Positions 1-64,000 of a DNA stretch of 64,000 bases are shown in pieces. This DNA is from Eledone cirrhosa. Its lineage: Eukaryota. The notes beneath the pieces are model-generated. The model ran no database searches and had not been told where the DNA came from. It saw only the letters and a program-made list of their open reading frames with translations. Numbering within the stretch: the stretch's first letter is position 1; every line of letters begins with the position of its first letter. The DNA is taken from assembly GCA_964016885.1 (NCBI GenBank), contig OZ024746.1, positions 57,288,001 to 57,352,000 on the forward strand, read 5' to 3'. The translations under genes were made by a program, and so were the position numbers.

Positions 1-769
1 AAATACTGGTAAAAGTATAAGGTCACAAATTTAATTGATGTTGTATTCCATTCAATCCATGTAAGTACTCAGCCGTTGCTTTAGTTTAACAAACCAAAGG
101 TTAGGCAAGTGTAGTTGAATTTAGTGAAAGTTGAAATGCCAGCATAATGAATCGCGAACAATTTGGAAGCCATTTTGCATGATGCTCGAATAATCCAGCC
201 AAGCCTCTAATAGTATGTATAGAAAAATCTAGGTCCGAGGAAGTTTTCAACTACATAAAACTAGTGCAACCAGAAATTGTTTAAATTATTTTGATAATTC
301 GTCTGCAGAATGCAATGCACTTTATTGTAAAGAACAGAACATTTCTATTACCATACCATGCGCCTTCTTCATGATATACGATAGCATAACATATTTAGGA
401 TTCCATGTTTTTTTTTCACTACAGTAAAGCATTATAAAGAGATACAACCTGCTACTTGCTAGGCTGTTAAAGAGAGAACTCTGTAAACGATTCATGAGAA
501 AAGGAAAAGAAGCGAAAGCAACGAAGATGAGAAAAATGGAAATAGGGCTACATTATTATCAATATCAATATGTAAGGGCCTAGAGTTATATAAAAACATG
601 ATACCGAAAATACGTGTAAAGATAAGGTTTTATAAAGTGAAATTTATTGCTGAGTTACGTTTTACTGTTTTGGTTCATATTGGCATTTTTTTTATATTTA
701 CGAGTAGATAATGTATAGGCACGCACGCTTAGTAAGACACACGCTCATTTAAACAAACAAATAAACTAA

Positions 770-1171
<402 letters not shown>

Positions 1172-1400
1172 TTCTATTTATTTGCCACGAGGGCATAAAA
1201 GAAGGGGACATTTACACAGTGGGGGAGTTTACATAAATCGAGTAAAGAAAAAAGGAATAACAATAATAATATAACAATAAAAAGTCCTCAAAAGGGAGGG
1301 GGCGTGTTGGGGATTGCACATACCCCCGAAAAGTGTGCAACTCTTTTCGCGGGGGAAGCCCAGAGAGGAGGCGCTCCCCCTTTCCTCTTCACTTCTTCAC

Positions 1401-4400
1401 CTACAGAACAATGTAGAGAGAAGGCCCATTTACACGGGCCATTCTCGCTTCTTTCACCCACCTTTCATAAAACTGTCTGGGACCAAGCACTTCTCTCTCC
1501 ATCCTGATTCTTCTTCCGAAGTGGTATCGGAAGAAGTAAACCAGGTGATGGCCGGAGAGAAAGTCACCCGACCTCAGACCTTTCAGGCGCGTCCACCACA
1601 CAACCTCTTTCATCATGGCTATTACGCACAGAAAGACCGCCTCTGCTTCATTTCTGAAGGGAGGAGGCGGCTTGATGTTCACCACAGACTCGGCGGTTAA
1701 TCGAATCGGCGCCACACGCGACAGCAGTCGTTCGACGTAGCCCCACAGATCGGCAACGCCCGGGCAGTGTACCAGTGCATGCGCAACGGTTTCCTCGTCG
1801 CGCACGCATCTGGGACAGATCTTTTTCGCGGGATCCCTGCCCGGGCGCCCGTGTCTGTAGAGCTTTTCTCGAACGGGCAGAGCCCCCCGGTAACACTGCC
1901 AGGCTAGGGACCTCTGGAAGTTGTCCATGGGTCCCGGGCCGAAAGTTCTACCGAACAGGCTGGCCAGTTCGTCCTCCTCCATGCCTAGCGACTCTCCAAG
2001 GGTGTCGTCGCCCCTGCTAGCCACCAACCCTCTATAGAATGTCGAGGTGGATTCTCCACTGACAGTCGGGTCCGCTTGCCAGATAGCCGTGAGCGCCTGG
2101 GCACACTCAGTGTGCCAGTTGCCCAGTTTTCTCGGTCTTTGCTTCACCCAGGATTGCAGTTCGGTGAGCGAGACGAGCTGTGGGAAGGCTCGCCTCACAA
2201 ACGGGGCCCACACCGGCTGACCGTTGAGGAATACCTGTAGATGCCGTAGCCTCAATGCGTGCCTACGCATCAACAGCCACGGCATACCCAGCCCTCCTTT
2301 CGAAGGGTGCTGGCAGCAGATGGATCTCCTCACCATGGGAGGCCGCTTCTTCCAGAGGAACTGGAAGAGCATGCGTTCCATGATGGTGAGCTTTTCCTTG
2401 GGGCAAGGCACGACGGTCAGGCGGTAGTAGATGACGGACGCTATGTAAGCGTTCGTCACCTCCGCCCGACCTTTCAGTGATAGTTTGCACTTGGCCCACT
2501 TCTGGGTCAGCGCAAACACCCTGCTCGTCACCTCGCCCCAATTCTTCTCCACCTGGAGGTCCGGTCCGAACCAGACCCCGAGCAGCTTCACCGGGCCCTC
2601 CGTCCACCGCCCGACGACACCGTCTAACGGCATCGGTTTGCCCCTCCACGTTCCGAGTTGCAAACCGACTGACTTGTCCTGGTTCAGCTTAGCCCCCGTC
2701 AGCCTTTCGTATTCCTCCAGTAGGGTGGCGATCGCCCCGATTTCCGAGGCGTCCGCCACCATTACTGTTACGTCGTCGGCATAGGCCGAGACCGCTTTGT
2801 GCAATCCCGGTTCCAGGGGTATGCCCCGCAGCAACTCCAACTTCCGCAGCAGTGGCTCGAGAGTCAATACGTACAGAAGGGAGGAGAGGGGGCACCCCTG
2901 TCTGATGGATCGGGTGATTTGAAACGGCTCCGAGAGGTAGCCGTTTACTTTAATCCTAGAGTAGATGTTGCCACTGTGCATGGCAGAAATCCAGCCCCTG
3001 AAAACGGGTCCGAAGCCCGCCGCCGCTAGCACCGCATCCAGGTAACCATGGTCGACCCTATCGAACGCCTTAGATTGATCCAAGTTGATCAGGGCCCCAC
3101 CAAAGCCGGGTTCGTAGCCAACCCTCTCTATGATGTATCGCATGAGGTGGAGGTTGTCGTGAATGGACCTGGACGGGATAGCGCATGTCTGCGCGTCTCC
3201 CACCAAACCACCCACCACAAGCGCCAACCTCTTCGCCAACACCTTGGCCAAAATCTGTAACTCTGTATTCAGCAGAGTTATGGGCCTAAAGTTACTTAAG
3301 TCGTCCCCCTTGCTCTCGTCCTTCCTCACTAGCGTGACCACGCCCTTGGTCACAGAACAGGGAATTCTCCCGTTCTGTTGCCAGTTGCAGTAGACAGCCT
3401 CGAGGAGTTCGGAGAACAAGACCGGCATAGCTAAATAAAGTTCGTATGGTAGACCATCGAGACCCGGGGATTTGCGTCTGCTGCATTGGCTGAGCGCTTC
3501 CCCGATTTCAGTGGCTGTGATTGGCCCTTCGCAGCACTCCGCTTCGCCGCTCGAAAGACGCGGTAGACCGTCGAGGTATGGACCGAAGTCCTCATCCCCG
3601 TCCGGCCCCCCGCCACCTCCGAACAGTCGAGCAAAGTGCCTTTGAAAGGTCTCGCACATTCGCTCAGGTTCAAGGATCACCCGTCCATCCTGGTCTCGCA
3701 AAGACCGAATGGTGGATTTAATCCCACTCTTGGCTTCTGTCACGCGGGCCCAGCTAACAGCTTTGGTCCCCTCGTTTCCTAAAGCACGTATTTTACTTCG
3801 GACAACGCAGCCTTCGTGCTTCGCGTCAAAGAACTGGCTCAATGCCGTTCTCGTCGCTAACACTCTGGCTACGTCTCCGCTTCTAATCGCCTCTTCTAGT
3901 TTATCTGTTAACTCCCTTTCCCTCCTATTTCTATTCGCCGCTAGTTCCTTACTGTAACCTATCGAACTTACTCTAATCTCTCTCTTTAGAGATATCCACC
4001 ACCTACTATTGACGATCGCTCCCGTCAACCGCATCTTAACTAAGCTACTAATCCGGTTTCTGTAATCTTTCTTTGTCGGTAAGGACAAGTTCATCTTCCA
4101 GTAACCGGGACCCTGTCTATGCGTTCTATCAAGGTTGACCACGCAGGTCACTAATTTGTGATCTGAATAGCCAACCATGATCAGTTCTGGACAACTAAAT
4201 ACGTCCCTATCCTTACTCCTAACCAAAAACCTATCTAGGTACGATCTAGATTGTCCACTGCGGTTTGCCCAGGTCCAGGTTGGCGCAGTTGGACAATCTA
4301 GTCGAAATCTATCGACCAGGTCGAATCGATCGAGTAACCCCTTGAGGCTGCTACACCCCCCTCTATCGGGACATGCCCCTGCATAGTCCCAACGCGCATC

Positions 4401-4829
4401 TAGGATTCCATTCCAGTCCCCCACTAAAAGCAGGGAACGCGACGTTCCTAGAAAAGTCTCCAGACGTTGGAAGAAGTCGGCTCTCTCCGCCCCGAAGGGA
4501 GCATAAAGACCGACCAGTCTGAAAGCCCCGCCTTCACCACCTCCGACGTCCAGCACCAGTAATCGACCCCCCGGGTCCGAGTGAACAATCTGTACGTCGA
4601 GAGTCAGACGTTTATCCAGCAGTACGGCAACTCCCCCCCCGCCTCCGGGTTGACAGAGAGATGCGTGCATCTCAAAGTCATCGAAGGCGGGCGCCAGCTG
4701 TCTCACGCTGCTGATCCGACTCTCGCAAACAACCATCACATCTATACTTTGTGACCTGAGGTCACTTAGAAGCTTTGCTTGCTTCCAAGCTGAGCTCAGG
4801 CCACGCGCGTTCAAACAGCCAACTCTCAA
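1401..4829 (-). CDS. ORF2p: apurinic-like endonuclease, reverse transcriptase and C-terminal zinc finger (1142 aa, uninterrupted; starts at TTG)
   Basis: APE motifs LNARGL, GDWN, SYLDRF, YSDH. RT motifs KSPGLDG, FRPITLLN, LDQSKAFDRV, IRQGCPLS, AYADD. Zinc finger CPRC...ETVAHALVHC. Confidence 0.95.
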   Translation of the reverse strand: MRVGCLNARGLSSAWKQAKLLSDLRSQSIDVMVVCESRISSVRQLAPAFDDFEMHASLCQPGGGGGVAVLLDKRLTLDVQIVHSDPGGRLLVLDVGGGEGGAFRLVGLYAPFGAERADFFQRLETFLGTSRSLLLVGDWNGILDARWDYAGACPDRGGCSSLKGLLDRFDLVDRFRLDCPTAPTWTWANRSGQSRSYLDRFLVRSKDRDVFSCPELIMVGYSDHKLVTCVVNLDRTHRQGPGYWKMNLSLPTKKDYRNRISSLVKMRLTGAIVNSRWWISLKREIRVSSIGYSKELAANRNRRERELTDKLEEAIRSGDVARVLATRTALSQFFDAKHEGCVVRSKIRALGNEGTKAVSWARVTEAKSGIKSTIRSLRDQDGRVILEPERMCETFQRHFARLFGGGGGPDGDEDFGPYLDGLPRLSSGEAECCEGPITATEIGEALSQCSRRKSPGLDGLPYELYLAMPVLFSELLEAVYCNWQQNGRIPCSVTKGVVTLVRKDESKGDDLSNFRPITLLNTELQILAKVLAKRLALVVGGLVGDAQTCAIPSRSIHDNLHLMRYIIERVGYEPGFGGALINLDQSKAFDRVDHGYLDAVLAAAGFGPVFRGWISAMHSGNIYSRIKVNGYLSEPFQITRSIRQGCPLSSLLYVLTLEPLLRKLELLRGIPLEPGLHKAVSAYADDVTVMVADASEIGAIATLLEEYERLTGAKLNQDKSVGLQLGTWRGKPMPLDGVVGRWTEGPVKLLGVWFGPDLQVEKNWGEVTSRVFALTQKWAKCKLSLKGRAEVTNAYIASVIYYRLTVVPCPKEKLTIMERMLFQFLWKKRPPMVRRSICCQHPSKGGLGMPWLLMRRHALRLRHLQVFLNGQPVWAPFVRRAFPQLVSLTELQSWVKQRPRKLGNWHTECAQALTAIWQADPTVSGESTSTFYRGLVASRGDDTLGESLGMEEDELASLFGRTFGPGPMDNFQRSLAWQCYRGALPVREKLYRHGRPGRDPAKKICPRCVRDEETVAHALVHCPGVADLWGYVERLLSRVAPIRLTAESVVNIKPPPPFRNEAEAVFLCVIAMMKEVVWWTRLKGLRSGDFLSGHHLVYFFRYHFGRRIRMEREVLGPRQFYERWVKEARMARVNGPSLYIVL

Positions 4830-4834
4830 TTGAT

Positions 4835-6670
4835 CTATTTTGGTGTTGAAAGTGAAGAAAGAAAAGCACTTACCTCTCCGGGTTGCGTAATTTCCATGGC
4901 ATCAGGTGTGTTGGGTGGAGGGATGTTTTGTGGTGGTGTGGGGGTACACGTGTGTGGTGGGGTTGGGGTATTTGGAGTTGTGTCAGGGAGAGGGGCGGTT
5001 ATGGGGAAATCTTTCAAGAGGACGCGATTCAACGGTTTTAAACAGGGGGGGCTCACGTCCCGTCTAAATTGTTCTTTTAAGGAACGATAAAGGTCCAGAG
5101 GGACCTTTATCATTTTTAAATGGGTGAAGTTCTCTGTTGAGATAAAGTTTGGCCCTTCGGTCTGCACCATAGGGTTATTGTTTATTAATTTAACCAGTTT
5201 TTTGTTTTCTTTATTTATATATGTGTATTGCAACGTCTTTTTTTGTGATGCTGTCAATGTTTCGGAGAGGGGAGGCGCAGATTTATTTTTGTTTGTTGAG
5301 GGTTGGGTGTTTTTGATTGGAGTTGGTGTTTGTGTGTGGGTTATTTGTGGTGTGCTGGGTGTGTGTTTTCTTTTTTTTCTTTTAACTTGTCTGAAGGCTT
5401 CTCCTCCTTCTTCTTCAGAAGTTGGGGGAAACTCTTCAGCGCTAGGTGGGAGGGACATGTTGTGTGGTTGTTTTTTTTTTGCGGGAGGGGTAGATTTGTT
5501 ACTGTTTTTTTTATTATTTGTTTGGAATGGGTTTTGTGGTGGTGGTGGTGGTAATGTTTGTGTCGTGCTTGTGGTTGGTAATGGTGGTGGTGATGTTTGT
5601 GTTGTGGTTGGTGGTGGTGATTTTTGTGTCGTGCTTGTGTTTGGTGCTGGTGGTGGTGATGTTTGTGTTGTGTTTGTGGTTGGTGGTGTCTGTATTTTGT
5701 TTGCTGTGTGTGGTATTAGTGTATTTTTGGAGGTGGGTGGTGCTGGTGTACTGTTTGTGGTGGGTGTGGGCAATAGTCCTTTTTGGGGGATACGTTTCGG
5801 GCAGTTAGCCTTAACGTGTCCCCTTTCCATGCATAAATAGCATGCTGGTCTTCTCCCCTCTACAATTATGTCTATTGGGGTAAGGTCATCCAGCCAGATG
5901 CGATCCGGGATTTGTGCTATTCTTTCGGGCCTCATTTGGACTAGTATGTCGAGGCCCATTCCCAGGAACGCATCTCCAGTTGCCTTCCCCATTGACAGCA
6001 TAGTGTCTTCGCCCATATCAATGAAGCCAGCAATAGCCCACCAGAAGTCCATTGTGGGCAGCATTGTTTTTACTTTTATCCTCTGTGTTCTTCTACCCAT
6101 GTAGGAGGGATAGAAGCTATATGTTGTCGACGAGAGTGGGCTTAGGGAAAGCTGAACCGCCGTTTCTTTGTCTCTTGTTAGGACCGAAATGCTGCCATAG
6201 AGTCGGTCCTTTCGTATGAAGAGAATATTCTTCATATAGTCTTTTAGGACTAACTCTATTTCCATTTGGCTGGGCTGTGCTGGCTTTCTTGACTGGTTTA
6301 GTATAGTTCTGTATATAACTGTGTTTTCTACTCTGGCTTTCTTGAATTCTGGGGGGGAGTTAATGGAAAACATTCCGTTCTCCCCCAAAACAATATGTTT
6401 CTTTGCTTCGGCCAGTTTTTCTCTGGCGGCAGTTAGGTCAATTGGTGTGTATGTAATGGATTGCTTTGTTTTCTGGGCGAAAGTTGCCCTGTCGTTATTT
6501 GTATTATTTTCTGTTTGTTTGTTTTCTGTTTGCTCATTTTCCTTAATATTTGTTTTTTCATTTTGTTTGTTTGTTTCAATGTCTAATTTTGTTGTAATTA
6601 TTTTTTGTTCTTCAGACTTGGGGGGCGTGGCAGAGCTAATGGCAGACATGTCTGCCATCTTTTCCGCCAT
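4835..6670 (-). CDS. ORF1p (gag-like nucleic-acid chaperone) of Tx1-type element
   Basis: First ATG at 6670 (MAEKMADM...). CCHC knuckle CYLCMERGHVKANC, then a Pro/Thr-rich linker and a basic KRKKRK patch. Lies directly upstream of ORF2. Confidence 0.88.
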   Translation of the reverse strand: MAEKMADMSAISSATPPKSEEQKIITTKLDIETNKQNEKTNIKENEQTENKQTENNTNNDRATFAQKTKQSITYTPIDLTAAREKLAEAKKHIVLGENGMFSINSPPEFKKARVENTVIYRTILNQSRKPAQPSQMEIELVLKDYMKNILFIRKDRLYGSISVLTRDKETAVQLSLSPLSSTTYSFYPSYMGRRTQRIKVKTMLPTMDFWWAIAGFIDMGEDTMLSMGKATGDAFLGMGLDILVQMRPERIAQIPDRIWLDDLTPIDIIVEGRRPACYLCMERGHVKANCPKRIPQKGLLPTPTTNSTPAPPTSKNTLIPHTANKIQTPPTTNTTQTSPPPAPNTSTTQKSPPPTTTQTSPPPLPTTSTTQTLPPPPPQNPFQTNNKKNSNKSTPPAKKKQPHNMSLPPSAEEFPPTSEEEGGEAFRQVKRKKRKHTPSTPQITHTQTPTPIKNTQPSTNKNKSAPPLSETLTASQKKTLQYTYINKENKKLVKLINNNPMVQTEGPNFISTENFTHLKMIKVPLDLYRSLKEQFRRDVSPPCLKPLNRVLLKDFPITAPLPDTTPNTPTPPHTCTPTPPQNIPPPNTPDAMEITQPGEVSAFLSSLSTPK

Positions 6671-6872
6671 GCTGCCAAGAAAGAAATTTTTCGGCAAAAA
6701 TAGATATTTATTTTACCCCCTAAAAAGGGGGTAAATGCAAAAATGTTTCCCTAAATAACAGGGGTTAGTGTTCCAAATGTGTTGCACTAAAAAATTTATC
6801 CGGTACTTACAATAGTAAGGGTAAATCCCGATGGAATAGCGGAGCCGATGCGAAGCGTGTCTTACTCTATCA

Positions 6873-11292
<4,420 letters not shown>

Positions 11293-11295
<3 letters not shown>

Positions 11296-12190
11296 TTTAT
11301 TTTTTTTTTTTTTTCTAGGGTGGGTAAAATTTCCGAGATCCATGGACGAGTTCTCTCCAGCGGTCTCTGTCCCTCATTATCACTGGCATGTCCTGCGTCT
11401 CCAACAGACAGTGTCTGTCCTTAGGGCATAAACATACGTTAACCATGGTCTTCCTCTGCCACTGTGTCCATGTAGGGGCCCCCACAGGAGCACTGAGTGC
11501 AATGTCAACTTTGGATGCCGGTGAGCATGTCCAGCTCTGTGTCACTTTTGAGCTGACTTTTGGGAGGCTCCCATACAGCTCTGAGTTTTTCATCCTCAAT
11601 GTATACTGATTAATGTTTAGAGCCTTCCTCAGCATTCTCGTGTATCACCCATTCACCATCTGAGTGAGTTTCTTGGTCAGTATCCAAGTCTCGGAACCGT
11701 ACAGCAGCACAGAATCCACTACAGCAATGAAGAGGCGGATTTTCAGGTCCGACTTCCACACCGATCTCAAGCTGTGGCACGCCGCCCAGGCTTTGCTCTT
11801 ACTCTCAACCATATCCCCTTCCATATTCCCAATCTTTGCTCCCAAATACAGGAACTCCTCAACCAATTCTAGCGGCTTCCCGCCTACATTAGTGATCCAC
11901 CAAATCCCAAGTCATTACAGCTGATGGGATGACAGAGTTCTTTGAGATACATTGGCTCCCTACTTTTTTATCATCGTAGTGGACTATTGTATGCGCCTTG
12001 CACTGAAGAAACACGAGGTCTCTGGTTTTTCTGTAGCACCGGCTATGAGCAGGAGAGTTGAGGCGAAAAAGATATCGGGAGGTGAATTAGACGACGACAT
12101 AGCTTTGGTGACAAATACAGTGAAGGAGGCAGAGGATTTGATGCAGCTGGTTGAGACTGTGTTAATGAGTGTGAGACTAAAACAAAATAT
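11293..12190 (-). mobile_element. Degraded RTE-type LINE 3' portion with poly(A) tail and an inverted 5' segment
   Basis: Minus strand 11315-11890 encodes VEEFLYLG, SVLLYGSETW, MLRKALNI and DRDRWRELV, followed by a poly(A) (T-run 11293-11313). Plus strand ~11912-12190 encodes the upstream RT motifs (DTLAPYFFIIVVDYCMR...LDDDIAL). Confidence 0.75.
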
Positions 12191-12198
12191 CTGGTAGA

Positions 12199-12258
<60 letters not shown>

Positions 12259-12415
12259 TCTACCAGACAAGAACTGTTTCATTGGGAGAAATCATCAGGA
12301 ATACCTTTCTTCCGTAGAAGCCATTTCTATATTAAATAATTATACTCTGCTATGTATTGAGTACCTTATTTACTGCGGTTACCCCAGATTGAACCCGGGA
12401 TAAACATATATATAC

Positions 12416-12447
<32 letters not shown>

Positions 12448-12703
12448 GCATGTGTGCGTGTCTGTATATATTTATATATGTGTGTGTCTGCGTATCGGTG
12501 TTTGTGCATGTGTGTATGTGTCTGTGTGTGTGTTTCTGACACCAGCTCTTCATCAAAAATAGAATGAGATATAAAAGAATGACAAGAAGAATTGTGTATG
12601 TGAAGTGATAGTTACGGAAAATATATTTTAGAGAAAAAGCACGTGTGTGTTGAATCAGCCATTTTGGGAAAACAATACAAACACACACATATACACACAC
12701 ACG

Positions 12704-12785
<82 letters not shown>

Positions 12786-13699
12786 AAACTTTTCCTCTGC
12801 CTTTCTGTTAATGTTTGTTTGAGTATCGAAAAATCTAATTTCATTCACATTCATCTAATTTATATTCCAATAGTAATGGAGTATTTAAAGTTTTGTATTT
12901 GTTATCCAAATATAATTATCGTTTAGAAGTATGCAATATTTAGAATATCATAAATGAATATTCAATTTGCAATTTGATTGTTCCGTTTTCAAAATGGCGG
13001 CTAATAATTGTAAAATACCAAAATACATTCCAAGAAACAAATTAAGAATTTCCCTTGTATTTATTTATAAATTGTTTTTTCTTTCTCATTTCATAGGCAA
13101 TAAAATAAAATAAATATAATTTAATAAATATATTAAGGTATTTATTGCTATGGAATATTCAGAGATATAATGAAAGGGAGGGGGACCTAAATAAATTTTA
13201 CTTTGCCGAAATAAATTTACAAAATTTCTTTTAAATCGTTTCGTCTAAATTACCCATAAATATGGAGTTGTTTTAGAATATATGTGAGCTATCTCTAATT
13301 GTCTACACTTCATCAATAGTTCTAACTACATCTTTATTGTTTATTTAATTTTGTTTTGTTTTTCAGAGATATAAATATCTAGTATAGTTTTATAAGTCGT
13401 ATTTCTCTGATTACGTATTTCATCTGAACAACATATTTTGATAGGCTGTTCAGTTTGCGACTGTTAGGTGGAGTCCTTGTGATGTGTTGTGTCCTTAAGC
13501 AGTATATATCATTTCAAGTTTGTATAGTAGTGAATCATTTAGAGTTCTACGTTAAGCGTTTGCGTATCAGTGGAGTTCTTGGCCATTTGCACATTAGATA
13601 TAGTCAGTAGACATAGTTCGGAGACGTGAAGTTTTCCGGATCTCAAGGCAGTGTGTCAGTATGAATTGTGATGTTGTGGAAAAGTGTGTTAGAAATGAC

Positions 13700-14420
13700 G
13701 TTGATGCTGAAAGGAATGAGGGCTGAAAATGTTTCTATGAAAGACTGAAGAATGTAGTGAATGAATGAGAGGAAGAGAAAATACAACGAACAAAAAAGAC
13801 AGCCAATGAAGTCAGGAGTTCTAGAGATAAAGCAGCAACAAAAGATACGAAAATTGATAAAGTTGTATCACTATCAGAGATAGTTATTGAGAACCTATAA
13901 GCATTGGGAGAACTATGAGTCAAAATATTCACCCACATAGTCAAGCAGGTAATACAACACGGTGTCATACACAATGACTGCCGCAGCAATATCAAAGCTG
14001 ATACTCTAGAAAGAAACAACTATAGAGGAATAAAACTAATGGACCAAGTTACGAACGTCATGGAAAGAGTTATAGTAAAACTAATTATAAAAAGAATCAA
14101 ATTAGACGTGATGCAGTTTGGATTCATGGCTGGGAAAAGTACTACAAACGCCTTCCTTTTTATTGAGGCAGCTCGAGAGAAGTTCGTAGCCAACGAATCA
14201 GTCATTTTATCTATTTAGCTTTGAGCTAGAAAAACATTTGACAATACCCCGATACTTTATCTGGTGGTCCTTAAGGGAATTAGGTGTAGCAGAATGGTTC
14301 CTGAGAGCAGTGCAAGCCATGTACAGAGGAGCTATCAGCAAAGTGAGATTTGGAAATGAGTTTAGTGAAGATGTCAAGGTACAAGTAAGAGTTCAACATG
14401 GTTTGGTTCTTAGAAAGAAT
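13700..14420 (+). pseudogene. Degraded RTE-like reverse transcriptase fragment
   Basis: Broken frames read NYRGIKLMDQV...MQFGFMAGKSTT and IWWSLRELGVAEWFLRAVQAMY...SKVR. Confidence 0.7.
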
Positions 14421-14582
14421 CAAAGTTGGAGGGTTTTCAATTCATAGTTGGTAAACAAAGAAATAAATTCCTATAGCCCGCCATAATGCAAATCTATCAG
14501 AACAGGTTGAAATAGGCGTGAAATTTATCGATCCATTTGTTGGAGCAAGAAATGCGTTCATATTCTATTATATCACTGAACA

Positions 14583-14787
14583 AGGTAGTGCTTTGGCAGA
14601 ACTGGTAGGGTTTTGTATAAATTTCCATTACGATATATGTTTCGGTTCTTTACATTCGGAGTTCTAATCCCGCCGTAGACAACATTATCTTTTAAATAAA
14701 ATCCCAGTCAGAATCTAGGGTTGATATAATTGAAATTCTCCCTCCCAACAAATTGATGATATTGTGTATGAATTAGAAAACATTATA
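14583..14787 (+). mobile_element. Degraded tRNA-derived SINE (same family as 18770-18955)
   Basis: A-box-like TGGCAGAACTGG, B-box-like GAGTTCTAATCCC, and a 3' end ...TTGTGTATGAATTAGAAAACATTAT collinear with the better-preserved copy. Confidence 0.55.
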
Positions 14788-15413
14788 TACATTCAGTGAA
14801 GCATATACATACATCAACTTTATTAAGAGGAATGAAATTATGACGTGATTATATATGTTAAAAAGGGGATATAAGTAAACATGCCTGAACGAGGGCGCTT
14901 TTTATGATATGATGACATAAAAATAGGGATTCACATTCTGAATATGGCGAGAGGGTGAATGAAAATATTTCAGTAAAATGAGACAAACCACGCATGAAAT
15001 TTCGAATATTCGATTGATTATGTGTTACATATGCCATAATACATTTTCATTGCTTCTTTGCATTGAATTGAATTCAATTGTTTTTAGAAATTCACAAAAT
15101 TCACCACGAGATCTGATCGATTATTGAACATGTTACATCAGACATGTATTATTATCATCAACAGAAACTCCCTACTCCTTTAATGATATCACAAATTAAT
15201 TGATGTTTATCCATATTACTGCTCATTTCATTATTTCAATTCTTTTGCTATTGTATCTGTTGTTATTTATGTTGTTGATAGTTTTCTTCACGACTCCTGT
15301 ATTTTTCCTATAATGCTTGGTTTTCTAATTCGTCTTCACTTCGTTATTAACTCTAATGACAGTTATTCAGTTATCTTGCGAAAAACAAAGAATAAATGCT
15401 GATATTATTAACA

Positions 15414-15437
15414 TTGCTGCTGCTGCTGCTGCTGCTG

Positions 15438-15486
<49 letters not shown>

Positions 15487-15554
15487 CAATATTCTTTATT
15501 TTTATTATTATTAATAGTTGTAGCAAGAGTAGAAACAGCTGCAGCAACAGCAAC

Positions 15555-15625
<71 letters not shown>

Positions 15626-15698
15626 AAGCATCAGCATCAGCAGTAGTAGTAGTAGTAGCAGCAGCAACAGCAGCAGTAGTAGTAGTAGTATCAGTAGC

Positions 15699-15741
<43 letters not shown>

Positions 15742-15758
15742 ATAGTAGCAGCAGCGGC

Positions 15759-15823
<65 letters not shown>

Positions 15824-15944
15824 GAGCAGCAGCATCAGCAGCAGTATTAGTAGTAGTAGTAGTAGTAGTAGTAGCAGCATCAACAGCAGCAGTAGTAGTA
15901 GTAGTAGTAGTAGTAGTAATAGTAGTAGTAGTACTAGTAGTAGC

Positions 15945-15990
<46 letters not shown>

Positions 15991-16002
15991 GTAGTAGTAG
16001 TG

Positions 16003-16049
<47 letters not shown>

Positions 16050-16100
16050 TGTAGTAGTAGCAGCAGAAGTAGTAGTAGCAGTAGTAGTAGCAGCAGCAGT
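15414..16100. repeat. (CTG)/(CTA)n tract followed by a long (AGT)/(AGC)n trinucleotide tract in the opposite orientation
   Basis: Directly visible. The poly-Ser, poly-Val and poly-Leu ORFs are artefacts. Confidence 0.95.
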
Positions 16101-16467
16101 AAGATGTAGAAGTGGTGGGGTACAGTTGGTAACAGCGTACTTAAAGAAAACAGAAAATGAAAGCGATCATGAGAATGATGATGATGATGAGAAGGGGGAG
16201 GACGACTACGAAGGGGAGAAGGAGGAAGAGAATAATGGATAGAAATTTGAAGAGGGCGGCGGCGGCGATTGTTATAATGGAGTCGTATGACTTGTGTTGC
16301 TGTTGATATCGATAATAACAGTGATAATTATATACAATTGCAATAGCAATAACACGAGTAGCACAAACAACACCCACGATCTTGACAATGGTAATACGTC
16401 TAAATTTCAATTCAATATTACATAGCATGTTCTGAGTTTGTATCTTTTATCGTTATATCTTTCTCTA

Positions 16468-16506
<39 letters not shown>

Positions 16507-16513
16507 GCCTGTG

Positions 16514-16573
<60 letters not shown>

Positions 16574-16584
16574 TATATATATAT

Positions 16585-16671
<87 letters not shown>

Positions 16672-16794
16672 AAGTTATATTTAAAATTGTTGGGTTACAA
16701 CTAGTAAATATTTATAACTGATATAAAAGCACTCGACAAATACTTGGAGTATATTTACAATATTACATAAATGGAAAACTATATTTATAAAACC

Positions 16795-16871
16795 ATATTT
16801 ATTTCATTATATATATTTCGGGGATATCATATTAACAATATGCTATGCCTTCATCAGACAAAATACAATAT
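16795..16871 (-). ncRNA. Mirror copy of the type I hammerhead fold on the other palindrome arm
   Basis: Reverse complement of 17014-17090. Confidence 0.7.
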
Positions 16872-17013
16872 AAACAGTTTTATAGATAAATATATTCGAC
16901 ATACCGTAATAAACATCAACTTCATTTGAAGAGGTTCACTCTAGAGTGAACCTCTTCAAATGAAGTTGATGTTTATTACGGTATGTCGAATATATTTATC
17001 TATAAAACTGTTT

Positions 17014-17090
17014 ATATTGTATTTTGTCTGATGAAGGCATAGCATATTGTTAATATGATATCCCCGAAATATATATAATGAAATAAATAT
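17014..17090 (+). ncRNA. Type I hammerhead ribozyme fold (Penelope-like/minimal type)
   Basis: CUGAUGA at 17028-34, long stem II, GAAA at 17066-69, palindromic UAUAUA stem III, UA cleavage site after 17077. Stem I is UAUUUUGU/AUGAAAUA. Stem II has mismatches. Confidence 0.7.
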
Positions 17091-17126
17091 GGTTTTATAA
17101 ATATAGTTTTCCATTTATGTAATATT

Positions 17127-17162
<36 letters not shown>

Positions 17163-17207
17163 GTAAATATATATATGTATATACATATATATATATACAT
17201 ATATATA

Positions 17208-17276
<69 letters not shown>

Positions 17277-17364
17277 AATATATATACATATATATATATA
17301 TATAATATGTGTATATGTATATATATAAATATGTATATATATATATATGTATACCTGCCTGTGA

Positions 17365-17400
<36 letters not shown>

Positions 17401-17412
17401 ACCTGCCTGTGA

Positions 17413-17446
<34 letters not shown>

Positions 17447-17461
17447 GCCCGTGAATATATG

Positions 17462-17514
<53 letters not shown>

Positions 17515-18769
17515 ATATATATATATATATATGAGTTTGTGTGAGTAAGTGTGTTTGTGTGTGTGTTAGTGTATGTAAGTGATGTTATAAGTATGTATAT
17601 ATGTATATATATATATGTGTGTGTGTGTGAGAGAGAGTGTGTAAATATATGACAGTACATGAGTGTAGATAATATGTTTGCATTCGTGTATTCATTTGTG
17701 AGTGCATGAGGACATACGTACGAATATATCTGTGTGTCTGTGTGAGTGTACATGAGTGTATGCTTCCGTTTTGTGCTCTAGTCATTACATCTACATTCAC
17801 AAGCCACGTATAGAAGCACATACAAACACAAAGGCACTCACACAAAGCCAATAGCCTATACACAAACATATACAGAAATGCACCTTTAACTACCCTATTA
17901 TTATATGATTGAAGCCTAACAATTTATACAAACAATGCTGTTGAAGGAAAACAAGCCAGTATTACATTTTCGTGCTGTTTGGACCAGTAATCTTGAATAC
18001 ATGTGAATATACACGTGCTTAGCACATCCCTGGCTTCTACTCATTGCATCTCCATGAATGTAGTTTATGTACACAGACAGATTGACTACGTAGTTCAGTA
18101 ATGTTTCCATTGATTAGCTTTGCTGAGCTTTCACGCTTTAATTGGCAACACGGCCATATCTTCTTCCTTCAATAGTTTGGAATTTCGTTTTTTTTTTCTT
18201 CTCTATGTATGTCTTTTTTTTAATGCTTTTTATTCTTTTTTTTTTCGAATCTATCCGGTCATAATCAACGTTGTTTGAAGGTTTGCAATATTTTGTATTG
18301 GTTTGTTTATTCCTGTTGTTCATTCTATTGTTCTTCTAGTAGACATTTTTGTCATTTATATAAAGCATGTGATGTTCTCTGATGCAGTTACTGACCAAAT
18401 TTAACGAATGCTGCAGGTTATCTTTTCAAAAGTAAGGGGAATTTTGCTATATGCTATTGTTCAACTAGTAGACATTTTTCTCATTTACATAAACCATGTG
18501 ATGATGTGCTATGACGTAGATGTAGATTAAATGTTACGTATGATATAGGTATGCCTGTTATGTACAGTATGTGCAGTATTATTTTAGGTGTCCTGATTTT
18601 ATTAAAGTGTTCAGAATAATCTTCTTTATATATTTACAGTGCCTAGTAGTTCTATTTTCTGAATGCTGCATATATTTATTTGTAAGTAAAGTTATTTTGG
18701 TTATATGTTACTGTGTTTTTTTATCATTCCCAGAGTACGTATTATTATAGGCATTGGATAGGAAGTATA

Positions 18770-18955
18770 GGCGCTGGATTGGCAGTATCGGTAGAGAGTC
18801 GGACACCATGCTTTGAAGCATAGAGTTACGTCCCCTTATGATCTGAGTTCAAATTCCGCCGAGGTTAACTTTGCCTTTTATCCTTATGGGGTCGATAAAA
18901 TAAAGTACCAGTAATGTACTGGGTATTTGCAGGCCTTGTGCCAAAAATAGAAACA
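18770..18955 (+). mobile_element. tRNA-derived SINE with a conserved central domain (Meta/MESC-like from memory)
   Basis: A box TGGCAGTATCGG and B box GAGTTCAAATTCC. Core GCCTTTTATCCTTATGGGGTCGATAAAATAAAGTACCAG. Flanking near-repeat ATTA(T/G)TATAGGCATTG at 18741 and 18956. Confidence 0.8.
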
Positions 18956-20227
18956 ATTAGTATAGGCATTGTTTCTATTTCTGAATTAAACTCCTTATTT
19001 TATATATTTGGATAATTTGTCCATTTAATTGATACCTACATTGCAGCCTGTCGGGATTGGTACATCAATTAGAAGACAATTATTTCGTTTTGGTATTTGA
19101 CTACAATATCAAATCCGCTGGCTTAAAACCTCACTGTCAGTGTTTATTGGCATTTCCCTGATTATGATTGCCTGGTGATTCTCTGAGAAATAATCTGATG
19201 TATGTCTGTACCAGGTTTTATTTTCTGGTGGCGTTTCGCGGTATTAACATAATTCCAGAGTATATAAACCTCAATTTTATTATGTCAGTGGATATATAAT
19301 ATTTTGGCTAAGAATGGGCAGCTTGAAAGAGTGTGATTAATTGCTTGTCCCTCACCTATTCATATTTTGCAGGCACTGTGTTCTTTATTAGTGTTGTTTT
19401 TGGTGGTTTCTGCTGAAGGGGATTCGGTTTTGTGTTGCTATTATAAATATTACATTATCGGGTTTTATTCTAATAATTATTATCCAGGTTTGTAAATTAA
19501 CTACTTCGCTTCTTTAAACATATTCTTCGAGTATTGGACATGTAAGGACTCTTTGCCATTCAGTTAACCTTGATTCTAGACATCAGATTGCCATTTAGAT
19601 TTAATATTGTTTTTTTTTTAGTATGTTCTGTTGCTGTTTCTATCGTGGTTTCATTTTCCCATATAATTATATGTCTATACAGCTCCTTTTTTTTTTATTT
19701 GTTAGCTTCCAAGACAAAATAAAACAATCTTGTTTTCGTTTCGTTTATTTCTGGAGGTCATTTCTATTAATTTTCCATTATTCTTCATTAGATATATTTG
19801 TAATCTTACAGTGGTTCTTTTTGATTAGCGTTTTAGTTGCGAAACATGTATTCGTCTTAGGCATAATCTTTCTTCATTTGGGTTTGGGTCGTGTATTCTA
19901 AATGCAGTCATTTTGTTTCTTGTTTTTATGACTAGAAATGCTATTTCTTTTAATTCCATATTCAGAATGTTAAAACAGTAGTTTTTAACCGCGTATCTAT
20001 GCCTATTACCTATTTTCTGTATTTAATTATGTTTAAGTAGTAGGCTAATCCGTCTATTGTATTTATTTCTTATATTTTCTTTCATATGTATGTAGAACCT
20101 TGTCTACTTCATTGATTTCTAATGCTTCTGTTTGCTCTAATTCTATCATCTCAGTTTCTATATCGAGCGTCATATTAGTGTTTATCATTAATTTCCCTTT
20201 CTTCATTCTGCTCTTTGTTTATTATTG

Positions 20228-20554
20228 CGGACGAATGTGGCGAGAATGGCCTGTGTGAGCGGGCCTACTCTGACCATACACCTATAGGCTAGCTAACTTG
20301 AGGAAGAGAGGTGTGCTCTCACCGGGTGCCATATAAGCGCAGGGTGGTTCAGGATTGCTTGGGTACCTGCGTCACCCCTGGCTCGTCCACCCCCCTATTG
20401 GGGAATTTATCTTATATTTGTGCATAGTTTATTTTATATTTTTTATATTTTCATTGTTAAATTAGTCTTGCCATTGTGCACTTTTACTCGAGCTTATTGT
20501 ACACCCCCACTGTATTGTCCCCTACATGTCGGCCCTTGTGACCAATAAATGAAA
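20228..20554 (+). mobile_element. Heavily 5'-truncated Tx1-type 3' end (a third, diverged subfamily)
   Basis: Encodes the ORF2 C-terminus VARMACVSGPTLTIHL* (compare EARMARVNGPTLSIYL*). The 3'UTR ends CCCTTGTGACCAATAAATGAAA. Confidence 0.8.
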
Positions 20555-20562
20555 TCAGTATT

Positions 20563-21513
20563 CTGGAATGTCTTTAGGCGCTCACTGCCCTCGACCAGTC
20601 GGGCAATGTGATCGGTGGAAACTCCACCTTGGCGTTCTATGGAAGATTATTGGAGCGGAAGGGCGACGACGTACTTGGGGAGACTCTAGGCGTCGACGAA
20701 AATCAACTAACCAATCTCTTCCGAAGAACTTTGGGGCCGGGGCCTATGGACAACTTCCAGAAATTCCCTGGCCTGGCAGTGCTACCGAGAAGCTTTGCCA
20801 GTTCGGGATAAACTCTACAGGCATGGAGGTGCCGTAAGCCGGGCATGTCCGAGATGTGCTCATGGCGATGAAACCGTCCTGCACGCAATCGTCCAGTGTC
20901 CGAGCATTGCTGACTTGTGGGTTTATGTCAAACACCTGCTGTCGCGTGTAGGACGGATCCAGCTATCAGCTGAGTCCATCGTGAGGATTGCCCCGCCCTA
21001 TTCCTGTAGCCGGGAAAGGCAGGCAATTTGATATGTCTGGTGGCCATGGCGAAAGAGATAGTATGTTGGACACGTTTGAAAGGGCTGAAGATGGGCACTT
21101 ATCTCTTCGGTGATGCCCTGATTAACTTCTTCAAATTTCATTTGAAAAGGAAAATCATGGTAGAGAGGGAAGTGCTATCTTCCCAGCATTTTCTTGAAAG
21201 ATGGGGGAGAGAGGCAAGAATGGCCAGTGTGAATGGGCCTACTCTGAGTATGTGCCTGTAAATTAAAAGTGGAAAATTGGGAGAGGGCACTTACCCTGGT
21301 GGTCAGCGTCACCGTGGTTTTTTTAAGGCGCATTCTCCACGATGGCCCTAGGAAGTCTCCCGCCTATTGGAGAATTGTTCATAGTTAATTTGTTTGTTAC
21401 ATCCTCTGTTTTTGTGTTTAACACGCAGAAATGCCCATTTGTACCGCCCTGTATTGCGCTGTACTGTCCTTAATGTCTTACTTTGTGTAAACCCTTGTGG
21501 TTAATAAAGAAAA

Positions 21514-21514
<1 letters not shown>
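20563..21514 (+). mobile_element. 5'-truncated, degraded copy of Tx1-type family T2
   Basis: Collinear with ORF2 3' end and 3'UTR of 26545-27503, with frameshifts and stops. Ends AATAAAGAAAAC followed by (ATT)10. Confidence 0.9.
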
Positions 21515-21544
<30 letters not shown>

Positions 21545-21760
21545 GAATGCCATGGTTGACGGAGGCTCGGCTCTGTAAGGTATAGTAATTTTTAACCGTT
21601 AAAACAATTGTAAATTGTTTAAAACTTGAACCAAATTGTTGATAAAGACACCCTCCTCCTCGTGAGAGGGGTCTTTCTGTCCGTTATTTGGCCCTTCGGG
21701 GTTAAATAACCAGTTATTGGGGTTTTGTACCCAAAATTTCATTTTAAACAAAAAAACAAC

Positions 21761-23788
21761 ATGGCTACGAAAAAGAAATTTCAAACGTCACTCCCACTCA
21801 TTCCGTCTTCTTCTTCCTCAATCATCACTACAGCAGAGAGAAGATTGTCTCTCTCCCTCCCTTCTTTAAATGTGTCTCTCTCCCTCCCTTCTCTTTCGCA
21901 AGTGACGAAAGAAAAGAAAAGTCTCGTGCAAAGCGTGCAAGGTTTCTCCACGACGACGACGACGACAGCGACGAAACAGGTGTGCGGGAAATACGAAAAC
22001 CCAGTTCATTCGTCTGACGTCAGGAATAATAGCAGTAGCAGCCGTAATAACAACAGCAACAGTGACAATGAAAACAACAGTAGCAGTCGCAACAGCATCA
22101 CCAGCAGCATAAACAACAACAGCATTAGCAGCAGCAACACCAACAACAACCACAGCAACAGCGCCGGAGGCAGTAGTCGTAGTACCTGCGGCAACAACAA
22201 AAGTACCAGCAGCTCTGACGACAACAACAACAGCAGAGAAAAACCAATCTCATTTGCAGGGATTGCGAAAAACTTGGAAACAATCCTCATAACAAATGAG
22301 GAATTAGAGGAAGCGAAGAAGATGGTGACAAAGAATGGACACCGAGCAATCTGCAAGGCAGCGGAAAAATTTTTCGAAACCCAAGAGCACTGTACGGTCA
22401 CGTACCGTACAGTAAGTACAAAATCCCGTAGGGTGGAAAGAGCCACAGAGGCCCAAATACAAAAAGCCTTGGGGTCTGTGTGGCAGCGGAAAACGCACAT
22501 CACCCGAGGCAAAAAATATGCCACCGTAGACGTACTTTTTGCCACACCCCAGGAGGCAAAGGCCCAATCAGTAGTGACCCTAAGGAGCGAGGAAATGGTG
22601 TTGGTGCCCTCCTACTGGGGGCAAAAAATTGTGAGGGTCAAACTGACCCACGTCCCCCCCGGAATGACCCCTTCTTGGCTGGCCGCGTCTGTCCTCGTCG
22701 GAATCGAGGACAAAACAACTGTACTGCAAGTACAGAAAAAAGTAAGAGAAGATTGGGTCGGCTCCTCCATTGAGATGCTAATCCAAACCAACCAGGAGTG
22801 CATCGAAGCTATCCCGGATGTGATAGACTTCGATAACGGCACTCAACTGCCCATAAGTGTTGAGGGCAAACGCCCGAAATGCTTTCGCTGTGGATCGAAG
22901 ACTCACCTCAGGGCCTTCTGCAACGAGAAGACCCTGAGAAAGGAGAAAACCCCCCTCCTTCCGAATCAGGCTCCACGGCTACCAGCAGCAGCAGTGGAAA
23001 TACTAACAACAACAACAGCAATACCAAATGCAGCTGCAACAGAGACTCCAGTGCAAACATCACCAACAACAACAAGTGAAAGAGTGGAGCTGGTACCCCT
23101 CCCCGACCTCACAGAATCAGACATGGAGTGTGAGATGGGAGAGAGATGGCAAAAGGTCGTAAGAAGGCACAAACGCAGAAGCAGCGCATCGTCGCCTTTG
23201 AAAAGGGAGGAAAGAAATGAGAAAAGGGTAAAGTCTACTGCAAAGAGACCCACAGCAGCAACAACACCAACACCATCACCACCCACACTAGCACCACCAT
23301 CACCACCGGCGACAACCCCACCGCCAACAACACCTTCAACACCACCACCACAAGCACCAACATCGCAAACACAACAACAAAACACACACACCCAGCAACA
23401 ACGACAAGAAAATAGCAGAACCACACCCCACCCCCAGAAAAACAAGTGCACGGCAATAAATACACACAACAAGAAACTAATGACTTACATAATTGAACAC
23501 ACAGACATTTCACAACAGGACTACATAATACCAGCACCAATCAAAACGCCAACTAACATAAGACTGCAAAAAATAGCACAGAAACAATACACAAATATTA
23601 AAACGAAATTCCCCAACGCAGTTGGTGATTTCAGGGACCTAGGAGGAACCATCAATCGAAGAGTATACTCAGACATTCTCTTAGAAGAGCCGATGACCAG
23701 CCGAAGGGACGATTCAACGGTCCCTTCACCAGACGATCAAGTGAAAAGGGATGTAAAAACCATCCCTCCTCTACCAAAAGTACGGTAA
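21761..23788 (+). CDS. ORF1p of T2 copy C (open frame)
   Basis: ATG at 21761 (MATKKK...). Ser/Asn-rich N-terminus, CCHC knuckle CFRCGSKTHLRAFC, Pro/Thr-rich C-terminal part. Confidence 0.88.
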   Translation: MATKKKFQTSLPLIPSSSSSIITTAERRLSLSLPSLNVSLSLPSLSQVTKEKKSLVQSVQGFSTTTTTTATKQVCGKYENPVHSSDVRNNSSSSRNNNSNSDNENNSSSRNSITSSINNNSISSSNTNNNHSNSAGGSSRSTCGNNKSTSSSDDNNNSREKPISFAGIAKNLETILITNEELEEAKKMVTKNGHRAICKAAEKFFETQEHCTVTYRTVSTKSRRVERATEAQIQKALGSVWQRKTHITRGKKYATVDVLFATPQEAKAQSVVTLRSEEMVLVPSYWGQKIVRVKLTHVPPGMTPSWLAASVLVGIEDKTTVLQVQKKVREDWVGSSIEMLIQTNQECIEAIPDVIDFDNGTQLPISVEGKRPKCFRCGSKTHLRAFCNEKTLRKEKTPLLPNQAPRLPAAAVEILTTTTAIPNAAATETPVQTSPTTTSERVELVPLPDLTESDMECEMGERWQKVVRRHKRRSSASSPLKREERNEKRVKSTAKRPTAATTPTPSPPTLAPPSPPATTPPPTTPSTPPPQAPTSQTQQQNTHTQQQRQENSRTTPHPQKNKCTAINTHNKKLMTYIIEHTDISQQDYIIPAPIKTPTNIRLQKIAQKQYTNIKTKFPNAVGDFRDLGGTINRRVYSDILLEEPMTSRRDDSTVPSPDDQVKRDVKTIPPLPKVR

Positions 23789-23823
23789 GTGGTCTTTCCC
23801 ATCTTTTCCACTCTATTTTAAAC

Positions 23824-26800
23824 ATGACCTCACTCAGAATAGGCAGCATAAATGCGCGTGGCTTGGGGTCGTCATGGAAGCAGGGTCACCTGCTCAACGA
23901 CTTCAGGTCACTAAACATAGATGTAGTGGCCATCAGCGAGACCAGAATCTCCGAAGCACGGGCCTTGGCACCGATCTTCGGCGGCTACGATGTGTACGCA
24001 TCTCCCAGCCGTCCTGGATCCGGTGGAGGAGTTGCTGTGCTTTTTCGGAGAGGTTTGGATCTCGCCATACGGGCCATCTTTCTGGACCCAGAGGGTAAGC
24101 TGGTGGTGCTGGACGTGACCAGCGGAGACGGGCAAGCTTTCAGGCTAGTGGCCGTCTATGCCCCGACAGGAGCAGGGCGGCCTGATTTCTTCCGGCGTCT
24201 GGAGACCTTTCTTGGAACGTCCCGCTCTTTAGTGTTAGTGGGCGACTGGAACGGGATCTTAGATGCACGCTGGGACTGTGTGGGATTAGCGGATAGGGGT
24301 GGAGGGTGCAAGAGCCTCACCAACCTGCTCAGGCGTTTTGAACTGTCTGACAGGTACCGATTGGATTTCCCGAATGTGCCAATGTGGACTTGGACAAACC
24401 GGATAGGGTCATCCAGATCATATCTAGATAGAGTATTTTGTAGGGAAATAGATAGGTCTAGCATAGGCTGTCCACAATTCAAGATAGTCAGCTACACGGA
24501 CCACAAATTCGTGATCTGTGTGCTTGACTTAGATAGGCTTCATAGACGAGGACCCGGCTACTGGAAGCTAAACGCGTCCTTACCAGCGCGCAAGGCCTAC
24601 AGAGACCGGATTAGCGAACTAGTTAAGCGGGCGTTGACGGGGGCCATCGTCAACAACAAGTGGTGGTTTGCTCTGAAAAGAGCGATTAGAATAGAATCGA
24701 CTAGGTTTAGTAAGGCTTTAGCAATAGAGAAAAATAGAGCAGAGGGAGAACTAGTTAGAAAATTAGACGAGGGGCTTAGCAAAGGCATTGCGACCGACGT
24801 GCTTGCGGCGAAATTGGCCCTTGACCAATTCTTCAATGCAAAGCACGAAGGCTGCGTTGTCAGAGCAAGGGTGCGTGCTCTCAGGCACGAGGAGACGAAA
24901 GCCGTTCAATGGGCCCGAGTGGCGGAGGCGCGTCGTGGCAACAAAGCTACGATCCGGTCTTTGGTGGACCACGACGGGCGCATGCTACTCGATCCCGGGC
25001 AAATGTGTGAAGCTTTTCAGCGACACTTCGCTCAGCTGTTCGGGGGCAGCGGTGGGCCGGGTAGAGGGATGGACTTTAGTGTCTACCTCGACGGATTGCC
25101 GCGGCTCTCGGCCACTGAGGCGAAGTGTTGCGAAAAGCCGATAACAGCCGCTGATGTAAGGGAGGCAATGACTGGCTGCACAAGGGGTAAATCGCCTGGT
25201 TTGGATGGTCTGCCCTATGAACTTTACGTACAGATGCCAGACTTGTTCGGAGGCCTCTTGGCGGACGTCTACTGCAACTGGCAACAGAACGGGAGAATTC
25301 CCAGTTCTGTGAGCCGAGGAGCGGTGGCACTGCTGAGAAAGGATCCGAACAAGGGGGATAACATAGAAAATTTCCGGCCCATGACTCTGCTAAACACAGA
25401 GTTTAAGATTTTGGCCAAGGTGCTAGAAAAGAGGTTGGCGCTTGTCGTTGGTGGTCTGGTGGGAGAGGCGCAGACATGCGCCATTCCCGACAGATCCATC
25501 CACGACAACCTCCACCTCATGCGATACATCGTAGAGAGGGTAGCTAGGGAACCTGGCACGGGTGGGTCCTTGATCAATTTAGATCAGTCGAAAGCTTTCG
25601 ATAGGGTCGACCATCGTTACCTAGCGGCAGTCCTGAGGGCGGCTGGCTTTGGGCCCGTCTTCAGAGGCTGGATCGCTTCCATGCACAGCGACATCTGCTC
25701 TGTCGTGAGAGTGAACGGTCACCTGTCGGAACCGTTCAACATCATGCGCTCGGTCCGCCAAGGATGTCCCCTCTCGTCCCTCTTGTACGTATTGACTCTA
25801 GAGCCATTACTGCACAAACTGGAGACGTTGAGGGGCGTCCCGCGCGAACTAGGATGCGGAAGATTCGTGTCAGCATATGCGGACGATGTCATCGTAGTGG
25901 TGTCGAACGCCAAACACATCGAGGCGATCGGCACTACACTAAGAGAATACGAAGCGGTGACAGGAGCAATGATCAACCAGGAAAAGTCAGTGGGCCTGCA
26001 GCTCGGCACCTGGAGAGGCAGGTCCATGCCGTCCAACAGCGTCGTTGGACGCTGGACGGACGGACCGGTTAAATTGCTAGGGGTCTGGTTCGGTCCGGAC
26101 CTCCAGACGGACAAAAACTGGGACGAGGTGACGAGCAGGGTGGCTTCTCTCACCCAGAAATGGGCCGAGAGGAAGCTATCCCTGAAAGGTCGAGCGGAGG
26201 TGGCTAACGCGTACATCGCGTCTGTCATCTGCTACCGCCTGACCGTCGTACCTTGTCCTAAGCCTCGCCTGACTGCGCTGGAGTGTTTGCTCTTTCGCTT
26301 TTTGTGGAAGGGACGTGCTCCGATGGTCAGGCGGTCCATCTGTTGTCAACACCCGCTACGTGGAGGGCTGGGCATGCCGTGGCTGATGATGCGCAGGCAC
26401 GCGCTCAGGCTACGACATCTCTACCTCTTCCTCGACGGTGATCAGGTGTGGTCGCCGTTTGCTAGGCGCGTATTTCCCCAGCTCGTTTCCTTGACGGAGC
26501 TGCAGTCCTGGGTCAAGCGAAGACCGAGAGGGAGCGCCTGGAGACTGGAATGTCTTCAGGCGCTCACAGCCCTCGACCAATCGGGCAATGTGATCGGTGG
26601 AAGCTCCACCTAGGCGTTCTATAGAGGATTAGTGGAGGGTAAGAGCGACGACGTACTTGGGGAAACTCTAGGCGTCGACGAAAATCAACTAGCCAATCTC
26701 TTCGGAAGAACTTTCGGGCCGGGGCCTATGGACAACTTCCAGAAATCTCTGGCCTGGCAGTGCTACCGAGGAGCCTTGCCAGTTCGGGATAAACTCTACA

Positions 26801-27243
26801 GGCATGGAGGTGGCGTCAGCCGGGCATGTCCGAGATGCGCGCAGGGCGACGAAACCGTCCTGCACGCACTCGTCCAGTGTCCGAAAATTGCTGACTTGTG
26901 GGGTTATGTCGAACACCTGCTGTCGCGTTTAGGACGGATCCAGCTATCATCTGAGTCCATCGTGAGGATTGCCCCGCCCTCCTCCTTTAGCCGGGAAGGG
27001 CAGGCAGTTTTTAACTGTCTGGTGGCCATGGCGAAAGAGATAGTATGGTGGACACGTTTGAAAGGGCTGAAGACGAGCACTTACCTCTTCGGTGATGCTC
27101 TGATTGTCTTTTTCAAATTTCATTTGAAAAGGAAAATCAAAGTAGAGAGGGAAGTGCTCTCTTCCCAGCATTTTGTTGAAAGATGGGTGAGAGAAGCAAG
27201 AATGGCCCGAGTGAATGGGCCTACTCTGAGCATATATCTGTAA
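23824..27243 (+). pseudogene. ORF2 (APE-RT-zinc finger) of T2 copy C, interrupted by an in-frame TAG at 26611-26613
   Basis: 929 aa and 203 aa pieces in the same frame. The sister copy has TCG at this codon. The stop removes the C-terminal zinc finger. Confidence 0.92.
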
Positions 27244-27503
27244 ATTAAAGGTGGACAACTTAGGAGAGGGCACTTGCCTTGGTGGTCAGGGTCATTGTGG
27301 CTTTTTACTGGGCTTTCTCCACAAATGTCCCTCCGAAGTCTCCCCCCTATTGGGGAATTTTTCATTGTTATTTTCATTGTTATTTTTGTTACATCCTCTG
27401 TTTTTGTTTTTTACACGCAGAAATGCCCATTTGTACCGTCCTGCATTGTCCTGCACTGTCCTTAATGTCTACTTTATGTAAACCCTTGTGGTTAATAAAG
27501 AAA

Positions 27504-27535
<32 letters not shown>

Positions 27536-27749
27536 GAATGCCATGGTTGACGGAGGCTCGGCTCTGTAAGGTATAGTAATTTTTAACCGTTAAAACAATT
27601 GTAAATTGTTTAAAACTTGAACCAAATTGTTGATAAAGACACCCTCCTCCTCGTGAGAGGGGTCTTTCTGTCCGTTATTTGGCCCTTCGGGGTTAAATAA
27701 CCAGTTATTGGGGTTTTGTACCCAAAATTTCATTTTAAACAAAAAAAAC

Positions 27750-29841
27750 ATGGCTACGAAAAAGAAATTTCATACGTCACTCCCACTCATTCCGTCTTCT
27801 TCTTCCTCAATCATCACTACAGCAGAGAGAAGATTGTCTCTCTCCCTCCCTTCTTTAAATGTGTCTCTCTCCCTCCCTTCTCTTTCGCAAGCGACGAAAG
27901 AAAAGAAAAGTCTCGTGCAAAGCGTGCAAGGTTTCTCCACGACGACGACGACAGCGACGAAACAGGTGTGCGGGAAATACGAAAACCCAGTTCATTCGTC
28001 TGACGTCAGGAATAATAGCAGTAGCAGCCGTAATAACAACAGCAACAGTGACAATGAAAACAACAATAGCAGCCGCAACAGCATCATCAGCAGCATAAAC
28101 AACAACAGCATTAGCAGCAGCAACACCAACAACAACCACAGCAACAGCGGCGGAGGCAGTAGTCGTAGTACCTGCAGCAACAACAAAAGTACCAGCAGCT
28201 CTGACGACAACAACAACAGAAAAACCAATCTCATTTGCAGGTATTGCGAAAAACTTGGAAACAATCCTCATAACAAATGAGGAATTAGAGGAAGCGAAGA
28301 AGATGGTGACAAAGAACGGACACCGAGCAATCTGCAAGGCAGCGGAAAAATTTTTCGAAACCCAAGAGCACTGTACGGTCACGTACCGTACAGTAAGTAC
28401 AAAATCCCGTAGGGTGGAAAGAGCCACAGAGGCCCAAATACAAAAAGCCTTGGGGTCTGTGTGGCAGCGGAAAACGCACATCACCCGAGGCAAAAAATAT
28501 GCCACCGTAGACGTACTTTTTGCCACACCCCAGGAGGCAAAGGCCCAATCAGTAGTGACCCTAAGGAGCGAGGAAATGGTGTTGGTGCCCTCCTACTGTG
28601 GGCAAAAAATTGTGAGGGTCAAACTGTCCCACGTCCCCCCCGGAATGACCCCTTCTTGGCTGGCCGCGTCTGTCCTCGTCGGAATCGAGGACAAAACAAC
28701 TGTACTGCAAGTACAGAAAAAAGTAAGAGAAGATTGGGTCGGCTCCTCTATTGAGATGCTAATCCAAACCAACCAGGAGTGCATCGAAGCTATCCCGGAT
28801 GTGATAGACTTCGATAACGGCACTCAACTGCCCATAAGTGTTGAGGGCAAACGCCCGAAATGCTTTCGCTGTGGATCGAAGACTCACCTCAGGGCCTTCT
28901 GCAACGAGAAGACCCTGAGAAAGGAGAAAACCCCCCTCCTTCCGAATCCGGCTCCACGGCTACCAGCAACAGGACAAGCGGCAACCAGGAACGATAGGCC
29001 CGTGGCACCCATACCCACTCCACGGAAATCAAAAACAGCAGCAGCAGTGGAAATACTAACAACAACAACAGCAATACCAAATGCAGCTGCAACAGAGACT
29101 CCAGTGCAAACATCACCAACAACAACAAGTGAAAGAGTGGAGCTGGTACCCCTCCCCGACCTCACAGAATCAGACATGGAGTGTGAGGTGGGAGAGAGAT
29201 GGCAAAAGGTCGTAAGAAGGCACAAACGCAGAAGCAGCGCATCGTCGCCTTTGAAAAGGGAGGAAAGAAATGAGAAAAGGGTAAAGTCTACTGCAAAGAG
29301 ACCCACAGCAGCAACAACACCAACACCATCACCACCCACACTAGCGCCACCATCACCACCGGCGACAACCCCACCGCCAACAACACCTTCAACACCACCA
29401 CCACAATCACCAACATCGCAAACACAACAACAAAACACACACACCAAGCAACAACGACAAGAAAATAGCAGAACCACACCCCACCCCCAGAAAAACAAAT
29501 GCACGGCAATAAATACACACAACAAGAAACTAATGACTTACATAATTGAACACACAGACATTTCACAACAGGACTACATAATACCAGCACCAATCAAAAC
29601 GCCAACTAACATAAGACTGCTAAAAATAGCACAGAAACAATACACAAATATTAAAACGAAATTCCCCAACGCAGTTGGTGATTTCAGGGACCTAGGAGGA
29701 ACCATCAATCGAAGAGTATACTCAGACATTCTCTTAGAAGAGCCGACGACCAGCCGAAGGGACGATTCAACGGTCCCTTCACCAGACGATCAAGTGAAAA
29801 GGGGTGTAAAAACCATCCCTCCTCTACCAAAAGTACGGTAA
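27750..29841 (+). pseudogene. ORF1 of T2 copy D, frameshifted near 28218
   Basis: A 5-nt deletion (AGCAG) relative to copy C splits the ORF into 27750-28280 and 28255-29841. Confidence 0.88.
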
Positions 29842-29876
29842 GTGGTCTTTCCCATCTTTTCCACTCTATTTTAAAC

Positions 29877-32800
29877 ATGACCTCACTCAGAATAGGCAGC
29901 ATAAATGCGCGTGGCTTGGGGTCGTCATGGAAGCAGGGTCACCTGCTCAACGACCTCAGGTCACTAAACATAGATGTAGTGGCCATCAGCGAGACCAGAA
30001 TCTCCGAAGCACGGGCCTTCGCACCGATCTTCGGCGGCTACGATGTGTACGCATCTCCCAGCCGTCCTGGATCCGGTGGAGGAGTTGCTGTACTTTTTCG
30101 GAGAGGTTTGGATCTCGCCATACGGGCCATCTTCCTGGACCCAGAGGGTAAGCTGGTGGTGCTGGACGTGACCAGCGGAGACGGGCAAGCTTTCAGGCTA
30201 GTGGCCGTCTATGCCCCGACAGGAGCAGGGCGGCCTGATTTCTTCCGGCGTCTGGAGACCTTTCTTGGAACGTCCCGCTCTTTAGTGTTAGTGGGCGACT
30301 GGAACGGGATCTTAGATGCACGCTGGGATTGTGTGGGATTAGCGGATAGGGGTGGAGGGTGCAAGAGCCTCACCAACCTGCTCAGGCGTTTTGAACTGTC
30401 TGACAGGTACCGATTGGATTTCCCGAATGTGCCAATGTGGACTTGGACAAACCGCATAGGGTCATCCAGATCATATCTAGATAGAGTATTTTGTAGGGAA
30501 ATAGATAGGTCTAGCATAGGCTGTCCACAATTCAAGATAGTCAGCTACACGGACCACAAATTCGTGATCTGTGTGCTTGACTTAGATAGGCTTCATAGAC
30601 GAGGACCCGGCTACTGGAAGCTAAACGCGTCCTTACCAGCGCGCAAGGCCTACAGAGACCGGATTAGCGAACTAGTTAAGCGGGCGTTGACGGGGGCCAT
30701 CGTCAACAACAAGTGGTGGTTTGCTCTGAAAAGAGCGATTAGAATAGAATCGATTAGATTTAGTAAGGCTTTAGCAATAGAGAAAAATAGAGCAGAGGGA
30801 GAACTAGTTAGAAAATTAGACGAGGCGCTTAGCAAAGGCATTGCGACCGACGTGCTTGCGGCGAAATTGGCCCTTGACCAATTCTTCAATGCAAAGCACG
30901 AAGGCTGCGTTGTCAGAGCAAGGGTGCGTGCTCTCAGACACGAGGGGACGAAAGCCGTTCAATGGGCCCGAGTGGCGGAGGCGCGTCGTGGCAACAAAGC
31001 CACGATCCGGTCTTTGGTGGACCACGACGGGCGCATGCTACTCGATCCCGGGCAAATGTGTGAAGCTTTTCAGCGACACTTCGCACAGTTGTTCGGGGGC
31101 AGCGGTGGGCCGGGTAGGGGGATGGACTTTAGTGTCTACCTCGACGGACTGCCGCGGCTCTCGGCCACTGAGTCGGAGTTTTGCGAAAAGCCGATTACAG
31201 CCGCTGAAGCACGGGAGGCAATGACTGGCTGCACAAGGGGTAAATCGCCTGATTTGGATGGTCTGCCCTATGAACTTTACGAACAGATGCCAGACTTGTT
31301 CGGAGGCCTCTTGGCGGACGTCTACTGCAACTGGCAACAGAACGGGAGAATTCCCAGTTCTGTGAGCCGAGGAGCGGTGGCACTGCTGAGAAAGGATCCG
31401 AACAAGGGGGATAACATAGAAAATTTCCGGCCCATAACTCTGCTAAACACAGAGTTTAAGATTTTGGCCAAGGTGCTAGCAAAGAGGTTGGCGCTTGTCG
31501 TTGGTGGTCTGGTGGGAGAGGCGCAGACATGCGCCATACCCGACAGATCCATCCACGACAACCTCCACCTCATGCGATACATCGTAGAGAGGGTAGCTAG
31601 GGAACCTGGCACGGGTGGGTCCTTGATCAATTTAGATCAGTCGAAAGCTTTCGATAGGGTCGACCATCGTTACCTAGCGGCAGTCCTGAGGGCGGCTGGC
31701 TTTGGGCCCGTCTTCAGAGGCTGGATCGCTGCCATGCACAGCGACATCTGCTCTGTGGTGAGAGTGAACGGTCACCTGTCGGAACCGTTCAACATCATGC
31801 GCTCGGTCCGCCAAGGATGTCCCCTCTCGTCCCTCTTGTACGTATTGACTCTCGAGCCATTACTGCACAAACTGGAGACGTTGAGGGGGGTCCCGCGCGA
31901 ACTAGGATGCGGAAGATCCGTATCAGCATATGCGGACGATGTCACCGTAGTGGTGTCGAACGCCAAACACATCGAGGCGATCGGCACTACACTAAGAGAA
32001 TACGAAGCGGTGACAGGAGCAATGATCAACCAGGAAAAGTCAGTGGGCCTGCAGCTCGGCACCTGGAGAGGCAGGTTCATGCCGTCCAACAGCGTCGTCG
32101 GGCGCTGGACGGACGGACCGGTTAAATTGCTAGGGGTCTGGTTCGGTCCGGACCACCAGACGGACAAAAACTGGGACGAGGTGACGAGCAGGGTGGCTTC
32201 TCTCACCCAGAAATGGGCCGAGAGGAAGCTATCCCCGAAAGGTCGAGCGGAGGTGGCTAACGCGTACATCGCGTCCGTCATCTGCTACCGCCTGACCGTC
32301 GTACCTTGTCCTAAGCCTCGCCTGACTGTGCTGGAGCGTTTGCTCTTTCGCTTTTTGTGGAAGGGACGCGCTCCGATGGTCAGGCGGTCCATCTGTTGTC
32401 AACACCCGCTACGTGGAGGGCTGGGCATGCCGTGGCTGATGATGCGCAGGCACGCGCTCAGGCTACGACATCTCCACCTCTTCCTCGACGGTGATCAGGT
32501 GTGGTCGCCGTTTGCTAGACGCGTGTTTCCCCAGCTCGTTTCCTTGACGGAGCTGCAGTCCTGGGTCAAGCGAAGACCGAGAGGGAGCGCCTGGAGACTG
32601 GAATGTCTTCAGGCGCTCACAGCCCTCGACCAATCGGGCAATGTGATCGGTGGAAACTCCACCTCGGCGTTCTATAGAGGATTAGTGGAGGGGAAGAGCG
32701 ACGACGTACTTGGGGAAACTCTAGGCGTCGACGAAAATCAACTAGCCAATCTCTTCGGAAGAACTTTCGGGCCAGGGCCTATGGACAACTTCCAGAAATC

Positions 32801-33296
32801 TCTGGCCTGGCAGTGCTACCGAGGAGCCTTGCCAGTTCGGGATAAACTCTACAGGCATGGAGGTGCCGTCAGCCGGGCATGTCCGAGATGCGCGCAGGGC
32901 GACGAAACCGTCCTGCACGCACTCGTCCAGTGTCCGAAAATTGCTGACTTGTGGGTTTATGTCGAACACCTGCTGTCGCGTTTAGGACGGATCCGGCTAT
33001 CATCTGAGTCCATCGTGAGGATTGCCCCGCCCTCCTCCTCTAGCCGGGAAGGGCAGGCAGTTTTTATCTGCCTGGTGGCCATGGCGAAAGAGATAGTATG
33101 GTGGACACGTTTGAAAGGGCTGAAGACGAACACTTACCTCTTCGGTGATGCTCTGATTGACTTTTTCAAATTTCATTTGAAAAGGAAAATCAGAGTAGAG
33201 AGGGAAGTGCTCTCTTCCCAGCATTTTGTTGAAAGATGGGTGAGAGAAGCAAGTATGGCCCGAGTGAATGGGCCTACTCTGAGCATATATCTGTAA
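29877..33296 (+). CDS. ORF2p (APE-RT-zinc finger), 1139 aa, open frame
   Basis: INARGL, GDWN, YLDR, YTDH; LDQSKAFD, RQGCPLS, YADD; CPRC...HALVQC. Has KSPDLDG where the other copies have KSPGLDG. Confidence 0.95.
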   Translation: MTSLRIGSINARGLGSSWKQGHLLNDLRSLNIDVVAISETRISEARAFAPIFGGYDVYASPSRPGSGGGVAVLFRRGLDLAIRAIFLDPEGKLVVLDVTSGDGQAFRLVAVYAPTGAGRPDFFRRLETFLGTSRSLVLVGDWNGILDARWDCVGLADRGGGCKSLTNLLRRFELSDRYRLDFPNVPMWTWTNRIGSSRSYLDRVFCREIDRSSIGCPQFKIVSYTDHKFVICVLDLDRLHRRGPGYWKLNASLPARKAYRDRISELVKRALTGAIVNNKWWFALKRAIRIESIRFSKALAIEKNRAEGELVRKLDEALSKGIATDVLAAKLALDQFFNAKHEGCVVRARVRALRHEGTKAVQWARVAEARRGNKATIRSLVDHDGRMLLDPGQMCEAFQRHFAQLFGGSGGPGRGMDFSVYLDGLPRLSATESEFCEKPITAAEAREAMTGCTRGKSPDLDGLPYELYEQMPDLFGGLLADVYCNWQQNGRIPSSVSRGAVALLRKDPNKGDNIENFRPITLLNTEFKILAKVLAKRLALVVGGLVGEAQTCAIPDRSIHDNLHLMRYIVERVAREPGTGGSLINLDQSKAFDRVDHRYLAAVLRAAGFGPVFRGWIAAMHSDICSVVRVNGHLSEPFNIMRSVRQGCPLSSLLYVLTLEPLLHKLETLRGVPRELGCGRSVSAYADDVTVVVSNAKHIEAIGTTLREYEAVTGAMINQEKSVGLQLGTWRGRFMPSNSVVGRWTDGPVKLLGVWFGPDHQTDKNWDEVTSRVASLTQKWAERKLSPKGRAEVANAYIASVICYRLTVVPCPKPRLTVLERLLFRFLWKGRAPMVRRSICCQHPLRGGLGMPWLMMRRHALRLRHLHLFLDGDQVWSPFARRVFPQLVSLTELQSWVKRRPRGSAWRLECLQALTALDQSGNVIGGNSTSAFYRGLVEGKSDDVLGETLGVDENQLANLFGRTFGPGPMDNFQKSLAWQCYRGALPVRDKLYRHGGAVSRACPRCAQGDETVLHALVQCPKIADLWVYVEHLLSRLGRIRLSSESIVRIAPPSSSSREGQAVFICLVAMAKEIVWWTRLKGLKTNTYLFGDALIDFFKFHLKRKIRVEREVLSSQHFVERWVREASMARVNGPTLSIYL

Positions 33297-33543
33297 ATTA
33301 AAGGTGGAAAACTGGGAGAGGGCACTTGCCTTGGTGGTCAGGGTCATTGTGGCTTTTTACTGGGCTTTCTCCACAAATGTCCCTCCGAAGTCTCCCCCCT
33401 ATTGGGGAATTGTTCATTGTTATTTTTGTTACATCCTCTGTTTTTGTTTTGTACACGCAGAAATGCCCATTTGTACCGTCCTGCATTGTCCTGCACTGTC
33501 CTTAATGTCTACTTTATGTAAACCCTTGTGGTTAATAAAGAAA

Positions 33544-33581
<38 letters not shown>

Positions 33582-36500
33582 TTTCTTTGAGTCTCAGTTA
33601 ACTGGAAAGTTTGTTGAAATGAATATCAAGCCACTACCTGCAGCCTCAGATATTCAGGACGTATCGGAGGGTCCTTGCTGTTAGCAGCAAGCATGCCATT
33701 TAAAGTGTTCCAAAAAGCGGGGCGGGGCCAATTTTCTTTAACCATCCCTGGAAACATTTTGAGATAGTACCTAATGCGCCTATGACAATCGGGACCACTT
33801 TGACTTCATGGCAGTTCCAAATCCTTTTTACCTCCCACTTTAAGTCCTGGTATCGGCTAATTTTCTTTCTCTCCTTCTCTTACACTCTCGTGTCGAATGG
33901 GCAGGCGACATCCACAATCAGGCACGATCTTTTTTCCTTGTACACAACCACCAGGTCAGGTCTATTGTGTTCCAGGTTCTTGTACGTTCTTTATCCTAAA
34001 ATCCAACAGCACCTTCACCTGATCGTGTTCTATCACCGACTCTGGCATATGCTCATACCACTTCTCAGAATGTGGTAAATTGTTTACTTTGCATAGATGC
34101 CAGTTGATCACCCTTCTCATCACATCATGTCTCCAGCCTTTATAGTGAATTCTGGGCTAGGTCTTTACACTCGGATACAATGTGAGCCACAATCTCCTCT
34201 CTCTCTCCACAGATCCTGCACAGTGGGCTAGTCTACTCCTTGTAAATATGGTGTTTCAGCCACTACGTTTTGAGGGCCTGCTCTTGCGCAGCCATTAGCA
34301 TTCCTTCTGTAGCCTTTTAAAGGTCTCCTCTTCTCAACCAGTTCCATGTCTGTGGATCTCTGAATTCCGTTTTCTCAAAGAAGGTACTATGAAGGGATTG
34401 TTCATGAAGGTTGCTCTTTCTCCTTGTTGTTATTTCCTCCTTGGACATCCCCTGGTCTATTGTCGTCTCATTCAGTACAATTCTGAGCATTGGCTCCTTA
34501 CTATCAGTCACGTATTTGTGTAGGTTGTTTTTCTCCATCTGAACACAGTCTTCTATGCTGATAAGACCTCTTCCACCTTCAGATCTCCTTAAGTAGAGTC
34601 TATCGACATCACTCCTCTTGTGGAACATGTTGTAGATAGTCAATAGCTTCCTAGTCTTCCTATCCATTTCTTTTTGTTCAGCAATATTCCATCTCACAAT
34701 TGCCGCACTGTACATAATAATAGACACAGCTCGGGAATTTACTACACTTATGGCATTCCTACTCTTCAGATGTGACTTTAATACGCTCCTTACTCTCCGA
34801 ATGTATACAGATCTTATCAATTCCTTTTTGTTCTTGATGTAATCAGCCTCCAGAATACCCAAATATTTGTATTCTTCTTCAGTGTCAATTTCCTTTATCA
34901 TATCACCTGTTAGTACCTGGATTCCGTTGCCTCTGCTCAATTTACCCCCTTTCATCACAATCACTCCACACTTACTAATACCGAAATGCATACATATATC
35001 ACTACTGAAAATACGGACGGTGTCAACAAGCACATGCAACTCCTTCTCACTCATCCCGAAGAGCTTAAGTTCGTCCATGAAGAGGAGGTGATTGATGGTA
35101 AGCTCTCCCTGTCCCAACTTGTATCCTGCACTCACTTTTCGCAGTATAATGGCCAGGTGCATCAGGGCAAGGACAAACAACAGAGGGGACAGACTATCTC
35201 GCTTGAAGATACCTCTCTTGATCTTGACGCCTCCCAAGGATTCTCCAGCTGATGTTAACTCTGTTTTACAGGACTTCATACATTTGCTCAACAAATGTCT
35301 GATGTTATCTACAACCTTGAAGATCTCTAGGCTGTTGGTGATCCAAGAATGAGGCACCATGTCAAATGCCTTTTTGTAGTCTATCCATCACATGGCAAGA
35401 CCAGTGTGTCTCCTCTTGCAATTCCGCATTACCATCTTATCAATAAGTAACTGGTGCTTTGTACCACGGGACTTCTTTCGGCATCCTTTCTGTTCGTCCG
35501 GTAACAAGTTGTTTGTGTGGAGGTGATGGTAGATTTACACAGACACAATGCTTGTCAACAGTTTCCACATTACGGACAGACATGTGATAGGTCTATAGTT
35601 GGTAACATTATTACCCTTGATTAGGTCTTTCATTACCAGAACTGTGGTACCTTTTGTCAACCACTGTGGTACCACACCTGACATCAAACAGACATTGAAC
35701 ATGGTTGTCAGTTTCGGGTGGAGGGGTGTTACATTTTTAAACCAATACCCCTGAACACCATCTGGGCCTGGTGATTTCCAGTTGGTTAGTTTTTTGGCCT
35801 GACCCTTAAGAGTTTCAACTGTGATAATCAAATCAGTTTGTTTGTGTGCCTGATCACTAATCTCCATTTGTACTGTCTCAATCCACACTGCCTGGTCATT
35901 ATGTTTAACATCCTGCTCCTATATTCCTCTCCAGAATGTCTTAGTTTGTTCCGCTTCAGGGATCAAGTCGCTGCCTCTTTCTTTCCCTTCAAGCTGTCCA
36001 AACAACATCTTCTGGTTGTTGTCAAACATGCAGTCCTGTCTATACTGACTGACTCTGCTCTCGTATCATCTAATTTTTGTACTCTTTTCTACAATGCGTT
36101 GCTTCAGTTCCTCTATGATAATATGTAACCTTTTCCTCCTAGTTTTGTACTTTATTTCCTGTCTATTTTTAGTGTCTATGTTTTTTAGTGTCCCATTCAG
36201 TAGTGACTCAAGCTTTCCAATGTCATTTCTCATTTCCCTGATTTGACCATTCCGTTGTTTCTTCCACCAAGGTTCTGATCTTTCTTGTTTGTTGTTTCCT
36301 GTCGCTTTTATGCCAAGTAATTTCCTGACCGCATTTGCTGTTGCTTTGAGGATTGTTTTGCACTGGTGAAGGCTCCTCGCCTCAAGGTATGGGATGACTT
36401 TGTTTACCTTAGCTGTTGTTTCTTTTAACTTTTTCCTGTCTACAAACCTTAGGTTCATAGGTTTCCCACTATCATTGTTCATTTCATCTACCACTAAGTT

Positions 36501-37660
36501 TAGGATATCAACCGAATCTTGTCCTAGCCCGTCAGCATGCATCTCCTCAATGGCCGTATCTCTGTTCCAAGTTATTATTTATTTCAGCATTCAGATCATT
36601 GTCTGCTTCGGATGGTTCCTCCGTTCTCTCAACCTCTTCACGTTCATTTCCCACTGGCTCGTTTGCCTGGCATAATCCACCCTCCATGTCCAACCTAATC
36701 TCTCTGCTCAGTTCCTCCAGTTCCAGCTCGCTTATCCACCCATTAGTTTTTATTACCCGAGCCTGTCCGGCCAATTTTTGTTCATCTAATCTAAATAGAC
36801 TAATCTCGTTCCAGATGTTATGCATCCGTTTCCTATAGCCTTTTTCCTTGGGGTTACTCTTCAGGTAACATTACATAACAGTTCTATTCAATTATTTCGT
36901 CCAGTTGGTTCTGGTCCCTTTCCTTCTTCTTCCTCCGACACCAGCAGTATTTGGTTGACAGCCAGCTCTCCGTGCTGCTGAGCCAGGGAGCACCTGTTGG
37001 GTGAGAGTCTGTCACATGACATTCCAGTCTCCACTTCACAATTATTCGAACTGTTTAGGTTCGACAATGAAACACTCTTATCGAGGATTGGCGAATGTAT
37101 GGTTACATAACCACCGGTGAATTCATCACCTCCGGTGATTTGATCACCCCCGGTGATTTTAGAGTGGCACTATCACGCTGTAGACGAACATAAATAAACA
37201 AACAAACAAATAGGTAAAACCCCCCCAAAATAAGCATAAGTTTCATTGTTATGTAATGTTTGAATGTCTGACATAGTTTTTTTGCTTGTCTGTCTGTCTG
37301 TTTGTTTTTCTTCTCTTTTTTTCTTTTCTTTACGTTTTTCGTGCCTGTTGTGCTGTTTTGATTTTTAGTTTTGATTTTATGATTTTTTGACCGGGTCTTC
37401 AAATCAGTCTATTTATATCTGTTGATGCTTTCTTCATTTAGTGGGAATACTATGATGCCTGTCTTAGCAGGAGGTAGTGGGAGAGAATAGCGGCGGTAGC
37501 GATAATGAGGCAGTGGTGTTGGTGATGTGATCGTAGTACTGTAGTGATGGTGTTGAAGTTGAAGGAGAAATAAAGTTGAGGTAACTTCACTAGAGTTTTT
37601 GGCGTGGTAGAGGTAATGGTGGCGGTGGTGGTGTTGGTGGTGAAATGATTTGCCTGTCTG
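33582..37660 (-). mobile_element. Degraded R4/Dong-type non-LTR retrotransposon (family A, older copy)
   Basis: Broken frames with [35 protein letters not shown] and an RLE-type C-terminus. The 3' end abuts (TAA)n on the minus strand. Confidence 0.88.
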
Positions 37661-37927
37661 TCCACTCAGACATTTTTCATTTTTTCGACTATAACATTTC
37701 TGATCCAAAATTAAATATTAAATATTGGGGCCCTATGCCGTAATGTGATGCGTTGTCGCCTGCTGAGGGTCAAAGCTGTAATCTTATATTTCATTTGTAA
37801 TAAGAATTATTCTATCACAGTTGTTTTAAATAAGTAAAAATCAAAAACTTACGGGAGCGATTCCATAACGATATATATCCACCATGTGCGTTTTCTTCCC
37901 TTATTATTATTATTATTACAGTTGCAT

Positions 37928-38019
37928 GTTAACTTTGCCTTTCATCCTTACGGGGTCGATAAAATAAAGTACCAGTAATGCACTGGATAATTGCTGGCCT
38001 TGTGCCAAAAGTAGAAACA
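37928..38019 (+). mobile_element. 5'-truncated SINE with a 16-bp target-site duplication, inserted at the 3' tip of the Dong-B element
   Basis: Matches the 3' half of SINE 18770-18955. ATTATTACAGTTGCAT is duplicated at 37912-37927 and 38020-38035. Confidence 0.85.
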
Positions 38020-38170
38020 ATTATTACAGTTGCATTTATCTTGCTTTATGTTCATACGAGTTATCACCAAGTCACAACCAGTGACCTCAAGAGACAACAA
38101 GGTCCGCCATGTTCAAGGAAGAACATACATACTCACACATGCATCTTTAGTGTTTAGACTTGTGATGTAC

Positions 38171-41100
38171 TTATATTGACAGAATCTTCCTTAGTATATG
38201 GGCAGTTCCCATTAGTACTATCTTTTGTATTTCTCCTATACGCGGGTTTCCTGGGATTTGCGATAAGTAATCATTAGACCCCTTAGGTATCATTCCCAGA
38301 GCGCCTACAACCACTGGTATTGTTTTAGTTCTCAATTTCCACATTTTTGCAATTTCTATCTCCAGGTCCTTATACTTGCTCAATTTTTCAAATGTTTTTA
38401 TAGATACATTCTTGTCTATTGGAACGGACATATCAATTAGCAGGCATACCCTCTTTTTAAAGTCCTTCAGTATTATATCAGGTCTATTTGCATCTATTTT
38501 TCGGTCTGTTTGGATGCTAAAGTTCCACAAGATTGAGATGTGATCTTTTTCAAGTATGGGAGGTGGTTGATGCTCCCACCAATTCTTTTGACGGGGCAGG
38601 TCAAAATGCTTACACATTATCCAATGTATGTATTGTGCAGCTCTGTCATGCCTGTTTAGGTATCCGGTTGGAGCTATAGGACTGCACATTGAAATTATAT
38701 GGTCAATGGTCTCTGGTTGTTTTTTGCATACACGGCATAATGGGCTGCACCCATTTTTTATTATGTTGGCTTGGTAATTTTTTGTTGGCAGACACTGATC
38801 TTGTGCGGATATAATCAGTCCTTCAGTCTCCGATTTCAGTCCAGAGGATGCCAACCACTGATGGGTTAAAGTTTTGTCAACATCAGGATTGTTAGCTCGT
38901 TCTGGGTATTTTCCATACAGAGTCTTTTCTTGCCATTTCTTAGCCAGTTTCTGTAGCAGTTCTTTCTTTGCAGTTACTTTTACCTGCTTTGCTTTTTCTG
39001 TGTTTTCCATTTCAGCAGTAAATGGGACTTCTGAAATTTGTAGTCCATTACTGTATCTTTGTGCATCTTTTGTAATGGAATATGATCTTTTGGTGCTTTC
39101 GTGTTTCAAAACGAGTTTGATCATCCAATCATGTGATTCCCTTAGATATGTGGATAATCCAATTGTTGCAGTTTTCAACGCAATGTCTAACTGGATTAAC
39201 CCACGTCCTCCTTCTTTCCTAGGGAGATATATTCTATCTATGTCTGCCTTAGGGTGATGCATTCTGTGCATGGTTAAGAATTTTCGGATTTTTGTATCGA
39301 GCCTACGGATCTCTGTGCTTGACCAGTTGATGACATTGTAACTGTAGGTTACTACTAGTATGGCAAGCGTGTTTATGGCATCGATCCTATTCCTTGCATT
39401 CAATTCCGTTCTTAAGATTGCTCTGACTCTGCGGTAACATTCCTTCCTTATCCTTTCCCTCATTGTCGAGTGCTTGATTCCGTCTCCTTCACAAACACCT
39501 AGATATTTGTAAGTTTGTTCTTGATCAAGCTCTCTTATCACGTTCCCCCGATCAAGATTAATGTCTGAACTCTTCAGCAGCTTTCCTCTGGTGAACGTTG
39601 CTTTGGCGCATTTATCCGGTCCAAACTTCATTTTAATGTTATCACTGAACTGCTTCACAGTGGATAATAGCCCTTGCAATTGTTCATCATTTTTTGCAAA
39701 TAGTTTCAGGTCATCCATGTAGAACAGGTGATTAATGGTTTTGTCATAGACTCTATAGCCATGTTTTGTTTCATTGAGCATTTTACTTAATGGTATAAGT
39801 GCGATGCAGAATAAAAGCGGTGATAAAGAGTCACCCTGAAAAATTCCACAATTAATGTTAACTTCTCCAGCTTCCAGTGATTTTGTTTCACTATTCAAAA
39901 GGAGTGTCGTTCTCCATGTCCTCATACTGAATGACAAAAACCTCCTGACAACGGGGGATATTTTGAAAATCTCTAAACATTTTTCAATCCAACTGTGTGG
40001 CAAACTATCAAATGCTTTTTTATAATCTATCCAAGCAATCGATAGATTTTTGTGTCTATTATGACAATCTTCCAGTATCATTTTGTTAACCAGAAGCTGA
40101 TCCTTACAGCCATATGAGCCTCGTTTACACCCTTTCTGCTCAATGGGAAATAGGTCATTTGTTATCAGGTGGTCATATGTGTATTCAGTTAGGACTGATG
40201 TTAACATTTTATACATTGTGGTCAAGCAGGTTATCGGTCTGTAATTTTTGGGATTGTTTGTCTCATCATTCTTCGGTAGCAGGAATGTAATGCCGTTAAC
40301 TAGCCATGATGGTATCTTTTCTGGCTCCTTAACTATATCATTGTAAAGTTGGGCTAACAGCTCATGAGACTCTGTGAAGGCATTTATCCAAAAGTTTTGT
40401 ATTTTGTCTTTTCCTGGGGATTTCCATTTGCTGGTTTTTCTTAGAGCCAAGCGCAGCTGTTCAACTGTTATATTTTCCCATGTTTGTTCTTCAAGGTGAG
40501 CTGTTTCTTTCATTTGTCTGTCTATCCATTTGGCATGTATGTTATGAACTTTTTCTTCGGCCCAGATCTTTTCCCAGAATTCTTGCACTTCCTCCTTGGG
40601 TGGTATTGATTTAGCAGTTATTGTTGACTTACCAATTTTTCTGTAGAAGTTTCTTTGGTTGTTTTTGAACATATTATTGTCCTTATAGAATCTAGATCGT
40701 TTTTCAAAGCGCCTTATACGAGCAGCTTTGGCCGACACTTTTTGCTTGATTGTTTCTATCAGCATGTCTATGTCACATGTTGATCTTATACTGTACTTTT
40801 TTTTCAATTTTCTAAGTTTAGTTTGTTTAACATGTTCACCTACTTTATAGTTTGTTAAAATTTCTATGTCAGATCGGAGAAGGTTTATTTGGCGATTGAT
40901 TTTATCTTGCCAAGTAGATTTCTTGTGGGAATTCCTTTGTTTTTTCATCTTCACTCCACATAAGTGAGTGGTGACTTTAGCCGATGCATAATAGAGATGA
41001 TTTAAGTCAGTAATGTTTAGTTTGTTTGTGATGATAATGTTTTTGAGAATTATGTTAGTCTTGTGTATTATCTTTTGGTTCTGTTTGGAGTTCTGGATCT

Positions 41101-41822
41101 TAGGGAGGGTGTCTCGTTCCCCCATGTCAGATTCTTTCATTTTCATCCATTCGATCATAATTTCATCCTTCAAGTTGGCAAGTTCATTCTCATTCATTTC
41201 TTTATCATTTACGATCTCATTATTTTCATTTGGAGTTTCATCCTGAGCATGCACTCCCTCCACTTTTTTCGCTCCTTTCTTTAATTTGTTCTGTTGCCAG
41301 TGATTCCGCCCCGACCCTGGGATTCGAGGTGTTACAGTTTACCTCGTTTTCACTGACACATGCTTCATTTTCCCTTCGCTGTCTTTGTGCTACTAGCTTG
41401 ATCTGATCAATTTCTATATCAGTTAGTAACTTTTTTCTTACAATATTTCTTCGTATATTGGCTAGTTTGTTACTGTCAATATAGCCTCTGTTTTCGGGAT
41501 GTTTCTTTTTCCAGTTGATATATGTTTGTTCTGTATTCGATGTATTTGATGGGTAGTACATGGCAGTGTAGAAAGCCTCAAGGACTTCTTTATTATCTTC
41601 CCTTGACCATTTTTCTCTCTTTTTCTTTGGATTTCTTGGTGGTGAGCATGGAGGGCCAACAGTAGGAGTATTCCGGTTATGGGAGGTCTCCAGCTCCGAA
41701 GTGATGGGAAGGTTTGAACCATTAGCTGATTTTTCGACCCCAGTCTGGTTCCTCTCTGAGGGACGCGGCCCTTTTTTACCCGGGTGACGGCCGATCCGGT
41801 ATGAGATTTCATCATTAGACAT
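38171..41822 (-). CDS. Single-ORF protein: N-terminal Myb-like region, RT, CCHC and restriction-like (PD..D/E-K) endonuclease; one frameshift near 41240-41265
   Basis: KWSREDNKEVLEAF in 41238-41822. In 38171-41263: [46 protein letters not shown]...LID...K..KY. Confidence 0.9.
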
Positions 41823-41887
41823 CTACTTTATTTTGTCGCGTTTTATCCTTATCCGCCAAGGGGTAATCATTTCGTGTTACCACTTCT

Positions 41888-41976
41888 AGAACGAGTGTCA
41901 ACCAAGACTAGAGGGGTCGTTCTCCCCTAGAGACATGGCTATTCCCCGCCGGCCGCCATCCCGGTATTTCTTGGTC
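41888..41976 (-). ncRNA. Candidate HDV-like ribozyme / double pseudoknot at the 5' end of Dong-B
   Basis: P1 GACCAA/UUGGUU opening with a G-U wobble, P2 AGAAC/GUUCU, P3 GAC/GUC with a 7-nt loop, no P4. The catalytic core is non-canonical. Confidence 0.45.
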
Positions 41977-42061
41977 ACGGGGTTTTCTTTTTGTTGTTTT
42001 TTTTAAATTGTTATTATCATGAGTGGTTCCTTAATGTGAGCATTGCGTGGCTTAAGAATGA

Positions 42062-42118
42062 AATTATTAATAATTGTCTCCACTCCAGGCACAAGGCCAG
42101 CAATCACCCAGTGCATTA
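42062..42118 (-). mobile_element. SINE 3' fragment
   Basis: Reverse complement reads TAATGCACTGGGTGATTGCTGGCCTTGTGCC...ACAATTATT, matching the SINE tail. Confidence 0.7.
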
Positions 42119-42569
42119 CAATAATATAATAAACTTTTTGTTGTAGTTGGCTGTTATTGCTGCTGGCTATGTCGGTGGTGGTGCCGGATCTTTTTATATT
42201 GTTGGTGAGGAAGGGGTGAGCCAGCAGTCCCATAATTGTTGATGTAGACGTTTGTCCGTGGCAAGGTCACCAAGTCAATCTGTTTATATATTTTGCTAGC
42301 CTCTCTCTTGTCTAGTGCTACCGCCACCTTCCCTTTTGTCTCTCAAGTTAACAGGGGAATAGTGTCAGTAGTATTGAATGAGTGGTGGCGGCGATGATGG
42401 ATGTGGTGGGGTGGTGGCAGCGGTGGTGTTGTGGTTACTGATATAGTATCTATGAGTTTGTGTTCGTATGTTTAATATATATTTTCATTATATTTTGTGT
42501 TGACATATTCCCGTAAAATTTGAATTAAACATTTTTTAAAATTTGAGACAATAATAATAGTAATTATTA

Positions 42570-42795
42570 TTATGATGCCGGTGAAGTTGCCGTTATATTT
42601 AGTGTGATGGGATAGGTAGTGTATCAAGTTTCTGGTGTTGGTGAAATTGAAATTGCCGCTGTTCTATATAGTGTAGACAGAGGGTGTTTTGTTCCATTTA
42701 TAACCATTTTCTTTTTTTAAATACAAAATATATAATACAAAATTGAATATTTGAGCGATACAACAATATAATATGGATCCGAAACTTTATGGGAC

Positions 42796-42797
<2 letters not shown>
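42570..42797 (-). mobile_element. Diverged Dong family A 5'UTR segment
   Basis: Collinear with 47300-47556 (TATCxAGTTTCTGGTGTTGGTGA, CTATATAGTGTAGACAGAGG, TTGAATATTTGAGC). Confidence 0.75.
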
Positions 42798-42846
<49 letters not shown>

Positions 42847-42847
42847 G

Positions 42848-43089
42848 TTGTTATTCCTTGAATCTCAGTCATTGATGTTGGTTAACTGGAAAGTCCGTTG
42901 GATTGAATATCAAGCCACTACCTGCAGCCTCAGATATTCAGGACGTACAATACAAAGTTGAATATTTGAATATTTGAGCCTTATAACAATATATTTTGGG
43001 TCCGAATTTTTTTGGGCTCAAGCCGGGTGCTTTACGCAGCATTTGTACTAAGAGTTGTTATTTCACAAATGATTTAAATATGTTAAAAA
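42848..43089 (-). mobile_element. ~240 bp internally deleted Dong-A derivative (5' end fused to 3' end)
   Basis: 42944-43089 matches the A 5' end (47481-47625), and 42848-42946 matches the A 3' end. (TTA)n on both sides. Confidence 0.85.
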
Positions 43090-43113
43090 TTATTATTATT
43101 ATTATTATTATTA

Positions 43114-46100
43114 CCGTCACCGTTATTCCCTGAATCTCAGTCATTGATGTTGGTTAACTGGAAAGTCCGTTGGAATGAATATCAAGCCACTATCTGCAGC
43201 CTCAGATATTCAGGACGTATCGGAGGGTTCTTGCTGTTCCCAGCAAGCATGCCTTTTGAAGCGTTCCAAAAAGCGTGAAGGGGCCGATTTTCTTTAACCA
43301 TCCCTGGAAACTTTTGGAGATAGTCCCCAGTGCGCCTATGACAATCGGGATCACTTTGACTTCATGGCAGTTCCAAATCCTTTTCACCTCCCACTTTAGG
43401 TCCTGGTATCGGTTAATTTTCTCCCTCTCCTTCTCTTGCACTCTCGTGTCGAACGGGCAGGCCACATCCACAATCAGACACGATCTTTTTTCTTTGTCCA
43501 CAACCACCAGGTCAGGTCTATTGTGTTCCAGTTTTTTGTCCGTCTATATCCTAAAATCCCACAGCACCTTCACCTGATTGTTCTCCATCACCGCCTCTGG
43601 TCTATGCTCATACCATTTCTCAGAATGTGGTAAATTGTTTACTTTGCACAGGTGCCAGTGGATCACCCTGCCCATCACATCGTGTCTCCAGCCCTTATAG
43701 TGGGTCTGGGCTAGGTGTTTACACTCGGACACAATGTGAGCCACAGTCTCCTCTCTCTCTCCACAGATCCTGCACAGTGGGCTAGCCTCCTCCTTGTAAA
43801 TATGGTGCTTCAACCACTTCGTTTTGAGGGCCTGCTCCTGCGCAGCCATTAGCATTCCTTCTGTAGCCTTTTTGAGGTCTCCTCTTCTCAACCAGTTCCA
43901 TGTCTGTGGATCTCTAAATTCAGTTTTCTCAAAGAAGGTACTATGAAGGGATTTTCCCTTAAGGCTGCTCTTCCTCTTTGATGTTATTTCCTCCTTGGAC
44001 ATCCCCTGGCCTACTGTCCCCTCCTTCAGTACAGTTCTGAGCATTGGCTCCTTACTATAGGTCACGTATTTGTATAGGTTGTTTTTCTCCATCTGAACAC
44101 AGTCCTCTATGCTGATAAGACCTCTTCCACCCTCAGATCTCCTTAGGTAGAGTCTATCGACATCACTCCTCTTGTGGAACATGTTGTAGATAGTCAATAG
44201 CTTCCTAGTCTTCCTATCCATTTCTTTTTGTTCAGCAACATTCCATCTCAGAATTCCCGCACTGTACCTAATAATAGACACAGCTCGGGAATTTACTGCG
44301 CTTATGGCATTTCTGCTGTTCAGATGTGACTTCAATACGCTCCTTACTCTCCGAATGTATTCAGTTCTTAACAATTCCTTCATTTTTTTGTTCTTTATGC
44401 CATCAGCCTCCAGAACGCCCAAATACTTGTATCCTTCCTCAGAGTCAATTTCCTTTATCATCTCACCTGTTGGTATCTGGATTCCGTTACTTCTGCTCAA
44501 CCTACCCCTCCTCATCACAATGACTCCACATTTACCAATACCAAACTGCATACATATATCACTGCTGAAAATACGGACAGTGTGAACAAGCACATCCAAC
44601 TCCTTCTCACTTTCCCGAAGAGCTTAAGATCGTCCATGAAGAGGAGGTGATTGATGGTAAGCTCTCCCCTTCCCAACTTGTATCCTGCTCTCACTTTTCG
44701 CAGCATAATGGTCAAGGGCATCAGGGCAAGGACAAACAACAGAGGGGACAGGCTATCTCCCTGGAAGATACCTCTCTTGATCTTCACGCTCCCCAAGGAT
44801 ACTCCAGTTGACGTCAACTCTGTCTCCCAGGACCCCATACTCCTGCCTAGCAACTGTCTGATGTTATCTGCCACCCTGAAGATCTCCAGGCTTTTGGTGA
44901 TCCAAGAATGAGGCACCATGTCAAATGCCTTTCTGTAGTCTATCCATCCCATGGCAAGATCAGTGTGCCTCCTCCTGCAATTCCCCATTACCATCTTATC
45001 AATAAGTAACTGGTCCTTTGTACCCCGTGACTTCTTTCGGCATCCTTTCTGTTCTTCCGGTAACAAGTTGTTTGTGTGGAGGTGATGGTAGATTTCCTCA
45101 GACACAATGCTCGTCAACAGTTTCCACATTACGGACAGACATGTGATAGGTCTATAGTTGGTAACATCATTACCCTTGATTCGGTCTTTCTTTATCAGAA
45201 CTGTGGTACCTTTTGTCAACCACTCTGGCACCTCACCCGACACCAAGCAGTCATTGAACATGGCCGTCAGCTTCGGGTGGAGGGATGTTAAATGTTTGAT
45301 CCAATACCCTGCACACCATCTGGGCCTGGTGATTTCCAGTTGGTTAGTTTTTTTGGCCTGCCCCTTAAGAGTTTCAACTGTGATACTCAAATCAGTTTGT
45401 TGTTGTGCCTGCTCACCGATCTCCCTCTGTACTGTCTCAATCCACCCTGCCTGGACATTATGTCTAACATCCTGCTCCCATATTCCTCTCCAGAATGTTT
45501 TAGTTTGCTCCGCCCCAGGGATCAAGTCGTTGCCTCTTTCTTTCCCCTCAAGCTGTCCAAACAGCATCTTCTGGTTGTTGTCGAACATGCGGTTCTGTTT
45601 ATACTGACTGACTCTGTTCTCGTATCGCCTGATTTTTGCACTCTTTGCTACAATGCGTTGCTTCAGTTCCTATATGATAATATTTAGCTTTTTCCTCCTA
45701 GTTTTGTATTTTATTTCCAGTCTATTTTTAGTGCCTATGTTTTTTAGTGTCCCATTCAGTAGTGACTCAAGCTTTCCTATCATTTCTCATTTCCCCGATT
45801 TGCCCACTCAGTCGTTTCTTCCACCACGGCTCTGCTCTTTCTTGTCTGTTGTTTCCTCTCGCTTTTATACCAATTAGTTTCCTCACCGTATTTGCTGTTG
45901 CTTTGAGGATATTGTTGCACTGGTGAAGGCTCCTCGCCTCAAGGTATGGGATGACTTTGTTTACCTTAGCTGTTGTTTCTTTTAACTTTTTCCTGTCTAC
46001 AAATCTTAGGTTCATAGGTCTCCCACTATCATTGTTCAATTCATCTACCACTAAATTTAGGATGTCAACCGAATCTTGTCCTAGCCCGTCAGCATTCATC

Positions 46101-47625
46101 TCCTCAGTGGCCGTATCTCTGTTCCAGGTATTATTTATCTCAGTATTCAGATTATTGTCTGCTTCGGGTGGTTCCTCCGTTCTCAGGACCTCTTCACCTT
46201 CATTTCCCACTGGCTCGCTTGTCTGGCATACTACACCCGCCATCTCCAAGCCATTCTCTCTGCTCAGTTCCTCCAGTTCCAGCTCGCTTATCCACCCATT
46301 AGTTCTTATTACCCGAGCCTGCCCGGCCAATTTTTGTTCATCTAATTTAAATAAACCAATCTCGTTCCAGATGTTATGCATCCGTCTCCTGTAGCCCCTC
46401 TCCTTGGGGTTACTTTTCAGGTAACATTGCATAACAGTTCTATTCAATTATTTCGTCCAGTTGGTTCTGGCCCCTTTCCTTCTTCTCCTTCCTCCAACAT
46501 CGGCAGTATTTGGTTAACAGTCAGGTTCCTGCTGCTGAGCCAGGGGGCACCTGTTGGGTGAGAGTCTGTCACATGACGTTCTAGTCTCCATTTCACTGTT
46601 ATTCGAACTGTTTATGTTCGATATTTAAACACTCTTATCGAGGATTGGCGAATGTATGGTTACATAGCCATCTGTGGATCCGCCATTCCACTTGGCCCTT
46701 GTGTGGCATTATCACCACGCTGTATACGAACACACATAAACAAACAAACACACAGGCAGAAAGGGCCCCAAAAATGAATAAGCATAAGTTTCATTGTAAT
46801 GTAGTGTTCGAATGTCTGACTTAGTTTTTGTTTTTTAAGTTTTAGTTCCCCCCCCCCCCCCCCTCTTCTCTGTCCGTCCACCTGCTTCTCTCTTCATTCT
46901 TATTTTCTTTACGTTTTTTGGGTTTTTTTTTTTTGTTTTGGTTTTGGTTTTTCTCTGTTTGTTTTTTCTCGTTTTTTGCTGTTGTTGCTGTGCTGCTTTG
47001 GTTTTGTTGTTTGTTTTTTCTTTTTTCTTTTGAGTCTATCTATATATTTTGATGCCTTCCTCTTTTTTAGCAGTAGGGATTCTATAATGTGGTGGCAGCA
47101 GCCAGCAGGGAGATGTGGGGGACTGGCGGCTGTAGCGATACTGAGACAGTGGTGGTGTTGATGTCGATACCGAGGCAGTGGTGGCGGTGATGTGACCGTA
47201 TACTGTAGTGATGGTGCTGTAGCGGTGGTAGCAGTGAAGGAGTGAAGGGGTGGCGGCGGCGGCGATGAGATAATGGTGGTAATGATGGCCGTAGTGAGCG
47301 GTGGTGGTGAAAATGCCGTTATCTGGCTGTTGTGTTTAGTGTACACAGGTGATGGGGTGGGTGGTGTATCTAGTTTCTGGTGTTGGTGAGTTTGGCTGTT
47401 CTATATAGTGTAGACAGAGGAGAGGAGGGGGGTGGGGTTCTTCTTCCATTTATAGCCATTTTCGTTTTTGGATATACAGTGTACAATACAAAGTTGAATA
47501 TTTGAATATTTGAGCCTTATAACAATATATTTTGGGTCCGAATTTTTTTGGGCTCAAGCCGGGTGCTTTACGCAGCATTTGTACTAAGAGTTGTTATTTC
47601 ACAAATGATTTAAATATGTTAAAAA
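43114..47625 (-). mobile_element. Full-length R4/Dong-type element (family A) with several frameshifts
   Basis: ~1 kb 5'UTR. ORF pieces 46591 to 43202 contain [43 protein letters not shown] and an RLE tail (LIVDVACP...KINRY). Flanked by (TAA)n. Confidence 0.92.
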
Positions 47626-47649
47626 TTATTATTATTATTATTATTATTA

Positions 47650-49658
47650 CCGTCACCGTTATTCCCTGAATCTCAGTCATTGATGTTGGTTAACTGGAAA
47701 GTCCGTTGGAATGAATATCAAGCCACTATCTGCAGCCTCAGATATTCAGGACGTATCGGAGGGTTCTTGCTGTTCCCAGCAAGCATGCCTTTTGAAGCGT
47801 TCCAAAAAGCGTGAAGGGGCCGATTTTCTTTAACCATCCCTGGAAACTTTTGGAGATAGTCCCCAGTGCGCCTATGACAATCGGGATCACTTTGACTTCA
47901 TGGCAGTTCCAAATCCTTTTTACCTCCCACTTTAAATCCTGGTATCGGTTAATTTTCTCCCTCTCCTTCTCTTGCACTCTCGTGTCGAATGGGCAGGCCA
48001 CATCCACAATCAGACACGATCTTTTTTCTTTGTCCACAACCACCAGGTCAGGTCTATTGTGTTCCAGTTTCTTGTCCGTCCGTATCCTAAAATCCCACAG
48101 CACCTTCACTGATCGTTCTCCATCACCGCCTCTGGCTTATGCTCATACCATTTCTCAGAATGTGGTAAATTGTTTACTTTGCCCAGGTGCCAGTGGACCA
48201 CCCTGCCCATCACATCATGTATCCAGCTCTTATAGTGAGTCTGGGCTAGGTGTTTACACTAGGATACAATGTGAGCCACAGTCTCCTCTCTCTCTCTCCA
48301 CAGATCCTGCACAGTAGGCTAGCCTCCTCCTTGTAAATATGGTGTTTCAATCACTTCGTTTTGAGGGCCTCCTCCTGCGCAGCCATTAACATTCCTTCTG
48401 TAGCCTTTTTGAGGTCTCCTCTTTTCAACCAGTTCCATGTCTGTGGATCTCTAAATTCAGTTTTCTCAAAGAAGGTACTATGAAGGGATTTTTCCTGACG
48501 GCTGCTCTTTCTCCTTGGACATCTCCTGGTCTATTGTCCTATCCTTCAGTACAGTTCTAAGTATTGGCTCCTTACTATCAGTCACGTATTTGTGTAGGTT
48601 GTTTTTCTCCATCTGAACATAGTCCTCTATGCTGATAAGACCTCTTCGACCTTCAGATCTCCTTAAGTAGAGTTTATCGACATCACTCCTCTCGTGGAAC
48701 ATGTTGTAGATAGTCAATAGCTTCCTAGTATTCCTATCCATTTCTTTTTGTTCAGCAACATTCCATCTCAGAATTCCCGCATTGTACCTAATAATAGACA
48801 CAGCACAGGAATTTATTGCACTTATGGCATTCCTACTGTTCAGATGTGACTTTAATACGCTCCTTACTCTCCGAATGTATTCAGTTCTTATCAATTCCTT
48901 CATTTTTTTTATTCTTGATGTCATCAGCCTCCAGAACGCCCAAATACTTGTATCCTTCCTCAGAGTCAATTTCCTTTATCATCTCACCTGTTGTTATCTG
49001 GATTCCGTTACTTCTGCTCAACTTACCCCTCCTCATCACAATGACTCCACACTTACTAATACCAAATTGCATACATATATAATTGCTGAAAATACGGACA
49101 GTGTCAACAAGCACATCCAACTCCATCTCACTCTTCCCGAAGAGCTTAAGATCGTCCATGAAGAGGGGGTGATTGATGGTAAGCCCTCCCTTTCCCAACC
49201 TGTATCCTGCTCTCACTTTTCGCAGTACACTGGTCAGGGGCATCAGGGCAAGGACAAACAACAGAGGGGACAGACTATCTCCCTGGAAGATACCTCTCTT
49301 AATCTTCACGCTTCCCAAGGATTCTCCAGTTGATGTTAACTCTGTTTCCCAGGACTTCTTACTTTTGCCCAACAACTGCCTGATGTTATCTGCCACCTTG
49401 ACGATCGCTAGGCTTCTGGTGATCCAAAAATGTGGCACCATGTCAAATGCCTTTTTGTAGTCTATCCATCCCATGGCAAGACTAGTGTGTCTCCTCTTGC
49501 AATTCCTCATTACCATCTTATCAATAAGTAACTGGTCCTTTGTACCCCGTGACTTCTTTCGGCATCCTTTCTGTTCCTCCGGAACAAGTTGTTTGTGTGG
49601 AGGTGATGGTAGATTTCCTCAGACATAATGCTTGTCAACAGTTTCCACATTACGGACA
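47650..49658 (-). mobile_element. 5'-truncated Dong-A copy
   Basis: RT to RLE region ([21 protein letters not shown]). Truncated at 49658 against a (TAA)n tract. Confidence 0.9.
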
Positions 49659-49689
<31 letters not shown>

Positions 49690-49712
49690 TATTACTATTA
49701 TTATTATTACTA

Positions 49713-50640
49713 TCGTTTTCTTGAAGTCTCTGTCATCGAAGTTATTTAGCTGACATTTATGTTCAAATGTACATCAATCCACTACTGGCAGCCTCTGATA
49801 TTCAGGACATACCGAAGGGTTCTTGCTGTTCCCGGGAATCATGCCTTTTGGAGTGTTCCAAACTAGCGAGATAGTACCTAGTGCTCCTATGACAATCGGG
49901 AGCTTGATCTCCTCACTGTCCCAAATCATTTTTAATTCCCTTGGTTAATTTTCTCCTTCTCCTTTTCTTGCACACTTGTACCAAAGTCTACAATCAAGCA
50001 AGATATTCTTTCATTGGCAAAATCCAGCAGGCGAGGCTTATTGTGTGTTTCTTGTTTGTCATTTTGTATCCTCGAAGCGCACAACACCCTCAGCCGGCCG
50101 CTCTCTATCACAGACACTTGGTTATGCTTGTACCATCTCTCAGAATGGAGTAATTTTTGGTTTGTATGAATACAAGAGAACGACTTTTCATACGATGTCA
50201 TGCCTGCATCATTTATAGTGTGTTTGGGCTAGGTGTTTTCACTGGGATACGATATGAGCCACAGTTTCCCCTCTCTCCTTCAATATCTTACTATGCATGC
50301 TACCCTTCTCCTTATCAATATGATGTTTCTGAATTCTGTTTTTTTTTTCAAGAAGATGCCATGGAAGGCCTTTTTCATTCAGGCTGTTCTTCATCTTTGT
50401 TGTTACTTGTTTCTTTGACATCCAGTGGGCTATTGTCTTCTTCTTCAATACAGACTTAAACATTGGCTAATTTCTCTCAGGCATATATTTGTATAAACAG
50501 CTCTTCACAATCTGAACACAGTGCTCCACGCTGATAAAGCGTTTTCAGCTTCAGATCTATTTAAGTACAGTCTATTAAGATAATCCTTATTATGAAACAT
50601 ACTGTAGGTACTCATTAATTTGTTCTTGTTGTTGGAGTGA
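49713..50640 (-). mobile_element. Old, degraded Dong-A-like 3' fragment
   Basis: Residual similarity to the A 3' end (ETVAHIVS, HSERWYKH, GTARTLR-type tail and 3'UTR). Adjoins (TTA)n at 49659-49712. Confidence 0.75.
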
Positions 50641-52169
50641 TGTTGAGACCTGCTGCTGAAATCAACGTGCATTTTCCTAAGGATTCCAGAGAAACATATA
50701 TATTTAAGGTAGATCATATAGAGATTCAATGTGATAGTGTGTGACAATGCTGAGCCTTTAAAATACTGGCAAAGCACAGTTTGCTGGCGGAGTAGATATC
50801 AGCAATCCAAACTAGAGTGGCCTGCCTTGCTCAAGGACAAAGCAGGCGGTAAATAATCCACTAGCAAACCTTAAAGGCCAAATCACTGGCGTACCGATCA
50901 CAACATAATCTAGAAGAACCTGGTTAAATAGTTGACGTTTTAAAAAATTAGATTTCGAGTCTTACACCATCGGGTTCCATTTTGTTTCTAACCTTTTTTT
51001 GATGGGTAAGATTATTACAAAAACATATACCAGCATGGAGCTAGTTCTTATCAGTTCTGTCATCTTCACAAATGTTTAGATCTTCAGCTTATTTTAGAAA
51101 TTATTTAGATTATTCGATAAAGCATATTTCCTTCTGATAATTATAAAATGGAAGAATTTGATGTAAGATTAAGTTATTTGTCTAGCTGTACATAAGTTTT
51201 TTTTTTCTCAGATTTGCCTCTATGGTTCTTTGCCTCTATACTTCCAGGACACGAATGTATGTCTCAGGAAATAAATTTACTTAAGGTAAACTTGTCTGTG
51301 GCATCCTTCCATATTCCAGCTAGGTTAATATATCGATGTATTGTATGCAGACTAAGTCATCACTGAACCGTTTAAATGTTTTCTTGACTGCTCGTTTATT
51401 ATTATATATTTTAATTATATGAACATATCTCCGTGAATAGCAAATTCGATGAGACTAATGAAACTAAAGGTAAATATATTTGTAGCTTTTAGTTGTTACA
51501 TTTAACCTGTTGCGAACATACAAGCATGTGACTTGTTATTCACAGCAGGAAGATTCGATACTCAACTAACAAACCTAATATACCTCCTAATTTAAAAGTA
51601 TGAATGAGACGTCCCGCCTAGTTTATTTAGTTCCTACACAATTATCCGATTAGTACATTAACACGGAATAGAAATAGTTAATTAGATATCCTAGAGTGAT
51701 GCAAGTTTTTTATCAATTCAGAAATACACACGGGTTCATAAAGTGTGTATAAGTCTTAAGAGCTTCTGGTGTAGACCTTGTCGTGAAACGCAAGCGTTAT
51801 TTTGGTGTTGAGGTTCCACTTAATAACATTATTGCCACGTTGTATAAGTAATGTAGGGTAGATAGACAGATATTGATAGTCCTAACTGATTTACAATTAG
51901 TATGCAATGTGACATTTGCAAAGATGTCACTGCCATTTACTCATCATTGTCAACGTAAAAGCATTCTCGGAATACCTAGTAATGTCTACTCACCTTTGCT
52001 TATATAAGCATTCATTACATTGCGTATGATATCTCAGAAAGATAGCATCAAATGAGTTAGAATGTTTGTGTCGAAAAAGATTACATCTACAAATTATGAC
52101 ATTATACTTATGCAAACATACACGTACGAATAGCTATTCATATTTACATATAACATTTACTGGTACACA

Positions 52170-52249
<80 letters not shown>

Positions 52250-52513
52250 TAAATGATCAGCGGCCATATTCAGTTAGTGCAGGTTTATTTAAAACTCTGT
52301 TATACATATCTCACAGAGGACTATCAGTTTACATAGCCTGAGATCATCAGACGTCAAAACCTAAAACAAACATTAGAAGTTCCTAATAAACATTTGAATT
52401 TGGAAAAATCTAAAAATTTCCCCGAAACAGATTTTTTTCATGATATAGGAGGCCTGCCGAACACATTGTCTTTTTCTTCGACGGCGACCCTCTTTATATA
52501 TACTATATATGTA

Positions 52514-52573
<60 letters not shown>

Positions 52574-52576
<3 letters not shown>

Positions 52577-53163
52577 TACAGGGATCTTTTATAATTTATT
52601 TTAAAACTTTTTCTCTATTTGCTAAATCTGGATTTTATATGTTCTGGCTCGTTAATTTATTAACCTGCCATAGAACCACATTGGCATACGGTTGGCTAAT
52701 ATCCCTATATGTATCTTTTACACGTAGGAACACATACTTTATTATTATTAATCTCCCCTAAGGTAGAGATAACATTTTGGTAGTTTGAACTGCTGCTATT
52801 TCTAGTGGCAGGATATTGACCTGTCCACCCTTACCTTCTGTCTCTACACACGGCACTAGACAGAATTGGTCCCTTCCTCATTCACTCTCATCCGGGAACA
52901 GTTTTGTATGGCGCCAGTTTGTGATTTGAACTCGGGATTTTATATTCCCCGTGCGAGAAGGACCTTCTGACGAGAATCCCCTTCTCAATGGTGGTCCGCC
53001 TGGATTATCCATTTACTTTGGTATTTGAAACTGCGTGGTAAGGGTACATATAGTAAGTACAGCGAACTTTTGAAAATTTATTTAAACACTTTTTCTCTAT
53101 TTGCTAAACCTTGATTTTATATGTTCTGGCTCGTTAATTTATTAACCTTCCATAGATCCACAT
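52574..53163 (+). repeat. ~110 bp diverged direct repeats (52574-52682 and 53053-53163)
   Basis: Shared TAAGTACAG...TTTTTCTCTATTTGCTAAA...GATTTTATATGTTCTGGCTCGTTAATTTATTAACC...CCACAT. Confidence 0.85.
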
Positions 53164-53164
53164 C

Positions 53165-54250
53165 AGCAGAAATGTGTTGAGCAGCATGGGCCACTATACC
53201 AAGTATCTGTGGACCTTACCAAAGCAATTAGTACTCTTAATCGTTGTGTATTGTGGGTCATATTGGGAAAATGTGGATACCCCCCCCCCCCCCCGCCAGC
53301 TTGCTGGAATTTTCAGAAAATTCTATGTAAATATAGAAGCAAACATGAACGACAATGGGACACTTTTAGAGACAATGCCAGTGGAAAACGGTGTCATGCA
53401 AGTTGACATACCTGCACCCACTCTATTCGCCATCTACGTTACTGTGTTGCTAACATATGCCTTCCAACACTTGCGATTTAGAACCTTTTGCAAAGTCTTT
53501 AATCTAAGACGGTTTACCACAAAGTCCAAAACGTTTGGCACTCTTGTCAGGGAGTTCCTGTTCGCTGATGAGGCAGATTTTGTAGCACATACAAATTACA
53601 GTTATCATATGAGGCAGTTGAACAGATTTCATCAACATCGTATATGACGCATCCTGACCATGAAATGATTCCCTCACACACCCGATGTTGCGGTATTTGA
53701 GAAAGCATGCAGCACCTGTATTGAGAGTGGGATTATTACGAACCAGATTCGTTGGGCTGGTCATCTTTTCAGAATGGAAAATGGACGGCTGTCTGAACAG
53801 TTATTTTATGGGAAGCTGCCCCGACGGAAAAGGACACAGTATAAACAAAAGAAGTTGTTAAAGAATATCATAGAAGACAAAATTAAAGCTTTGAAGAGAT
53901 TGGGTGAAGGCTGTACATCATAGAGAATGATCATCAAATATAGATGTGATTTCTTTGAGAAAAAGAATGTGGAGCATGTTGCTTTGAAGAGTTCACTTCG
54001 TAAGCAGGATTCGATAGAACTACCTGCAAAAATCCAGCAGGAATTGAGTAATTTGCGAGTAAGTTGATGGCCTGACCAGACATGGTAAATTACATGAAGA
54101 CACAACTCAGCCGGCATTGCCAGTAGACAGACAATTCAAGAGTCGCATCTCTGAATATACCTTCAAAACAAATTCGGGTCTGCATAGTCACCTGCAAGTA
54201 CATGATCGTGCAATTTTCAATGAAGTGATGTCACTCTTCTGACAAGAAGT
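53165..54250 (+). pseudogene. Degraded RTE/BovB-like LINE fragment
   Basis: DLTKA...LWVILGKCG, PTLFAIY, VREFLFADEA, RWAGHLFRMENGRL...LFYG. Confidence 0.75.
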
Positions 54251-54327
54251 AGCAGTAGGTATATCTACCTATATATCTATCTATCTATCTATCTATCTAT
54301 CTGTCTATATATATATAAATATATATT

Positions 54328-54535
54328 AACAGACGGAAGACAGGAACACTTAAAAAACGTGTGCCTGGTGCTGGGGGTTGTTCTATCCACGGGGTGTAAA
54401 ACAACCCCGCAGCAGCGCCCCCCCCCCTTCTAATGGGGATTTCAATTGTTTTATTTTTATATAGTTTATTGTTATTTATCATTGTCACGTCTTGTAATGT
54501 CCCACTATTGTACGCCCCTGTGGCAAATAAAGAAA
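54328..54535 (+). mobile_element. Tx1-type 3'UTR-only fragment within a (TATC)n/(TA)n tract
   Basis: Ends CCCCTGTGGCAAATAAAGAAA followed by (CTAT)n, the same terminal motif and flank type as T1. Confidence 0.7.
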
Positions 54536-54568
54536 GCTATCTATCTATGTCTATCTCTCTCTACACAC

Positions 54569-54613
<45 letters not shown>

Positions 54614-55490
54614 GTGTGCGCGTGTGTGTGTGTGTGTATGTGTGTGTGTGTATGTGTGTGTGTATGTGTGTGTGTACGTGTGAGTGTGTCTGCGCGTATA
54701 CATATATACATAATTAATATTTAGGAGTTGGCTGATAATCTGAAGACACTAATACGTGACGCTACTTTTCCCACGGTGAAAACTTGCATAGAACCTTAAA
54801 TTGCCTGAGGAACCTATAGAATATAGAGGGCACTACAGAGATGAAGGTGATTGAATCAACTACATTGACGATTAGGATATGTGCATATATCTATATGTGT
54901 GTTGGTTTTTGTGGTGCGGATTCCTCGATGAGGGTCCCGAATGTGCCAGTCACATATATATGTATTCGCCCCCTACGGCTTATCTTTGGCTGGTGCCTTC
55001 TTTTCAATGAAATACGACACCTTTAGCTACCATATGTTACCTCTACGGGTGTGTATCCTTTTTGCTTTAAGTGTTGCACCCTTGGCAGTTCAGTGTTTGG
55101 TGAGAGAGGCAGGGTAGCCCATTTCGGTTAAAACACTCTGAAATTTCACCCTGGTGGTATGTTTGTAGCTACCCTCACTGCATCCGCTGCGTATCATCTG
55201 TGTGAGTGTACTGTATATGTGTTTATGTGTGTGTAAGAAAAATCAACAATATGAAACAATTCAAGAGTACAAGACAATCGAATAATTCTGAATCAGTTTA
55301 ACGCTTGACAGAATTGGCAAAGTGTTATAACTTTTCGGACGTTACTCCTTCATCCGACGGTAGTACCAAGGTAAAATGAGAATATTAGTGACGGAGAAGA
55401 TAATAGATGACAAGGCCGAGTAAAAGAGAAAACTAGGATAATGTATAAGGAACAGATAGCGCAGGTTGATGTATGTCATTCACATTGCAA

Positions 55491-55587
<97 letters not shown>

Positions 55588-55627
55588 TATATATACATAC
55601 ACACACACAAACACACAGACACACACC

Positions 55628-55661
<34 letters not shown>

Positions 55662-58025
55662 CATAAACATATTTTTCGTATGCCTGTGAATGGTAACAGT
55701 GAATTACGACAGATGTTATTACTAGTGATTACAATTATATAGGTAACTACTAATGACCTATTGAATTTGTTGTAAAGAGCAGCCGTCTTCTGTTCTGCTT
55801 GTTTAACCGATACTACGTATTCGTGCATCATCATAGCAATCTTCTGGATTTCTCAAAGAAGCTATCTTAATTATGCACCTAAAATCACAGTCGACAACCA
55901 AGGAGATGTCCTTGATTGTCAGGAATTAATTGGTTGTGATAAATGTCAAATTTCTTCTCTTCAAGACATACTCACTCTCTTTCCTCTTCGGTTGTCATAA
56001 TGGCCTTCATGTTGTTTACACTAAGTTTTGGATTTTATGTTGTTGTTTCTACGTTGATTTATTTTGTTTCACATTAGAGCAAGATGTAGCTGAAATATTG
56101 AATAAATTATTGACTTGATTCTCAGATTCCTCAATATATCCCACAATGCATTGACTTTTTATCTCACTTCTAAATGGTATACTCATGTGACAAAACTTAT
56201 TGAACTACAGAACGTTGAAAATATTTTTATGAACATACTATCGATTTCAGATCAAATAGTTTTCGGTACAAATTCTAGAAAGGAAAGAAAAAATGCTGTT
56301 TGTTTTGTTTGAATTATCTCAATATGTATTCATGCTTAATTAGATAGACGGCTTCATTTCTGTTCCCAAACGCATAATCTTGTTCTTTTTCTCTCTATCT
56401 TTCTTTTGTATTCACCGTTTCCAATAAATATATTTCCGGAAGGAAAAAAATGAAAGTCACATACAACGGATCCTAATGAATCCTCATGCCAGTTGTGTTG
56501 TTATTTTGTGACAGAACTATACATATATATGTCTGTTGAGTACTGTCAACGAATGATTTATCTATATTTATTTAGTAAGAAAGCGAGGAGCTACGAATCA
56601 TAAATCACAACTACTCGCTTTGAAAGCCAGTGAGGAATTAACCCCCGCACGTACAATATCGCTTGCTCAATAAGAACTTAGTTTTTTTTCTAACGTGGGT
56701 TGTTTTTAATTCTTTATTTTGTGTAATGATGCTGCTATTTCATAGCTGTAATAGATAACGTTTTCGAATGCCGACAATAAAAAAAGAAAAACGCTTTACA
56801 GTACTTAATTACATACAGCTAAGCTCTATGTACAAATTTGCTGATCTACGCAGATTTACCTATGAGAGACACAATACAGCCATGTTTATTTACAACTGAT
56901 GAGTGAGAAAAAACATCAAATATTAACTGAAATGGGAAATAATAGAGCGATGCGGAGACTATATAAACGTCACAAATCAATGCCTTTTGTACCCAACGGA
57001 TCAAAGCCTTATACTGAAACGCATTAATGCTTCACAAACGTTTTTAAACGCAAAACCAGAGTTGTACAGCAGGTTTCGCCATTTTCAAAGGTTTCTGTTA
57101 AAGTTTATGGCACCCCATTCAAGTATCAATGTAAATATATATGCGCAAAGCAACATATTGTCTAACATGTTTCTGAAGATTTTTTTCCATTCGCATGTTA
57201 ACAGGACAGCGACCTTTAATGTCAATCAGAGACGTACGAGACAACCTGAATCTAGCTGACGTAAATAGCTATAAGTCCATCTTTTCTTTTTTTTTTCTCC
57301 GCTTCTTGTTTTACATATAACCCAGTTTCTTTGAAATTAGTGAAATATTTCTCATTGACAATATGTATTACTACCGGAACCAATCCTTGCAGAATGGCAA
57401 CATGAATTAATACAGACTTTTGGGGTTTGATCATCTAAAACTACCTTCTAATGTGTATTTAATCGATAACATAGAGGATCTCACCCCGGTTGAAATCCCT
57501 TTTGAGTGTAAAGTATGAAATACAAATATAAAATATTTGGTAGAAATCACTCTCTGTACAGTGTATTGCGAGTGCCTAACATTCTTACGTGTCAGTGGAG
57601 AAGCTTGAAAGTTAATAATTGACGTGCTAGAACTAGCAGATATCCATGAAGCAACGTCAAACCGTCATATATAATGAAACATTGACTGAAATAAATTTCA
57701 AAATTTCTTAGGTGTATATTATATTGAAGTGGTCACGTTAGAGTATCAAATTCCTTAAAGTGACATTCAATATAAAGTACTTGTATAATTATATGCTTAT
57801 CCGTCCACAGAGAGACAGAGAGAGAGAGAGGGGGGAGAGATAGAGAGATAGGGAGAGATACAGAGAGATAGAGAGAGAGAGATACATATAGATGTATATA
57901 TATATATATATATATATGCATATTTGTGAGCTGTGTGTGTAATTATCTGTCTATATCTATCAATCTTTTTATTTATATATCTATCTGTCCAACTATCTAC
58001 CTACATAAAAACACACACATAGACA

Positions 58026-58143
<118 letters not shown>

Positions 58144-58247
58144 CGTGTGTGAATGAAGTATTTCCGTCAGAAAGGTACAGAAAAAAGAATGCTCTATGTA
58201 GGCTACAGAGCTTATTAGTTATGTAATAAACAATATAAGATAATTAT

Positions 58248-58308
58248 TTCATTTCCCAGTGGTTTCTTGAAGACAGATGTTGTGTATGTCTTCAGTCGTC
58301 AGAATGAA
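58248..58308 (-). ncRNA. Mirror hammerhead fold with a mutated cleavage triplet (GGA)
   Basis: Minus strand reads UUCAUU-CUGACGA-stem II-GAAA-CCACUGG-GA-AAUGAA. Confidence 0.65.
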
Positions 58309-58356
58309 TAAAATCATGGTGTATTTATGAATGTAATAAATACACCGTGTTTTTTA

Positions 58357-58417
58357 TTCATTCTGACGACTGAAGACAGACACAACATCTGTCTTCAAGA
58401 AATCACGGGTAAATGAA
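58357..58417 (+). ncRNA. Type I hammerhead ribozyme fold
   Basis: Stem I UUCAUU/AAUGAA, CUGACGA at 58363-69, 10-bp stem II UGAAGACAGA/UCUGUCUUCA, GAAA at 58399-402, short stem III, GUA cleavage triplet ending at 58411. Confidence 0.78.
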
Positions 58418-58456
58418 ATAATTATCTTATGTTGTTTATTACATAACTAAAAAGCA

Positions 58457-58493
<37 letters not shown>

Positions 58494-59309
58494 TAGAGAG
58501 AGGCATGTAGGTTGGCAGACAGAAAGGTAGATTATTAGGTAGATGGAGAAATAGATAGAGATATATCTTTAGAGATAGATAGATAATTTGACAGATAAAT
58601 AGATTGTTATATTACATTGCAGTTATTTCGATTATTTGTGAGAGATTTAGTATCCTAAACGGATTACGCTGTTTATAATATGCTTTAAACTACTTCCTTT
58701 GCCATTAACATGGAAGCGGTTGTCTCATCACAGATAATACCTGCCGTAATCAATTAAGAAATCATCTTAAAGGATAGACGTTTTCCTTTCCTTTCGGAGT
58801 TTCGAAAATAGTTATCATTCTTATGAGACAAGCGTTCGTGAGTTTGTTATAGAAATGCGTCTCTATAAGATTAAATATTAAAGCTGAGGCCATTAGCTCT
58901 ACTGGATAGTAATGTCAGTTTGGTGATATTCTCAACACGATGTTCGAAATCGTAATGTTAAGATACGATAGAGCGAGAGGTTTTATTGTCAGAGGCAGGA
59001 GTTTAATTGTCAATAAATTATCCATACTAAGAGCTTTCCGTGACGTTTATTAACACCGCGACGCAACTGGTAAACGTTGTTAAATTAAGACGATGGCTTA
59101 AAAGAAAATTTCCAAATGAAATAATACTGAATGAAATTCTTTGATATGATTATTCGCCAATATTTATTTCACATGAAATTGAATTATATTTGATTATTTT
59201 TATTCTATTTCATTTTATTTTTATATTTTTAACTTTTCAAGAATTATAGCTTCAAAATTATATTTTAGAGTATCATTAAATATTTTATGACCATATATAT
59301 ATATATCTT

Positions 59310-59427
<118 letters not shown>

Positions 59428-60690
59428 GTATATATATATGTATACATATATGTATTGGGCAAGGGGAGCTTTGACGTGTGTGTAGTAAGAGCAGAATAAA
59501 CGGACAGAGAGAAATAAGGTGGTAGAAAAGGAGGAATGACGTGTTTCGTTAGGAATATCAACCTTCAATACTGTTACTAATTAAAATGAAGCTAGCTCGC
59601 TTTTATATTGCCACCAAAATTAGTATATTCTGATATCTGAAGGTAAAATCTATTGCAATGGCTAATAACACGAACGCACATATATAGTTATACATAGTTT
59701 ATATAAATAACAGACACATGTATGTACCTATATCCTTATATACATATTATGGAAATATATGTTTGGTAGATGGCATACGAAATATATAATTGCAAACTTA
59801 AATGCATGAAAGCAACGAGGAATGTATCATATTATATTATAACTATTGCTTATATGTATAGCAATAAAGAGGAATTCAATTACACACACACGCACACACT
59901 AACACACACACACACACACACATGCATATATATATATATATTCATTAAGGTTTACAACCCGATAGAACTGGTCTCTTCGTATAGGTAACGAAGATGTAAT
60001 AGTAGGGAAAGTCCTCAACATTAAGAAACTCATCCATCTTGATGTTAAATCATGTTGGTGGTGCGGTGACGGAGTTAATTATTAGTTTCATTAGAATGAC
60101 AGGAGGCGGACTGGTGAAGTTCCCTTAAAGTCATAAAGTTTTGTTGTTGCAAAAACACTTTATATATTTCAATGGTGAAGTTACTTAAAATCCTGGCGAT
60201 ATCATCAGGTTGCGTATTGCATAATTAGTTTCTCAATACAGGAAATACGGCAAACCCAAAACAGAGAAGATATACGCAGAGAAAATAGAGGAAATATTTG
60301 ATTCGGTGATGGTATACGGGGTAGGTCTTATTGCTGCCACAAAAATCTCTGAATAACAGGCTTGTCTCTGCAAGGCATTGTGGGATGTGTAGGCTAGGTG
60401 TGGGGCGTGTATATATCCTATTGTTATAGATAACTTCAAAGCTGCCACTAGGACAACAGCTTCGGAGGGGAGGGGCAAATGGATTAAGTGTAAATATCTA
60501 CTGGGCAAAACCAAGTCTTTTTAATCAAACATAAATATATATATATTTACAATTCGAACACATGTATGTTTATATTTGTTTTTATCTCTCTTGTATATTC
60601 AACTATATATATAACAAAGGAAATGTGGTAAGGAATCACATGGACCATAACGCACCAGAGTACTCAATACTTAGGGTAGTAGAGTGGGAA

Positions 60691-60784
60691 ATAGGAAAAA
60701 GTATGGCCCCGACGGCAGAGCTCAATCGAGTTCAGAAATAGCCGTCGAAACGGATTGAGCTCTGCCATCGGGGTCATACTTTTT

Positions 60785-60789
<5 letters not shown>
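60691..60789. repeat. Hairpin with 37-bp arms and 25-nt spacer abutting (TA)n
   Basis: ATAGGAAAAAGTATGGCCCCGACGGCAGAGCTCAATC pairs with GATTGAGCTCTGCCATCGGGGTCATACTTTTTCCTAT (2 mismatches). Confidence 0.9.
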
Positions 60790-60856
<67 letters not shown>

Positions 60857-61830
60857 CAAGTGTAATGACATGGACATTTGGACACATATAAGATATGTTT
60901 ATGTACAGTATAATAAACATCCTTTTAACATCTCTGTGAGATCTTGTAATTAGTTTTAATTATCTTACAGCTATCTCAGCAACAAACAGATAGAACAGGA
61001 CCACACCGTTTCTGATTTATTACTACTCTTCGAGGGGTCTTACGCCCGCTTTACCGAGACAAATATAAGCTGCAAGATAGAATGCTTTTTTTTCTTTTAT
61101 GAACATCGGATGATGATTCTCCTATGCATACAGTGCAAAAGCTGAACGGCAGCAATTTTTAAGAAGTAGTTTTAGCACTAACACACTGTGAATTGTAATA
61201 GGGTTGTATATGAAATCATACATGATATGTTTTTGTATCATTAGCATCATTTCAGACTCGGTATGATATATTTTAATGATGATCCTATCACCACTATGTC
61301 AGCAATAGATATACATACACATACCAACATATACATACACGTCTTACACATATATGTATATATATATATTATCGGCTCCTTTGTTGTGCTAAATTTTAGT
61401 CCCATAAAAACGGCTGTTATTTCTAGCAGCACGAGTATGGGGATAGCTAGGAGCTGCAAAACAATGTGCGTTAACACTTGCCTACCAGTCCACCTAAGTA
61501 TTTCGAGGTGAAACGTACCAATTTTTCTGGATACCTGCCGAAGAGCACAGAGAATAGAATTTTCGACTTTTTCACTTATTGCGAAACTTATTTGGGTTTT
61601 GAAATTTAAACTTGTCTACGGAACAGGTTTAGGTTTTAAAATTTAAATTAGTCCAGGTATCACGGCTATTGCCAATATGGGTTTGTTTTTATTGACTTAT
61701 TATTTTAAATCGAGACAGGCAAACTGTATTAATCTAATTAGTATTTTTCAATCTAGCTAACTTGGTCATTTACAATACAAACACTTATATCATTGTATTA
61801 GTGTTTATCATATATTAATTTATATTAACT

Positions 61831-61993
<163 letters not shown>

Positions 61994-62010
61994 ATATATA
62001 TATATATATA

Positions 62011-62055
<45 letters not shown>

Positions 62056-64000
62056 TCACAGACACACGTTCACACACACACACATATATATGAAGTGACG
62101 AGGAGAATATATGTATGCATTTGTGTGTAAATATTTCATAAGGACTTTTGGACTCACTCCTGTATTGTACATATAAATAATATGTATGTGTGAGTTTATG
62201 TGAGTACACATTTTACATTGTGTATGACTGCTTTTATGGTATATGAACATATTGCTGTGTGTTAAGTTTCTCAGACCTCAGAAGTCAACGCTTTGTTAGA
62301 GGCAGCCGTTACTACCGTGAGATCTATCTCACTTAGTTTTAATTGGTAACGAAGCCATTTGGCATAATAGATGTTTGATTGGCAGGGCTATTCTGCTATA
62401 AACGGTTTACATGTGGTTGAGCTCGATACGGCCACAACATACAATGGTTAGTTGTCATATATGTGGTCTCCCACCGTACCAACATGCAACACTTCAATAT
62501 ATCTAGCAAGGTATATCTATATGTATGCCTTGAGAATGAGATTAGTAATCAGTATCTAACGAGGAAGCCTCTAAATAATGATTATTGCCGCATCATATTC
62601 TGAACGATTTGGGGTTGATAATAACTTCAGTGTGAAATTTGGTGGGGTAAAACTACGAGGACGCCCTTCATATATATATATATATCCCGAGTCGCAGAGC
62701 GGAGAAGACAACTCTGAGTTACAGGCAGCTTTTACTCGGTCGTCTATAATTCGTTGAATTGTGTGTCTTTGTCTCTCGTAATTCAACGGGTCACAAGAGG
62801 AGTTTTTGATAAATACATATCATTGTTACCCCACCATGATCGAAATCTAATGACTAACAACAGAAAGGAATAAAATAGCAAAACTTTGATTTGTCACTCT
62901 TATTAAATCTTCTGCGAAAGACATTAATAACAGCCAGCCACACTAAGCATTGATGTCCAGGAATCGCACGTCCATTGGAAGTTGTACCTTCGTCGGTCCC
63001 GACGATGAGTGTTCTGGTTATTTTATTCGTGGACAGTAGAGCCTGTTGTTGAAATTAACGTGCTAGGGACTGGACATTCCATAGACTAATATATATATAA
63101 TGTAGTTCTTGGTCTAACACTGCTTGACATTCTGGATACTATATTGTTCAATCAATCTTGTTATATAGTGTAGGAAGTTGAATATTCCACAATCACATGC
63201 ACCATTTAACTTGTTCTTAGAGATATTCAGTGTCAAGCAGGGTGCGACAAGACTGGCACTTTGGTTTACTGGTATACCTCAACATTTTTCCCGCTGAGAA
63301 TATTTTAACAACTTACAATATTATTCAAGGACACAGCGAGCTTGCTCAAACTAACAATCTTATGATCATGAAGCAAACATCCCTGCAACTAAGCCACGTG
63401 CCTTCATATCTGTATGAGATTCATAATTACTATGTAACCCATTAAGATTGTGTGTAGTGGGCTGTCTTCGTTGAAGAAAAGAAGTTTTTAATATAATATA
63501 TGATGTGGTTGTTTAGTAAACAGTGTGGGCTTATGACAATATTTACACCGGTAAGGAAAGACTGTATAACATTACATCTTCCGCATGATTCACTGATGCT
63601 TGGCGAGTGTGATATTTGGAGGATTTCTTCAAGAAAGACGTATTAATTTTATTTACTTTAAAACAAGAACAATATTGAAAACCACTCTCGATCTTTTAGT
63701 TAAGCTATAGAGCAGCAAAATTGTAAACTTATTAGATTATCGATTATTTCTGTTGCCATCAACTATTTCTGGCTTTGTTATAACAAATTTATATCGAAAT
63801 CCAATCAGATACTACATGGTTATCTCTTTCTCTAACAAATAAGGAAGACATCAGATATTGTTCAGAGCGAATTCGTCGGTAAACAAATATACGACTAGAT
63901 TAATGTTACTGTGTACACGTCGAGATTCGATCCAGTACTGCCTGAAATAAACCAGGTACACAAATAAAAGCCGTGTCATTATATATATATATATATATAT

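Follow-up and report, generated by a model that had tools for sequence, protein, structure and literature searches.

How do two unrelated classes of retrotransposon come to share a series of (TTA)n tracts, each class keeping to its own strand? The question is raised by an array in the 64,000-nucleotide stretch of Eledone cirrhosa DNA analyzed here (the window). A preliminary description had placed eight (TTA)n tracts among Tx1-type copies (APE endonuclease, here T) on the + strand and R4/Dong-type copies (restriction-like endonuclease, RLE, here D) on the - strand. All eight tracts are present, at 21515, 27506, 33546, 37901, 42799, 43089, 47625 and 49658, no more than one base from where they had been reported. 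Every one reads TTA on the + strand, and no TAA tract longer than 10 bases lies between them. The strand assignment also held, with APE-RT elements on + and RT-RLE elements on - (Table 1).

The SINE in the first row of Table 1 likely bounds the array on its left; toward the right edge, region 49944-52000 is matched by X1 contigs with 0-1 differences. In T2, ORF1 is open (21710-23788) and ORF2 (APE-RT-zinc finger) has one stop near 26611, while in T3 ORF1 is frameshifted and ORF2 is open (29682-33296). The right block contains at least two divergent R4/Dong-type families (~36-43% amino acid identity) and a SINE on the + strand. The RT-CCHC-RLE frame of D2 spans 1055 aa, with the N-terminal helical domain in a different frame.

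Table 1. Features of the array (18770..50690), in window coordinates
Feature	Position	Strand	Basis
tRNA-type SINE, ATT tail decayed	18770..18959 (start approximate)	+	sequence; self-blast to 37928-38036; 3′ hairpin
D0, R4/Dong-like copy, decayed, 5′-truncated	19004..20227	-	tblastn with D2 protein, 28-33% identity, E 3e-8 to 2e-6
T0, 3′ fragment of older Tx1-type subfamily, then decayed tail (AGTATT)	20228..20556	+	
T1, Tx1-type copy, 5′-truncated; 90.7% identity to T2 and T3	20563..21514	+	
Tract (ATT)10	21515..21544	+	
T2, Tx1-type, full-length	21545..27505	+	
Tract (ATT)10	27506..27535	+	
T3, Tx1-type, full-length; 98.6% identity to T2	27536..33545	+	
Tract (ATT)12, at tail-to-tail T/D junction	33546..33581	+	
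D1, R4/Dong-type, full-length, ORF broken	33582..37900	-	
Tract (TTA)6	37901..37918	+	
SINE, 5′-truncated, at boundary of tract and D2; 15-bp direct repeat TTATTACAGTTGCAT on either side	37926..38020	+	sequence
D2, second R4/Dong-type family	38027..42798	-	
Tract (ATT)16	42799..42846	+	
"D3" and (ATT)8	42847..43113	-	
D4, R4/Dong-type, near-full-length, frameshifted; 89.8% identity to D1	43114..47624	-	
Tract (ATT)8	47625..47649	+	
D5, D1/D4-family copy, 5′-truncated, truncation point adjoins next tract	47650..49657	-	
Tract (ATT)n, interrupted	49658..49709	+	
D6, old R4/Dong-type copy, diverged (65-72%), 5′-truncated	49710..50690	-	

Classification of the T and D elements

T ORF2 carries an N-terminal APE domain (Exo_endo_phos), RVT_1 and a C-terminal zf-RVT, and it is nearer to L1 than to R2 (E 2e-50 for L1 ORF2p vs. 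1e-19 for R2). Members of the Tx1 clade have a separate ORF1 that carries a CCHC zinc knuckle. In T ORF1 a CxxCxxxxHxxxxC motif is visible; Pfam zf-CCHC gave no match in T and a sub-threshold match in a sister family (E 0.019), and no named Tx1 reference, by which the RT could be grouped with Tx1/Keno/Kibi/Koshi as opposed to the remaining L1 lineages, occurred among 46 homologues or their clusters.

The D elements have the R4/Dong layout, in which one ORF encodes RT, a CCHC finger and a C-terminal PD..D..K endonuclease, with no APE domain. These motifs occur in D2 and in 7/7 of the homologues shown, and the only PDB matches to the D protein are R2 proteins (E 6e-27). The R4/Dong clade is described as having a diverged N-terminal Myb/SANT domain without zinc fingers (PMC7998251, in excerpt). 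The model of the D N-terminal domain (pLDDT 87.5) consists of four helices with invariant W23 and W55. It resembles SANT/Myb folds weakly (ISWI SANT, Z 5.1, rmsd 3.0, 63 residues aligned; all Z < 8), matches R2 residues 147-215 weakly as well (Z 4.6), and returned no Foldseek match at E ≤ 0.001. An N-terminal C2H2 pattern is absent from 7/7 homologues, and among 120 listed of 545 homologues there was no named reference for placing the RT with R4/Dong/Rex6 as opposed to HERO or NeSL.

Target preferences of the two element types

Flanks were sampled exclusively within the initial 135 Mb of contig C1, and some samples overlap. For D, 3′ ends adjoin TAA on their own sense strand in 29/30 D1/D4-family and 25/25 D2-family cases, and D2-family 3′ ends also adjoin ATT repeats in contigs from three of four runs, representing three organisms. 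Where D alignments end inside loci, 7/13 ends adjoin a tract; the other 6, judged by eye, are internal breaks or other insertions.

For T, 5′ ends were located genome-wide by exact patterns. TTATTATTATT directly precedes 1,519 of 1,591 full-length 5′ ends, against a background of ~4e-5. In stretches placed arbitrarily and totaling 200 kb, it occurs 17 times, both strands counted. The association of T with the repeat is far beyond chance, and T has a target-sequence preference. A tract lay upstream of all 30 T 5′ ends inspected, and full-length copies have the repeat on both sides. At the 3′ end, T runs directly into the repeat with no poly(A) tail in 30/30 cases. Specificity is not absolute, as some 4 of 30 T 3′ ends are located in other repeats or have no more of the tract than ATTA. 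No empty-site allele was observed.

The tracts could in principle be borne by the element itself: T would carry an (ATT)n 3′ tail, its full-length RNA would start in the upstream tract, and only Dong would target the repeat, piling into T tails. Such an origin would suit 5′-truncated T copies, which frequently lack a 5′ tract (a TTA tract stands at 5 of 15 listed alignment starts, or 5/13 when two internal deletions are set aside; one start adjoins TAA, and others adjoin (TTC)n or unique sequence). Tract length would also fit: downstream of T the median is 16 units against 9 upstream, and the downstream tract is the longer of the two in 29/41 cases. Plain duplication fails to explain this asymmetry, and tail extension or a bias in nick position is needed. 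However, the upstream tract varies from 1 to 21 units, and the neighbor upstream of 90 T 5′ ends was a D element in 38 cases, another T in 32, a SINE in 7 and something else in 13. Full-length T copies directly beyond D tracts or beyond the tails of other T copies mean that T must find existing tracts. The direct repeat flanking a SINE with the 3′ end of T, moreover, begins at genomic ATTAT. We therefore regard element-borne tracts as a very unlikely source of the pattern.

T and D occupy the repeat in opposite orientations genome-wide

Among 218 junctions examined, 54 were unclassified, and 159 of the 164 classified tract neighbors obey the polarity seen at the locus. The earlier proposal, in which both classes converge on one triplet repeat from opposite strands and every insertion restores the target, is thus supported across the genome. 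We consider it very probable that the Tx1-type (APE) and R4/Dong-type (RLE) families occupy the same (TTA/TAA)n in opposite orientations genome-wide, likely because each nicks a different strand.

Array order is another matter. The two blocks had been described as non-interleaved, and within 20228..50640 they are; once D0, on the - strand to the left of the T block (~19004-20227), is counted, the order becomes D-T-T-T-T-D-D-D-D-D and the description fails. Arrays had also been expected to grow in a polarized way. Genome-wide, head-to-head junctions with D to the left of T (36/90 T 5′ ends) are about as common as tail-to-tail junctions with D to the right of T (26/73 T 3′ ends), and other arrays alternate, so segregation into blocks was rejected as a rule. 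The two non-interleaved blocks are a local accident.

These counts bear on the suggestion that the host has selected a piRNA-cluster-like trap, in which convergent blocks give antisense RNA. A piRNA cluster is expected to yield dense 24-31 nt RNAs that map uniquely and derive from long precursor transcripts. The clumped local order has P = 0.016 (two runs, 4 T and 5 D) or 0.048 (at most three runs, D0 included), and convergent junctions are indeed common, both of which would fit a trap; yet divergent junctions are equally so, and with thousands of copies orders with P ~0.02-0.05 are expected many times. All five clustered sites picked from hit lists on C1 proved to be mixed T/D arrays of similar size (~19-34 kb), several of them alternating. 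No strand bias beyond insertion polarity was found at the locus: junctions elsewhere follow the repeat strand in the proportion given above, with unbiased order, and because polarity follows the repeat strand, selection is unneeded. We judge a selected trap very improbable. Nor does the locus stand out, as the families in the array have 7,811, 4,042 and 3,341 exact 3′-end matches; the 30-kb pile-up is one among many.

Probable local recombination or repair at D3

The segment at 42847-43088, previously listed as a separate element, is not an independent insertion. Positions 42945-43395 differ from 47483-47930 at 1 position, compared with ~5% between the bodies, and the genome has the junction variant they share at two sites, both in this array. 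In D3, a 101-bp D 3′ end meets a locally derived copy of 47486-47649 across 3 bp of microhomology; repair or recombination likely produced this patch.

This patch lends some weight to an origin chiefly through unequal exchange or tandem duplication within the locus, or to a partial assembly artefact. So do the blocks found duplicated next to T copies at other sites, of 762 bp (with a further 1.5 kb of T 5′ end), 801 bp and 232 bp, and the fact that among the contigs of four runs none spans the array or resolves the D3 junction. Against this origin, divergence between copies is uneven (T2/T3, 1.4%; T1, 9%; D1/D4/D5, 5-10%; D6, ~30%), D2 belongs to another family, and a flank duplication with 100% identity was found at 1/60 T loci, among those with a locatable 3′ end. 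That the tracts at 21515 and 27506 are equally long was not accepted as proving duplication, given the 9% difference between T1 and T2. Local duplication as the main source of the array, or artefact as part of it, is accordingly a very slim prospect, and separate insertion into a shared repeat is retained as the preferred reading.

A sister family and an abundant SINE

A sister Tx1-type family, with 67% amino acid identity to T, lies in (TATC)n at 20/20 5′ ends. It has the 3′ hairpin of T and uses a different repeat, and repeat choice is therefore family-specific.

At least 154,174 copies exist of a SINE that has the 3′ hairpin of T and an ATTAT junction; of 30 SINEs, 26 have ATTAT at their end. 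The hairpin (4-bp stem, 5-nt loop) was assessed on 14 hand-picked rows, from which the structure itself was derived: 83.9% of cells are paired, 3/4 pairs have two-sided changes, and shuffles scored as high in 0/500 cases on three measures and in 96/500 and 105/500 on the other two. A common 3′ stem-loop and the same target junction, as in stringent SINE-LINE pairs, were both found. Because hairpin and junction are common to both, the SINE is likely mobilized by T-type proteins, judging from sequence. The notion that SINE tails seed new long tracts was rejected; by eye, about 3 of 30 SINEs have at least 3 repeat units, with tracts on both sides.

A proposed model for self-enlarging arrays

Target-primed reverse transcription is an established mechanism. 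On this basis the Tx1-type enzyme likely nicks and primes from the TAA strand and the Dong-type enzyme likely nicks and primes from the TTA strand. The T transcript may run past AATAAA and a few units into the downstream tract, allowing its (AUU)n end to pair with the nicked strand. T-type proteins probably duplicate ~15 bp of target, judged from the SINE. Each insertion would leave repeat on both sides, so that one tract would become two and an occupied site would offer more targets for T and D alike. Positive feedback would then enlarge the arrays, T and D joining in any order, and local recombination or repair may contribute some junctions, such as D3.

A broader scenario can be put forward tentatively, as possible but doubtful. 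One Tx1-type lineage with a fixed 3′ hairpin would switch microsatellite (ATT vs. TATC) through its endonuclease and an RNA tail copied from the target. It would also drive a SINE (>150,000 copies) whose ATTAT target is relaxed. With Dong acting on the opposite strand, the lineage would convert (TTA)n tracts into landing sites that both use and that enlarge themselves; there, the 5′ end of a new copy would sometimes be joined to a neighboring copy, duplicating up to 2 kb of array.

T and D provide a naturally occurring pair of unrelated nucleases, one APE and one restriction-like, which appear to read a single 3-bp repeat from its two opposite strands. The APE sister pair (67% identical), with its differing targets, allows the setting and switching of retrotransposon target specificity to be studied directly. 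Without recourse to host selection, insertion mechanics would account for one type of transposon hotspot in the genome, and a candidate driver can likely be named for a very abundant SINE.

Comparison with known systems

Every ingredient has precedent, in Dong (TAA), Kibi/Koshi, SART/TRAS and Keno/Utopia. The combination seen here was not found in the literature searched; Repbase Reports and Kojima & Fujiwara 2004 may hold a target note for these families. SART and TRAS are related APE elements of the R1 clade and reside at telomeres, whereas T and D pair APE with RLE in a dispersed microsatellite. In Bombyx, SART and TRAS insert in opposite directions into (TTAGG)n telomeric repeats and nick opposite strands, so that, as excerpted in PMC7265360, they resemble T and D in placing two families in one simple repeat in opposite directions.

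Dong elements of insects, molluscs and cnidarians have one RT-RLE ORF and lie in (TAA)n on the sense strand (PMC7998251 and PMC3812793, excerpts). D itself is no different in either respect; what differs here is that at least two divergent D families and an APE element occupy common tracts. Kibi, Koshi and crocodilian Tx1 elements are two-ORF APE-RT elements in (TC)n, (TTC)n and (TTCC)n/(TTTC)n, and in the excerpts of PMC4494074 no (ATT)n or (TATC)n target was found for them. T is like them in targeting a microsatellite, but it uses (ATT)n and its sister family (TATC)n; T differs, too, in running straight into the repeat without a poly(A) tail in the 30 3′ ends viewed. Movement of SINEU by Tx1-Mar proteins was inferred from a common target (part of PMC4494074), and SINE-LINE partners are marked by common 3′ hairpins with compensatory changes (part of PMC3747384); the SINE described here matches its Tx1-type family in 3′ hairpin as well as in ATTAT junction, and has >150,000 copies. 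Finally, the APE element Keno (Tx1) and the RLE element Utopia evolved the U2 snRNA gene as target in parallel. As portrayed in passages of PMC4640811, these two have identical 3′ flanks and the same orientation in a low-copy gene, whereas T and D insert in opposite orientations into a target that would multiply with each insertion.

Elements and tracts in the window

Self-comparison, open reading frames and Pfam matches gave the element order in the window, which spans 57288001-57352000 of contig C6 in a 3.0 Gb genome whose repeat landscape resembles that of an octopus-like cephalopod, as SINE(+), D0(-, decayed), T0(+), T1(+), T2(+), T3(+), D1(-), SINE(+), D2(-), 'D3'(-), D4(-), D5(-) and D6(-), the SINE being of tRNA type. 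ORF2 of the T copies encodes APE, RT and zinc finger domains and has L1 ORF2p as its closest PDB protein, and the D proteins, with RT, CCHC and a PD..D..K motif, match only R2 proteins in PDB. The labels Tx1-type (T) and R4/Dong-type (D) are provisional and follow from this architecture and from the targets. All eight tracts reported in the preliminary description are present at the stated positions, each reading TTA on the + strand. Its division of the elements into two non-interleaved blocks, T on the left and D on the right, is broken by D0, which sits to the left of the T block. Close to their 5′ ends, the two D families (36-43% amino acid identity) have a segment of about 200 bp in common at 72% identity, and full-length D2 copies elsewhere carry a D1-like 5′ terminus, a possible exchange of 5′ modules.

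Features of the window and related loci elsewhere in the genome
Feature	Location	Strand	Remarks or loci
Sister Tx1-type element	1165-6866	-	ORF1 and ORF2 frames open; (TATC)n flanks
(TGC)n/(CTA)n, then (AGT)n	15415-16101		About 690 bp, partly self-complementary
SINE	~18770-18959	+	Elsewhere: L193-L222
D0	~19004-20227	-	D copy
SINE	37926-38020	+	Elsewhere: L193-L222
5′ region common to the D families	42604-42798; 47349-47552
'D3'	42847-43113	-
Sister-family 3′ end	54509-54541	+
Duplicated blocks beside a T copy	G000:C1:76,050,001-76,090,000		L112, L105-L107
Duplicated blocks beside a T copy	G000:C1:55,415,001-55,465,000		L100-L104
Duplicated blocks beside a T copy			L181; L170/L171
TTG-interrupted tract before four T copies	G000:C1:114,780,001-114,820,000		L108-L111
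Second T subfamily			L134, L135, L141, L146, L147
T copies downstream of (TTC)n			L004, L008, L011, L152, L161, L176, L183, L192

'D3' had been listed as an element; it is more likely a patch left by repair or exchange. Two copies of a segment of about 450 bp, comprising a D 5′ end, an (ATT)8 tract and the D5 3′ end, differ from each other at a single position, against a divergence of about 5% between the bodies, and the join shows 3 bp of microhomology. This junction variant occurs at two places genome-wide, both of them these copies. Such an arrangement would be expected from templated repair, or from an unequal exchange with a later deletion, and could also stem from an assembly error.

Genome-wide targeting of (TTA)n

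Exact patterns found at least 1,591 T 5′ ends, 7,811 T 3′ ends, and 4,042 and 3,341 3′ ends of the D1/D4 and D2 families. TTATTATTATT lies immediately upstream of 1,519 of the 1,591 T 5′ ends, against a background of 17 occurrences, both strands counted, in 200 kb sampled from arbitrary places on seven contigs. TAA on the sense strand adjoins D 3′ ends at 29/30 and 25/25 loci. At 218 junctions examined, 159 of 164 classifiable neighbours conform to the rule T+, SINE+, D- across the tract, the loci in these junction and flank samples being those matched first along contig C1, within its initial 135 Mb, some of them overlapping. The central proposal of the preliminary description, that T and D target one triplet repeat on opposite strands, thus holds and is general across the genome, and the junction-polarity check it suggested bears it out. 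That the tracts are instead carried by the elements themselves is improbable. Two samples count against strict targeting: among the truncated T starts listed, 5 of 15 have a tract (5 of 13 when two internal deletions are set aside), and some 4 in 30 T 3′ ends fall outside (TTA)n, retaining only ATTA or similar.

Copies of another T subfamily, distinct in the 5′ region and diverged in ORF1 but with a similar ORF2, likewise come after (TTA)n tracts. Many T copies that have no element neighbour lie in (TTA)n downstream of a (TTC)n run.

In target-primed reverse transcription the first-nicked strand is the complement of the element's sense strand, so that the primer would be the TAA strand for T and the TTA strand for D. 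With repeat left on either side of every insertion, T and D alike would have twice as many targets. The T 3′ terminus (hairpin-AATAAA-GAAANC) is followed directly by ATT, with no poly(A) in 30/30, and the T RNA may carry at its end a few AUU units of target origin that would pair with the primer. Tracts are longer downstream of T than upstream (median 16 versus 9 units), a possible sign of tail extension or of a bias in nicking.

Order within arrays

The left neighbours of 90 full-length T 5′ ends were D- (36), D+ (2), T (32), SINE (7) and other sequence (13). To the right of 73 T 3′ ends we found D- (26), T+ (14), T- (1), SINE (3) and other sequence (29), a count that omits 17 of 60 fetched T copies lacking a 3′ end at full length. 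All five clustered sites picked from the match lists were mixed arrays of about 19-34 kb, with orders that include D-T-T-D, T-D-T-D-T-T-T and D-D-T-D-T. If order were random, the arrangement seen in the window would have P = 0.016-0.048, which is unremarkable given thousands of copies. Since D- flanks T on both sides and arrays elsewhere are mixed, block segregation is not a property of the system; the polarised T and D arrays proposed earlier are unsupported, and nothing sets this locus apart from the many others of its kind. The suggestion of a piRNA-like trap is likewise unsupported and very improbable. Any antisense read-through would concern thousands of junctions, not those of the window alone.

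Duplicated blocks lie beside T copies at several loci. One measures 762 bp, with 1 mismatch, and is accompanied by 1.5 kb of T 5′ end without mismatches; others measure 801 bp (0 mismatches) and 232 bp (100%), and at a further locus a distinctive tract of about 55 bp is duplicated. Another T 5′ end comes after every one of them. They may reflect 5′ joining to a downstream neighbour, yielding very long target duplications. Where a TTG-interrupted tract recurs before four T copies, three of the four are identical across the first kb and different further in. That the array in the window grew mainly by duplication, or reflects misassembly, is, in our estimate, highly unlikely.

The sister family and the SINE

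ORF2 of the sister Tx1-type element is 67% identical to that of T. The family has 311 exact 5′ ends, with (TATC)n upstream in 20/20 inspected. The SINE has at least 154,174 copies, judged from exact 3′-end matches, and ends in ATTAT at 26 of 30 loci. Direct repeats of 13-21 bp starting at or near ATTAT occur at 11/30 loci, 11-bp matches at 9/30 and none at 10/30, pointing to a nick offset of roughly 15 bp. A 3′ hairpin (loop CTTGT) is common to the SINE, T and the sister family, and 3 of its 4 pairs show two-sided changes; the control is lenient, as the 14 rows were hand-picked and the structure was read from the same rows. Judged from these sequences, the SINE is likely moved by T-type proteins.

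Comparison with known systems

Dong has (TAA)n as its target (PMC7998251, PMC3812793), as the D elements do here; the review PMC3812793 classes Dong with the APE elements, a placement at odds with PMC7998251. Targets described for Tx1 families are (TC)n, (TTC)n and (TTCC)n/(TTTC)n (PMC4494074). Two cephalopod repeat surveys (PMC13282606, PMC8967140) report abundance or recent activity for L1-Tx1 and Dong-R4, with hotspots in one, and contain no target analysis in the portions consulted; the excerpt of PMC4758252 names no Tx1 partner for an octopus SINE. An (ATT)n-targeting Tx1 family with tracts common to Dong did not appear in the literature searched, Repbase Reports aside. SART and TRAS insert into (TTAGG)n in opposite directions (PMC7265360), and Keno and Utopia converge on a single U2 site (PMC4640811).
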